A DNA stretch of 64,000 nucleotides. It comes from Mytilus californianus (taxonomy: Eukaryota). Positions 1 to 64,000 of the stretch are shown in pieces. The stretch covers positions 44,640,001 to 44,704,000 of the forward strand of contig NW_026262593.1 of the NCBI RefSeq assembly GCF_021869535.1. The letters run 5' to 3'. The position numbers and the translations under genes were made by a program. The notes below the pieces were generated by a model that made no database searches, was not told the DNA's origin, and saw only the letters and a list, made by a program, of their open reading frames with translations. The stretch's first letter is position 1. The number at the start of each line of letters is the position of its first letter.

Positions 1-41
1 TGAATTATAGAACTTCAAGAGCAACAAAAGGGCCACAGTGA
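1..41 (+). CDS. 3' end of the last coding exon of an upstream paralog of the SUEL-like membrane receptor family
   Basis: Reads (V)NYRTSRATKGPQ* with TGA at 39-41, matching gene C's end VNYRTSKAT*. About 900 bp of 3' flank aligns by eye with 38735-39600. Confidence 0.7.
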   Translation, partial: NYRTSRATKGPQ

Positions 42-2578
42 CTGTAATGAAGTATCTAGAAACAACGATTGTAATGATTTGCTAATTCAACCTTTACATG
101 GAGTTTGTAACAAATAAATAACTTGCATTAAAACAATGAGGTTTATATGGATATTATTTCAAAATCATATAAATTAACTTCCATACGACGGATGTAGTCA
201 CTGGTTTTACATAAAATGTTCACCCTTCCAGAGAACCTTTAGTCTTTTTCTAAAGGTTAATGTTGATTTGTAGTGTTTTTATGATGTTGTTGCTTGTTTT
301 TTTTAATTTTTCAACAAGCCGGTTTTTTTTCTGTCTGTAACGGTTTTGTATATCCTAGTAAAAAACTACTTTACGAACGTTCATATTAGTCAAACATTAA
401 GGCAAGAGAATTTGCACGAACTGTGTGTACAAGTAAGCGTGAGACAAGACAAGAGACATATATTAATCTAATTGTATTATGGTTTTATACAAAATTTATC
501 AGTTTTGACACAAGGAGTGCAATTCGTTGAAGAATTTCTGACCCTTACGTAGCATAAGGATTTTAATGAGGATGCTGATGTTGTTCAATGTTTCATATAC
601 TATTTAGTGTTGTGCTGACTATTTTTTATCCATTCGTATTTTCTTTCCCTTAAACAAAAATATAAATATGGCTTTTTTTAACGACTATTTTGGAAATTCA
701 AAATTGACGAAAACTAGATATGAGCCATGTCAATGCATTACACGATTCTTTTATTTAACGTGAGTAGAAGTAGAATAAAAGAACCTTTCTGTTATAATAG
801 TATTAAGATATCTAAAATGTACCACTTTCAACTGTGTACAAATAAATATTGAAGTTTAATAATTCCAATATTTTTTCTTTATTTTTCAAATACAACTAGT
901 ACTCGAAATACATATGAAGATATTGTCGTCGTCTATCTGTATCTAACTTTAATGAAGTTGTACATTCCATAGATCTATACATGCCTATTAATTACTTTTA
1001 CGTTAACTTTGTAATCCTTATATTGAGCTCATAAGAAGTTATTTAATTGTAAAAATACCATGCACATTTTAGTGCAGAACACTTAGTTTACATGTTAGTA
1101 GGTATGACATGTTTTATGATGTATATTCACATACTTCTGTGAAGAAATTAACCTTCTAGATTATGTTGTAAATACAATTGTCATTATAGTGAATAAAATG
1201 TTTATTAAAAGTGGAAATATTGAGATTACCTCAAAATATGATAAAAATTGATAAAAGCTATTCATCCATATTGGTATTATAAAAGTAAATACTTGTCATT
1301 TAGAATAAAAATAAATAGATAAATTGATAAATATTTGTCATTACATGTATTTATCTCGGTACTCTCTCGGAAGATGGAAGAAAACAATTACTGTCTTTTG
1401 TTTCGATTAATATGTGGTTTAATTAACTTAGGAAAAAACTGATATTTACTTCGGCCGTTGGCCTCAGTAAATATTGGTTTTTCCAAAGTCAACACAACCA
1501 CATATTTACCTCATCAAAAGACAGTATTTGTGTATAATGATAACCGTAATCTATTGTTTGATAATCATCTATCAAAATTTGTGCATTAAGTCATACGTTG
1601 GGGTTTTGAAAGTGTTGAACAAGTACACATTCCAGTTTGAAGAAATTCAGCGCTCCATACAAAATATTCTCTCTGAAACACTTTTTATTCACAATAAAAT
1701 CACAAAAAAAGCATTCATTTCTTTAGATGGTCATGAAAGTATCATTATAGATAGTTTAATAGTAGCATTATATAAGTATTTTGTTTTCTACTATAGTTCT
1801 TGCAAACTGAGAGCTGCTTTACATAACTAATTGTTAAAATTACATATAACAGCATATGAATTGTATTGCATTTTGTAATCTTTTGTAAAATGCTATTTAT
1901 ACAATATCCATTAGGAGAAAAAGTGATAGTTATTGATATACTTTCAATTATTTGTATTCGTTAATAATGTTACAAAGGCAACAGTAGTATACAGATCTTC
2001 AATAAATATAAGTCGATAAAACAGATACGGGTAACAAACTAAAATCGAGGAAAACACATCAAGTATAATAGGAAAACAACGGAACAACAGAAACACAGAA
2101 CTACAACGAAAGAAAACGCCAACATACACAGAAACAGACTGTAGATAACAACTGCAATATTCCTGACTTGGTACAGGACATTTTAAGAACAGAATGGTGG
2201 GTTGAACCTGGTTATAGGGCTAGCCACACCTCCCGCTTATATGACAATGTTAAAAATACGGCTAAAATGACAACACTTCGTTACAGGAAAACAACAAACA
2301 CACATACGCAATAACACTTAACACATTAATATTATAGTACATTACAACATGTAAACCGCAGAATAACAACGAACACCTCCCATGAATTTACGACAGCCCA
2401 TCAGGACACCGTAAACGAAATATAAATTTCGCGTCACAGGAATAAATCAAAAATCTAAATTTTTTGTGACATTTATATTATCACAGGTAAATTTCTAAAA
2501 ATAAAATAGATTTGTTTTTTTTATAGGCACGTACAAAAATACTTGACAGTTTAACATTCTATTTTTCTATACATCTAT

Positions 2579-2836
2579 AAGAAATGAACGTGAACCAAGA
2601 TCAAACCTGATGCCTCAAAGAAATAATCTCACATATGATGATGATCACAGGTTATGAAATCCAAATACATATCAGATTTCAGTTTTAAATCCCGGATACA
2701 GCAAACCATTGTTATACACAGCAGATGCAGCTAGCGATAATAACTGTGATCTACCATCATACAAAGAAGATGTCGGAAACATATTCTTACAAACTAGCAG
2801 GTATGCTGTAGATCACCAAAAGCATCGAATGTGTAA
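2579..2836 (+). pseudogene. Orphan dead copy of the cytoplasmic-tail exon (exon 6) of the receptor family
   Basis: Translates RNEREPRSNLMPQRNNLTYDDDHRL*NPNTYQISVLNPGYSK...DLPSYKEDVGN. In-frame TGA at 2655-2657; acceptor CTAG mutated to CTAT; no upstream exons seen. Confidence 0.75.
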
Positions 2837-2989
2837 CAGTGATTGTGTTCTAGTATCAAGAAAAAAACCCAATATTTTTATGATTTGCTTATATAAGTTT
2901 GTCATGGAAATTTTAATCAATTAATGCTCTGCATTTAGATATATGAGAGGTTTATTGGGTTAATATTTGAACATGTGACCTAACGAAGT

Positions 2990-3245
2990 AGACTTATCAA
3001 TGGGTTTTATACTACATGAGTACAACGACGGTACCATATGTGGAACAGTATCTGCTTACCATCCTGGGCGCCTAGGATCACCCGGGTTTGGTGAAGTTGC
3101 TGCTGCTCAGTCTTAGTTTTCTATGTTGTGTTATGTGTATTCTTGTTTGTCTGTTGTCTTTTTCTTTTTAAGCTATGACGTCGTCAGTTTATTTTCCGAC
3201 CTATGATGAGTTTGAATGTCACTTTGGTATTTTTTGCATCTCTTT
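2990..3245. mobile_element. Dispersed repeat family 4 (GAGCACCTGAGATCACC...GAGTTTGAATGTCCCTTTGGTATC)
   Basis: Copies or fragments at 4850-5040, 6350-6400, 25490-25860, 27190-27360, 28545-28730 and 48420-48600 (inverted). Confidence 0.7.
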
Positions 3246-3629
3246 TGTCAATCATTTAGATAAACGTTGACACGACATTTACTAGTAAAATTGCTGTAGA
3301 AACTGCGTACCTTTCCAATGGGCATGCTGGTTTGTTTCGGTTATTTTGTGGTATATTTATTCTTGTTCATCCTTGTTCTGATATTTTGTAGATATCTCGA
3401 ATATTCCACCTGATACTGCTGATAAAGAAATGTTTGCCTATGGTTCAACATCGCCTAAAAAATATACTTTAAACTTAGTCATTTATGGCAATTAACTATT
3501 CTTTAAGGTTATTTTTGTTAAAATTGGCTGAACTTCACCTATGCTACAAATTAAAGCGCTAAATGATGAAATTCATCAAATCTGACAAACAGTTGTATTT
3601 TTGAGGTTGAGGTTGAGGTTTGGCTCGCC

Positions 3630-3880
3630 ACAAAACCAGGTTCAACCCACCATTGTTTTCTTAAAATGTCCTGTACCAAGTCAGGAAAATGGCCATTGTT
3701 ATATTATAGTTTGTTTCTGTGTGTGTTGCATTTTAGTATTGAGTTTCTGTTATGTCGTTGTTATCCTCTTATATTTGATTTGTTTCCCTCAGTTTTTGTT
3801 TGTAACCCGGATTTGTTTTTTTCTCAATCAATTTATGAATTTCGAATAGCGGTATACTACTGTTGCCTTTATGTATTTAA
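3630..3880. mobile_element. Dispersed repeat family 3 (...GTAACCCGGATTTG...GTATACTACTGTTGCCTTTA)
   Basis: Copies at 1970-2255 (inverted), 5370-5505, 18045-18140 (inside gene B exon 2) and 47130-47425. Confidence 0.8.
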
Positions 3881-5514
3881 CTATATCAACTAACAAAAGA
3901 ATTAAAAAACAGCTATCATATTCCTGACTTGGTAAATACCTTTTTGGTATGAAAATGACTGCTAAATCTTGGTTTTATAGCTAGCTAAACCTGCTATTTG
4001 TATGACATTTATTTATAGTTTATAGTTTTTATTGAGCAACCCAAAGAGACATAGTTGGTAAACTTGACAATAAATGGGATCCACCATACAACACAACTGA
4101 CTTAAACATTAAAACAAACATATAAATGCGTATGGCATGTAGAGGTATGGTAGTTGTCCCCCTTCATTTTTGTAAAACTATTTACTGTCCCAATTATTTT
4201 GTAAATTATCATGATTGAGTTAAAAGTGAGAAAATTGAAATGAACATAAAACCTGATACAAAACTGAAATACTACTTTCTTAATTTGGGGCAACGAAAGA
4301 ACCTTTCATGATCTATCTTCAACCGGAATGTTCAAATCTCGAACAATTGAGTGAAGGGAGCCTAAATGCTTATGCAATCGTTTCAATTGATAACATTAAG
4401 ATAGATAGATGAATACAGGGTTTTAAATATTTTTTACCGTTTGGCAAAATTGGGACATAATTCAGACGTTATATTTTATGTCTTCTTTGTATAAATCCCA
4501 ATTTATATATTTACCTGCCTTTGGCTGCTACTTAATTGTCATCAACTAATTTCATCGAGATGATTACGTATCAAATGGCTCTATAGCGTATAAAGGTAAC
4601 AGTACGTTGTTTTGCTGTTATGGTATTAAAAGAGCAGATATTCCATACAATATCATTTGACTTATTGAACCCTTTTGTAATATATCAAGAGCAAATAAAT
4701 GAGATGTCTATGCTAATTGTTTTATTTCTTGTTCATACCACTCAATTTCCAACTAACTTAATTCAATCATCTATATGTGCATTGTGATTTGGACATAAAA
4801 GAATGCGATTAATCATATGTTTATTTGCAAATTATTACACAACAGTGGCACATGTAGAACAGAAACCATTCCGGAGCACCTGATTTCACTGTTTTTGATC
4901 GGGTTCGTGTTGATCAATCTTTGGTTTGCTGTGTAATGTTTTGTTATTACTGTTTGTCGTTCGTCGTCATTTATTAGCTATAGTGTTGTCTGTTTTTGTT
5001 TAATAGAAAAATATTGATTGCTCTTTTGGTATCTTATTTCTCCTTTTGTCCACGTGGTTTAATATTTAACAAAAATTAGGAACTAATATTTACAATTTTT
5101 TGGTCGTCCAACTGTCTGTATCACTTCGCTCAGGTCTTTATAAAATTGCATAGCACGGCTTTGTGACGTCAAATATATTGATCCGGCCTTAATTATTTCG
5201 ACCCGGGTATATCAGCGACGTCATAATGTATGAAGCCATTTTTTGGTTTGCTGTTGAAACAAAGAAAACACTGAAACAAAGAAAACTACTTGTTTTTATA
5301 TCATTGAAAATACACAAATATAGCCTGACAAAACGATTATATGTTTAATTGTTGGCGTTTGGTTTTGTAACAGTTTAGTGTTTTTTTTGTTCCGTTGTTT
5401 TGCTCTTATAGTTGATGTGTTTCCATCAGTTTTGGTTTGTGACCCGGATTTATTTCAGTTTAATCGATTTATGACTAGTGAACAGCAGTATACTACTATT
5501 GCCTTCAATTATCT

Positions 5515-5655
5515 GGTTATCTGCATATAATGTAAAATATAAGCTGCTCGACACAATTTGAAGACTTTTTGAACTCGTTCGCTGCGCTCACTCGACAAAA
5601 AGCTTGATATTGTGACTCGTAGCTGATATTTAACAATATCCATATGCAGACAACC
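5515..5655. repeat. Imperfect palindromic (MITE-like) element
   Basis: GGTTATCTGCATAT/ATATGCAGACAACC outer arms, nested inner arms around TCGCTGCGCTCACTCG. Confidence 0.6.
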
Positions 5656-7859
5656 TGAAAATCGGTATATTTTCGTCATTGAAACAGGTTTTATTAATAT
5701 GTAAAAAAAAAATCTCTGTATTTTTTTGTAAATTGTCGTTTTTTCTTTTCATATTTCATTTCGTTAGGCTTTAAAATATTTGTACTTATCATATGGGGTT
5801 TTAATGCTCATTCTTATCGTAGATTATTGTTGTTCTCTGTTTGGTTTTATTTCATAAAATTTTGCTATGTTTGGATTCCATAGATTTTGATGTTTCATTC
5901 AATCCTTACCCTGATAAATTTTTGTGTTTTATTTCGTCTTTTCTCATCCTTTTTAATATAGTTGTTTGAATAGTTTGGCAGCAATGGGACAACCGGAATA
6001 TATACATAATTTATCAGGGATGTACTACACTGTTATGACATTCATAACTGTAATTTTACTGTGATATTAATATCTAGCTATTGTAACTAATGAAAATTAG
6101 TCTTGCATTTGTTTCATTTAAAACGATAACATAAATATTCGACGCATTCCTTTTTCTTTTGAAGTGTTCCGTGAACCAAAGAAGAACTTTAATTTTAGAT
6201 ACATATTGTCTTGCTAATATTTTACTAGGTCTACTCCTTTTTAAGTTAATTCAATCTCTCAGTATGTATTAGTCACATAATTTATCTCTTACACATGTAC
6301 TGCTCAATCTATGAGTTTTTAACTGTATTTTATTCCATTATTTTGCCGAGCAAGATCTGCTTACCGTTCTGATGCACCTGTGATCATCTCCGGTTTTCGG
6401 TAGATTTAAGAACCCAACAAAAAGATCAAAATTCATCTTTTTTTTCGTATTTGAATGTTCCGAAATCAATCAAAGTCATAATATACCTGCACAAGTTGAT
6501 TTCTATCCGACACATGCATGCGCTGCTGATATGAAAAATGAATAAATAAAACTCTCAAGTTTTGTTAAAATGGATGTTTTGTGACTTTGTTTGATTAGTA
6601 TCATATGAGGCATTCTACAAATTCAACAGATCTATGGAGAATTAGAAGTCTACTTCAAAGGATAATAAAATATTCCAGGTAAGTTAATGAAGACCTTTTG
6701 CAAAATGAAAGATATTTCTCTCTTCACCGAAAAAGAAGCTGGTAATGATCAGATTACTAGGTGATTTATCACTCGAGCAATTTAACAGCTTGTCACGTTT
6801 TAATATGATACGAAATATCGTCTTCTTTTTATGTGTTTTTATTTCATTCCGGATTTGGTTCTCTCCCCTCTCTTTTTCTTCTCTAAAAAGGAGCTGCTAG
6901 TAGTCTCCAAACTTGATATAATAAGTAGTTATTCAAATAACTAGAGACGTTTTGTCAATAGTAAATGCAATGCTTATCGAGCGTGTCAATCGTATTAAGT
7001 CAATAATTCGCTATATATGCCATCTTTGTCGAGGATTTAATTAAGAAATGAACACAAGTTTTCATACTTGACATATTTTAATATAATCACTGAATCAAAA
7101 TCATATATATGTTGTTGCATTTAACACATTACGACTATCATAATAAGTTCTATTCACTTTTGAGTTTAAATAATCAAGAATGAGCATCATCATAATTTTA
7201 TTTAAACTTGCAGTTGGTGTATGTCTGTTCCCGTTTCCTCTTAGTTCATAAGATATTGCATACTTTTTGAAAATGTCTATATATATGTTGTCAGTCATAA
7301 TTGTGTTTCTAGATCGAAGAATGAACATTTTGGTTAAAACTTCCGTAGATGAAGATAGGTTGTCATTTACTGGAATGTTTGAAGCAGGGGTATATGTTAT
7401 TTCACTAATCAGTCGTATATGTTACAAAAAAAAAAAAAAATAAAAAATGAATGAACAATATTTCCAGAGCATAATTCTTTTAATTTTTTTTTTTTTAAGT
7501 AATTATGAAGGATTTCCGAAAAATTGTCCTAAATGTTAAGCAATTGTGATTTCACAAAGTTCCACTTCTGACCTTTATTCACAATTTTCAAATTCACCAC
7601 TTTACCACAGGCTTAAACCGAAAAAACATTACTGTAATATTTATCTTAAAAATATGACCAAATCAGCTGTGAGGTCAGTCCATTTAAATTTTTATATTTA
7701 CCTTTCTTGTCAACACACTATGACACATGTTTTTACTTTAAAATTCTAATATAGGTTAAGTTTACGCCTATTAGTTAGAAAACGGATATGAATGTCAGAA
7801 TATTGATGTATGTACAAACAAATAGATACACACATTTAGATGATAGTAAAGACTTCAAA

Positions 7860-10800
7860 ATGGTGACAACAACATTATATTTGTTGTTTGCTACGATGCT
7901 GTTCGCACAAGGTGTTACAAGTCAACGTCTCTTAAAAAGTAAGCAATAACTTGTTATCTTCTTTCATAAAAATATTTTTTATTGATTGATTTCTGTTACA
8001 AACCAGCGTGTTTACCAATATTTTTTGGAGAAGAAATCCAGATTAGATAACTTTTGAACCAAAATATCTGCAAACCGTTTGTTTTGTTGTGATAAATAAA
8101 TGTAAAAAAATGAATAAAAAAAACTGATTTTTAACTGTTTTATGTTCCTTTTGTTAAATCTTTAAATACTGGAAGTTACTTACAGTCCTTTTTGATTATT
8201 TAACTGTTTCAGTTTTTATACGTCCTTGGCTTTCAAATATTTGGGATTGAGCGTTCCTGATCAAGGTTAATCCAAAAAGCGCTTTGGACGCATGGAATTT
8301 ATAAAGTGTTCTATCCAGGGCTTTTTAAAGATTAACTTTGCATTTGATAATGTAAAGTGCATATATGAATTAGGTGCCATGATTTAATATACTTTGTTCT
8401 TTTACATTATCTGAATCCCACAGTTTCGGTAGCGCTCTTCTTTTGTCTTTTGTTTTAAATGTAGTCTTTTGTAAACTGTTATTTGTCTTTTTTTTTCACA
8501 GTGTCGTATATCTTTCGTCGACAGATGTGATTTGACAGCTCAAATTTGTTGTCTCAACCTCAAGGCATAATTTATTAGAAACTTCCTGAAATTCCTTAAA
8601 TTTTCCATTTCTAAATTTAGAAATCATGAAGAAACTAAGGTTTCAACTTATATAAAAATAAGGAGATGTGGTATGATTGCCAATGAGACAACTATCCACC
8701 AAAGTTCAAATGAAGAAGATGTAAGCAATTATAGGCAACCCTACGGCCTTCAACAATGAGAAAAAACCCATACCGTATGGTCGGCTACAAAAGGCCCCGA
8801 CATGAAAAATATGAAACAATTCAATGGAGAAAACTAACGGCCTAATTTATAACAAAACAGTTTACGAAAAACAAATATGACAGACATGAACCAACGACAA
8901 CCACTGAATTACAGGCTCCTGACTTGGGACAGGCACATAAAGAATGCGGCGGATTTAACATGTTCGTGAGCGCTCAACCCTCCCCTAACCTGGGACAGTG
9001 GTGTCACAGTACAACATAAGAATAAACTATAAAAATCAGTTGAAAAAGGCTTGTCGTATATAGATTTGGCTATTATGTTTATGACTTTTTTGGTCATTAG
9101 CTCTTCAACTGTTTCGGTTCTTATATGTCACTTGATTTATAAATATTCCACTCTGAGCGTTCTTGTTGAAGTTAAATCAAGAAAAGAGCTTGTTTTCATT
9201 TTTTCAAGAACGATTGGTACCACAAAATTTCACTGTACGATAAAAACCTTAATTATTGTTTAGCACAAAACAAATTTTTCTGGAATAAAATTCACATGGT
9301 GAGTCCAAACGGTAAGAAAGCTTAATAATAAAAAAAAAACAACATATGGTAGCACCAGCCCCCCCCCCCCCCCAAAAAAAAAAAAATCAATCTGAACAAT
9401 ACAGTCAAAACAGTGTTAGGTCAACTCTGTATTATATTTCATACTCATTTTTTAAAACAACTTTCATACTTTTTTTAATGGAAATTATGATTGTCTACGT
9501 TCAAACATTCATACATGTGTGAGCCAAGGCTCCGTGTTGAAGGCCGTACTTTGACCTATAATTGTTTCCTTTTTACACATTGTGACTTGGATGGAAATTT
9601 GTCTCATTGGCACTCATACCACATCTTCTTATTTATGTTTTCTTGATATAATAAAAAGGGTACATAATTTATTTACTCGAAACTCGTTAGTTTAGAACCC
9701 TTTTTTAATACAATAAAATAAATGATATTTCTTATTCAATAATAAAGAAAAAATTGTCTATTAAAAATAAAGGATCGTCATATTAAAAAATGAAAATAAC
9801 ACTATAAGTTGTATTATTGTATTTACTTATTATGTTTGTTTGTTTTTGTTCACACATTGTTGTCAATATAATGGCATTTATGCGACTGTCATACAAGTGA
9901 GAGGTTTAGCTAGCATAAAAACCAGGTTTAATTCACCTTATTCTACACAAGAATGTACCATGTCAGGAATATGACAGTTGTTTACCATTCGTTTGATGTG
10001 TTTGAGCTTTTTATTTTGCCATTTGATAAGGGACTTTCCGTTTTGAATTTCCTTGGATTTCTGTTTTTTTGTTATTATACTGTTTGTATGCGCTCGAAGC
10101 GCTTTTATTGATTAACTTTCATTAGGCACTCTCAAAACCAAATATTTGAAAGCCAATGATGTATCAGTACATAAACATGTGAAGAGCTGTAGACCAAATG
10201 GACAGGAATAAATAGCCAAATGCATGTATACCTTGCCTGAGTGGGTTAGAACTTTTGTTTCTTAATGATTGACACATTTATAAACGGACAATGCAAATAA
10301 GGTATGTTATAAATCATAATCATAATCATAATCATAAATCGGGTCATTTGAATGCAAAGCTATTTTACAATTCTTATTCATAATTACATTTGTGTTTGTA
10401 GGAAATGTATGTATGTATGACGAAGTTGTCTTAAATTGTCATTACAAACAGTCTATCGTTATAACGGATATTTTATACAGATCCCGGTTGAATATTTTTG
10501 GGAACCGAAGCTCATGTAAAGCCTGGACCCAACCATGGTATGATTGCAAACCCTCCATTTCCTACAAACCTTTACAAAAGCAGTGTATGGGGGAAGATAC
10601 ATGTACAGTAGTTATGGACTACAATCCATGCTCACAAGATCCTTTGTTGTATGCTACTATTTACTATAAATGTACAGGTATGTTTTAATATAATGAGTTC
10701 TTAGAAACTGTAATTGGTAGAAATTATTAAAAGTACAGTTTACCACGCAAATAAAACCAAAAGATCTTTCTTTTAAAAAATGAATTGAAAACTTTGAGCA

Positions 10801-13113
10801 TAGATTTGTCATACATTTTCTATAATATCCACATGTTGTTGAAAATATTATTATAATTTGATATTATATTTTTTTTAAAAACAAAACGTTACTTATATCG
10901 TACTTTCAGTATAAAATAAGGAGATGTTGTATGATTGCCAATTGAACAACAATCCACCAGAGATCAAATGCCGTTGATGGTAGCAACTGTTTTTGTTTGC
11001 TCAAACATACGTTTTGAACCCTTAGGTTACATTACCATATATACTTTAATTTTATTTCAAGAATCCGGATTTGGACCAGCTGATCCCTATCCACTTATCA
11101 AATTCTATGGCAATCGTGTAACGACAACTACATCTATTCGTATGTATATCATTTAAACTTGTGACAAGTACTCAATTTGAAACGTCATTGGTATATTATT
11201 TATAACACAGGTACAATCCGTGCAAACATTTTTTTAATAAACATGGAAGCAACAGTTAGTGATCTTGGCTATTTGATCTTATTGATAGCAAAGGATAGGT
11301 AGACAAGTAAATAATGATGAATTGAAGCAATCTTCATTTATATTTTAGTTTTGTGTTTGTACAAGTCGACAAAACATTACAACATTTGATTGTTTTTTTT
11401 CTTGAACAGTATTATAAAGAATTACTCAACGCTTGTATTATATATGTGTATACATATTATTGAACATCAATACCGTCCTCATTTTGCTTATTTAAGGCAA
11501 CAGTATTGCGAACTATTGCCATTGTTTTCTGCTCATGAATAGCAAGAAATATGAGAATTTACACTTTTAAAGCATGAATTTAAATTGGTTAGTATTTCAT
11601 AATCTTACGTTCTCTGTGTATAATTCATGGCCTATTTTAAACGTTCATCGTATCATTCGACAATGGTGGTGTCTGCTTTTTCCTATTATAAAATAAACAC
11701 AAATGAAATATTTCTTTCATGTGATTCTGTTTTGAAATTCTGTACAATTTACTTCACATCAAATGCTTTTGTTCTGCAAATTTCTTGTCGCTGCTGTTGA
11801 AATTTTAGCGGAAGTATAACAATCGATATTAGACTGTAGGGTGACATTTTGTGTATCTGTTTTATACACATTTTGATACTGTTGGCGATATAGAGCTTAA
11901 CGTGGTTACATTGAAATATTGCGATTACCTAGCTAGAAAACCATGATTATTGAAAACCTGTTAGCTTTTGTAATTTAGATGATATATATTTCTATATTAA
12001 GCTGATATACCAATAGCTTATAAGGACCATAAAAACGACGATGATGACAACGACGACACAAAGGATCAAATCCACAATGACAGTCAAAGCAACAAAGCAT
12101 GTATGTCAACATTTTTATGATAGTTAAAAAAATAAAAACGTAAATAATTATACATGAAAATTATTTTCTTTCATAATGTATGATATAACAAACTTGGTCT
12201 TTTTAAAGCCTAATAATATATTCCTTAATAAAACAGAATTAACTTAAACAACGATCTGAATTGTCATTCACTTAATATGTATATGTTTGTGTGTGTGTGT
12301 CTGTAAAAAAAATCTAGTTTTTCTGAAACTTAAAAGAAGGGAAAACATGCAGGCAACAAAGGTTTGTCGTTGTAGTAGTACGAAGGAAATATAATACATC
12401 TTGTTTCTTCATTTCTATATCATGAATTGAGTATTTTACAAAACTAAAGATACAAGTCCCTCGGAAAAAGATTACCTTATACCAATTTAACAGGTTTTAT
12501 GGGTCTTTCAAACGTTTAGTGTTTTGGCTATTCTCACTTTTGATTTCAAGATTTTTCCAGAAAAATGTGCATCAGTTTTACTCTTTGAGAAACAAATCAT
12601 TTGCACGTTGAAATTTGTAGACAGTTAACATAGGGCCAAAATTAACACTTTTGGAGTTCCACACTTATCTTCAACATAGGCAAATTATTATGCCAATAAG
12701 ATGTGCGTAAAAGTTCAGTTATTTAATTGGTTGGATTGATAGTGCAAGAAATATTTGTATTTCTTACTCCTGGTAAGTTAACTATTGTCTTTTGAATTAC
12801 AATGCACTTGGATTACACAACAATAAACAGACAAATCTTTCAATTCCTTTTAAAGTTTTGTTATGTTTTTCAGTAAAAATTGGACTAGGGACAGCTTTAG
12901 GTATCACATCGATCACAGCGATTATTGCTCTGATTTGCTTTCTAAAGTTTAGGTTAGTCTATTAGATCACTTTTCTTAACTTTTAAACTTTTGCCATTGT
13001 TTGAATTGGAAAGAAGATAGAAATTCCTATTGCTCACAAGAAAAGGTAAAGAAAACAATAATCCCGAACAAAGACAAGTTAACAGAAATTAAAGATTGAA
13101 CAACATGCATCAA

Positions 13114-13144
<31 letters not shown>

Positions 13145-14707
13145 CAAAAAACAAAACAAAACAAAACAAAAAAACAAGAACAAAAACAGAAACAAAAACG
13201 ATACAGAAAGAACACCCTAGAAACAAAATGTTAGCTGAATGAAAAGCAGTTCCTGCTCAACCTATGTGATACACCGTGTTACAAAGAACTTAGAACTTGG
13301 TAAGTCGTATACGGAGACACATTATGAACAAAAAAGTAGCACTTGATTGTCGGTATAAGTCAAGATACGTAAAAATATGAGTGACGCTCGAATACAAAAA
13401 AAATTAAAAAGGCCACAAAGAAGCCCTTACTGTATCTGATAAACTTTTTGATCAGATGAAACAATCATTTATAGTCAACACATTAGTTATTTGGCTAAAA
13501 GTTATCATCTTATAGTTGTTTCTTCCTATATTACAGACTGTCTGATACAATGCATAAACCCAAAACTTTAGGATCACCATGGTGATAATTCTTTCAAAAT
13601 TTTTCGTTTGTTAGTTATAACATGTATAATGTACCTGTTTATTTTTAAAAAAAGTAATTTGCTATCCAGCTTACAGTGTTAAGTTTGTGGAATTGCTTGA
13701 TACAAATCAAACGACTTCCTGTGAATTAATTATTAAACGTTAAATACATATAAACAACACAAATAACGCACCATATCTTACCATGTAAATTTTTCACATT
13801 TGTTTTTATTTTGCTACAAATTTGTTGAAATCTAGTATATTCTAAGCATAACCTTGAAATTAATTCAGAGTTTACATAGAAATTTTCATTTTAGTGGTGA
13901 CAACGGAATTGTCAACAACAATTTTCAAAAATCAGAAACCAGTCAATTTCAAATTGATCATTAGAAAATCATAAGGAAACTGAAAGTTAAAGTCATTATT
14001 GTTGTCTTCAGGTGAAAAGATATACCGACCTTAAGTTTTCAAAAATATTGACTCATTCTTTTTCTTTTTTGATTTTTTGAGATGTCTAAAATTAAATATA
14101 AGAAAATTCTCAGTTTCACAGAATTCGGTGTTTATGACTTCAGAAACGTGTCAAGATTTGGGCTAATTTTTAATCACTTTAGAAGATGGTACATGCAGTA
14201 GAAATGTTTACTCTAAAGAAATTAATGGAGGTGTTGCGTTTCCTTTGCTGTTGGGTATATATGGCTCTAATTTGTTTACATTAATTCATTTCTTGTGTTT
14301 TGTAAAATGTTATTTTATACAATAATCATAAGGATGAACAATAAGAGTTAATATAAAGAGCTTTCTTTAAAATGCATATTTTAATTAATGAAACATAATA
14401 CTTGACATGAACGAAGCTGTCAAATACATTTTTATTCTATTTTGCAATACTGTTTAGACTGAACAAATGTGAACAAAGACTAAACCTGACTACTCACAGA
14501 AACCGTCTGACGTTTGATCCCGATCACATGTTTCAAAACCAAAGTTTATACCAGATTTCAATTTCAAATCCAGGATACAGCAACCCAATGGGAAACAGAG
14601 TAGATACATCTAACGAGAACGATTATGCTCTGCCTTCATATGAAGAAGCCGTCGGAAACACATATGAACAAGTGAACTATAGAGCAGCAAATGTATCAAA
14701 TGTGTAA
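7860..14707 (+). CDS. Gene A: type I membrane protein with a SUEL/galactose-lectin-like ectodomain, Asp-rich stalk, TM and tyrosine-motif tail (286 aa)
   Basis: Six GT-AG exons: 7860-7938 (MVTTTLYLLFATMLFAQGVTSQRLLK), 10402-10677 (8-Cys domain ...CMGEDTCTVVMDYNPCSQDPLLYATIYYKC), 11062-11139, 12002-12100, 12874-12952 (TM LKIGLGTALGITSITAIIALICFLKFR), 14458-14707. Phases 1,1,1,1,2 join into an 861-nt open frame. All exons are conserved in gene C. Confidence 0.85.
8648..9060. mobile_element. Dispersed repeat family 1 (ATAAAAATAAGGAGATGTGGTATGATTGCCAATGAGAC...GGCTCCTGACTTGGGACAGGCAC)
   Basis: Copies or fragments in both orientations near 9525-9640, 10910-10980, 18360-18420, 18860-18960, 35450-35490, 43560-43985, 45175-45570, 56184-56468, 61070-61290, 61560-62152. 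Confidence 0.8.
10402..10677 (+). CDS. Gene A exon 2: SUEL-type lectin-like domain
   Basis: Eight Cys with SUEL-like spacing (LxC..IxI..xY; C; C; CxGxxxC; xPC...YxC); symmetric phase-1 exon of 276 nt. Confidence 0.75.
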
Positions 14708-15676
14708 TAGTGACTGTATTGATTGATATAGAAGCAAACATTTAGATGATTTACTTACTAAACTTTGTCATCATAATTATTATTGTGTAGTACATTTCAA
14801 AACAGAGCGGTTTAAATGAATGTTATTTGACAATTATATGAAGAAACGTTTACACGACGTATACGGGTACTAGTTGATCAGAGAACTCGTACGCTTCCGA
14901 CGGAAATTTTGTTTTTAAAAGATAAATGTTGTGTTTTGTCGGTTATTAGTGGTATATTTTTGTATATTTGTGTGTTCTTATTTTTCAATGTCCATATTTG
15001 TTTTGTGTCGGTTAAGGTCTAGTGTATTCTTTTGAAAACAAATCTACAGTTTCCATTTCAAACTTTTACATAAGTCAATTGATACAATCGATAAATTGTA
15101 GAAATTGACATGTACCAACGGTTTAGAAAATGTGTTAACCAATTAAAGTAAGATAAATCAATTTATTATTTTGATAGGTTTTAAACATGATACATGTATA
15201 TTTAGTTAAAAGTACATGAGAAACATAACAAGCGCCACACATTGCTGCATGCTAATCTAGCCCTAATGGAGAATTACACGTTTTGATGGAGTTATGCTGC
15301 TAATTTAGAAAATAAATTCTATGTAGTGTTGTGCGGTCCAATTTGTCCGTTCTTCTATTTGCCGCTTTTTTTCATTTTGATACGATTGATTTGGAAAAAC
15401 AATAAACTTAATCTTAGCAATATTAATGAATTACGCGATTCTTTTTTTTAATGTGTATTGAATAGAAAATACGAATATTTATTCTGATATATCTTTTTTA
15501 TTTACTCAAATGATTCACTTTTTTCACTTGGCAATAATTCGTATTATATAACACGTTTCTACTTTAAAAGTTAAATGTATACATGTATCAGTTAGAAAAC
15601 AAATATGAATGTCGGAATATTGACGTTTATTCAAATGAATGGGAAAACATATTTATATAAAAGTAAAGAATTCAAA

Positions 15677-18600
15677 ATGGTGGCCTCAACATTATATGTG
15701 TTGTTTGTCATGATGCTGTTCACACAAGAAGTTACAAGTCAACATCTCTTAAGAAGTAAACAACAATTTGTTATCTTTTATAAAAAAAAATTTTTTTTTA
15801 TTGATTGCTTTTATAAATCTTCGTGTTCTCCGATTGTTTTCGAGAAGGAGTCCAAGGTAAATACATTTTGAATCAAAATATCTGCAGATCATTTGTTTCG
15901 CTGTGAAAAATGAATGTGAACAACGTTAGAAATATTAATAAAACATGGGTTTTAAACGATTTACGATCCCCTGGTTTAGTTGAAGAATAATTAAGTATTA
16001 TCATAATCTGAAGATTAACTTTGCCCTTGATAATATCAAGTGTGTATATGGATTAGGTATCATCATTTAATATACTATATTCCGCCTTTTTTATTATCTA
16101 ATATGCACAGTTTGGGAAGGGCTTCTTCTGTGTGGTCTTTTGTTAACTGTTATTTGTCTGATTGTCTTATTTTTCTTTTGGCCACACTGTTGTATATCTT
16201 TCTTGGACTAATGAGTGTAGACAGCCCTTATATCTGTCTCCTCTTTAAGTAAAACGATGAATATGTTAGATATTTCTAAGCGACAAGGAAGAACAATAGA
16301 CAAAACATCTAGAATTCTGTATTTTTAAAGTTATGGTGTATTTATTCCTGAGATACATGGATGGCTAAGCTATATCCATTGCTTTTCTTTAACATCTAGA
16401 AGCACAAAAACAATACGATCAATCTAATAAGTAACCTTTTCAATAATATGAGGACACTATAGAAAAGTCGAATATCAATACTAATTTTGTACTTTATTTA
16501 CTGGAAATTTTGATTTTCATACTTATTTGGATTTACAACTTTTATACTTTGTTATTGAGAATTTTGATTGTTTACGTTCAATCATTCAGACATTGTCTGT
16601 ATATTATATAAAAAAATTGAAAACAACACGTTTAATAATTCTATGCGTCTGAAGCGCTTTTCTGGGTACATATTTTATTGACTTAAAACTTGTTGTTTGA
16701 GGACCTTTAATTTTTACAAAATAATGAATGTTTCTTCTTATTCAATGAAACCGATACGATTTTAAATTACAAAGAAAGGATCTTCAAAGTAAAAAGAAAT
16801 GAAAATTACATTAAAATATTATGCGTTCGAAGCACTTTTCCGGATTAACCTTCACCAGGAACGCACAAAGCTAAATATTTGAAAGTAAAGTATGTGTTAC
16901 TCATAGGGTCTTTGCATCGGAAATAAACACATTTATTCTAAAACCATTTGTTGGCATGATACGGGTTATGTTCTTCTCGTATATCTTATGATGGTATAAT
17001 ACTAAACCCTAACGGGAGGGATTGTGCTTGATTTTCATATGACAAAGGCATAATCTTTCAATCACTTTTATTGAGGTCTGAAGCTGGCATATCAGTGGTT
17101 TTTGTTAATTTATGTTGATCATTGTCATGTTGCTTAGTTTCTTCTGCTACCTATTGTAACATCGGACTTGGACTTCTTTTAAACTGAGTGTTCTGTGCGT
17201 ATCGCTATGTGTTTGTTTATTCTACATTGGCTAGAGGTATAAGAGGAGGGTTGAGATCTGACAAAACATGTGTAACCCGCCGCATTTTTGTCGCCTATCC
17301 CAAGCCTGGCACCTCTGACCTTTGTTAGTCTTCTATGTTTTTTTTAACTTTGGTTCATCTATATGTTTCGGAGTTTAGTGTGACGTCCATTTTCACTGAA
17401 CTAGTATACATTTTTGTTTAGGGACAAGCTGAAGCCCGCCTCCGGGTGCAGAATTATCTCGCTATGTGGAAGACCCATTGTATGCCTTGTACTGTATTCT
17501 GCTCTTTGGTCGGGTTGTTGTCTCTTTGACACAGTCCCCATTTCCATTCTCAATGTTATAAGTACTGAAACACATGAAAAGGTAACTGACAAAAAGAGAC
17601 ACGAAAAAAAGCCAAATACGTTTAAGGTAAACATTGCCCGAGTGAGTTGGGACTAGTTTCTTAATAATTGAATGAATTACAAAATGACCTTCTAAGACAG
17701 GTATGTTATAAATCATGACAGACTACTGAGCGGATGATACCTTCGGGTAAGTTGCATGCAAAAATACAAAATTCATACACATACTTACATTTGTGGTTGT
17801 AGGAAATGTATGTATGTATGACGCTGTTGTCTTGGATTGTCCTAACACTATTACGGATATTTATACAGATCCTGGTTGAATATTTTTCGGGACCGAAGCT
17901 CACGCACAGTATGGACTAAACCATGAAATGATTACAAATCTATTTCCTACATACTTTTACAAGAGCAGTGCACAAGGAAAGATGCAAGTACAGTAGTTAC
18001 TACAATTCATGCTCACAAGATCCTTTGTTGTATGCTACTGTTTATGCGTTTCCCTCAGTTTTAGTTTGTAACCCGGATTTGTTTTTATCTCTATCGATTT
18101 ATGAGTTTAGAACAGCGGTATACTACTGTTGCCTTTATTTACTATAAATGTACAGGTATGCTTTAATTTAATGAGTTCTTAGAAACTGAAATTGGAAGAT
18201 ATTATTAAAAGTACATTTCACCATTCAGATAAAATCTTTCTTTTATAAAATGAAGTAAAAACCTTGAGCATATATTTGTCAAACTTTTCTACAATATCCA
18301 CATGTTATTGAAAATATTGATTTTTTTTTAACAAAAGGGTACTAATATCGTACTTTCAATATGAAATAAAGAGATATGGTATGATTGCCAATTGGACAAC
18401 TATCCACCAGAGACCAAATGCCGTAGATGGACTTCATCTACAACTACATCTCAAACTACCTTTTCAACTACATCTACAGGTATGTATAATATCTCAACTT
18501 ATTACAAGAAATCAATTTGAAACGTAGATGTTATAATATTTGTAACAAAGGCACAATCCGTGTAATCATTTTTCTAATAAACGTATGGTTTTTTCTCGAT

Positions 18601-20278
18601 GGAAGAATGTGTAAGTGGTCACGGCTATTTTGTTAAAGATTACTATGAATATTCAAGGATAGGAAGACAAGCAAACACTGGTGCATTGATGTTTTCTTCA
18701 GTAATTATTTAGTTTTGTATTTGTACAATTCGACAAAACATTTGAACACTTGATTGTTATTTTCTTGAACCAACCTATAATGAATCTCTCAATAAAATTG
18801 CGGAGGGAAAATCAGGAATGTGTCAAATGCTTGCATTATATATATGTATATACATATTATTGTTAAGTCAACTCTCCACAAAAGACCATATGACACAGAA
18901 ATTTACAACTATAGGTTACCGTACGGCCTTCAACAATGAGCAAAGCCCATACTGTATAGTCAGTTAATATCTGTTTTATTCACATTTTTAAACTATGTGC
19001 GATAAAGAGCATGACTTGTGGTAAAGACAATTGTGTTTGCTGAACATCGCATGTTTATCTTTAAATTACTTTTGTTATTTCATTGGTTGCATTGAAATAT
19101 CGCGATTTCCTAGAAAAAAAAACATGATAATTATATAACATATTTTTTGTACTTAGCTGATATATCACCAACTTATAAGAACAATAAAAACGACGATGAT
19201 GACAACAGCGACAATAAAGACAGAATCCACAACAAAAGTCAAAGCAACAAACCATGTATGTGAAATTATTTTTGGTTAATATAAAAAACGTAAATTCTGA
19301 TACACAAACATTATTTTCTCCAATAATGTACGATATACATTTGTACATGTACAATACTTAACCTTTTAGGTCATTTAGAATTTATTCTTCAAAATAAGTA
19401 AATTGAATGCAGACTACTTTCTGCATTGTTATTCACTTAATGATATGTTTTTTCGTGTAATATTCCAATTATCCTGAAATGTAAAATGAAACATGCTGGC
19501 AACAAAAGTATGTAGTTGCTTTAGTAAGAACGAAACATCATGCATCTTATCTCTTTAAATTTCCTATTCATGACTTAGCGTAGTTTTATAAAAAACCTAA
19601 GGTTACAAGTCCACGGCAAAAGAGTATTTTGACAAGTTTTTATTGGTCTTTCTTCTTTATCTGCTTTCATACCATTTGTGTTTTGGCTATACTTACTTTG
19701 GTTTAGAGATAAATCCAAATATGTGTTTCGTTAACGCGTTGAGAAAAATTCATATGCACGTTTAAATTTGTAAACAGTAAACATATCGAAGAAACTCATC
19801 CTTTTGGATTAACACATACTTATGTTTTAAAAAGACAAATTATTGTGCCAATCTAGTATGTGCAATAGTTCTGTGATTTAATTGTTCGGTTAGATAATGT
19901 CAAAATAAACACTCGTATTACCTTTGTATTTTTTTAAAACTGAGAAATTTATTTTTATTTTTAAATAATATCAAAAAATAAGAAGTTGAAGTATTATGTT
20001 GTGTATTATACACTTTGAACACACTTAATAAAATTGAGAATGGAAATTGGGAATGTGTCAAAGAGACAACAACCCGACCAAAGAGCCCAAAGCCACATTT
20101 AGGTCTTCAACACAGCGAGAAAATCTATCACCCGGAGGCGGGCTTCAAGTATAGTGAAAAGTTGGTCAAATAATTTGAACGTTTCATTATATTTTTCAGT
20201 AAAGATTAGACTAGGGACAGCTTTAGGCATCACATTGATTATAGCGATTATTGCTTTGATTTTCTTTCAAAAGTCTAG
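15677..20278 (+). pseudogene. Gene B: disrupted paralog of gene A
   Basis: Exon 1 15677-15755. Exon 2 17803-18155 has deletions, a frameshift, TGG>TGA and a ~96-bp repeat insertion. Exon 3 survives only as a remnant (~18460-18479). Exon 4 (19157-19255) and TM exon (20200-20278) are open. Intron homology to gene A ends near 20870 and no exon 6 follows. Confidence 0.85.
16965..17560. mobile_element. Dispersed repeat family 2 (CTACATTGGCTAGAGGTATAG...CCCATTTCCATTCTCAAT)
   Basis: Further copies at 27650-28240, 60300-60695 and inverted at 20028-20150. Confidence 0.8.
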
Positions 20279-21526
20279 GTTAGTCTATTAGCTCACTTTT
20301 CTTCACTTATGGACTTTTGACATAGTTCAGAAAAAAACAACGCATACTAGATTAAAAGAAGACAGAATTCCTCTTGCCCAATGAATGAGCAACATAATCA
20401 CAACAATCCTTCTAAAACAATCTAAAGAATTACCACATAAACGATACAAAAAAAAACCAAGCCCACAAACAAAATGTTTGCTGAATAAAAAACAGTTCCT
20501 GTTCATCATATGCCGTTCATCATGTTAAGGACATGCACTTTAGTAGTAAACAAAATAGGATTTGATTGTCGGTATAAGTCAAGATATGTATTAGACTTTG
20601 AAGTAGCTGATCAATAGTTTGACAATCATATATAGTCAACATACGAAATAAATTATTTGGTAAAAACTTGTCATTCTCTTCAGTTATTTTTCATAACATT
20701 ACAAACTGTCTATTGATATTCATGAACTGAAAACTAAAGGATCACCCTGGTGATATGAGTTTATCATTTCTCGTATGTTAGTTATAATCTACTTGTTTAC
20801 TTTTTTTAAAGTAATTTGCTATCCAGCTTCCAGTGTTAAGTCTGGGAAATTCTTGATATAAACGAAACAACTGTCTACGAAAGAACTAGTAAAGGGTATA
20901 TAAATATATATATACAAGTCCAAATTGAAAACAACGTTCAAATCTATAATTGCGTTGGATAAAAACCGCAATTTTTATTGGTGTGCATGCAAAACAAATT
21001 TCTGGCTAGAGGGGTCTACAGCACAAACAATATTTTCCAAAAGACCAAAAAAGTGAAAAAGTATATTTTAACAAAACGCATTTGACTAGCAGGTCGAGCA
21101 ACGGATGTTCTTAAACCCTGCTGACTGCCACTGGCGATTGCCAAATGAAAGGATCACCAGATGTAACAAAATGGATCTTAACTATAAATTAAATACCAAA
21201 CAGAAAAAATTATCTTGCGGAAAAGATGGTATATCGCAAACAAAAGGTGCAAAAATTAACCGGATTTCAACAATTAATGTTTCTGCAGTGATGTTAGGAA
21301 TCGAAACGGTATTTGAATGGCCATATAATTTACCTCAATTTAAGATAGACTTTTGAAGAGTCGAAATAGGATGAATATATAAGTCTAAAGATTTGCACAA
21401 CGGTACTAATATAAGATGGTAATATACGAAGATGATGTTATAAAATCGTGTTGACATATATTTCCGGTACATATTAAATTTGCTGGTTGGTTCTTATGGT
21501 TTTTATAGACTTCTATATATATATAT

Positions 21527-22297
21527 GTAGAGTTGTCACTGGTTCAGACGTTCAGAGTTCGAATCCCGGCGAGGGAAAAACAAAAAATTTGCGAAAGCAA
21601 ATTTACAGATCTAACATTGTTGGGCTGATGTTTAGACGAGTTGTATATACAGAATGTACACAGCCATGTATCACCATCACTGCTGGTGATCTGATGGATA
21701 AATCTGTTGTAGAGTTGTCACTGGTTCAGACGTACTTATAAATATAATTATTTCTGTTACTGTATCTTGCATTTATTTGTAGAATCCTTTACAATAGATA
21801 TTTCAGCTGATCTGTAACAATTCCATCTTCATGCCTTATATATCATGTACTGTTTTACGACGCTAGATTAAAACTGGCGAGGAAAGGTAACAGCTGGCCA
21901 CCGAAAGCTTTATTATTGTGAAGCCTAGATGGTCGGGTGGTCTAGCGCGTCGGATACAGTGCAGGCGATTTGGTGTCACGATATCTCAGTAGTATGAGTT
22001 CGAATCCCGCCGAGGGAAGAACAAAAAATTTGCGAAAGCAAATTTACAGATCTAACATTGTTGGGCTGATGTTTAGACGAGTTGTATATACAGAATGTAC
22101 ACAGCCATGTATCACCATCACTGCTGGTGATCCGATGGATAAATCTGTTGTAGAGTTGTCACTGGTTCAGACGTACTTATAACTATAATTATTTCTGTGA
22201 CTGTATCTTACATTTATTTGTAGGATCCTTTACAATAGATATTTCAGCTGATCTGTAACAATTCCATCTTCATGCCTTATATATCATGTACTGTATT
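21527..22297 (+). mobile_element. Tandem ~441-bp SINE-like repeat with a tRNA-derived head; third partial copy at 24485-24640
   Basis: B box GAGTTCGAATCC at 21555 and 21996; A-box-like TGGTCGGGTGG at 21930-21940; near-identical bodies; begins after (TA)n. Confidence 0.75.
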
Positions 22298-22334
22298 ACA
22301 CTACAAACCAGAAAAAGTCTGAAATGGCCTATAT

Positions 22335-22630
22335 CTGTACCCGACTGTACTGATTTTTACTCGACCAATCTGAATTGGTCTGAATTTTATTCGATGTTAC
22401 TTATTCCAATCTTAACCATACTCGACTGTACTGATTTGTACTTGACCCTTACCTTTGCCATTGAAAATAGTCTGAACTATTACTCGACCAGTCTGAAACA
22501 GTCTTAAACCATTCTCGACCTGTACCCGACCTATTTTTTCAGTCTGAACCATACTCGACCAGTCTGAACCATACTCGACCAAAGGTCTGAACAATACTCG
22601 ACCATTCTAAACCATATTTGACCAAATGAC
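22335..22630. repeat. Degenerate ~20-bp minisatellite (ACTCGACCAGTCTGAACCAT-like)
   Basis: More than 8 visible copies of CTCGACCA..CTGAA. A ~80-bp direct duplication follows (22704-22778, 22786-22862). Confidence 0.8.
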
Positions 22631-23957
22631 CTCTACTTTCTTTTAATTCTAACTGTTTTTAAAACTTTCTTTTTAACTGACATGACAACAGCTACAATTA
22701 AGTAAAGATATATAAAAAGATTATTACATCCTTGCATGATTATCAGATTTATCAAATTGAGATAGTTGAATTATCTATATCTTATAAAGATATATAAAAA
22801 CAGATTATTACATCCTTGCATGATTGTCAGATTTATCAAATTGAGATAGTTAAATTATCTATTTGTAAAGTCTGAGTCTTGTTTTTTTTCTTTTACCTGA
22901 AACATGTGAAAACCACACCTGTACTGATAATAAAACCTTATTAAGGTGCTTCTTGTTTGGCATGTGTTTTTTGTTAAACAAAACTCAATTCACCTAAATT
23001 TTTCAATAACAACTACATAGGTTTCATGATTGTACATACAGTAGTTATATAACTATCTTTTTAAATGAGGTAACAACAGCCAACAAAATCACTGAAATTC
23101 TTAACCTGATATCAGAAATAAATCTATTCTTATTATAATTTGGCATATTTATATATATATCTAAAGGGGATGAAAAATTAAAGAAATTATTAAAATTATT
23201 CTTCTGATTAGGGGTAAACTATAAAGAAATACCTCCTGCTTGGGGCACACTCATTAAAAAGATCACACCTGGTCAGAAAGTAATAAATTTAAAAAAAAAA
23301 CATCCATAGAAAATTAAACAGCATCCCGTAAAACTTTAATCACAAGGCCCTTTGAATTACTAGATAAGTAATACACGAGTTTAAGAAAAACAGGGTTTTC
23401 TTACACACCTGTACTTAAGTTTTAAACCTTATTAAAGTGTTTCTTGTATGCCATGTCTTTAATTTTGACAAACTTAATTAATCAACATGAATTTTTACTC
23501 TTACTTTGGAACACAATTCTTTTTTTAAAAGGTTTATGAAGGATTGCTATGGCAGTTCTACTATATTAAAGACTTTTTTTTACAAAACAAAGGTGTTATT
23601 TTCAAAATTTATCAAGTTGCTTTATATACAATAAAATAAAAGTTCACTGCGTTATTAACTAAACATGACTGACACCACAAATCTAACCCAGGCTTAAGTT
23701 AGTGTTGATGATTTTCCAGTAACCATAAATTATATCTGAAAAAATTATAAATACACTTTAAGTTATTGGATTAATGGTCGACAGTAGTACTTTTGATGTA
23801 CATTATGCAATGTGAACATGATATCATGTATATAAAAATTCACTTAACCGAATACTTAATTTATTACGTGATATGTTTTTAATCTGACCAGAAATTACTT
23901 CCTTTGATCATCTTGTTTTATTTTTATTTTAAAGTTGATACACATTGTATATATTTT

Positions 23958-24466
23958 GGTTTGAACGTTGTTTTCAATTTAGACTTGTTTATATTTTTTC
24001 GTTTAGGCTTGTATTATATTTGCCTTCGGGTTTATATGATCCGTTCATCCTATTTCGACTCTTAAAAATTCAAGAGTCTATCCTAAATTAAGGTAAATGA
24101 TATGGCCTTCCAAATACCGTTTCGATTCCTAAAATCACTGAAGAGACATTAATTGTCGAAATCCGGATATGGTGTTCTAATTTTTGCACCTTTTGTTTGC
24201 GGTATACCATCTTTTCCGCAAGTTTATTGTTTTCTGTTTGATATTAGATTAATATTAAAGATCCATTTTGTTACATCTGGTGATCATTTTATTTGGCAAT
24301 TGCCAATGGCAGTCAGCAGGGTTTAAGAACATCCGTTGTTCGACCTGCTAGTCAAATGCGTTTTGTTAAAATATACTTTGTCACTTTTTTGGTCTTTTGG
24401 AAAATGTTGTTTGTGCTGTATTTAGACCCCTTTACCAAGAAATTTGTTTTGCATGTACACGTAAAA
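23958..24466 (+). mobile_element. Single unit of the same 540-bp retrozyme-like family, hammerhead at 24132-24175
   Basis: Aligns with 62330-62840; core CTGAAGAGACATTAATTGTCGAAATCCGGATATGGTG is intact; ends in (TA)n. Confidence 0.8.
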
Positions 24467-24636
24467 AAATATATATATATATATATTTGCGAAAGCAAAT
24501 TTACAGATCTAACATTGTTGGGCTGATGTTTAGACGAGTTGTGTATATATACAGAATGTACGCAGCCATGTATCACCATCATTGCTGGTGATCCGATGGA
24601 TAAATCTGTTGTAGAGTTGTCACTAGTTCAGACGTA

Positions 24637-24637
<1 letters not shown>

Positions 24638-24670
<33 letters not shown>
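24638..24670. repeat. (TA)n microsatellite; another at 24468-24486
   Basis: Directly visible; the two tracts flank the partial SINE-like copy. Confidence 0.9.
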
Positions 24671-24674
<4 letters not shown>

Positions 24675-25304
24675 GTCTGATTAATAGTCAACGATTTTTC
24701 CCACGAGGGCGTTGGATCGTTACGAGTAACGATACATGTACACAATACATAAATTATATAAACGCCTAAAAAGTGTACACAACAACACCAATAACAAAAA
24801 AGGAACTATAAATGTAATTATTTATAAATATTTCGGATAACAGACATCTTTCATCAGTAAATATGATTGTGATGTTGAATGAATCATATATCAGTCTACT
24901 CAGATTATACTATAACAATCTTGAAATTTATACAATAAAAAAGTCAAACCGAACAAGTAAGACGCTTGCACAATTCTAAATATGTGTTAAACACGACATA
25001 TGTTATATGACTAATTACAACAGAGAGTTCAAATATATGCTTTAAATAAAAATAATAATGTGCGATATGAACTAGCACAATTCTAAAGCTTTAACGGTGA
25101 CGACAGTTATGATGTTACAAGAACGATTGCGTCAATAAGAATTCCAAATAAACAGCACTGAACGATCTAAATTTGTAAATATTTCAAATTTGACAACGGT
25201 AGAGTAGCTACAACAGAGTCTGCGTATTTAAACATCGCAAACAAACGGCCGTTAAAATATAATAATAAATTTTGACTAAGGTTAACTAGTTGAACGTAGC
25301 TTGG

Positions 25305-25459
25305 TACTTTTACATCCCTCAAAAAATTAAGCAATTTAAATTGGTATATTACTTATTATTACAGTTTCTGTTTCTATTTCTTTACCTTACTCATCTCTAA
25401 AATAAATCTGTTGAATATACCAATTTAAATTGCTTAATTTTTTGAGGGATGTAAAAGTA
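25305..25459. repeat. Perfect 46-bp inverted repeat with a 63-bp spacer (MITE-like foldback)
   Basis: TACTTTTACATCCCTCAAAAAATTAAGCAATTTAAATTGGTATATT at 25305-25350, exact reverse complement at 25414-25459. Confidence 0.85.
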
Positions 25460-26272
25460 TTTTTATTTGCAATACAGTAGGTGCCATAAATGGAGCAGGA
25501 ACTACAAACTTTTACGGAGAACTGGTGTATAGTCGGGTTCGTGTTGTTCAATCTTTTCTGTGAAGTGTTTTTTCAATGTTATTTGTCTTTTGTCGTCAAT
25601 TATTTCATAAAAAAATGAACTTGTTATTTACAATAGTTTGGTCTTAGGAAACATGATATGTTGAATAGAATTTTCTCTGTATTGTTTTGCAGATTGTAGT
25701 TTGTATTTCATTACATTACATTTCTGTTTTGATCGTCTTTTTTAAAACCCAATTTTGATCTTTGACTTCTTTGTGTTTTCTATTATTTTTTTTTTGCCAT
25801 GGTGTTGTCAATTTAATTTCGACTAGTGAGTTTAAATGTCCCTTTGGTATCTTTTGCATCTCTTTTAAAAAAAATTACTTTTATCTTTTTTCAGTTTTGT
25901 GTTTTATTTCTTCTTTTCTTTGAATAATTTTGCAGCAATGGAACAACCTGAATTTTTATATAGTTTTGCTGTGGTATACTATATTTGTATGACCATACAT
26001 ACTGTGATATTGAAACTAGCTCTAGCTATTGTTACTGCTGATAGTGAATCTTGCATTCCTTTCACTTCAGAAGATTACATAAATATTCTACGCTATCCCT
26101 TTTCATTTCGAGTGTCACCTTGTATCAAAAGCAAAGAAAAACTTTAATTTTAGATAAATATTTTGGAAATGATGTTTGGTTTGCAGTTTAGCTATTTGTA
26201 AACGTTGACTATACTGATCTAGATTTAAATCTACTATTCAATATCATTATGCAGAATATTTATAGATAATCG

Positions 26273-26353
26273 TTGATCATCTCAACGAGATTGATTTTCT
26301 CGCTTGAGGCGGTACGGCGAAAGTGAGAAAAGCAATCGAGTTGAGATGACCAA
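26273..26353. repeat. Imperfect long hairpin within a dispersed element
   Basis: TTGATCATCTCAAC..GATTGATTTTCTCGCTT pairs with AAGTGAGAAAAGCAATC..GTTGAGATGACCAA. Confidence 0.6.
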
Positions 26354-29300
26354 TGATAATCTGTTTATCGCTATTTTACCTATGACGACGTTCTCAATTT
26401 CATGTCAATTTCATTAGCAACGCCACGTGCCCCCTTAGTTTCGAGCGATAATATTTCATATCACTCGACTCCGCTAAATTAGATAATTATGGTGCACATA
26501 ATCGCTAGTGCACAAAATCGCACAGCGAATGGTACTGAGGCGAACGACAGTTCCTAGTTTATAAATGATTTTTACATTTTTCAAAACAGTATACACCTAC
26601 AAGAAGGAGCATTTATTTATCCATTCAAATAACTTGCAATTCGAAAACGTCCAAGTAAATGGTAACTATTACTGTTACTTTTTAAATGTAGACATAACTT
26701 TTTAATTTCACCGATTCATAAAATGAACTGTGTTTCAAAACCCTAGTAGCGCATTTGAAACAATATGGGTTTTAGATGTACATCGAAATCTGCGCCTTTA
26801 CGTACTTCTGGCGAGAACGGCATTCTAAACGAATATGATTAAAAAAAAAAAAAAAAAAAAAAAAACAATTATATCATTTTGTTTGTAGTTTTTCATGCAA
26901 GCGACCATAAATATCATTTAAAATATGGTAACTTGATATTTATATCCGTTGCATAAAGTTAAGTGCTAAAAATTCGGATGTGAAATTATCCCCAAATTAA
27001 AGAAATTAATATATCTTCCAGTTGATACGATATTCCAGAGCTTGCGCTTCCTATCATAATTTCCTTGATAGAGTATTTACAATATTGCTATTAAACATGT
27101 TAAATGAAGGATTCTAAGTGGTGAAGTTGAATCTATCCTTTTGAAAATTTTACTGACGCCATTAATAGTTGGTTGACCTTTTCCTGGATATAGGTTTCAC
27201 AGTTGACGATAGATAAATTCCAATTTGTCGTTACCGCAATCCCGTCCGTGTTTCCTCTCATAACATCGACGCATTTGTGTTTACATGAGCAACGCATGGG
27301 TGCCAGATTTGGAACGGGATCTGTGTTTCCTTCCTGAGCACCTGAGATCACTAACAGTTTTGTGTTGTTTTCTATGGTATCTTCCGCCTCTGTTTTTATG
27401 AAAATGAATATTTTTCTGTTCATATTTATGAGTGAGTTGATTATTTCATCTTACGAGCGAAAAGTTTAGAGGTACACTGAAAGAAACTAATTTGGTGATA
27501 TTCTATACAAAGCACAAAATATCCTCATTGACCTCAAAAGTTAACCATGCATACCTTTAAACAGACGAATTCACAAGGAATATAGTTACTATACTGTTGT
27601 CAAGTTATTAATCAATATTGATTCACTCATAGGGTTTTTGCATTGGAAATGAACACATTTACTCTAAAAATAGTTGTTGGCATAATACGGGTAATCTTCT
27701 TCTCTTTAATTTATGATGGCATGATACTAAACCACTAACGGGAGGGATTGTAGTTGATTTCATTTGATGAAGACAGAGTCTTTCGATCAGTTTAATGAAG
27801 GTCTGGAGCTGGCATGTCAGTAACTTCCAGTATTCCTTTGTTAATCTATGTTGATCATTGTCAATTGCTTAGTTTCTTTTGTTGCCTAACTATCAAATAT
27901 TGGACTCGAACTTATTTTAGAGTTTTACTGTGTGTTTTGCTGTGTGTTTGTTTGTTCTACATTCGGTAAATGTATAGGGGGTTGAGATCTCACAAAACAT
28001 GTTTAAATCCCGTCGCATGTTGGCGCCTGTCCTAAGTGAGGAACCTCTTGCCTTTGTTAGCCTTGTGTGCTTTTATACCGATTATCCCCTCTATCTAATT
28101 AAAACATTTTAAGCTGAGGCCCGCCTCCGGATGCGGGATTGTCTCGCTGCGTTGAAGACCCATTGTTTGTCTTGGGCTGTTTTCTGCTCTCTGGTCCGGT
28201 TGTTGTCTCTTTGAAACATTCCCCGTTCCCATTCTCTATTCTATTATACAGTTTTGACTTTCTCGTCTGATATTCTTATTCCTACATATTTTAAACAGTT
28301 TTGACGACTTTTCCGTCTGATATCATTATTGTAATATATTTATTCAGATTTGACTTTTCATCATAATATATCTATTTCTATGTGTTAATATTGTTATGAT
28401 TTTCATGGGTAATATTTTAAGCGAACCTGTTGAGGCTTAATGCAGAAAACGGTTAAGAAAGCAGGATATTTGGTATGTTTTGCTTTGACTCACTACAACT
28501 TTATCAATACCACTGCTTATGTTCAGCACAAGAATATATTTGTGATATCATCTAACCCCCGATTTTTGGTGGAGTTCGTATTGCTCAGTCTTTACTTTTT
28601 TATGTTGTGTTTTATGTACTGCTGTTTGTCTTTTCGTCGTTTTTGTTTTAAAGTTTTTTGCCTTTTCATTGTCAGTTTGCTTACAATTTATGAGTTTGAA
28701 TGTCCCTTTGGTATCTTTCGCCTCTATTTCATTTAGATAAATGTTCAAATGATAGTTTAAATAACGTTTACAAGATATAAGTTCAAATATTCATCAAACA
28801 AATTTCCTTTATTCATTTTTGATAAATTTCAGTTGTAAACTTGTGTTCCACCAAATATATCATCGTCAAATGATCATGGGTGCGGAAACTTGATATGGTT
28901 TACAACATACATTCTCATAAATTGACGTTCATAACTGAGGTTAAAAGGTTAAGACTCTTTTTAAGGTCACATAATGACAGCCTCGATATATTTATACCTT
29001 TGAGAAGAAAAGATGTAATGTATTAAATCCCTACACGCTAGTAAAAACCCAAACGAAAGAAAAAGAGTTTTTTGGCTGTTATTGTTTTCAAAGTCAAAAG
29101 TGGGGGATTCAACATCGAACAAAAACTCTCAATTTACTACAAGGTTGAATAGGCCCCTTGCACCGATTTCTTTGCCAGATGTCGATCACACTTTATCTGC
29201 CTATTGCATAATAAAGCTGCAAAAAATAACAAATGAATAGTCCAAAGAATTTTAATAATGTTAGAACACTTAAAAGGAAATAACTTATGAAAAGAGCAAA

Positions 29301-29898
29301 TCAGTATCTCTTGGAAGCTAACACAAAATGCAAACCCGATGGATAGAAATACCATTCATTCCTTCAAGTAAGGTATACATTAAAACTTTGCTGTTAAAAT
29401 CTAAGGTTATATTCCTTACTCACAGGTGTCGTTTTGTGAGAAAATTATAATTGATGTTTTTTTAACTAAATATTGCAATTTTCTTATGTTTTGTTTTAAG
29501 CAGTACTCATAAATACATGAATGTGTTGGAATTTTGATATAAATTAGATTAATTTTTATATCTTTAAATTTTGTACTACTTCTACATTGAACAACCGTGC
29601 AAACTAGATAGAGTTATAAATATACATGTTTGCTATTACTGTTTGAATATGACTGTGTGGTTAAAACTAGTTTATATGTAAAATGCATAACGTGGGAAAC
29701 GAATATTTCCTCAATCGTCGATTTTTAAAATGATTCACGTTTTACACAAGTATTTACTTCAATATAGGTATTTACCTTCGCCTACCCTAAATCACTCTTA
29801 TCAGTAAGAAAACGGGTATGAATAACAGTATATCGATTTGTGTGCAAATAAAACACACAAGAAGGGAAACATACGTAGATAATAATAACGACTTCAAA

Positions 29899-32800
29899 AT
29901 GGTGGGAACACTAATACATTTGTTGTTTATAATGCTGTTCGCTCAAAGTGTTTCAAGTGGACATTTCTTACACAGTAAGCAATAACTGATTATCTTCTTT
30001 CTCAACATATAGTTTATACGTATCTTCTTATTTAACGTTTACTGTTATAAAATTTCTTCATCATTTCAAATTAAGGAAATCCGGGTTTTGCTTTACATTT
30101 TGTCCTTTTTGGTAGGTTTTGGATTATCAAATATTTATGCCGCAACCATCACCGAAGATACATTAATTGACGAAATGCACATCCCATTCATTACAATTGA
30201 TACAGTTAATCTTGTAAATGTTATTTCCGATAATGTTTGGAGACAAAAACCAGTGTGATAAAGAACATTTGAATCATAATATCGGTTGAACATTTGTTAA
30301 ATTTTCGCTCTGAATAAAAAAATGTAGAGGAAATTTTAAAATCCCAAAACAATTATTAAACATTTTGTTTGCCCCTTGATAAATCTATAATACTGAAAGT
30401 ATGTTTGACCCTAAGTTCAATATTACTATTCGTTTGTGTCATGTGTGTATCGAAATTAAGTGTCATGGATCAATTTAAGAGAGATCCGAAAGATACCAAA
30501 GGGATAAACAAACACAACATAGAAATCAAAAGAATATATCCCTCCTTTTCCATTGTCTTATATTCACATTTTATGTGAGGGTTCGTCTTTCACAAACTTG
30601 TTGTCTGTGTAATCATTTATAGAATGTTGTTGTTATGATTGTCGTGGTTTAGTTTTGGCCATGGTGTTTTTTGTCGTCCTTTGACTGATATATTCGACTG
30701 TTCCTTATTATCGTCTTTCCCTTAAAAACAATTGGTATTACACAATATTTGTGTACGATATAAACAATCAATATGTATGTGCCCAAAAAACATGATCCTA
30801 GAATTAAAATCATACGGTTTTTTCGAGATCAAAAGTGAAGGAAGCAAAACAAACATCAGCGAGCTCCTAAACCAAAACAATATAAATTATTCAGCCAAAA
30901 TGTTCGTTGTTTTCATTTCAAACTACTTTTTGATAACACCTTGCATATTTCGTAAACTTGAAATTTTGAAGGTGTGCGTTATTTTTTCTTATAGGTTTTT
31001 ACTTGTTTTGTATTTACTTTTAATGCAACATGTGGTTTTTACGATTCAAATCTATTTATCTATATTATAACACATAATTATATTGCTATTTGTAGAAAAT
31101 ATATGCATGGATGCCGAAGTTGTCTTAAAATGTCCTCACAGACAGTATATTGCTATAACAAATATATTGTACAAATCAAATTGGAATATTTTTGAGTGGA
31201 AGTCATTTAAACCGATCTTTTGTAAAGCATTGACCCCCAACTGGGCTGATTGCAAATCCTCAATTTCATACAAATTCCTACAAGACCAGTGCAGGTGGGA
31301 AGATACATGTACAATAGTTATTGACTACAATCCATGCTCACAAGATCCTTTGTTGTATGCTTCTGTTTACTATAAATGTACAGGTATGCTTTATTTATGG
31401 ACTTCCTAGTAACTGTAATTGGTAGACATCATTTGAAAACATTACCGCAATTGATAGCTGCTAGTGTACAACAAGACCAGACCCGTTATAGCGAACGGCT
31501 GTCATGTTTGTAAAATCTACAGTAGACAAAGAAGCTTGATTTCGTTGTTAGGAAACAAACATTAACATAAAAAATCGATATCAATTAAAATAAAACGAAA
31601 CTCAACGTCCACGGTTTCCCTCTTCATCTTCACACAGTTACTATCATTGTTTTCATAGGGCAATGCAAGGTTCATGTTCGGAACCATATTGAAATATATT
31701 GGTTTAACTAATGTCATGCAATTATTTTATCACATAATCTATAATTATGTTTATAAAGAGATATATTCCTTCTGATAAGAAATCATCAAGTTTGTATGAT
31801 GTATGTTATTTATAAATTATATATGTTTGCATCAATCAAATTAAAATAAAACGAAATCCAACGTCCACGGCTTCCCTCTTCATCTTCACACAATTACTAT
31901 CATTGTTTTCATAGAGCAATACAAGGTTCATGTTCGGAACCATATTGAAATATATTGGTTTAACTAATGTCCTGCAATTATTTTATCACATAATCTATAA
32001 TTATGTTTATAAAGTGATATATTCCTTCTGATAAGAAATCATCAAGTTTGTATGATATTTGTTATTTATAAATTATATATGTTTGCATCAATCCTACACT
32101 AATCTAGTGTTTCGGCGGTATTTTTTTTATATATGATGAATAAAATATTGTGATAGGTCCGCCATTTTTCAGGGATTGTCCTATATACTTAAAAAAAATA
32201 TTGTTTCTTTACCTTGGTCGATGTCAGAATATCTGCTAAATTTCTGTGCCTTTTATAAGCAATCATCGGTGTTTTTGTAAATACTTCATTGCAAACCATA
32301 TTATTTCTTATGAGATGCCAATGTTTCAGAAGGTGTTTCCGTAATTTGCTTATGCAAGGGTTATATTAAGTAGCGATTACAAGAGGAATATCATCTTTAC
32401 TTTTCCCTTCCTTAGTTGAAAACAAATGTTGTTTTCTTTCCTTGGTTAAGGCTTCATTGAAGCAAGACATGATTTCAGTGTCATTGTAACCCCTATTTAT
32501 CAAATTCTGTTAGAATTTCTCTAAGGTCATTATCATTGTTTGTTGATCTTCTGTAACGAATTCCTTCTCCCCGGATAAATGCTTTAATCACAAGTCCTTA
32601 TGAGAGCTTTTTCTGTGCAAATATAGAAAAGAATTCGTTGGTTTGAAATGGGTTTTCATGTCTAATGTATTTTCTGCTTGAAATCTTCTGCCCTTGAATA
32701 AATGAACGTCTAGAAAAGTTGTGTTAGATTCTGAAATTTCATATGTGAATTTGAGAAATTTGTTGTGGCTATTAGCCAATTTAAAAAATACTTCTAATTC

Positions 32801-35800
32801 ATGTTTTTTACCGTGGTGAATTATTATTTCATCATCCATGTATCTGGCATAATAGGATATGTTTGTCTTGTAAGGAAATGACGAAAGAATTTCTTTCATT
32901 ATTTGATATACTCACTACAGCTGTGATGCACAAAACATGAGTTGTCGTCAATGCAGCCTCGGAAATTTAGAGACAATCTGAAACCAGGTGAGAGGTCAAG
33001 CATATCTTCACTTTTGCGAGACGAATCAATTCTTATTAAGAAAGCTGATAAAAGCAACAATGTTGTTATTCTCGATAAGAATATTTACTTATCCGAAGCT
33101 TAACGGCAATTACAATCGCATCATTACACAAGTCTTGACGGTTTTGACTTCAAGGTTTTCAGAAATAATATCAATGATTATGTCACTAGAATGCACATTC
33201 ATAAAGACATTGACAAAATTTCATTCAAATACATGATGAATGGCAATCAAAAAAATTACGGACCGGGACAAATGCATATATTACCGAAAATACATAAAAT
33301 AAATTTTGTAGATTATGACAATGTCATGAGTGTAGGATTTAATATTGATTTAATAGTTCCTCCAGGAAGACCTATGATTTCCCAGATTGGTACGATCACT
33401 GAATACATAGGTCGTTAGTTTGATTATTTCCTTGTGCCAATAGTTATAAAACACCATACTTTTATCAGAGATTTATCTGATTTTATACAAAAAATAGAAA
33501 CAAACCATTAGACAATTGCCTATTATGTAGTTTTGTTATAAGTCAGATGTTTACCAACTGTCCAATTGAAGAAATTCTTTTAGCAGTAAGAGCAGCATAT
33601 GATGCATATGATAAATCGCATTACAATATAAAATATCCCTCTACAGATGATTTAGTATCCCTCTTTGTTCTGCAATATAATATCTTTGAATTTAATGATC
33701 AATTATATCAACAATGTTTAGGTTCCGCAATTGGGGCCTGCTGTGCACCAGCATGTTGTAATATTTTATTATATCAAATAATGAAAGAAATGCTTTCGTC
33801 ATTTCCTTACAAGACAAACATATTTTATTATGCCAGATACATAGATGATGGAATAATAATTCACCACGGTAAAAAACATGAATTAGAAGAATGTTTTGAA
33901 TTGGCTAATTGCCACCACAAATTTCTCAAATTCACATATGAAATTTCAGAATCTAACACAACTTTTCTAGACGTTCATTTATTCAAGGGCAGAAGATTTC
34001 AAGCAGATAATATATTAGACATGAAAACCCATTTCAAACCAACGAAATAATTTCTATATTTGCACAGAAATAGCTCTCATAAGGAGTACGTGTTTAAAGC
34101 ATTTATCCGGGGGGAATTAATTCGTTACAGAAGATCAACAAACAATGATAATGACCTTAGAGAAATTCTCTTAAAGTTCAAACAGAATTTGATAAATAGG
34201 GGTTACAATGACACTGAAATCATGTCTTGCTTCAATGAGGCCTTAACCAAGGAAAGAAAACATTTGCTTTCAACTAAGGAAGGGAAACCTAAAGCGGATA
34301 TTCCTCTTGTAATGGCTACTAAATATAATCCTTGCATAAGCAAATTACGGAAACACCTTCTGAAACATTGGCATCTCATAAGAGATAATGTGGTTTGCAA
34401 TGAAGTAATCACAAAAACACCGATGATTGCTTATAAAAGGCACAGAAATTTATCAGATATTCTGACATCGACCAAGGTAAAGAAACAATATTTTTTTCAA
34501 ATATATAGGACAATCCCTGATGATGGCGGACCTATACATGCAATATAACAATATTTTATTCATCATATACAAAAAATACCGCCGAAACACTAGATTAGTG
34601 TAGGATTGATGCAAACATATATAATTTATAAATAACATATATCATACAAACTTGATGATTTCTTATCAGAAGGAATCTATCTCTTTATAAAAATAATTAT
34701 AGATTATGTGATAAAATAATTGCAGGACATTAGTTAAACCAATATATTTCAATATGGTTCCTAACATGAACCTTGCATTGCTCTATGAAAACAATGAGAG
34801 TAATTGTGTGAAGATGAAGAGGGAAGCCGTGGACACGTTGAGTTTCGTTTTATTTTAATTACTATTTCTAAAGTAGTTGTTAGAGAGGAATGGAGGAATA
34901 TGTAAACTACTAAGTTGTGTATCCATCAGAATACATTCATTAATATTTCATGCTTACAATTGAAATCTGAGAATCGATTTTTTAAATGTATAGGTTTAAT
35001 TTTTTCAGATTTCAAATATCTATGTACAAATACAATTACACTTTGATTCAAACATACGATTAGAATGAAGTGAACGAGGTTGATCCATGTTAAAGATCTC
35101 ACTGAATCTTTGTTATGCAGAACAGGAACGAGTGCGCCATGCGCTTGCTTTTGGATTTGTGTACATGTGGTGATTATGTGTCAAGAAGCACCATATCCAT
35201 GTATTCAATAATAGAATATTATAACGATGAAAAATATCACACTAAACTTGATTATTGGGAATGTATCGTTTTATATCTTTAAATGAAAACTCAGTGTACA
35301 AAACAAGTCCATTTAATGCATCCAAAATCCAGATCAGTCCAAAGATTTGTCTTTTATGAACCAAATGGAAAAATTTTAGCTTGTATGTATCATTCTTTTG
35401 CAATAATATCAACCTGCTATTAAAAATTTCAATGTTATAGTTATTTATATAAAAATAAGGAGATGCGGTATGATTGCCAATGAGACAACATTGTTCAAAT
35501 AAAGATGATGTAGCATATTTTTCGAATTGACGGCTTTTATTATAGTTTTCGAAATATTATTTTTTGTACATACACATACATGTTTGAACCTTAAGTTTAT
35601 TTAAAAATTCGTACCTTAAATGTATTTTTAGACACAGTATATGAACAAGTTGTTCCTTATCCACTTATAAAATACTACGGCAATGGTGTACCACCAACTA
35701 CATCTACAAAGAATCGTATGTATATCATTTAAAATTGTAATAAAAACTCAATTTAAACCGTCAATGTTATGAAATATATAACACAGATAGAATTCATGTT

Positions 35801-38762
35801 AGGCTTGTTTTGACGTATACATTAATGTATTAAAAAATTTGCATATCCCTTCCTGCTACGAAATGGGCGTATATGAATATATCTCACAAAAGACAGAACG
35901 TAAGGGGACGACCGTTTGATATTCTGAGAAGGGGAGGGGTATATTTTGTGAATTGACTATGAATGTTCATTTGATGCTACGCACTGTTTTTTTAAATAGC
36001 GCGAAAATTTATTTTCATGTATGTACACAACTGTTTCCTGCATTTTGGTTTGCACAATAAGATTAATATCTGACTTTTATGGTACGCTACTGAAGCACGG
36101 ATAATCATCCAAATATAAGTGAGTTCCCCGGTTCTATCACTGATCTATTTCTATTTGAATGTGAATTTGTGTAATTTAAGATATACAACGTTCTACATTG
36201 TAATCCCTTATTTTTCCATGGTTTTGTTAATAGAAAAACCTAATAACATTTAATAGTTAAGATAATAAAGCGCTTCAAATTGTTCTGTTCTTTTACATCC
36301 TTGGCTTTCAAATACTCGTTTTTGAGCGTTGCTGATGAAGGTAAATCTAGAAATAAGCGCTTCGGACGCATGAAATTTATAAAGTGTTGTATTCATTCGT
36401 TTTGAGCATTTCGAAATAAGTTTATAAAATTAAACATCTTATTTCAAAACTGTTTGAATTGATATATTTATATATATTTATTTATATTAAGCTGATACAT
36501 CATCACCTCATAAGCACCATAAAAAAGATGATGATGATAATGATGATGATGATGATGACGACGACGACGACAACGATAAACAATTCCACAACGAAAGCCA
36601 AAACAGCAAATCATGTGTGTGAACTTTTATTTGGTAGATGCAAAATACGCAAATTGTTATACGCGAATAGTGTTTTCTATATTAATGTAGGGTATGAAAC
36701 ATTGACCTATTAGCTGCCTTTGAATTTATTCCACAATTTAAAGAAATTTAAGTCAAGCATCGTTTTGCATAGTAATTCCGTATTTATATATATATTATTA
36801 GTATATTCCTTTATACTATTGAATAGTTCGGGTAGTCAACACAGGCAACAACGTTATGCAATGCAATAGTAAGTAGACAACATAATACAACTTTTCTGTA
36901 AATTTCCGTTTCATGAATTATGTAATTTAAAAAAGAACTGAGGTCACAGGTCCTTCGGGAAAAAAACCTAAGACGGGTTTGATTGGTTTAAGGGGAAGTT
37001 CATGCTTTCAAAGATTTTGTGTTTCGAGATGATTCACGAAAAATATGTCGTTAGCACGGAAATCGCTCGTTTAACAATTCATATGCACGTTCAAATATGT
37101 AAACACTAAACATATGGGAAGACAAAATAGTCTGTGTAAGGGAACTGTTGTTTAATTGTTCAGACAAATAATGCAAAGAAAAGTTATATTTATATAATTC
37201 TAAGAAGTTAACTAGTGTCATCTGAATCATATCCCGAATCTTGTTAGTTATAGTATTTTTTCTTAATTCACTTTAATCACATCATAATATATATTGACAA
37301 ATTTGTCAGTAAATTCTAAAGTTTTATTATGTTTTTCAGTAAAAATTGGACTAGGGACAGCTTTAGGCATTACATCGATGATAGCGATCATTGCTTTGAT
37401 TTGTATTCTTAAATTCAGGTAAGTCTATTAGTTCACTTTTCTTAATTTATGAATTTTTGGTGATCGTTATGAAAAAAAATATTGCACATAAAAAAGACAA
37501 GACGCACAATAATCCCAAATACAAAACATTTACATAAAAGTAAAAAACAAACCTGAACTCCACAGAAAAAAAAACTGTTCTGAATTAAGTATAACTGAAC
37601 GATAACTAGTTCTTTTTCAACACGTGGCGCATATCCTGTTGATTATGACATGCACTTTTGTGGAAGATAGCATTCGGAGATTAAAAATTAAAAGTCAATA
37701 AATATATTTATCATTCAAGTTATTTTGTTAATGTATATCCAGAATATATAAAAATATTAATGCAGTCATTTGTCATAAAAAGACAAACTGAGTGTTGACC
37801 AATACACTAAATTACACATTACATGTGTTGCGGCTTTTGCGCTTTTCTGGATTGGTATTAAACAAGAGCACTCTAACCCAATAAAATTTAAAAATATTTT
37901 TACTTTCTAGAAAATGATGGGAGCTATATTTATATGACCAAAACGAAGAGTGATTTGTATTAAATTATTTTGGTTTGTGTTGACACTATCAAAATGAGGC
38001 GGAAGATACCACGGGAACATTTAAAACCTATAAGTCGGTATTTAGCTGAAATTGCCATTGCAAAAGCAAATTCACAACAAAAAGACAAAAATATTTAAAA
38101 AAAAAACGAAAATTGTAAACTAAAGATTGATTAATATAAGACTGAACAATGTCGATTTTGGCATTGTGATATCTGAATACTATTTTCTTTTCAAGCAATG
38201 TTCTGACCGTCATACTTTGTTTCTAACAATTGCCAACTTTTTGATAGAGAAATTGATATATTTTTATCTTGTAAAGATATCATAAAATAGCTAGAATACG
38301 TAGGAATAAAGGGGATAATATAATATTGAGCTAAGGTTTTTACTTCAGCTCGTTTTGTTGTATTCTTTAAAAGGTTATTGTTCAAATATCATAAAAATGA
38401 TAATTTCTGTGGATGTTTTGTTTATTATCAAAATTTGTTCTGATAATAAATGCATATAGATCTTGTAATAAACGAAATATTTGTATTTAAGTATATAATA
38501 TTTTGCAATATTGTCTAGGAAGAAGAAAGGTGAACCAAGACCAAACCCAACGCCCCACAACAACCATCTGATTTATGATAATGATCACGGTTTTCAAAAC
38601 CCATGTTTATACCAGATTTCAGTTTCAAATCCAGGATATAGCCTAACAATGGTAGACAGCGTAGATACAGCTAGCGACATCGACAATGTTTTGCCTTCAT
38701 ATGAAGAAGCCGTCGGAAACACGTACGAACAGGTGAACTATAGAACTTCAAAAGCAACATAA
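29899..38762 (+). CDS. Gene C: type I membrane protein with SUEL-like ectodomain and long poly-Asp stalk (297 aa)
   Basis: Exons 29899-29974, 31096-31383, 35632-35715, 36492-36614, 37340-37418, 38519-38762. All are GT-AG with the same phases as gene A and give an 894-nt open frame. ORF-track hits 31083-31409 and 38511-38762 are exons 2 and 6. Confidence 0.85.
31096..31383 (+). CDS. Gene C exon 2: SUEL-type lectin-like domain
   Basis: KNICMDAEVVLKCPHRQYIAITNILYK...CKALTPNWADCKSSISYKFLQDQCRWEDTCTIVIDYNPCSQDPLLYASVYYKCT; the same 8 Cys as gene A. Confidence 0.75.
32089..32178 (-). ncRNA. Mutated hammerhead copy in the inverted PLE arm
   Basis: Same stems as the + copy, but the core reads CTGAAAAAT instead of CTGATGAT (G8 lost), so it is probably inactive. 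Confidence 0.65.
32200..32910 (-). pseudogene. Second, inverted partial copy of the same RT (YARYMDD through thumb and C-terminus)
   Basis: ORF 32899-32588 aligns with ORF 33547-34050 (YARYMDD vs YARYIDD; ANSHNK vs ANCHHK). Confidence 0.85.
32911..34490 (+). pseudogene. Degenerate PLE-type reverse transcriptase, 5'-truncated
   Basis: Motifs across stops/frameshifts: NLKPGE..IKKADKSNNVVILD..EA*RQL, GQMHILPKIHK, PPGRPMIS, QCLGSAIGACCAP, YARYIDD, TTFLDV, KPT..YLHRNSSH..KAFIRGELIRY, KRHRNLSDIL. No GIY-YIG domain downstream. Confidence 0.9.
34511..34608 (+). ncRNA. Type I hammerhead ribozyme at the 3' end of the PLE
   Basis: Stem I CAATCC (34511-16)/GGATTG (34603-08); core CTGATGA (34517-23) plus one bulged T; stem II GGCGG/CCGCC; GAAA (34584-87); stem III CACTA-gat-TAGTG; predicted cleavage after GTA at 34602. 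Confidence 0.8.
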
Positions 38763-40038
38763 TGGCAGCAGTGACTGTAATGATGTATCTAGAAACAATT
38801 TAATGATTTGCTAATTTAACTTTTTCATGGAGTTTTTAACGAAATTCATGCCTTATACTTTCAATAATTAGAGTTTTAAGTGGGTACTATATAAAAATCA
38901 TATAAATTAACGCCAAAACCACGGATGTTGTCACTGGTTCTACATAAACTGCTTATCCTTGCAGAGGATCTTTAGTCTTTTTCTTAAAGGTTAATGTTGA
39001 TTTATAGTGTTTTTATGGTGTTGCTTTTCTTTTTTTTAATTTTTCATTGCCCATTTTGTTCTGTCTGTAACGGTTTTGTCTTGTAAAAACTACTGTTTCC
39101 TTTACGAACTTTCATATAACAGTGTATTGGTCAAGCAGTAAGGTAAGAGAATTGGCATGCACCGATGGTTAACAACTTTGTGAATGAATTAGGATGAGAC
39201 AAGAAATTGGAAAAAAAAATAGAATAACAAAAATACCAAACTCCAAAGAAAATTCTAAACGGAAAGTTCTTTATCAAATAACTAAATCAAAAGCTCAAAC
39301 ACATTGAAAACAACTGTCATATTAGAGACATATATTAATCCTTTATTTTATTATGGCTAATTACATGATGTTTGCTTAATGTATAATTGACTTTGTAGTG
39401 CTGTACAAACTATTGTTTTCCTTTTTTGGCCTTAAAAAATGAAAATATGGGTTTTTTATACGAATATTTTGAAAAAACTACATATCAACAATGTGTATGA
39501 ATTTCACGATTTTTTTATTTAACGTGCGTAAAAATAAGTACAAAAATCTTAAGTTATCGACAATGGTCCCCTTTAATATGTGTCCATATAAAGATATGAT
39601 TATAGTTTCACAATGTCGTTATTGTTTTCTTTATATTGAATATGCCACATAGTCAAATTATAGGTTCATTACCTTCATGACCAAAACTATACATTCTTGA
39701 TCAGTACTTGTCCTACATTTCTTCATTTGTATAATTTTTAGATGCATCTCAAGAAAAAAAGAGCAGCGAAAGATCACAAAGGGACATTCAATTGATAAGT
39801 CTTGTCTATTCTTTGTAATTAAACGTTTCAATTTCTAAATTTTACACTCGGTTGAGTTTCAGGATTAGAAAATTTACATGACCGATGGTTAACTAAAGTT
39901 GTGATGTCTAACGGTGAGATAAGTCTATAAGAAATTTAATCTGTATAGTATAACATATGGTATTCATCATTTTATACAAAATGTAATCACAAATAGTAAA
40001 AAAATAGAGCAAAGCTAAGGAAAGCTGAAATAAAAGTA

Positions 40039-40268
40039 TTAGCATCGTTCGTAAATATCTACATATTGAGTAACATTCGTTAACCATGACGTTTTATCCC
40101 CGATGCTCCACAGATTGCAGACCCGTTGTAGATTATTAAGGTGTTGAAACGCATTACACTCTTGTTTAGCATCACACATGAATGCACATCTAATGACGCT
40201 GACACCATAAACAAAATCGATAGAATGACCATTGATAATTGTGACATTTTCTCGCCTGCAGTAATCAC
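40039..40268 (-). CDS. Terminal exon encoding a PAN/Apple domain
   Basis: GDYCRRENVTIINGHSIDFVYGVSVIRCAFMCDAKQECNAFQHLNNLQRVCNLWSIGDKTSWLTNVTQYVDIYERC*: six Cys in the C..CxxxC.xxCxAF...CxL...YExC pattern. Strong acceptor TTTATTGTAG, phase 1. The ORF track shows a different frame. Confidence 0.8.
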
Positions 40269-43200
40269 CTACAATAAAGGTAAAAAAGAAATTAAAAAAA
40301 AAAAGATAAATGAAATAAACAAAAATTATGATGTTATATAAATATGAATTTTGTTAAGTGTCATACTATGAAAATACGAATTTTGTTTGATTGAATTTTG
40401 CTGCTATAAAACTGAAATAATTTTAAATCAAAGAATATACCTCCCCTTTGCAAAACTATGATTGCTTTTCAAACTTCGGCTTTACTTAATGTCATTGTGG
40501 GTTTGATCAGCTATTCAACGTTTGTATACGTATTAGGTTTGGATTTTCAAATATTTGGGCCTGGACCATCGCTGAAGAGACATTTGTTGTTGAAATGCCC
40601 AACTGGTACAATACAGTTTGTACCATTAATGTAACTGTTTAATAGGATGGTTGTCGGTCACATAAGCCAATGGTATGTTAAAGATTGTGTATATGTGCGT
40701 ATTATTACAGTATCTCACTTCAGAGTTCTCTAACAAAAACTCCTCCTACGATATATTAAACAAAAATTATTATATTATCAATTATATATTTTATTAGATA
40801 TAGGTTGGTTAATGTTCGTAACAATGTAGTGTTGTTATAGAGTACTCATATAATTTGATTGACAATTATATACTTTTACTTAACACAATATTTTTAATTA
40901 AATGTGATGTAAGAATTTGTTGCAAAATCTTGATAAAAGTAGTTATGTTTATCGTCGATATTGTTGGGGAAATTTTATAGCAGTAGGCGAATAATGTCTT
41001 CAAAGACATTATGTCGACTGTCTTTCACATCGCCTTGGTAGCAGTTAGGTAATAGGAAATGATTTTACATAGAGGTCAATCAAAAAAGAAGAAAAGAATC
41101 AAAATCACCTTTCAAACATCATTTTCAAAGAACTAAATTGAAAATAGTTCAAGGTAATTTATAAACGTGTAGATTGAACTGCATTAAAGGCGTGTTTGAT
41201 AATGGTATCAATCCAATTAAAGCAAATCTTTTGATTTGATATTTGACATACAAAACTCTTGTTATTCCAGTTAGGAACTAGGAAAAGGAACATTACTTTA
41301 ACGACAACAAATCGAACATAGCATATGATACCAATACCAGGATTTATAATGTTGACGACACGCAGTGACGTAATATATCTTCATTCTCTACATTCTTGTG
41401 TTTATAGGTCAAATTCATAACATTTTTCAGAACATGCAAAAAATAAAAAACAAAAGAGTAGATAGAGAAAAAAAGTTTAGAGATACTTTTGGTTAAGAAA
41501 TATTATATGTCAATAAATGAGTAAATAATAAATATATTATAAACTGACAATAAAGTCAATTTCAGCCTACATCTTTCAAACACCAAAGCATCGGGTACTT
41601 GTCAGATGTTACCATGTGGAAAAAAATTCTGGAACACAAGTGGTACCGATGTCAGTGCAAATGGCTGTTCTAATCCGAGACATAGTATTCTGTCTTAATC
41701 AAATAAGTCACATTTGCGACGCAAAACTTAATGTATCATTTAAAAAAATAAAATAATAGTCAATAAATAGGGTCAAAACTTTACCTTTGTTTGTACACAG
41801 ATCATAATCCGGAACATTCCCAAGATCTACTTCTGTCGTTTCAGTACACATAATACCATCACCATGGTTTAGAACAATATATAAATCTTTCAGGCTTACA
41901 AGCGCACAGTTACACACGAGCCGATTTTCTGAAAGATCCCTTCAAAGAAAATATATTTTTACTGTCTGCACAGTTATGTTAATGATATTTTTTCTTACAA
42001 TTCTGAGTTTTTAAGGATTATTAACAATTATGATAATGTTCTTTTTCATATTGGTTAAAATGATAACTGAATTTGTTTTCAATTTCTTGTTTACCTTATT
42101 CTGTCGATTGAAAAAAAACTCGTATCTGAAGCTGAATTCCATGAAAAAGGTATAAAATATTCCAATGCATGGGGTCGTTCAGTAAAACATCAGTTTTTCC
42201 TCAATTGATATATAAACAGAAATGTAAAAAGTGAGGAGTAATGATAACTACTAGGATCTAACAAACATTGTATTTCATGTTTTCAATTATAAAACTACAA
42301 CAAAAGGTCATTCAAATTACTCTCAGTATATTGATATAGTTCAAATGTAGTTCCAGGATCATATCACATTTAATGAGTCCTGTATAAGAATTTAAACGTC
42401 ATTAAATCAATTGAGAGTAAAATTGGAGTTATTTTTATTTATGGAAATTATTTACATATTTATGTTCTAATCCATCCCTGTCTCAATTTTATTGACATGA
42501 TTATTCCTTTTTTTTTCCAATAAATTTATTTACAAATCGTGTTTCCTTTTCTCAATGAATGAGTTCATAAATCGGCTTAATTATTAAGTCAGGGATTTTG
42601 TTACCATAAAATACTTAAAACATTTATTAAGTTCTTTCATAGATTCAAAGATTTAATTTGTAAACTTGGCCGTACCTGTAGAAAACTTATTAAAAATGAT
42701 ATTTCACATCCTAAATTTTACAATAATATTGTACTAAAAGCGCAGAAATCACTATGCGATCCGTGTAAACTTATCGAACCTTTAAACAAACTTATTAGTA
42801 AAGGTTATCTTATTAATGTTGTAATAAGATCTTTGAATATTGTTTTCATTGGCATTAAGATCGATTTTGTCATCAACAAATTAAAACATAACTAAATTTG
42901 TATTCTTTTCGAATGTTTTTTTGGGATGTATATTTACACATCCACGTTTATTTTCTATTTTTCTATTTAGAAATTGTTTTATCTATACATAAAATCATAC
43001 ATATTTATCATAAGGTTAAATCCTAATTATTCTACTGCCTGTCGATTCTTTTAATTTGGCATTGCACAAGTCATGCCTTCTTTGACTGTCCATAGCGTTA
43101 AAACACTAAATTCCTGCCTGGGATGTGTTTTTATTGATTTTTTATTATTAATTGCTTTTGGCTTTTAATTAGCTTTAAGTGATTGCGAGTACTCTCAAAT

Positions 43201-46200
43201 CGTACTTTCGTGTGCCTGTTGACACAATGTGTAATTCATATTTGTTATTCAATGTTTACTTATTTTGTGTTATATCTCGTCTGACTATCTTTAATATGTA
43301 CCACCTTTTATAAGTACTTAGTATGACGAAAAAATGTTCACCTCTGTAGTTGTACTATGAATAACAATTTTGTTTTGTTAAAAATGTTTCTGTACTCCTA
43401 ACAACAAAATTATTGTATTTACATTTACCTGTGTACGTTTCTTTATTTAACGCCATCTTATCCTAGGTTAAAGTTGTTTTTTTGACATTGAAACATCTTT
43501 TTTATTTATATTGTGTCATAGATCAAACTTATTCGTTCAGTGTATATTACTTGGTTTTGTGCATTGTCTTTTTGATCGAGTTAAGCCATTTCAATTGATA
43601 TTTTATTGCGTGTCTTTTTATGTTGTAATGTTATACCACTGTTTCAGGTTAGGGTGAAGGTTGGCACCTGTTAAAACGTTTAAACTTGCTGCATTTTTAT
43701 GCACCTGTCCTAAGTCAGGAGCCTGTTTTTTAGTGGTTGTCGTTTGTTGGTGTGGTTCATCAGTGTTTCCAGTTTCTCGTTTTTTATATAGATTAGACCG
43801 TTGGTTTTCCTGTTTGAATTGTTTTACACGAGTCCTTTATAGCTTGCTGTTCGTTGTGAGCCAAGGCTCCGTGTCGAAGTCCGTACTTTGACCTATAACA
43901 TGTATGATTGTTTACCTTTTACACATTGTAATTTGGATGCATATTTGTCTCATTGGCACTTCTACCACATCTTCTTATTCATATGCATTGAAAAAATCTT
44001 GACCACTTACCTAAAACAAAGCGTTTTAATGAAACAAAAATGCACTAATATTAAATGGAGCCATGGAAATGCATTATTATTTCTTAATAATGACATCTGG
44101 AATGTAACTGCTCTTTCAGGAATTAGTTAAAAAAATGTAGATACTTACAAATACTCTAATTTTGTTAGTTTTTTGAAGATCTTCATATCTATCGATTTTA
44201 TCAGATTGTGTCTCAGGTTTCTTATAATATGAAAATAAATATGATAATTAAAATGCAGTAAACATATAGTATTTCATAAGAAGACTAGTAAACTACAGGA
44301 CAGGACAGAAACCTCAATACACTATTTGTCAACAACTGATAAACTGGGATTTTTTTTTGGCCCCAAATTGACAACTGTAGACTGAAAGCTGATATTCTCT
44401 GTTGGTTTTAAACATATACTCACTCAGTCTTATCAATACAACGGCGTTATAAACAACTGTCATACAAGTGGGAGGTTTAGTTAGTTATTTAACCAGGTCA
44501 AATCCACTAATTTCTTCTTATAATGCAAGTTCCAAGTCAGGTATAAAACATTATTTTCCATTCGTCCCTTTGTTTAACAAAGTCCAATGTTCGATTTTGT
44601 CAATTTTTATTGACCTCCCCTTTTTAAAGTTACATTGGAGTTCAGTATTTTTGTTATTATTCACAGTACTCGCAGTACTTGTATGTATAGAATAAAGAAC
44701 GATACTTGCAATTGTCGACTTAAAAATTTTCTTGACAATTTTATGGGACAGCAACCAACCAGCATGAACAAATAATAAACAAAGCATCTTGAAATTGAAA
44801 ACTGAACGATCAGAACAATGTCTGAAATTTCAAACTCAGCGTTAAGTAAACATTAGTCAAAGGATACCAAGAAGACATTCCAAACTAAAAAGTCAAAGAG
44901 AACTGACAACATGACAACAAATCGAAAGACGACAAAAACGTTTAGTAAACCGTACACAGAAAACAAAAAATTGAACAACTGGAGCTCCATCAAAAACTGG
45001 GATCTATCTCATATGCTGCGAAAGGGTTAGTTAATAAGATATAAGTTAGGGACTTTAGAGACTACATTTCGACTGGAATGGCACTTTATTTTGATGTAAA
45101 AATGACCTGACATTTCTAAATATAAGATAGTAAAAAAATATCATATAGAGATTTTCCGTTGTTTTCTGATATTAATATAAAAATAAGAAGATGTAGTATG
45201 ATTGAGACAACTCTCCACCAGAGAAATGACACTAAAGGTCACCGTTCGCATTCAACAATGAGTAAAACTCATACTGCACAGGCAGCTATAAAAGGCCCCG
45301 AAATGATAAATATAAAAACTATTCAAAAGAGAAAATTTACGGCGTGATTTATGTACAAATCAATGAACGAAAAACAAATATGATATACAGCAACAAAAGA
45401 CAACCACTGAATTACAGGCTCCTGACTTGGGACAGGCACACACCGAACGTAGCGGCATTAACCTAGTTTGTTTGTGCAAAATCCCCCTTAGCCTAGGATA
45501 GTGATGTAACTATACACATAAGAACAAACTATAAAAATCCGTTTAAATGGGCTGAGCTCATCAGATCAATACACAATTATTTGCTCAGATATTTTGTTCG
45601 TGGTCATTATTTGTAATGTAATTCTTCAGGAAATATGTCATGTTTTGTTTAGAATAGGTAAAACAGCCATTGAACTCTCGTGAGAAGTCTGAGCAAATCT
45701 GATATAACGTGATTAGTTGAAGTGTTTGTTCATATAATATTGATATATTTAGAAATACCAAATATTGCTTTATATTTTTGGTCAGACTTTTCAGGTTGGC
45801 CAATATCTATGCAAGCATCAATTTTGACAATCAATTTGATCAAAATGCCTTTTCAGTACGTACACCAATTATTCATTTATTTCAAACTTACAAGCGTTTT
45901 AATTCTTTCAAATCCTGGAACAAACCAGATATATCATTCACAAAATTGAAGGCCATCAATCTGCAGATAAAAATAAATGAATGTCAATAACTATTCAAGC
46001 AAAAATTTTGATAAATAAACTAACTATTGTTTATATGAACCGAATTATTATTCTGATGATAATTTTGTTTGCTTTAAAAATTTGTTAGAATATCATAATA
46101 TTTTTGTAGAAATAACCGTCGTCTCTTTTTTATTTGTGATTCTCTAAATGCATTTGAGATTTAGCGAAAACGTTTAAATAGTTTTAAAGGGGCATTTTTA

Positions 46201-49200
46201 ATTTGTCTATGAGATATTGAGTTTGGAACTCTGTCCAAAGTTGAAGCGAAATGCAATATAAAAGATGTGTTAAGAGTAAATCGGCGGTAACTTTGTCGTT
46301 TCCAAAACCCATCTGAAAATACTAATTTCGGACAACCTGGTCATAAGGTGACTAGGCTACAATTTTACAGTTGGACGCATCACTTTCAACGAAAACTTCA
46401 TATTTGTAGAAAAATCAAATTTCCTTTTAATTTAGAATCTATTCCGGATAGGTTCCCAATAACTGTTTGTTTTTTATCTGAATATAACTTTTCATCCAGA
46501 TAGTAAATTTGTAAATAAGTGTTATTTAAGGTATGTCTAATGAGTCATGGTTTTCTATTTTTAAACTAAAATTTTCCCAGTCCATCAATGTCATTCAGCC
46601 TCTGTCTGGACTTTACATATAAAATTGAGATAACTCAAAACAACATTTATTTTCAATGATTAGATTTGACTAATCGGAAACGGAGATATATATATAAGAA
46701 AGGAGAAAGATACAAAAGGGAAAAATTATTATTTACCATTTACAGCGAGATCAATATTTTTTCAAAAGGCTGTGAAAAGACGAAATGATTACAGTTGACA
46801 TACCCGAATGCCTAATATGAATGATTCCAATAATAGAAATAGGCTTGTTATACACCGTTTTGTAGATAATTTAATGTAAATCTACGGAATAGCAAGTTTC
46901 AGTGGTATAGACAACCGCAAAATTAAAGGATAACAGAAGTTCGCCACCGGGTGACATTTCTTTAATATACGAGTTAAGATGTCCTGTGCTGTCGTTAATG
47001 GAAGATGTTCGTTGTTATTCTACGGTTTACATGTTGTTGTTATATTATTTGTTTGTGCGTTTTTCGGTGCTGAGTGTTCTTGCGTTTGTTTGTGCTGTAT
47101 TTCTGTCACGTAGTGTTGTCATTTTAGCGATATTCTTTAACATTGCCATATAAGCGGGAGGTTTCGCTAGCCATTAAACCAGTTTCAACGCACCATTTTA
47201 TCTTAAAATGTCCTGTACAAAGTCAAGAATATGGCAGTTTCTATCAAATTGTTCGTTTTTATGTATATTGGCGTTTGTTTTTGTTGTACTTCAGTGTTTT
47301 TATTGTTCCGTTGTTTTCCTCTTATAATTGATGTGTTTCCCTCGGTTTAAGTTTGTAACCCGGATTTGTTTTCTCTCATTCGATTAATGACTTTTGAACA
47401 GCAGTATACTACTGTTGTCTTTATAAAGAACTTTGTGTTATATTACAGTATATAGGTATTTATTTCAGAGACAAGTGTCTGTGGTTTTATACTTATTTCA
47501 AACTTAAGTTTCGAATTCGTTTACACTAAGTAAGTAAGTCAGAATTCGCTTCTTTTATGCTACAAAAATGGGTTTTTTTAGTACCTAAATACTTTGTGTT
47601 TTTCTCTATTTCAAATTCACAGTCATTGAACGAAAAACAAAAAGAAAACTGCTCTTTATCTTTATCTTTATTTCAAAATATCCTAACGAAATTATAAGCT
47701 TTGTACTGTGTATATATTGTTAAAAGTTAACAGCATGAGCCTCTTTTCTATCATGAATTGTATTAAACAAATATATCAGTATATGGGAATTGAATAGTTT
47801 TTGTACCAAACTTTAAAGTTTGGCACCTCATAACTTTGGAAGTTTAGATTAGATTAAAATATAATTCAAATCCAAAAGATGAAAAAGAGGTAAATGTAGA
47901 TTAGGAAATAATCTTGATGATCAAAATAATCAGGAAATTTATAAAAGCACAACAAACGAGAACTGTAATACAAATTCATAGACAATATAACCATATACAG
48001 AACACTCTATATCTGAATCCTGCAAATTGAATAATGATATAGTAAGTCATTAGTTATATTCAAAAAGTATATCCGTCTTTTTATATTGAAAAATGCAACT
48101 CACAATTCTTCCAATTCGTAAAGTCCTCGAAACACACCCTTTTCAACCAGTCTGATGTTATTTCTTGATAATAGTCTGACAGCAAAAATAAAACAAAGTG
48201 CTTGAAAATATTACCGTTGAAAATGAAACTTTTATGCAAACAATTATAGGTATATCAACAAGTGTTATTATCCATGGTAAATTTCATGATGCAATGTGTT
48301 CAAATCGTGATAATAGTTTTGAGTATTGAGGAGGACGAGCCCATTCATAAAATGTAATAAATCTTATGACGGTAAAGCGATTCATGGTCCACAGGTACAA
48401 ATTCGGTGAACGGTTGTTTAGGGTATAGAAAAGAGAGGCTGGAGATACCAAAGGGATATTCAAACTCATAAGTAGGAAAGGAACAAATAATGCCAAGCAA
48501 AAAATTAAATACAACCGAAGGACAAACAACAATTTACAAAACACAAAGACTGAACAACAGTCAGGTGTGATCTCAGATGTCCAGAATGGTTGTCAAATCC
48601 TGCTCGACATGTGACACACGTCTTGTTGCTCTTATAGTATATATGTCGCACCATGAACAAGGAGAGAAGAACGGATTTATAGCTACAACAACTGTTATAC
48701 AGGAATTTTAATACTGTCAAACAAAGTGTGGTGGCTTGAAATGAAATATCTAATGAATAACTTAACAAATACCATTGAAACCCGTGTAAGAAACATCCGC
48801 TTTCGATTAAATTCTGATATAAAACGCAACACTTGGTATATGTAGTCAGTTGAAAGATACATGCTTCATATGTAAGTGTTGTCGGACTATTGCTAAATAA
48901 AAATTCCTTGTATGCATGTCCAAAGCATGTGCCTTTAGTCCAATAGCTGTCATGGGTTACCGTAAAATGTTTTAACGATGACTTCAACTTAACCACTTGA
49001 AAGCCTTGGTTTAATTTCTTCTTTATTAGCAACAAGTCTCTATCAATTGTGATAAGAAACGAATATCGTATCATACTCCATGTGTATTAGTAGGTTACCG
49101 ATATTCAAATCCCGAGAATCAATTTTGAAGATATAAATGAAGTGCATATGAACTTTAATTAGAGCGAGGCAGGATCGTACGTTACCTGTAGGGGTGTACA

Positions 49201-52200
49201 TCCTTGTGACTTGACCTTTTGTCAAAAGCTGTCACATTGGCAATCACATCTCCTTTCAAAAATGTATAAACAAATAAAACCGAAGAAATCAGAGAAGGAT
49301 TTGAAAGATCACTTTTCATGAAAGATCACTTTTCGTACATATGAAAGGGGGTTCGATTTTCTGTATTTATCTGTTCATATAAAACAATAACAGACGTTCA
49401 GTATTGTTTTCCTTATTTCATGTTAGTATATTTGGTTTTTTTCTCATAAGAGCCTTCTGAATGAAACTAAGTAAAGCTACGTACATGCGCTGAAGATGCA
49501 TCATTTTTTCAAAAGTTCCATTTCTCAAAATATGAAGCTGATTCATTTGTAGTTTTCTAATAAAAATGAAAAATATTGAATAATTGTTTTGAAACGCGCT
49601 CCAAATTTTATTTTGTTTCAGTATTAAAATTTGTAATAAATAAAATGATTGTTTTCAATACACTTGAAAGAAAAAAAGAAACTATTTGCAATTTGAAATA
49701 TATGTATCGCTAGTAGTTTCTATTCACAATGTTTACAGTAATTTTATACATTTTGTTGACAAAGTCTGACGTACAAAAGTCTATCTGTTTATGTGAACTC
49801 ATTACAAAGAAATAAATAATGAAAATCTGTAAAACCTTATCTTTTATTGAAAAGAAACAACAAATTTCCCTATCTAAACATAACACTTAACTAAGTAAAC
49901 TCACAACTCGATCAGTCTAGACAGAGGGCTAAATACTCCTTCACCAAAATCTGTTATGTCATTGTTTAGTAAGATGCTAAAAGTAATAAAGAACTTTATG
50001 TATTTATTTGGGTGATGTTTATTTATAAAACAGTAAAAAAAATGAACAATAGAGAAACGTAATGCATTGATTATTCCAGCCCGCTGCAGCAGCTGCCACT
50101 AGAGATTGTTATTCTAAATCGTAAATTGAGTAGAGAGTAATGCTCATATCACTTGTTATATGTTTAGATCTGAAACCAATAATTTGTGCTGCATACTCCA
50201 AACTGCTTTTTGTTCTATAACAAGCTGTGTTGATTTTAAGACATAGGGACACGTAATATTAAAAATAAGTAAGCCTAAAAATTAGGGAATATACAATAAG
50301 TTTCAACTAAAGAAGAAAAAAGAGTGTAAGACCTCCACGCAAGGTAAATACGAGTCAAATAGAAGTTAAATCTAAATTAACTACGGTTCCGGAAGAGCTT
50401 TTTATATGAATGTGATAAAGGAATGCTTCTATTGGCCATACTCGATCACGTGATATCGTTTTTGGCACTTTGCACTGTGATCCAATAAAACAAAAGATTA
50501 CAGAAAATTACGATCCAGACACTAATTGTTCCTAAAGTTTTAACAACAAAAATTTACTCCTAATGATTGTTTCATTGAAATAGTCAAATGAACTCTTGTC
50601 CATACTTTGAGACAGTGATTGACTAACTATGGCTGAAAAAAAGACAATCCAGAATGTGTCTGTCACCAGTAAAAAAAAGTTAAACTATAACACCAATCGA
50701 TAACTGAAACGGCTATATATAATCCTTTACGAGATGCAATGCCCATTGTAAAAAATCATATAAGATGGAATATTTATTTTTGATTTTGATTTACAGATCT
50801 TTAATGTCTCTTTAATACCTCAAGTAATACTTCAATGCGTCTATCGTAACTAATAATAATAATCATACACTTATACAAAGTGTCCGTTTCAATGATTATA
50901 AGATAGAAAGGAAACTTGATTCATAAAAGTTTTTCAATTAACCGTTAGGTAGAATCACATTTTGTATATGATAGTATATATTTGGTGTTAATTCGATTCT
51001 ATACTTTATTGGGACTATACTTTTATGAGAAATAATTTGTGTACTGTAGTGCTCTTTGTAAAATACAATTATTAAGTGCAAGTCTTTGTAAGAATCAGGC
51101 AAATTAAAAAAAATAAATTAAAAAACATGGCCGAAAAAACCCACCGACCTAACTATCTTATTTTGAAGTTATTCTCATCCTGAGTTAGAAATGGTAGGTC
51201 TTTCGTTTCTGCTTGTCTGGTAATTCGAAAAATCTCTAGTCAACTTTTGGTTAGACTGATATCAAATAAAGGAGTTAGCTTCCCTTAATTGTTAATTTCT
51301 AGTGCATTTGAACTAAATCATATCACGAATTACCATAACTGGGAAAAGAAACAAATGTTCATGCACCATTATACAATTTGAACATAAATTAATGTCAACA
51401 TGGGTAGTTTTATGATTGTCATGTCTTCACCACTGTCTGATTCTTAGGCTGATTGGCAATTAGTAAATAAAATTTCTGACGAAAAACCAGTGGCAGCTGT
51501 CGGATGTCATTCATTTGTGTATAATATGCATTGTCTTTTTTCTCTCACAAAGATTCGTTCGTTTGATGCCATGTTTCTACCAAAACAGACAGCCAATGTG
51601 AATTCAAGGAAATGTGTATTTGAGAATATTGAAGAATATACTAAACTATTGATTATTGTTAGCAGAACATAAAAGAGGACTGTCACAATGTCACTTTGTT
51701 TTGTGGTAAAAAAATCAAATACAACAAAAGAAGGTTGTAAATCACGTTTTTTCCTGAATATTCATTTCGTATTAAAAATGTTCACTATTCACTTTCCTGT
51801 GTTAATGTTTCATAGAAATTTAACAATAGTCATTAAAACTAAAGATTTGGGTGTTTTGCATTATTTTTGTACATTAGGAGGTAAACTGTAAGCAGTGTAC
51901 AGAAAAAGACAATCTAACTGACAGCAACATTGCTAATCGATTTTGCTGGACCACGACCTAAAGGGACAAGTCCTCAAAATAATCGCCAAACTGATGTACT
52001 GATAGTAATGTGAAACTTAATAGAAACTAACTATGTTATTTATAATAAGTGGTTCCTATCAATCTGACTTAATGAAAAAACGTAACATTGAAAAATGCTT
52101 ATTCATTCAAAGTCACAAGACCATGACCTAGAAAACAGACCAACGAAGTAGTCATCAAATTGAGATGTGTTGATATTAATGCAACTTAAAAAAAAATAAT

Positions 52201-55200
52201 TCATCAATCACATGTATCACAAGTAGTTCCTATCAAACAGAATTGAACAGAAAACTTAACAAATGATAATGCCGCCGCCGGAAAAGCAACACTCATGTCG
52301 CACCTTCCGCGACTTTTATCTCAGCCGAGACAAACAGCAATGCATTCTTGCAAACCTGTTTTAAGATACAAAACGTCTAATCACCGACAGCGAGGAAAAT
52401 TAAACGTTAACTGTACTAATGCATTTACAATATCGCAATTATAAACAATGAAAGAATACTAAACTTACAGTGTTTCAAGGTTCAACAAATCTTCAAATAC
52501 CCCATTCTGTAAATACTGTATCTGGTTTCTTTGATAATTTCTAAACATTAAGAAGGAAGATAAATGAGTGATATTAGTATTGCACCCGGTTTTTAATGGA
52601 ATTAGTGCTATCTCTCTGTATATTTAATGAGACTGACTAACGTCTAAGTGAAAGATAGTTTGTCTTTAATTTTTATTTTTTATTGTTTAACAGTTGCTGA
52701 ATCTATTTCATGATACCTGTAGATTCACATAATATCACGATAGCCAAAGTAAATCTAGGGATAAACAGCAGTTAACTGGCAAACTCTTGACAATAATGCA
52801 TTATATGTTTTACACGTAAATTCAGATGCGCACGCTTTGTCATTTTTAAAAATTAACTGATCTTGTATCGATACTTTCCCCCTCACGTCCCCAGAGATGT
52901 GATATACGAATGTGATGTGTCCGTGCAAATATGAATATCCACAGCATAAACTAGTCACAGATTTCATAGTTGTAAATGAAGATAAAATGTGTTTTTCTTT
53001 ATGACAACACTTGCAAAATATGTACATTCCTGGAATACCGTCCAAACAATGCAATAAAAAGAACCAACTTTCGACGATTTTCCTACAAGATGTTGTCAAT
53101 GGATTCTTTAATACAAAATATCATCATCAATGGAAATGGAAACAAAATACATTCGACATTGATATACTCAGGCAAAAAAAGTTTGTAGATTGTATTATCC
53201 ATGCATTAGTTGTATTCATAGACATAGACCACAAGTATAGCTTTTCTGAATAAGAAATTTTAATTCGAAGAGAAAAGTGTTTTTCATAATGGGGAGTTAT
53301 ATGAGTACATGGTTTTGTTATACAAAGACCTTCCATGATTTCTTTCTTGTACCCTTTTGCAAATTGTGTTGTCTGTTTTTTAAGGATATAATCATTTAAT
53401 CGTTTTTCCCTGCAAACTATATAATTTCCCCATGTTGGCGTTCAATCTAAAAAATAAGTTGTTCCCTAGATTTATGTTCCATTTAGTGCCTTACAACATA
53501 TCCAAAGTGCAATGTAATTCATCACAGTATATGGAATATTATATTTATCAAGTGTAACTACTTACAAAACTTGCAGGTTATACAATCCACGGAAAGTTTC
53601 ATTATGAATACTTTCGAATTCATTGCGACCCAGGAATCTGATAGAACAGAAAGCAGAAGGTTAATACACAACAATTTCAAAAGGATGGTCGACTTGCATT
53701 TTTTGATGATTAACAGCGGTCGTTTAACCACTGGTATTGTCGTCAGTAGATTACACCTTTATTATACTATTAGTATACATTATTTATTTATTTGAACTGC
53801 AAGTCATAGTGCAAGGCTAACAGTGCTAAAATTAACGTTTATGTAAATAAAAACTTGAACAAACATTGGGATTTCTAAGTTACTACAGTTAAATAATATA
53901 TCGACATACTTGCAACTGGTTGTACTAGATATTTTATATTTTATCTCTTTATTTATTAGATTGAGTTAATGGATATTTCATTGACAAAATGTTATCAGCT
54001 CTAAATATAAAGAAATTGAATGTCCCTTAAGTATATTTCTCATCTCTTCTACCATAAACTTACAGTTTGTTAAGATTATGCAAACCAAAGAACAATTCCT
54101 CTTTAATAGCCTTGATGAAGTTTCCCCCTAAATTTCTTGTAAAAAGGAAAATGATTTATATTATAGAACGTGAGTGTTAGTAAATGTTAAGCTTCATCTC
54201 ATGTAAATATGTAATAACATAATATAAGCATACTAGAGGCACTACAGTTATTCAACATGTTATGTATATCACAATTTACAGATGCTTGATATTTTAGCAT
54301 AGCAATTATTATTGGATTGTGAAATGCCATCTACTGCAAGTTTTTTATTTCATAAAGGTTTTGTAACTTAATTTGTATAAACTTCAAATCTGAGCAGCAA
54401 CAAACATTTTCAGTACAAAGTTGAGTTTTGGCATAGATATTGCACGATAACATAAGTTTTATATTCTCGAAGGAAAACATGTATTCTGGTAGCTTTATAA
54501 CAAGATATTGATGTAAAAATACATGATGAATTCGACTTACATTTTGTTCCATTTTCTACAGCAATACTTACAGCAGTGTCAGATTTGTTAGAGAGCTAAA
54601 GGCTTTTGCTGGCAATTCTGTTATTTTATTTGATTCCAAAGATCTATAACAATACCTTATATATCATCATATGTAGCAGCATTAGTTTAAGTCAAGTAAT
54701 TTTTTTTATAAAAAATTAGAATAAATAATAATAAAAAAATATGCCATTCCTGGATTTCTATCATTTTGAAGCTTAACTGAATCTTAATTTATCCTTATCT
54801 TTATATTTTCAAATGAGCAATTAGTGATAACAAAAAAGATCAACTCGAAGAGGCAAGACTTTAAGTCATCGAAAACAATAATTGTCGTCTTACTTATAAA
54901 AAACAAACTTTAAAATTAAATGATAAGAACAAATGAAATTGGGATTCGGTTTACCAATTACATACAAACTACAAATATACTTACAGGATTGTAAGTTTAC
55001 CCAAACCTCTAAATGTATCATTCCTTATTGTTTCAATGTCATTTTCAAATAAGATCCTAAAAATAAATATTGTTTCTATATCAAATAAATGAAAGAGATA
55101 ACATTATACATTATATTATGTACATGTACCTATCGATACATTTTAAAGTATGTGCATTTTGTGACTGTTTTTTTTTACATGTTTGTGTTCTCCTTCCTTG

Positions 55201-57821
55201 ATAATATTATAACTAAGTATTGATCAAATTGCAAAAAGTCACGAAACGTGAATCCTTCTGAAAATTATGGTCAGACACCTTAGATAGAAAAAGAATTTTC
55301 CTTCAGGTTTGACATTGAAATGAATAGTGTTTCTTTGTATTATAGTGTAATCAACCGTAGGATTTTAAAAAAGATTGAAGGTTTTTGTTTTTTTCAAAAT
55401 TTGGCCGAAGATATCTTTTAACTTAGCATTACTTTAATTCTATCTAATCTCTACAGAAGACTAAATGGTTATGATTGATTCTTAAATTTATTTCTCTTTT
55501 GTATAAAAAATCATATTTATGATTTAACCGATTAAAGACTTCTTTTCAGCATTTATGACTAATTTAATGATATGGATAATGTTCATTTTTGAAGACAAGT
55601 ATTTGTATGCATCCTTTTCCTTTGGTCTTTTTTTTAAATTAACATTTGCCTCATTGGCAATCATATATTTCCTTATTTTACACATATCTGAAACTTGTGG
55701 TATTGAACAGGACCGTTCATGACAATAAAAGAAATATTCTAGGAAATACTGTTGGCGATATTAGAGAAGAGTAAGATATGTGGTCTGTTGTCTATAATAT
55801 TGACATCATATAATTAAGCACTATTTCGGGGCTATTGATTTGTACATTCCTCCATGAATTTTCTGTTACTGAAGTCAAAAATTTCTTGTTGACCACTATG
55901 TTCGAGATAATGACGTTAACATTGTATCAAACTGATATGATTTGTAACAATAGTTTCAATAGATTGGCATGAAATTTTTATAATCCAGGAGCTAATAATC
56001 CGATGAAAATCTTATCGTACCAGAAAAAAATGTGTTACTTTTCAAACAATTTATGTTTTATAATATCTTGAAATTTAGAATTCATTCCTCTGCATGTAAG
56101 CTTTCTCCAAAATCAATGATAAACATACTTACAAATGATGTAATGTTTGTAATGTAGAAAAGACATCTGGTAGTGTATCTTTATGTGCCTGTGCCAAGTC
56201 AGGAGCCTGTAGTTCAGTGGTTGTCTTTGATTCATGTTTGTCGTATTTGTTTTTTCGTTAGTTGTCTTGTTATAAATTAAGTCGTTAGTTTTCTCAATTG
56301 AATTGTTTCATAGTTTTCATGTCGGGGCCTTTTTTAGCCGATTATACCGTATGGGTTTTTTTCTCATTGTTGAAAGCCTTACGGTTGACTTTAATTGCTT
56401 ACATCCACTTTATTTGAACTTTGGTGAATAGTTGTCTCATTGGCAATCATACCTCATCTCCTTATTTTTATATACTTACAATTGATCTAATGTAATTAAT
56501 GTAGAAAAGACACCTGGTTGTATTTCTTTAATGTTATTTGATTCTAAGATCCTAAAAGTATAAATTACGCACTTAATCATTGTGTGTTTGGGTTTTTTCT
56601 TGAAAGTATTTTGCTCTGATATTAGTACTGTACAACATAGAACTTTTTCATAGCGTTATTTGTTCTGAAAACTTGTCTTTTTGTCCGAATAGACTTGATA
56701 CAATCAATTGTTACAATTATACTGTTATATACTCTGTTATACATGTTATATTTTAGGATTGATATCAACATGAAGTTTGAATACCACTAAACATTTTTCA
56801 TCAAATATGTTTTTTCTGGTTGCAATTTTTCTACCATGGGCATTAAACAAAGTCTTTTCTCTCGCACTGTCCATGGCGTTACTGTTCGAACACAAAAACA
56901 GAGTGTAGTATGCATAGTTACCAGATCATCAGAAATAGTACTTTAACTAGTTCCCAGTAACTGCCTATTTTCTGTGGTACTATATCAATTTTTGTAGATA
57001 TACCTAATACTTAGGCTATTGAACCACATGACTTTTATCAACTAACTTTTTTATTTGCTTGTCATGTCGTTCGAGTTGTCGTATCGTTAAGTTGCTGTCT
57101 TATTGCTGTAAACACCACGTTGCATTTCATATGTACAAACTGTATGATACCAAGAACACATGTACAGTATTATATGTCTCTGATGATACCAAATGGCCTT
57201 ACTAATTGTGCCTTATGTGTGGTTTAATCATTGGCAATCTATATATAACAAATAGATTACTAGCACATCTGCCACATGGCAATATCAAAAAAATGATCAG
57301 CCGATTCGTTTTCAACATTCAGTATTCGTTTTCAACATTCAACATTCGATTTCAACATTCAGCATTCAAAAATAAATTTTTCATTTTTTTTATTCAACAT
57401 TCGACTTTAATGTTCAACATTAGTTTTCAACATTCAACATTCGTTTTTAACATTCAACATTCGATTTTACCATTCAAACGAATGTTGAATGCTGAAAACG
57501 AATAAAAAAAAAAAAAATAAAATTGAAAAGAATTTTTGAATGTTGAATGTTGAAAATGAATGTTGAATGTTGAAAAAAAAAGAATGTTGAATATTAAATA
57601 TTGAACCAACTTGACATCCGTCTTGAATAGACGTTTTAAGGTAAGGAAGATACTTACAATCTTTCGGTTTGCTCGAAAATACCATTAGGAATTGACGTCA
57701 AATTTCTACTAATACACGATGTTTGTTGTTTTGAACAGGAACACTGATCGGGACACGACACTTCGCATTCACACTGGCGAATGAATAAAGCAACTTGGAT
57801 CAGAAAATAGGTGAACAGCAT
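40039..57821 (-). CDS. Predicted secreted LRRNT-(LRR)x11-LRRCT-PAN/Apple protein (~472 aa if the 71-nt exon is corrected, 448 aa if skipped)
   Basis: Exons on - strand: 57821-57658 (MLFTYFLIQVALFIRQCECEVSCPDQCSCSKQQTSCISRNLTSIPNGIFEQTERL); LRR exons 56551-56480, 55056-54985, 54643-54572, 54135-54064, 53637-53566, 52539-52469 (71 nt), 49976-49905, 49556-49485, 48175-48104, 45960-45892 (69 nt), 44220-44149; LRRCT 41939-41785 (DLSENRLVCNCAL...C...C); linker 41693-41613; PAN exon 40268-40039. All are GT-AG with compatible phases except the 71-nt exon. Additional LRR exons could have been missed. Confidence 0.85.
42580..42897 (+). mobile_element. C-terminal fragment of a retroelement RT/thumb region (intronic, antisense to the LRR gene)
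   Basis: LLSQGFCYHKILKTFIKFFHRFKDLICKLGRTCRKLIKNDISHPKFYNNIV...KGY...RSLN. Resembles the KLLxQGY..KLxK.FxKF thumb motif of PLE-type RTs, recognised from memory. Confidence 0.6.
48940..49085 (-). mobile_element. Degraded RT thumb fragment
   Basis: IRYS..DRDLLLIKKKLNQGFQVVKLKSSLKHF matches the LIRYS..LLxQGF..KLKSSLRKF motif. Confidence 0.6.
56133..56183 (-). pseudogene. 5'-truncated LRR exon remnant, paralog of exon 56551-56480
   Basis: KDTLPDVFSTLQTLHHL|GTAAGT versus KEIQPGVFSTLITLDQL|GTAAGT. The acceptor side is replaced by a dispersed repeat (56184-56468). Confidence 0.7.
57300..57605. repeat. Head-to-head heptamer satellite (TTCAACA)n ... (TGTTGAA)n
   Basis: ATTCAACATTC units at 57305-57470 and GAATGTTGAA units at 57478-57605, around a poly-A spacer, in intron 1 of the LRR gene. 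Confidence 0.8.
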
Positions 57822-60800
57822 TGTCGAAACTAGTCTCTTGAATTATTTGCCTATGTATATGTATATATATTTTTGCTGTTAAAAAAAATAAGAATAAATT
57901 CAGGTAAAAAAGGCTAAAAACGAGCACAAACCCAGCTGAATACTTTTATTATTAAACATATTTATTTTTGAAATATATCTATTGTAATGTACACCATTGT
58001 CTTCGTTTACAAACAAAAGAAAATTTTTAAAAAGCAGTCTGTGTTAAAACGTTCTTTTGTAAAATGTTTAAGTCTATCGTTTTTTTAAATTTTACTAACC
58101 TTCTTTCATACTCATACAAAAATGAAACAACAATATGTAAATTTGAATAAGTCTTTACCAAACATATTGATCTAATCCGACACTGGGGGTTGAACAAATT
58201 TGTAGTTACTGTTAAATATTCAACGGCACCATATCTAATGTTAAAATGCCATCTGACAAAGTTAACGGTAGGTGAGAATATCAGTTCAGTAAAGGCTACT
58301 TTTTTTTTTGTTTGAATTTTTATTATCATAAATACTGTATTGATATATTGTTAGTTGCTTAACGTCAAGTGGCATATATTGCATGCATGTTCAGGAATAG
58401 GTAAACACTGTCAGCATGTGGAAAAAAATTAAAACATGCTAAGCTTCATATGTGTACTAATATGAACAAGAAAATAAAGTTTTGTCTAAATTTTACAGAA
58501 AGCACTATTTGTTTTTAATAAATTAAAAAATAGAATAAATCATAGGATGAATGCCAATGAAAATTTGGACTGAACAACATTAATGATGTTTATTGCAAGA
58601 ATATAATTTCTTTGGTGAATTGTAAGCAGAATAGAGTCAAATTTACTTTTGGAAATAGTTGGGTTGCACAATTTCAAAAATAGTCCTTCGACAAAACGAT
58701 TTCCAGGAAAATGTATATATGAATTTTGTACAATCGGATGGAAAATAAAGTAGACGTATGTATGCAAGAAGAGTTCTACTCGTGTTTTTATGCTTCATAC
58801 TAGCTTACAACTGAAGATTCAGACGATTTGTTTGTCATTTAGGTCACCGTTTTAAAGTGATATATATATTAATAATTTAAGACATAAAAGGCGCCGTATT
58901 TGATAGAAGTTATACTACTGATAAAACCGTAAAAACGATAAAAAGAGGAAAAAATAAAAACACAAAAACAAAAATAAAAAAACAAACGTGTATCTTACCT
59001 CATCTCCTGCAATCATCTTTTTGAAATTTAATAGTGGAACGAAATAAGCAGCATTTTATTCTAGAACTTCAAATAAAAAATGCCTTTTAATCTTTTTAAA
59101 TCGTTTCAAAATATCAAAGATTGAATTTGATTTCATCTTCATGAAATAATTGAAAAAAGAGTACAAATTTCTCTTTTCATGTATGAAATTATTTTTCTTA
59201 AATGGATTTCTACATCTTACTTTTTTACTATTGTTGCAAATAGATGATATCGTAAAATATTAATGAGCACGTAATTGGACTCAGATGTCTGTTAGAGATA
59301 AAAGAATCATGTTTTTGAAAGTATCTTATTACTTTGACAGATTTTCAAATTTGTTCTTAAATTAACCTAAACACATACATTTTTGTTTCCTCTAATCTAT
59401 GTAAATTACGTGTATTTGTTCCACATATCAGAGGCAAAAGTTGCTCAATCACTTACTTCAGTATTTGTGTAGCGCGTGGTGTGTAGTTTATTGTAGTTTA
59501 AATTTTATTTTTTTACAAAATCGACATCTAGCAGAGAAATTTGTTCAGAATGATGTAGCACACGTCTTGAACTTGCAGTGAGGTGAGTGGTTGCTACATA
59601 TAGAAAGCCTCATTATGACTTTGAGATAAGAAGCAAATATAACAGAGCTGTTCCTTTATGTTTTTTTTTTATTTATGCATATTTATTTAATAATATGTGT
59701 TATAAATTGATACACCATATCCAATTTCATCACCTATTTATAAACCCTCGGGCCAATGAAATATTAGAAGGTTCAAAGTTCTACAATTAGAAAAAGAAAC
59801 ATTTCTACAGAGTGTATGCTCCTCATCTTCGGCAAACAATCATAGAAGATCTACATCGAAAAGGTTCATATACCATATATCAAGCTCTGCAAAGTCCCGA
59901 GTTAGGCTGTAGACAAGATGTAAATAAAATCACTAGATAATCTGTCATCATCAATAATTCCCCTAAAGGACAAATAATGCAATTACGATATAAATAAAAA
60001 CAGCAACTGACAAGGTTGTTGATATGGCATAGACACATTTATATATAAAGTAAAATAACAAATATGCAGAACTCCAAGGAAAATCCTTTATCACATGGCC
60101 AAGTCAAAAGCTCAAACACATCATACGAATGGAAAACAACTGTCATATTCCTTACATGGTACAGTCATTTCCTTATATAGCAAATGATGTATTAAATGGA
60201 CTTGAACATCGAATTTCTACAGGTAATGTTGTATCTTTTAAAAGAACGACAGTACCTGCAGACTTTATATAGGCTAAATAACAAAATGAATTGTTAGTTT
60301 ATGTTGTTAATTGCCCATTTGCTTAGTTTCTTCTTTTACCTTTTTTAACATCAGATTCGGACTTGTGTTCGTTTATTCCACATTGGCTAGAGGTATAGGG
60401 GAGGGTTCAGATCTCACAAAACTTGTTTAACCCCGCAAGATGTTTGCGCCTGTCCCAAGTCAGGAACCTCTGGCCTTTGTTAGTCTTGTTTTTTTTAAAT
60501 TTTCGGCTCATTAATATGTTTCAAAGTTTAGTGTGGCGTCCGTTATCGCTGAAATAGTATATTTCATTGTTTAGTAGTCAGCTGAGGCCCGCCTCCGGGT
60601 GTGCGATTTTCTTGCTGTGGTGGCCGTGGGCTGTTTTCTGCTCTTTGGTCAGATTGATGTCTCTTTGACACATTCACCGTTTCCATTCTCAATTGTATTG
60701 ATATGTCAACCATTTTTTTAATATTGCAACCGATACCACAACAATTAAAAATCACTAAATCAGTTGGATATGTACTAGTTATTACTTTAGTCTCGGAGAA

Positions 60801-62505
60801 CATGATTTAAATACTAGCTTTATTGGCGTTGAACTGGCTTTCAGTAACTGCAAGTACTTAGGTTGGTACTTTGTTTTGCTTCTTTCTTCTTATCAGTTGC
60901 TTTCTTGTGCTTCGTGTCTTTCTATGAATAAAGCCTTTTCCTACTTAATTTTACTTTGTCGTGTTTTTACACCATTGTCCCACGTTTTGGTAGGGTTAAG
61001 GGCTCATATTTTTTAAAAACCCGTCAGATTCTATATGTACAGGTTCCTTGTTTTGTGTCTGTAATTTCGTGGCTGTCGTTGTTTGGTGTCTGTTGAATTT
61101 GTTTTTCATTGATTGTTTTGTCATATATCAGACCGTTTTAGATCTGTCGTTTGAATTGTTTCACAATTAGTCTTTTATCGCTGACTATACGGTATGTGAT
61201 TTGCTAATTGTTGAAGGTCGTACGCTGACCTATTATTGCCTAAATCCTCATCATTTGGACTATTTAGGATAGTTGTCTCATTGGCATTCACTTTTTTATG
61301 CTGATTTTATAATTTTCATGTGCAAATATTTTTCAGTTCGCATACATCGTTTTGTGGAGTTAATAAAATGTATGCATACATATCGATCCTTTAAATAAAC
61401 TTATTCTAAAAGGTTACCAATCAACACTGTAATCAAATCTTTTAATATTGTTTTTATCGGTAATAAAATTGATTTTGTTATCAGTAAATTAAAATCAAAA
61501 TAAATATTGTTTTTATATACATATGCACATCCATGGCATTACAATCTGTCGATACCCGTATCTTGGCATTGCACAAGGTCATGTTTTTCTCTGACTGTTA
61601 ATGCCGTCTTTACACTATATCCATTGGATGTTGGATATGTACTCTCATATTTGTAGTTAGTGTCTTCTTTGTTGTGGGGATGTATAAGTACCCTGTCACG
61701 TCCCGTCTGTGTTTTTGTTATATGTATTTTTACTTTGTATCGATCTGACGAGTTATTCCCTTTTCAAATAAGTTTTATAGTTTGTTCTTTTGTTGTACTG
61801 TTACACCACTGTCCCAGGTTATGGGAGGATTGGCGCCTTTAAACTAGGTTAACCCCGCCACATTCTGTATGTGCCTGTCCAAAGTCGTGAGCCTGTAATT
61901 CAGTGGTGGTCGTTTTTTGCTGTTTATCATATTTGTTTTTCGTTTATTATTTTGTACATAAATCAGGACGTTAGTTTTCTCCTTTGAATTGTTTAACATT
62001 TATCATTTCGGGGCCTTTTTTAGCTGGCTTTGCGGTTTGGTTATTGCTCACTGTTGAAGTCCTTACGATGACCTATAGCTGTTAACTTCTATGTCATTTG
62101 GTCTCTGGTGGAGAGTTGTTTCATTGGCAATTATACCACATCTTCTTATCTTTATATACAATACGCTTTGTCGCTCAATGAAATTCAGGGTTTTGCAGGA
62201 CTGTTTATGACAAACATAAACAAAATAAACTTATAGAAGCTTAAGAATGAGTAATACGGATACCGAATATTAGTGAATATTATACCTGGTAGGACGTATT
62301 AAAATTGCGGTTTTTATCCAACGCAATCATAGGTTTGAACGTTGTTTTCAATTTAGACTTGTTTATAATTTTTCGTTTGGGCTTGTATTATATTTGCCTT
62401 CGGGTTTATATGATCCGTTCATCCTATTTCGACTCTTCAAAATTCAAGAGTCAATCCCAAATTGAGGTAAATTATATGGCCTTCCAAATACCGTTTCGAT
62501 TCCTA

Positions 62506-62549
62506 ACATCACTGAAGAGACATTAATTGTCGAAATCCGGATATGGTGT
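62506..62549 (+). ncRNA. Minimal type I hammerhead ribozyme, unit 1
   Basis: ACATCA-CTGAAGA-GACA ttaat TGTC-GAAA-TCCGGAT-A-TGGTGT: intact core, palindromic stem III, 6-bp stem I. Confidence 0.75.
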
Positions 62550-63044
62550 ACAAATTTTTGCACCTCATGTTTGCGATATACCATCTTTTCCGCAAGTTTA
62601 TTGTTTTCTGTTTGGTATTAAATTAATGTAATTAAGATCCATTGTGTTACATCTGTGATCCGTTTATTTGGCAATCGCCATGGCAGTCAGCAGGGTTTAA
62701 GAACATCCGTTGTTCGACCTGCTAGTCAAATGCGTTTTGTTAAAATATATATTTTTGACTTTTTTGGTCTTTTGGAAAATGTTGTATGTGCTGTATTTAG
62801 ACCCCTCTACAAAGAAATTTGTTTTGCATGCACACGTATAAAAATTGCGGTTTTTATCCAACGCAATCATAGGTTTGAACGTTGTTTTCAATTTAGACTT
62901 GTTTATTTTTTTCGTTTGGGCTTGTATTATATCTGCCTTCGTGTTTATATGATCCGTTCATCCTATTTCGACTCTTCAAAATTCAAGAGTCAATCCCAAA
63001 TGGAGGTAAATTATATGGCCTTCCAAATACCGTTTCGATTCCTA

Positions 63045-63088
63045 ACATCACTGAAGAGACATTAATTGTCGAAATCCGGATATGGTGT
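63045..63088 (+). ncRNA. Minimal type I hammerhead ribozyme, unit 2
   Basis: Identical motif 539 nt downstream of unit 1. Confidence 0.75.
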
Positions 63089-63789
63089 ACAAATTTTTGC
63101 ACCTAATGTTGGCGATATACCATCTTTTCCGCAAGTTTATTGTTTTCTGTTTGGTATTAAATTAATGTAATTAAGATCCATTGTGTCACATCTGTGATCC
63201 GTTTATTTGGCAATCGCCATGGCAGTCAGCAGGGTTAAAGAACATCCGTTGTTCGACCTGCTAGTCAAATGCGTTTTGTTAAAATATACTTTTTCACTTT
63301 TTTGGTCTTTTGGAAAATGTTGTTTGTGCTGTATTTAGACCCCTCTACAAAGAAATTTGTTTTGCATGCACACGTATAAAAATTGCGGTTTTTATCCAAC
63401 GCATAGGTTTGAACGTTGTTTTTAATTTAGACTTGTTTATACCTGGTAGGATATATACTGAACTTGCAACCTAGTGCCATATAAATGTCTCTTCCTCGGA
63501 GCATTCATATTCATCAATATACATGCCAAAACTCTATATTCCTCTTAATAAACATGAAATACTTGCAACTGAACAATGAACAATTTTAGTCAAAAGTTAA
63601 TTCATATGTAACAGATTAAATTTAAAATTATGATCATGATTAACAACCGGCATTGAACAATTTAATTTTAATAAATGACCATTTCATCAACTGTGTCCCC
63701 CATCATAGAATTGCCCTTAACGTTATTGATGTCATTTAGGACATACATTTATAAGTGCTAAAATACGTGAGACGTTATGGCGTTTAACA

Positions 63790-63945
63790 ATAGACACGTT
63801 TTGGCGAATAACAATTGTCAGACACGTTTGGGGTTATGAAATCGGACACGTTTGGGCAACATTGAATATTACGGACACGTTTGGGGGGAATAGACACGTT
63901 TGGGGGAATCGGACACGTTTGGGGGGAAGGACACGTTTGGGAGTG
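63790..63945. repeat. Short tandem array GGACACGTTTGGGG
   Basis: About 7 copies at 18-28-bp spacing. Confidence 0.8.
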
Positions 63946-64000
63946 TTACATATTATATTCAGCACGGTGACGGATCCATTCCAGACAGAAATAAAGTAGG

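What the first reader, a model, noticed from the sequence alone, without database searches (positions are those of the whole stretch)
1..38762. Tandem birth-and-death cluster of an uncharacterised single-SUEL-domain membrane receptor family
Five copies or relics of one six-exon gene sit in about 39 kb: an upstream tail, an orphan exon, intact A, dead B and intact C. A and C keep exon phases, all 8 Cys, the TM and the tail motifs, while the ectodomain loops and stalk differ strongly. The 3' ends fall into two lineages (window start plus C; 2579 relic plus A). Rapid turnover with a variable ectodomain and conserved signalling tail is the pattern of invertebrate immune or recognition receptor families; that functional reading is inference. 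I recognise no named ortholog.
Basis: partly seen in the sequence, partly recalled or inferred. Interest (0 to 1): 0.7.

Follow-up and report, generated by a model that had tools for sequence, protein, structure and literature searches.

The report
Mussel SUEL-like membrane protein gene cluster
This stretch of a mussel (Mytilus) chromosome holds part of a small tandem cluster of genes and dead copies for a mussel-only surface protein with one degenerate sea-urchin-egg-lectin-type domain, a single membrane span and a tyrosine-motif tail; the family is real and unstudied, but it is an ordinary kind of bivalve gene cluster and its function is unknown.

Summary
It spans about 74 kb and holds six six-exon copies, all on the + strand, plus two orphan exons. 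Three copies lie upstream of the window: U1 and U2 (dead) and U3 (intact, its CDS ending at window base 41). In the window are A (intact), B (dead) and C (intact).

Exon 2 encodes a divergent SUEL/rhamnose-binding-lectin fold:
- all 8 Cys are in register;
- hhalign against canonical mussel SUEL exons gives 95% probability, E 3.8e-8;
- the Foldseek top 13 hits are all SUEL/latrophilin Lec domains.

It nevertheless stays below Pfam's cut-off, and both sugar-binding signature motifs are altered.

Relatives are almost confined to Mytilus: about three orthologous groups in five species, all named "uncharacterized" or "SUEL-type lectin domain-containing". Short spliced contigs from the M. edulis complex confirm the six-exon model.

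- The duplicates are old. The layout fits one block duplication of a three-gene unit.
- dN/dS is about 0.5-0.6, so there is no sign of diversifying selection.
- The tail as a whole is no more conserved than the ectodomain; only the TM and short tyrosine motifs are.
- The relic exon belongs to neither 3' lineage.

One RNA run showed no reads on gene A. The immune role is untested. The scan noted other lectin-head, tyrosine-tail arrays in this genome, but not this family.

The parts
1..41 (+). Last 41 nt of the CDS (stop TGA at 39-41) of upstream intact copy U3, followed by its 3'UTR, which is alignable to C's 3'UTR to about 300
   Evidence: The U3 exons lie at chr 44632363-44640041. The tail ends ..KGPQ like the M. 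coruscus ortholog P0001.
2574..2866 (+). Orphan relic of the last coding exon (in-frame stop, 8-nt insertion). No other exons accompany it.
   Evidence: It is equidistant (69-71%) from all six copies and lies outside both lineages.
7860..7938 (+). Gene A exon 1: ATG plus signal peptide, ends in phase 1
   Evidence: Hydrophobic N-terminus.
10402..10677 (+). Gene A exon 2: the whole SUEL-like domain, 8 Cys, phase 1-1
11062..11139 (+). Gene A exon 3: stalk with Thr-rich end, phase 1-1
12002..12100 (+). Gene A exon 4: acidic Asp/Asn-rich stalk, phase 1-1. It is absent from some orthologs' protein models.
   Evidence: Models lacking it are P0025, P0028 and P0031.
12874..12952 (+). Gene A exon 5: transmembrane helix, phase 1-2
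   Evidence: dN/dS is 0.09-0.37.
14458..14707 (+). Gene A exon 6: cytoplasmic tail with YQIS.SNPGY and LPSYEEAVGN.YE.VNYR, stop TAA at 14705-14707
15677..15755 (+). Pseudogene B exon 1 (still open)
17803..18155 (+). Pseudogene B exon 2: deletions of 12, 1, 3 and 4 nt, several stops, and a ~97-nt insertion at about 18045-18141
   Evidence: The insert is 89% identical to window 3775-3875 (family D13).
18308..18500 (+). Pseudogene B: intron block fused to the 3' end of exon 3. About 145 nt, including the exon 3 acceptor, are deleted relative to A.
19157..19255 (+). Pseudogene B exon 4
20200..20278 (+). Pseudogene B exon 5 (TM). No exon 6 was found downstream.
29899..29974 (+). Gene C exon 1: ATG plus signal peptide
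31096..31383 (+). Gene C exon 2: SUEL-like domain, 8 Cys, with a 4-residue insertion relative to A
35632..35715 (+). Gene C exon 3: stalk
36492..36614 (+). Gene C exon 4: acidic stalk with a longer poly-Asp run
37340..37418 (+). Gene C exon 5: transmembrane helix
38519..38762 (+). Gene C exon 6: cytoplasmic tail, stop TAA at 38760-38762

Best explanation
A, C and the upstream copy U3 are intact genes of a Mytilus-restricted family of type I membrane glycoproteins.

The architecture is shown. It runs: signal peptide; one SUEL/rhamnose-binding-lectin-fold domain stabilised by four disulfides; a short stalk that is Thr/Ser-rich and then poly-Asp; one transmembrane helix; and an ~80-residue disordered tail.

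The mechanism is inferred. The ectodomain binds an extracellular ligand. That ligand is probably not rhamnose or galactose bound in the canonical way, because the YGR motif is gone and the DPC loop is shortened. A protein ligand, as for latrophilin Lec domains, or an atypical glycan is therefore more likely. The invariant tail motifs are an NPxY (SNPGY), an LPSY (PY-like) and two YExx tyrosines (YEEA, then YE[EQ]V). They would recruit PTB, WW or SH2-type adaptors, or the endocytic machinery. The protein would then act as a ligand-binding, internalising or tyrosine-phosphorylated surface receptor.

The cluster arose by tandem duplication. The layout fits one old duplication of a three-gene block (U1-U2-U3 giving A-B-C). 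Half of the copies later decayed in this genome.
For: Gene models:
- A, C and U3 are intact six-exon genes with conserved GT..AG sites and phases.
- The same exon joins appear in full-length 287-289-aa proteins carried on Logan contigs of only 1019-1742 nt. Those contigs can only be spliced copies.
- RefSeq models in M. galloprovincialis, M. edulis and M. trossulus show the same joins.

SUEL fold:
- Weak Pfam hits, E 1e-3 to 2e-5.
- The profile search of 1.84 billion representatives reaches a canonical brittle-star rhamnose-binding lectin at E 4e-4.
- All Cys align with 21 canonical mussel SUEL exons.
- hhalign gives 95% probability, E 3.8e-8, over the full domain.
- The AF2 model has pLDDT 77.6.
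- The first 13 Foldseek hits are latrophilin/LAT-1 Lec, SUL-I and CSL3, with TM 0.60-0.66.

Constraint:
- dN/dS is 0.47-0.59 overall and significantly below 1 (Fisher p 0.007 to 1e-5).
- The TM exon has dN/dS 0.09-0.37.
- The tail motifs are invariant or nearly so in 16 sequences from five species and both lineages.

A protein-binding role for this fold in receptors has precedent in the solved complexes listed (teneurin-latrophilin Lec, TOL-1-LAT-1 Lec).

Block duplication: the reciprocal best intron-inclusive pairs are U1-A (5.0 kb, 78.7%), U2-B (3.7 kb, 78.6%) and U3-C (4.0 kb, 76.0%). The exon 6 tree agrees.
Against: - No reads fell on exons 2-6 of gene A in the one RNA-seq run available (about 10 million reads, 6% of the run, tissue unknown).
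- No full-length protein of A, C or U3 from this species turned up in the 15-billion-protein collection. Expression in this species is therefore unproven.
- Exon 2 stays below Pfam's gathering score.
- The good AF2 model needed canonical SUEL sequences in its alignment. The family-only alignment gave pLDDT 39.8, so the fold match is partly guided by that alignment.
- The tail motifs are short linear motifs that also occur by chance. No kinase, adaptor or ligand has been tested.
- dN/dS of about 0.5 is high for a constrained receptor.
- Of the four exonic differences listed for another individual's gene A, three change the protein.
Confidence: 0.55

Rival explanations
1. The family is an innate-immune pattern-recognition lectin receptor family. 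Its sugar-binding head diversifies quickly under pathogen pressure and it signals through a conserved tail.
For: - The head is lectin-type and the genes sit in a tandem cluster with dead copies.
- The ectodomain diverges quickly between congeners: U3 exon 2 is 69-75% identical to its M. edulis-complex orthologs.
- The most variable segment is the loop after the former YGR site.
- Other lectin-head, tyrosine-tail arrays have been noted in this genome (unchecked notes).
Against: - Exon 2 has dN/dS 0.28-0.71, not above 1.
- The tail diverges about as fast as the head.
- Both canonical sugar-binding motifs are altered (motif definition in PMC3269628).
- The tyrosine pair does not fit an ITAM.
- The copies are old and the M. 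edulis complex keeps only about three genes.
- There are no expression or challenge data.
Confidence: 0.2
2. In this genome the cluster is a decaying remnant. A, C and U3 are still open but are silent or on the way to loss, and only the M. edulis-complex orthologs are functional.
For: - Three of six copies, plus two orphan exons, are dead.
- Gene A had zero RNA depth.
- No protein model of A, C or U3 is on record, whereas orthologs in four other species are.
- dN/dS is fairly high.
- Of the four exonic differences listed for another individual's gene A, three change the protein.
Against: - Three frames of 286-297 codons remain open with every splice site intact in AT-rich DNA.
- dN/dS is significantly below 1, and the TM exon is strongly constrained.
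- All 8 Cys and all tail motifs are kept.
- The RNA test covered one run, 6% of its reads, one gene and an unknown tissue.
Confidence: 0.15
3. The protein is a developmental adhesion or guidance co-receptor in the manner of EVA-1/EVA1C or the latrophilin Lec domain. It would bind a protein partner in cell-cell contact rather than act as an endocytic or immune receptor.
For: - The nearest clusters by language-model features are arthropod SUEL proteins, a quarter of which carry the EVA-1 tail domain FAM176 (score 0.81, a lead only).
- The best structural matches are latrophilin/LAT-1 Lec domains solved in protein complexes.
- The sugar-binding motifs are lost.
Against: - There is no FAM176 match in the tail.
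- There is one SUEL domain, not two.
- A better EVA1C candidate lies elsewhere in the genome: C57 at about 19.72 Mb, where a FAM176 hit sits beside two SUEL hits.
- The family is genus-restricted and fast-evolving, unlike conserved guidance receptors.
Confidence: 0.1

Closest known systems
EVA-1 (C. elegans) / EVA1C (vertebrates): single-pass membrane proteins with SUEL-type lectin domains
   Same: Both are type I membrane proteins with SUEL-fold ectodomain modules and a short cytoplasmic tail. This is the nearest architecture by language-model features.
   Different: EVA-1/EVA1C have two SUEL domains and a FAM176 (PF14851) tail. Here there is one divergent domain and no FAM176 match. This family is confined to Mytilus, apart from one distant unidentified relative. 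The EVA-1 biology cited here is from my own knowledge and was not tested.
Lec (rhamnose-binding-lectin) domain of latrophilins/ADGRL and C. elegans LAT-1
   Same: These are the best structural matches to the exon 2 model (Foldseek probability 1.00, TM 0.60-0.66). The SUEL fold is used on a receptor, and the solved complexes show it binding proteins (teneurin, TOL-1).
   Different: Latrophilins are adhesion GPCRs with olfactomedin, GAIN and 7TM parts. This family has a single TM helix and none of those domains. Sequence identity is 17-21%.
Soluble SUEL/rhamnose-binding lectins (SUL-I 5H4S, CSL3 2ZX0, fish and bivalve RBLs)
   Same: They share a domain of about 95 residues, eight half-cystines in the same order, and the same fold.
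   Different: Those lectins are secreted, usually with 1-3 tandem domains carrying YGR and DPC..KYL motifs (PMC3269628). Here YGR is replaced by LY[RKH]S plus a variable insertion. FGDPC is shortened to YNPC. KYL becomes LLY. The domain is also membrane-anchored. The genome's 92 or more canonical SUEL exons do not include this cluster.
Other Mytilus tandem arrays of lectin-head, single-pass, tyrosine-tail receptors noted by this scan
   Same: They share the overall design and tandem birth-and-death genomics in the same genome (unchecked notes).
   Different: Those families have C-type-lectin or WSC heads. The tail exon of this family finds no match outside its own cluster, so no shared tail module was detected.

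Membership tests
SUEL / rhamnose-binding lectin domain (Pfam PF02140) | Scores above the Pfam gathering threshold (31.4 bits) | tested here: not met
   A scores 19.8 bits, C 17.2 and the M. coruscus ortholog 15.4. The distant relative P0020 scores 25.4. The cluster is not among the genome's 92 PF02140 hits.
SUEL / rhamnose-binding lectin domain (Pfam PF02140) | Eight half-cystines in the conserved order and spacing (four disulfides; PMC3269628) | tested here: met
   Cys 3, 12, 38, 48, 61, 67, 76 and 90 of the A exon 2 translation. The seven that lie inside the Pfam domain align column for column with 21 canonical mussel SUEL exons. Disulfide pairing itself was not tested.
SUEL / rhamnose-binding lectin domain (Pfam PF02140) | Homology detectable by profile-profile comparison over the full domain | tested here: met
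   hhalign of the family against canonical mussel SUEL exons gives probability 95%, E 3.8e-8, over columns 10-94 against 1-79. The profile hmmsearch reaches a brittle-star RBL at E 4e-4 in 1.84e9 proteins.
SUEL / rhamnose-binding lectin domain (Pfam PF02140) | SUEL/RBL three-dimensional fold | tested here: met
   AF2 gives pLDDT 77.6 and pTM 0.66. Foldseek ranks 1-13 are all SUEL/RBL/Lec domains. Caveat: the alignment used contained canonical SUEL sequences, and the family-only alignment gave pLDDT 39.8.
SUEL / rhamnose-binding lectin domain (Pfam PF02140) | YGR motif -(AN)YGR(TD)- (PMC3269628) | tested here: not met
   It is replaced by ILY[RKHNE][ST], followed by a variable insertion of 7-11 residues.
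SUEL / rhamnose-binding lectin domain (Pfam PF02140) | DPC motif -DPCxGTYKYL- (PMC3269628) | tested here: not met
   YNPC is preceded by a 4-5-residue deletion of the FG(D) loop, and LLY replaces KYL. Only the P-C and the Tyr are kept.
SUEL / rhamnose-binding lectin domain (Pfam PF02140) | Binds L-rhamnose or D-galactose | not testable with these tools
   This needs the recombinant ectodomain and glycan or sugar binding assays.
EVA-1 / EVA1C | Two tandem SUEL domains | tested here: not met
   There is one SUEL-like exon per gene.
EVA-1 / EVA1C | FAM176 (PF14851) TM-plus-cytoplasmic domain | tested here: not met
   There is no PF14851 hit at E up to 1 in the tails or in full-length P0001. The genome-wide PF14851 scan does not hit this cluster.
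Latrophilin / adhesion GPCR | GAIN domain and seven-transmembrane region after the Lec domain | tested here: not met
   The full-length orthologs are 284-312 aa with one hydrophobic span. No Pfam hits point to these domains.
ITAM-bearing immunoreceptor tails | YxxL/I, then 6-8 residues, then YxxL/I | tested here: not met
   The tail reads Y-E-E-A, four residues, then Y-E-[EQ]-V. The spacer is too short and the +3 residues are A and V. The ITAM consensus is from my own knowledge.
Birth-and-death tandem multigene family | Tandem paralogs on one strand, with intact and pseudogenised copies and orphan fragments | tested here: met
   There are six copies plus two orphan exons in 74 kb, of which three copies are intact and three carry stops, frameshifts or deletions.
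Birth-and-death tandem multigene family | Rapid, recent turnover (young duplicates, species-specific copy sets) | tested here: inconclusive
   The paralogs are old: dS 0.30-0.54, and intron-inclusive identity 76-79% for the closest pairs. The U3 lineage is shared by five species. Even so, A and C lack close orthologs in M. coruscus, and the M. edulis complex has only about three genes. Presence/absence among individuals was not tested.

The most novel reading that the evidence does not exclude
In mussels the SUEL fold has been repurposed from a sugar-binding lectin into the ligand-binding head of a genus-specific receptor that signals through tyrosine phosphorylation. The tail (NPxY, LPSY, YEEA/YEEV) would act like a Src-family-kinase-phosphorylated transmembrane adaptor. 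That would make it an independently invented immunoreceptor-like system in a lophotrochozoan.
Probability: 0.12. Interest if true: 0.6.

Novelty: new variant of a known kind. Interest (0 to 1): 0.3.

Why it matters
Bivalves have no adaptive immunity and carry many lineage-specific families of lectin-like surface proteins, almost none of which has a known ligand or signalling route. This family is small (about three genes per species) and clean (one domain per exon). Its short tail has a handful of invariant tyrosine motifs, so it would be a tractable case for asking how such receptors signal. It also shows a SUEL domain that keeps its disulfide scaffold while losing both sugar-binding signatures. 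That is relevant to how lectin folds drift towards other ligands. As genomics it is ordinary: an old tandem cluster with pseudogenes, already present in databases as uncharacterised proteins.

Tried and rejected
- **Family-only AF2.** The first AF2 run used a family-only alignment of 20 rows and gave pLDDT 39.8, so I did not use it for fold search.
- **PDB sequence search.** The family profile gave only a marginal hit to SUL-I (E 0.027).
- **Distant relative.** I searched for the genomic context of the distant relative (P0004/P0017 cluster, 39% identical, from unidentified metagenome contigs). The metagenome scan confirmed nothing, and the own-genome search shows it is not a Mytilus californianus gene. 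Its organism stays unknown.
- **EVA-1 membership.** Tested and rejected.
- **TMEM51.** Weak hits to the tail (E 0.12-0.15) I treated as noise from a shared PSYEE-like motif.
- **Tail look-alikes.** Atlas hits for the tail (poxvirus A36R, SCIMP, LIME1, syndecan/neurexin tails) all scored below 0.9. I kept them only as an analogy.
- **Literature.** The searches found no paper on this family.
- **Joined protein.** I handed no joined (spliced) protein of A, C or U3 to any tool. All searches, folds and dN/dS counts were done exon by exon, or with database orthologs as full-length proxies.
- They allowed one call, so only gene A exons 2-6 were tested against RNA.

Full report
**Setting.** The window is G000:C13:44640001-44704000 of a 1.65-Gb Mytilus genome. 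Earlier notes of this scan call it the California mussel. I did not verify the species name. Every close protein relative is from Mytilus, and the nearest are from M. coruscus.

**Observation.** A direct-repeat scan and exon-by-exon alignments show three collinear copies of one six-exon unit on the + strand, plus two 3' fragments.

Gene A has these exons:
- 7860-7938
- 10402-10677
- 11062-11139
- 12002-12100
- 12874-12952
- 14458-14707

Gene C has these exons:
- 29899-29974
- 31096-31383
- 35632-35715
- 36492-36614
- 37340-37418
- 38519-38762

All introns are GT..AG, and the phases are 1, 1, 1, 1, 2 in both genes. The frames are open for 286 codons in A and 297 in C. By my arithmetic, a stop-free frame of 286 codons in DNA of about 30% G+C is expected by chance at about 6e-11.

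Gene B (15677-20278) is dead:
- Exon 2 has deletions of 12, 1, 3 and 4 nt, several stops and a ~97-nt insertion.
- A deletion of about 145 nt removed the exon 3 acceptor.
- No exon 6 is detectable.

Window 2574-2866 is a lone last-exon relic with a stop and an 8-nt insertion. Window 1-41 is the end of the CDS of an upstream copy.

**The cluster is larger than the finding.** Six-frame searches of the whole genome with A's exon 2 and exon 6 found six matches each, all within C13:44.609-44.679 Mb. After fetching 60 kb upstream, blastn placed three more complete copies and an orphan exon 3.
- **U1** (chr 44606695-44613600) is dead. It has two stops in exon 2, one of which replaces a conserved Cys. 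It also has a stop in exon 4, charged residues in the TM, and a lost stop codon.
- **U2** (chr 44614594-44625802) is dead. It has a stop and a Cys-to-Tyr change in exon 2. In exon 6 a 15-nt deletion is accompanied by NPGY changed to NRGS and a premature stop.
- **U3** (chr 44632363 to window 41) is intact, with a 291-codon frame.
- The **orphan exon 3** lies at chr 44604691.

Lesions are documented.

**What the protein is.**
- Exon 1 is a hydrophobic signal peptide.
- Exon 5 is a hydrophobic span of about 21 residues flanked by Lys and Lys-x-Arg.
- Exons 3 and 4 are a Thr/Ser-rich and then a poly-Asp/Asn stalk.
- Exon 6 is an ~80-residue tail.
- Exon 2 encodes the whole ectodomain module.

**Evidence that exon 2 is a SUEL domain.**
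- Pfam gives only sub-threshold SUEL_Lectin hits of 15-25 bits against a cut-off of 31.4.
- A scan of the genome with PF02140 finds at least 92 canonical SUEL exons, none of them in this cluster.
- All cysteines align with 21 canonical mussel SUEL exons.
- hhalign gives 95% probability, E 3.8e-8, across the full domain.
- A profile search of 1.84 billion representatives reaches a bona fide brittle-star rhamnose-binding lectin at E 4e-4.
- The AF2 model built with a mixed alignment has pLDDT 77.6. Its first 13 Foldseek hits in the PDB are latrophilin/LAT-1 Lec, SUL-I and CSL3, at TM 0.60-0.66.

One caveat applies. A family-only alignment gave an unusable model (pLDDT 39.8), so the fold result leans on canonical sequences in the alignment.

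The two motifs that define sugar-binding RBL domains (YGR and DPC..KYL; PMC3269628) are both altered:
- YGR becomes LY[RKH]S, followed by a variable insertion.
- FGDPC becomes YNPC, with 4-5 residues deleted.
- KYL becomes LLY.

I therefore file the domain as a divergent SUEL-fold module whose canonical sugar binding is doubtful.

**Relatives and names.** The exhaustive profile search found only eight proteins at E up to 1e-3. They are:
- two Mytilus sequences: the M. coruscus protein P0001 and the unnamed Logan fragment P0002, which matches the M. edulis-complex C-like gene;
- two representatives (P0004 and P0005) of a 39%-identical exon from an unidentified eukaryote in metagenomes, which is not in this genome;
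- the brittle-star lectin;
- three repetitive false positives.

The word search with the M. coruscus ortholog returned 14 proteins. Twelve are named Mytilus proteins (coruscus, galloprovincialis, edulis, trossulus), and the two unnamed ones, from Logan contigs, belong to or match the same clusters. The named ones are called 'uncharacterized protein', 'unnamed protein product' or, automatically in UniProt, 'SUEL-type lectin domain-containing protein'.

M. galloprovincialis, M. edulis and M. trossulus each have three loci. In M. galloprovincialis these are LOC143056666, LOC143056740 and LOC143055968.

Three Logan contigs of 1019-1742 nt encode full-length 287-289-aa proteins of the C-like group. 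A genomic copy spans at least 7 kb, so these contigs must be spliced. Their sequence follows exactly the six-exon joins proposed here. This supports the splicing model, but for M. edulis-complex orthologs and not for the genes in this window.

No paper on the family was found.

**Expression in this genome.** One RNA-seq run from the study of the best DNA holders was laid on window 9400-15300. Among about 10.3 million reads (6% of the run), depth on A's exons 2-6 was 0 to 0.2. A DNA run covered the whole stretch at about 30x with scattered differences. Of the four exonic differences listed, three change the protein (H13P, S27F, and F to S at the TM end) and one is synonymous.

No protein of U3, A or C appeared in the word search, although orthologs in four other species did. 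Expression of A, C and U3 is thus unproven. The test covered one gene, one run and an unknown tissue.

**Evolution.** Per-exon Nei-Gojobori counts, summed without joining sequences, are given below.

| Pair | dN/dS | dS |
|---|---|---|
| A-C | 0.59 | 0.38 |
| A-U3 | 0.47 | 0.54 |
| C-U3 | 0.55 | 0.30 |

All three ratios are significantly below 1 (Fisher p 0.007, 1e-5 and 0.004).

| Exon | dN/dS range |
|---|---|
| Exon 5 (TM) | 0.09-0.37 |
| Exon 2 (SUEL-like domain) | 0.28-0.71 |
| Exon 6 (tail) | 0.43-0.79 |

Only the 25-codon signal-peptide exon exceeds 1, on very few sites.

Between U3 and its orthologs, exon 2 is 93% identical to M. coruscus and 69-75% to the M. edulis complex. The tail is 85% and 71-80% identical respectively. 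The whole protein evolves quickly. The tail as a whole is not markedly more conserved than the head.

What is conserved in all 16 tails from five species is YQIS.SNPGY and (A)LPSYEEAV[GS]N.YE.VNYR.

**History of the cluster.**
- Intron-inclusive alignments give reciprocal best pairs U1-A (5.0 kb, 78.7%), U2-B (3.7 kb, 78.6%) and U3-C (4.0 kb, 76.0%).
- Given the order U1-U2-U3-[relic]-A-B-C, this fits one duplication of a three-gene block. That is an inference.
- U3 is 93% identical in exon 2 to its M. coruscus ortholog but only 68% to C. It groups with orthologs from four species. The duplication therefore predates those species splits.
- A and C have no comparably close ortholog among annotated M. 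coruscus proteins. This suggests differential loss or gaps in annotation.
- The exon 6 tree gives two well-supported lineages: (U3, C) and (U2, (U1, A)). The relic lies outside both, 69-71% identical to all copies.

**Mechanism (inferred).** The protein is a surface-exposed SUEL-fold head on a probably O-glycosylated, acidic stalk. Its ligand is unknown. The loss of the sugar motifs, together with solved latrophilin Lec-teneurin and LAT-1-TOL-1 complexes, makes a protein or atypical glycan ligand plausible. The tail combines an NPxY, a PY-like LPSY and two YExx tyrosines. By established knowledge of such short motifs, these bind PTB, WW and SH2 or AP-2 partners. The tyrosine pair does not meet the ITAM spacing. 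Atlas look-alikes of the tail are tyrosine-phosphorylated single-pass adaptors and similar proteins, all below the reliable score. They are an analogy only.

**Comparison with known families.**
- The nearest architecture is EVA-1/EVA1C. Membership fails on both defining features: two SUEL domains and a FAM176 tail.
- A better EVA1C candidate lies on C57 near 19.72 Mb.
- The family is not a latrophilin, because it has a single TM.
- It is a divergent member of the SUEL-fold superfamily, in a new membrane-anchored, single-domain arrangement.

**Limits.**
- The spliced full-length proteins of A, C and U3 were never joined or submitted. Database orthologs served as full-length proxies.
- No N runs occur in the window.

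**Verdict.** This is a real, genus-restricted, uncharacterised receptor-like family in an old tandem cluster with pseudogenes. It is ordinary for a bivalve genome and moderately interesting as an example of a SUEL domain that has lost its sugar-binding signatures.

Noticed in passing
window 9400-10187 (intron 1 of gene A): A very abundant interspersed repeat. Summed contig word depths reach 3e5 to 2e6 in all DNA-like runs, with hundreds of RNA reads on both strands and sharp loose ends at 9517, 9632-9636 and 10050. A smaller repeat lies at 10779-10975.
   Followed up: no
window 31583-34860 (intron 2 of gene C): Retroelement remains with reverse-transcriptase ORFs (RVT_1 E 3e-6 at 33547-34050). 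A partial inverted copy lies at 32588-32899, and a 255-nt direct duplication lies at 31583-31837 and 31839-32093 (96%). Other notes of the scan call it Penelope-like.
   Followed up: partly
window 21555-22295 and 24485-24653 (between B and C): Two 300-nt copies 441 nt apart at 97% identity, and a third partial copy 2.5 kb further on at 94-98%. This is a young local repeat in the stretch where B's missing last exon would be expected.
   Followed up: no
window 18045-18141 and 3775-3875: The ~97-nt insertion that disrupts B's exon 2 is 89% identical to a segment near the orphan relic. It is probably a small mobile element.
   Followed up: no
exon 4 (A 12002-12100; C 36492-36614): The acidic stalk exon is phase 1-1. 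It is absent from several orthologs' protein models: M. trossulus LOC134693207 isoform X2, M. edulis P0028 and M. coruscus P0025. It may therefore be a cassette exon. Its poly-Asp run varies in length between copies, made up of GAT/GAC repeats.
   Followed up: partly
G000: C110 44.49-45.28 Mb and 88.13-88.31 Mb; C121 25.13-25.25 Mb; C165 47.18-47.65 Mb; C143 and others: The genome carries at least 92 canonical SUEL-lectin exons, most of them in tandem clusters. This is a large expansion, separate from the family studied here.
   Followed up: no
G000:C57:19715656-19729120 (- strand): A weak FAM176 hit (26.9 bits) sits next to two partial SUEL hits. This is a likely true EVA1C ortholog of the mussel.
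   Followed up: no
proteins P0004, P0005 and P0009-P0022 (metagenome contigs up to 396 kb): An exon 39% identical to exon 2, with the same YNPC and ISYK.LQD.C signatures and the same exon end. It is seen on many contigs of JGI, ENA and Logan metagenomes. It is not in this genome, and its organism is unknown. It suggests the subfamily exists outside Mytilus.
   Followed up: partly
chr 44604691-44604773 (about 35.3 kb upstream of the window): An orphan copy of exon 3 lies 2 kb upstream of U1. It is a further relic of the family.
   Followed up: no

What the first reader, a model, noticed from the sequence alone, without database searches (positions are those of the whole stretch)
40039..57821. 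Secreted LRR solenoid fused to a C-terminal PAN/Apple domain
Signal peptide, LRRNT, 11 typical LRRs, LRRCT, a 27-aa linker and one PAN/Apple module, with no TM or TIR seen. I do not recognise this architecture from characterised proteins. LRR concave faces and PAN domains both bind proteins or glycans, suggesting a soluble bifunctional recognition or bridging molecule. It is nearly invisible to the ORF track.
Basis: partly seen in the sequence, partly recalled or inferred. Interest (0 to 1): 0.75.

Follow-up and report, generated by a model that had tools for sequence, protein, structure and literature searches.

The report
Mussel secreted LRR protein with PAN/Apple tail

Summary
On the minus strand, 57821-40039, 14 GT-AG exons give a 445-aa open frame. 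They encode a hydrophobic leader plus LRRNT, eleven one-repeat LRR exons (ten of 72 nt, one of 69 nt), an LRRCT exon and a terminal exon. That last exon is a PAN/Apple domain by Pfam (above the cut-off), by its cysteine pattern and by predicted fold (Z 10.3 to plasminogen PAp).

The 27-aa "linker" exon (41693-41613) is rejected. It is one of 17 chance open AG..GT stretches in that intron, it is disrupted in M. coruscus and unalignable in M. edulis, and none of seven database models contains it.

All 14 exons lie in the same order in M. coruscus and M. edulis. In M. edulis they again give a 445-aa frame. Seven predicted proteins from four Mytilus species join LRRCT directly to PAN. UniProt names three of them "Apple domain-containing protein", and no paper describes any of them.

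The PAN exon is conserved (dN/dS 0.20-0.35). The LRRs change faster, mainly on the concave face. No membrane span or GPI tail is present.

The most likely reading is a soluble recognition or bridging protein. Earlier notes of this scan report LRR-TSP1 and LRR-EGF cassette-exon genes elsewhere in this genome, so this is one more variant of that theme.

The parts
57658..57821 (-). Exon 1 (164 nt): ATG, hydrophobic leader, six-Cys LRRNT cap and the first partial repeat. It ends in intron phase 2.
   Evidence: ORF list. GTAAGT donor. Pfam LRRNT 20.4 bits, sub-threshold. 92% identical to M. coruscus and 90% to M. edulis. TATA-like motif at 57869.
56480..56551 (-). LRR exon 1 (72 nt, phase 2-2)
   Evidence: AG/GT borders and LRR pattern. 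LRR_8 14.8 bits on the single repeat. Orthologous exon in L001 and L003.
54985..55056 (-). LRR exon 2 (72 nt)
54572..54643 (-). LRR exon 3 (72 nt)
   Evidence: LRR_8 18.9 bits
54064..54135 (-). LRR exon 4 (72 nt)
53566..53637 (-). LRR exon 5 (72 nt)
52469..52540 (-). LRR exon 6 (72 nt)
49905..49976 (-). LRR exon 7 (72 nt)
49485..49556 (-). LRR exon 8 (72 nt). Its M. coruscus counterpart carries a 2-nt insertion.
48104..48175 (-). LRR exon 9 (72 nt)
45892..45960 (-). LRR exon 10 (69 nt, a 23-residue repeat)
   Evidence: Also 69 nt in M. coruscus and M. edulis.
44149..44220 (-). LRR exon 11 (72 nt)
41785..41939 (-). LRRCT exon (155 nt): the last LxLxxN strand plus the four-Cys C-terminal cap. 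It shifts the intron phase from 2 to 1.
   Evidence: Translation and splice sites. 97% identical to M. coruscus and 86.5% to M. edulis with no indels. The donor is identical in three species. Pfam LRRCT gave no hit on this piece.
41613..41693 (-). Rejected: this is intron sequence.
   Evidence: One of 17 chance candidates. Frameshifting insertions and a stop in M. coruscus, no match in M. edulis or M. galloprovincialis. Absent from seven database models. No Pfam hit.
40039..40268 (-). Terminal exon (230 nt): a 75-residue six-Cys PAN/Apple domain and the TAA stop
   Evidence: PAN_1 22.6 bits against a 21.4 cut-off. All remote phmmer hits are PAN proteins. Cys pattern. AF2 pLDDT 82 with a sheet-plus-helix fold. 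Z 10.3 to plasminogen PAp, 9.2 to the HGF N domain, 8.5 to FXI apple. 96% and 86% nucleotide identity to orthologues, against 81% and 66% for the adjoining intron. dN/dS 0.20 and 0.35.

Best explanation
A Mytilus gene encodes a secreted, glycosylated protein of about 49 kDa. It consists of a capped LRR solenoid (LRRNT, 11 repeats, LRRCT) joined directly to a single C-terminal PAN/Apple domain.

Shown:
- the 14-exon structure
- the identity of both modules
- conservation of every exon, phase and the stop codon in two other Mytilus species
- purifying selection on the PAN exon
- faster change in the LRRs, concentrated on the concave beta-face

Inferred:
- The hydrophobic leader sends the protein out of the cell. 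With no membrane span or GPI tail, it stays soluble.
- The fast-changing concave LRR face binds variable targets.
- The conserved PAN/Apple module binds a constant partner, either a glycan (as in the apicomplexan PAN lectins) or a protein (as in factor XI apple domains).
- The molecule would therefore act as a recognition-and-bridging adaptor. It most plausibly works in humoral defence, like the soluble LRR-only pattern-recognition proteins of scallops.

My confidence that the architecture is real is about 0.8. My confidence in the immune-type bridging role is about 0.4.
For: - Gene model: canonical splice sites and a 445-aa frame.
- M. edulis chromosome locus L003: the same 14 exons with equal lengths and all AG/GT borders give a 445-aa open frame 71.5% identical to the window protein.
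- M. coruscus locus L001: all 14 exons are found.
- Seven predicted proteins from four species join LRRCT to PAN.
- PAN identity: Pfam above the cut-off, all remote hits are PAN_1 proteins, four invariant core Cys plus a terminal pair, fold Z 10.3 with rmsd 2.0 A over 70 of 75 residues.
- Selection: PAN dN/dS 0.20 and 0.35, LRRs 0.70 and 0.57.
- Concave-face x positions differ in 42% of comparisons against 24% at convex or loop x positions, Fisher p 0.001.
- Exons are more conserved than introns.
- No TM-like segment, 16 Cys and 7 N-glycosylation sequons.
- Scallop LRR-only proteins bind PAMPs (PMC5877582).
Against: - No transcript-derived protein fragments were found. The 0.50 and 0.43 word shares in runs X18 and X19 are of unknown library type.
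- The database models are genome predictions and may share the same bias.
- Orthologue PAN scores fall below Pfam's cut-off (18.0 and 18.5 bits).
- The AF2 alignment contained true PAN domains, which favours that fold.
- The two pairwise comparisons share the window sequence and are not independent.
- No signal-peptide predictor was available.
- The immune role rests on analogy only. The closest solved LRR ectodomains (LRIG1, LRRTM, LGR4/5, NgR) are developmental or neuronal.
Confidence: 0.62

Rival explanations
1. The same protein works as a developmental, neural or matrix adhesion and guidance factor, like Slit, tsukushi, LINGO, LRRTM or NGL ectodomains. The PAN domain would tether it to matrix glycans. 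It would not be an immune recognition molecule.
For: The best sequence matches of the LRR part are LINGO3, tsukushi-like, connectin and artichoke-like proteins. The best solved structures are LRIG1, LRRTM, LGR4/5 and NgR. The HGF N (PAN) domain binds heparin; this comes from the PDB entry titles.
Against: Identity to those families is only 28-36% and is generic to capped LRRs. The family was found only in Mytilus. It evolves fast (overall dN/dS 0.52-0.57) with concave-face turnover. That is unusual for conserved developmental ligands.
Confidence: 0.22
2. The LRR-PAN junction is an annotation artefact. The PAN exon would belong to another transcript, or the LRR gene would end at or near the LRRCT exon.
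For: No RNA evidence was obtained. All support comes from genome-based predictions. Reading through the LRRCT donor gives a stop after 26 codons.
Against: - The LRRCT exon has no in-frame stop and ends at a donor that is identical in three species.
- It ends in phase 1, and the PAN exon starts in phase 1 behind a conserved AG.
- No other conserved exon lies in the intron.
- The read-through tail is broken by indels in M. coruscus.
- Three annotation projects and NCBI's RefSeq pipeline all make the same join.
Confidence: 0.08
3. The locus is a silent or decaying gene copy in this species. It would be an intact-looking member of a fast-turnover family that is not expressed.
For: No transcript-derived relatives were found in the protein collections. 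The M. coruscus copy has a 2-nt insertion in LRR exon 8. The RefSeq models are truncated to 140 and 205 aa.
Against: The frame is open across 14 exons in this window and in M. edulis at dS of about 0.28. PAN dN/dS is 0.20-0.35. All splice sites are intact.
Confidence: 0.06
4. The 81-nt linker exon is a genuine exon, specific to this species or used alternatively.
For: In this window it is open, keeps the frame and has AG and GT borders.
Against: It is no better than 16 other chance candidates. It is not conserved and is absent from all models. Its polypyrimidine tract is weak.
Confidence: 0.04

Closest known systems
Uncharacterised Mytilus predicted proteins: CAC5368918.1 (M. coruscus), CAG2208671.1, CAG2202557.1, CAG2252644.1 and XP_071145573.1 (M. 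edulis), VDI07207.1 (M. galloprovincialis), XP_063408435.1 (M. trossulus)
   Same: They are orthologues and paralogues with the same LRR, LRRCT and PAN/Apple layout and the same LRRCT-PAN junction. PAN identity to the window is 71-96%.
   Different: All are automatic predictions. Several are truncated or skip LRR exons. Their names are inconsistent ('netrin-G1 ligand', 'NGR', 'LRRC70-like', 'Apple domain-containing protein'). None is studied.
PAN/Apple domains: plasminogen PAp, HGF N domain, factor XI and prekallikrein apple domains, Toxoplasma MIC4, Sarcocystis SML-2 lectin
   Same: The fold matches (Z 10.3 to 8.1). The C-x3-C-x5-C core is present, with the apple-type extra Cys pair at the two ends.
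   Different: Sequence identity is only 15-20%. Those domains are attached to kringle or protease modules or to other PAN copies, never to an LRR solenoid. The ligand here is unknown.
Capped extracellular LRR ectodomains (LRIG1, LRRTM, LINGO, NgR, LGR4/5, IGFALS, LRRC15)
   Same: They share typical 24-residue repeats between Cys-rich N and C caps (E 2e-58 to 1e-31). One repeat per 72-nt exon is a well-known layout in such genes; that point is from my own knowledge.
   Different: Those proteins continue into Ig domains, a TM helix, a GPI anchor or a 7TM domain. This one ends in PAN with no anchor.
Bivalve LRR-only proteins (scallop CfLRRop-1 to -6)
   Same: They are soluble molluscan LRR proteins without TIR, reported to bind LPS, peptidoglycan, glucan and poly I:C (PMC5877582).
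   Different: By definition they carry only LRRs, 1-4 LRR domains each. Homology to this protein was not tested.
Lamprey variable lymphocyte receptors
   Same: They have an LRRNT, LRR, LRRCT solenoid with variation on the concave face. VLR-C was the first hit in the feature search, at 0.86, which is below the level that can be trusted.
   Different: VLRs are assembled somatically from cassettes. This is an ordinary spliced germline gene with a PAN tail.

Membership tests
PAN/Apple domain (Pfam PF00024 PAN_1) | Match to the family profile at or above the curated cut-off | tested here: met
   The window exon scores 22.6 bits against a cut-off of 21.4, covering profile positions 11-73 of 76. The orthologues score only 18.0 and 18.5 bits.
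PAN/Apple domain (Pfam PF00024 PAN_1) | Four core cysteines, with the C-x3-C-x5-C motif and a later partner | tested here: met
   C27, C31, C37 and C50 are invariant across 30 aligned PAN sequences.
PAN/Apple domain (Pfam PF00024 PAN_1) | Apple subtype: an extra Cys pair that ties the N and C termini | tested here: met
   C3 and C75 are invariant in all seven aligned Mytilus PAN domains, the window's included. The disulfide bond itself cannot be tested here.
PAN/Apple domain (Pfam PF00024 PAN_1) | Fold: an antiparallel sheet cradling one helix | tested here: met
   AF2 gives pLDDT 82 with strands and helix 24-33. All of the top 50 Foldseek rows are PAN-like domains. Z is 10.3 with rmsd 2.0 A over 70 residues. 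Caveat: the alignment used for folding held true PAN domains.
PAN/Apple domain (Pfam PF00024 PAN_1) | Binds a protein or carbohydrate ligand | not testable with these tools
   This needs binding assays.
Capped extracellular LRR proteins | Tandem typical LRRs (LxxLxLxxNxL, 24 residues) | tested here: met
   Eleven repeat exons. LRR_8 scores 169.8 bits on orthologue P0001. E 2e-58 to LRIG1.
Capped extracellular LRR proteins | LRRNT cap | tested here: inconclusive
   Pfam LRRNT scores 20.4 bits against a cut-off of 25.8. The Cys cluster is present and conserved.
Capped extracellular LRR proteins | LRRCT cap | tested here: inconclusive
   There is no Pfam hit on the 51-residue piece. The CxC...C...C pattern after the last LxLxxN is conserved in all eight sequences.
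Capped extracellular LRR proteins | Signal peptide | tested here: inconclusive
   A 13-residue hydrophobic stretch after the Met is conserved in orthologues. No predictor was available.
Toll-like receptors | Transmembrane helix and cytoplasmic TIR domain | tested here: not met
   The stop follows directly after PAN. The maximum 19-residue hydropathy is 1.3. No TIR appears in any Pfam scan of the family.
Netrin-G ligand (LRRC4) and Nogo receptor (RTN4R), the names given to paralogues | NGL: an Ig domain, a TM helix and a PDZ-binding tail. NgR: a C-terminal GPI signal. | tested here: not met
   There is no Ig or TM, and the protein ends at the last PAN Cys with no hydrophobic tail. The names are transfers from generic LRR similarity.
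Bivalve LRR-only proteins | No domain other than LRR | tested here: not met
   A PAN/Apple domain is present.

The most novel reading that the evidence does not exclude
Mussels may carry a lineage-specific family of humoral receptors with two working parts. The first is a germline-diversifying LRR solenoid built from phase-symmetric 72-nt cassette exons. These can be duplicated, as in the M. galloprovincialis paralogue, or skipped without breaking the frame. The second is a conserved PAN/Apple 'handle' that docks bound targets onto a fixed host glycan or protein. Together with the LRR-TSP1 and LRR-EGF genes noted elsewhere in this genome, this would form a modular 'variable LRR plus constant adaptor' recognition system.
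Probability: 0.15. Interest if true: 0.7.

Novelty: new variant of a known kind. Interest (0 to 1): 0.4.

Why it matters
Bivalves have no adaptive immunity and depend on large, fast-evolving sets of recognition proteins. A soluble LRR solenoid fused to a PAN/Apple module is a domain combination for which I found no characterised example.

Its evolution is split. The concave LRR face changes quickly while the PAN domain is conserved. This gives a clear hypothesis that each domain can be tested for separately.

Pfam-based architecture searches miss the family, because the orthologues' PAN scores fall just under the cut-off. Current annotations also name it wrongly (netrin-G ligand, Nogo receptor). 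The corrected 14-exon model and domain call are therefore useful for mussel genome annotation.

The finding is modest. Domain shuffling among mussel LRR genes is common, and neither expression nor function is shown.

Tried and rejected
After that I sent none of those letters to any search tool. Local searches used a copy masked at those places, or stretches beside them.
- Sequencing runs: shares of 0.50 and 0.43 in X18 and X19 equal roughly the exonic share of the query. The library type is unknown, so I do not count this as expression.
- Searches for transcript-derived fragments: the word search with the LRRCT+PAN part of P0001 found only genome predictions. The PAN exon alone found nothing.
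- Single-sequence AF2 of the PAN exon gave pLDDT 46 and an all-helix model. I discarded it.
- A Mytilus-only PAN profile against PDB sequences gave only a weak hit to the PAN module of a fungal oxidase, E 0.027.
- The ESM Atlas feature search returned generic LRR clusters at or below 0.86.
- Literature searches for LRR plus PAN/Apple in molluscs or Mytilus, and for the seven accessions, found no relevant paper.
- The taxa of the remote PAN hits P0003-P0009 could not be learned, because their sources carry no names.
- Rejected readings: the linker exon, TLR, netrin-G ligand, Nogo receptor, LRR-only protein, and tandem paralogues in this window. On the last point, tblastn of the model found no further LRR or PAN exons outside the gene.
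Full report
**What is in the sequence**

The window is AT-rich (about 30% G+C) and has no N runs. It behaves like animal DNA with very short exons. On the minus strand, the ORF at 57821-57654 opens with a Met, a 13-residue hydrophobic stretch and a Cys-rich LRRNT-like cap (Pfam LRRNT 20.4 bits, below its cut-off).

A scan for rotated 24-residue LRR patterns, followed by a scan for open AG..GT units, found eleven single-repeat exons. Ten are 72 nt and one is 69 nt. Each begins with one base that completes a Leu codon split by a phase-2 intron.

Next comes a 155-nt exon (41939-41785). It carries the last LxLxxN strand and a four-Cys LRRCT-type cap, and it shifts the intron phase to 1. The terminal exon is 230 nt (40268-40039). 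It encodes 75 residues with six Cys, and a TAA stop follows directly after the last Cys. All splice sites are canonical. The coordinates in the finding are exactly the coding span.

**The linker exon is not real**

It is open and keeps the frame, but four results count against it:
- The usable 1463 nt of that intron hold 17 such frame-preserving open AG..GT stretches, and six are longer.
- In the orthologous M. coruscus locus the stretch carries a 1-nt and a 19-nt insertion and a stop. In M. edulis it cannot be aligned, and M. galloprovincialis has no match.
- None of the seven related database proteins contains it. All read ...DLCT[NS]K-GD[YF]C....
- Both flanking introns are phase 1, so the direct 41785/40268 join keeps the frame.

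The direct join gives a 445-aa protein instead of the 472 aa with the linker.

**The last exon is a PAN/Apple domain**

- Pfam PAN_1 scores 22.6 bits against a cut-off of 21.4, over nearly the whole profile.
- An exhaustive phmmer search of 1.84 billion representative proteins gave two close hits, both Mytilus proteins. The seven remote hits (E 6.5e-10 to 7e-4) are all multi-PAN proteins by Pfam.
- An alignment of 30 PAN sequences shows four invariant Cys, including the C-x3-C-x5-C motif. The Mytilus proteins add a conserved Cys at each end, which is the Apple pattern.
- With that alignment AlphaFold2 gave pLDDT 82 and a sheet-plus-helix fold. The single-sequence run was useless.
- The top 50 Foldseek rows are all PAN-like domains.
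- VIA-align gave Z 10.3 (rmsd 2.0 A, 70 of 75 residues) to the plasminogen PAp domain. It gave 9.2 to the HGF N domain, 8.5 to factor XI apple 4, 8.4 to TgMIC4 and 8.2 to the SML-2 lectin.
- Caveat: the alignment used for folding contained genuine PAN domains. A Mytilus-only profile reaches only E 0.027 against a PAN module in the PDB.

**Comparative support for the whole gene**

The two close hits are genome-predicted proteins of M. coruscus (CAC5368918.1, 96% identical over PAN) and M. edulis (CAG2208671.1, 73%). Word searches added VDI07207.1 (M. galloprovincialis), CAG2202557.1, CAG2252644.1 and XP_071145573.1 (M. edulis), and XP_063408435.1 (M. trossulus). UniProt names three of them "Apple domain-containing protein". 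NCBI names include "netrin-G1 ligand", "NGR" and "LRRC70-like". Beyond Mytilus, similarity drops to 28-36% and is generic LRR matching (LINGO3, tsukushi-like, connectin).

I fetched the loci and mapped the window's exons onto them.
- M. coruscus (L001): all 14 exons lie in the same order at 86-98% identity. The annotated 339-aa model simply skips four LRR exons. One of these, exon 8, has a 2-nt insertion in that assembly.
- M. edulis chromosome assembly (L003): all 14 exons have the same lengths as in the window and all have AG/GT borders. They concatenate to an uninterrupted 445-aa frame that is 71.5% identical to the window protein. RefSeq annotated only the last 205 aa.
- Exon versus intron conservation: the PAN and LRRCT exons are 96-97% identical to M. 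coruscus and about 86% to M. edulis, without indels. The intron between them is 81% and 66% identical, with partial coverage.

The window therefore comes from a Mytilus mussel. It is closest to M. coruscus among the genomes I could compare (dS about 0.12) and further from M. edulis (dS about 0.28).

**Selection pattern**

| Part | dN/dS vs M. coruscus | dN/dS vs M. edulis |
|---|---|---|
| PAN exon | 0.20 | 0.35 |
| Exon 1 | 0.20 | 0.39 |
| LRR exons | 0.70 | 0.57 |
| LRRCT exon | about 2.1 | about 2.1 |
| Whole gene | 0.52 | 0.57 |

The LRRCT figures rest on few changes.

I then placed the ten 24-residue repeats in register. The solvent-exposed positions of the concave strand (x2, x3, x5, x7, x8, x10) differ in 42% of comparisons. 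Convex or loop x positions differ in 24%, and core positions in 10% (Fisher p 0.001). The two pairwise comparisons share the window sequence, so this result is indicative and not a formal test.

**What it most likely does**

The protein has a leader, 16 Cys (6 + 4 + 6, an even number within each module) and seven N-glycosylation sequons. It has no membrane-span-like segment and no C-terminal hydrophobic tail. It is therefore most simply a secreted soluble glycoprotein.

The pattern of a variable concave LRR face and a conserved PAN suggests a two-handed adaptor. The LRR would recognise changing targets. The PAN would hold a constant glycan or protein partner.

Soluble LRR-only proteins of scallops bind LPS, peptidoglycan, glucan and poly I:C (PMC5877582). 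That makes a humoral defence role the leading guess, at about 0.4. A matrix or neural adhesion role is the main rival, because the nearest solved LRR ectodomains are LRIG1, LRRTM, LGR4/5 and NgR. All of this is inference, and no binding or expression data exist.

**What could not be shown**

I sent none of those letters to any search afterwards and worked beside them.
- Runs X18 and X19 hold about half of the sampled words of a query that is about half exon. Their library type is unknown.
- No transcript-derived protein fragments turned up.
- The LRRCT-PAN join therefore rests on conserved phase, conserved splice sites, the absence of any other conserved exon, and seven concordant gene predictions from four annotation sources.

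**Comparison with known things and novelty**

I found no paper describing an LRR plus PAN/Apple protein in molluscs, and none naming these accessions. The names "netrin-G ligand" and "NGR" fail their defining features, because the protein has no Ig domain, no TM helix and no GPI signal. The orthologues' PAN scores sit just under Pfam's cut-off, so precomputed Pfam lists show only LRR families. That hides the architecture from Pfam-based searches.

The architecture is nevertheless already in public databases as unstudied predictions. Earlier notes of this scan report several other cassette-exon LRR genes in this same genome, fused to TSP1 or EGF modules, also with concave-face turnover. I therefore class this as a new variant of a known kind, a secreted capped-LRR protein with an unusual C-terminal module. 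It is so far restricted to Mytilus and is of moderate interest.

Noticed in passing
L001:12223-12296 (M. coruscus counterpart of window 49556-49485): LRR exon 8 carries a 2-nt insertion relative to the window, which breaks the frame in that assembly. The deposited 339-aa model skips LRR exons 6-8 and 11. This may be a real lesion or an assembly error.
   Followed up: partly
L004:12868-16328 (M. galloprovincialis paralogue VDI07207.1): A block of four LRR exons is tandemly duplicated. It includes one degenerate 75-nt copy at 15614-15688. The locus therefore holds about 15 cassette exons against 11 here, so LRR number varies between paralogues by exon-block duplication.
   Followed up: partly
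window 41939-41785: The LRRCT exon shows dN above dS (about 2.1) in both the M. coruscus and the M. edulis comparisons. It rests on few substitutions and has not been tested formally.
   Followed up: no
window 41784-41708: Reading through the LRRCT donor would add a 26-residue, partly hydrophobic tail before a stop. The stretch has frameshifting indels in M. coruscus, so an anchored intron-retention isoform looks unlikely.
   Followed up: partly
P0011 (M. edulis CAG2202557.1), C-terminus: This model loses the last PAN Cys and runs into seven copies of an 8-residue repeat (GIPTLRQF). It looks like a prediction that reads into a tandem DNA repeat.
   Followed up: no
P0001, P0002 (orthologues): Their PAN_1 scores (18.0 and 18.5 bits) fall under Pfam's 21.4 cut-off, so precomputed Pfam lists show LRR families only. 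The architecture is invisible to Pfam-based queries, although UniProt labels the proteins as Apple.
   Followed up: yes
By its own message this is a filter that also trips by chance. I left them out of all later searches.
   Followed up: no
window 33547-34548 (+): Two adjacent ORFs of 167 and 162 aa lie inside the stretch that another note of this scan calls a Penelope-like element. They are outside this gene and I did not examine them.
   Followed up: no
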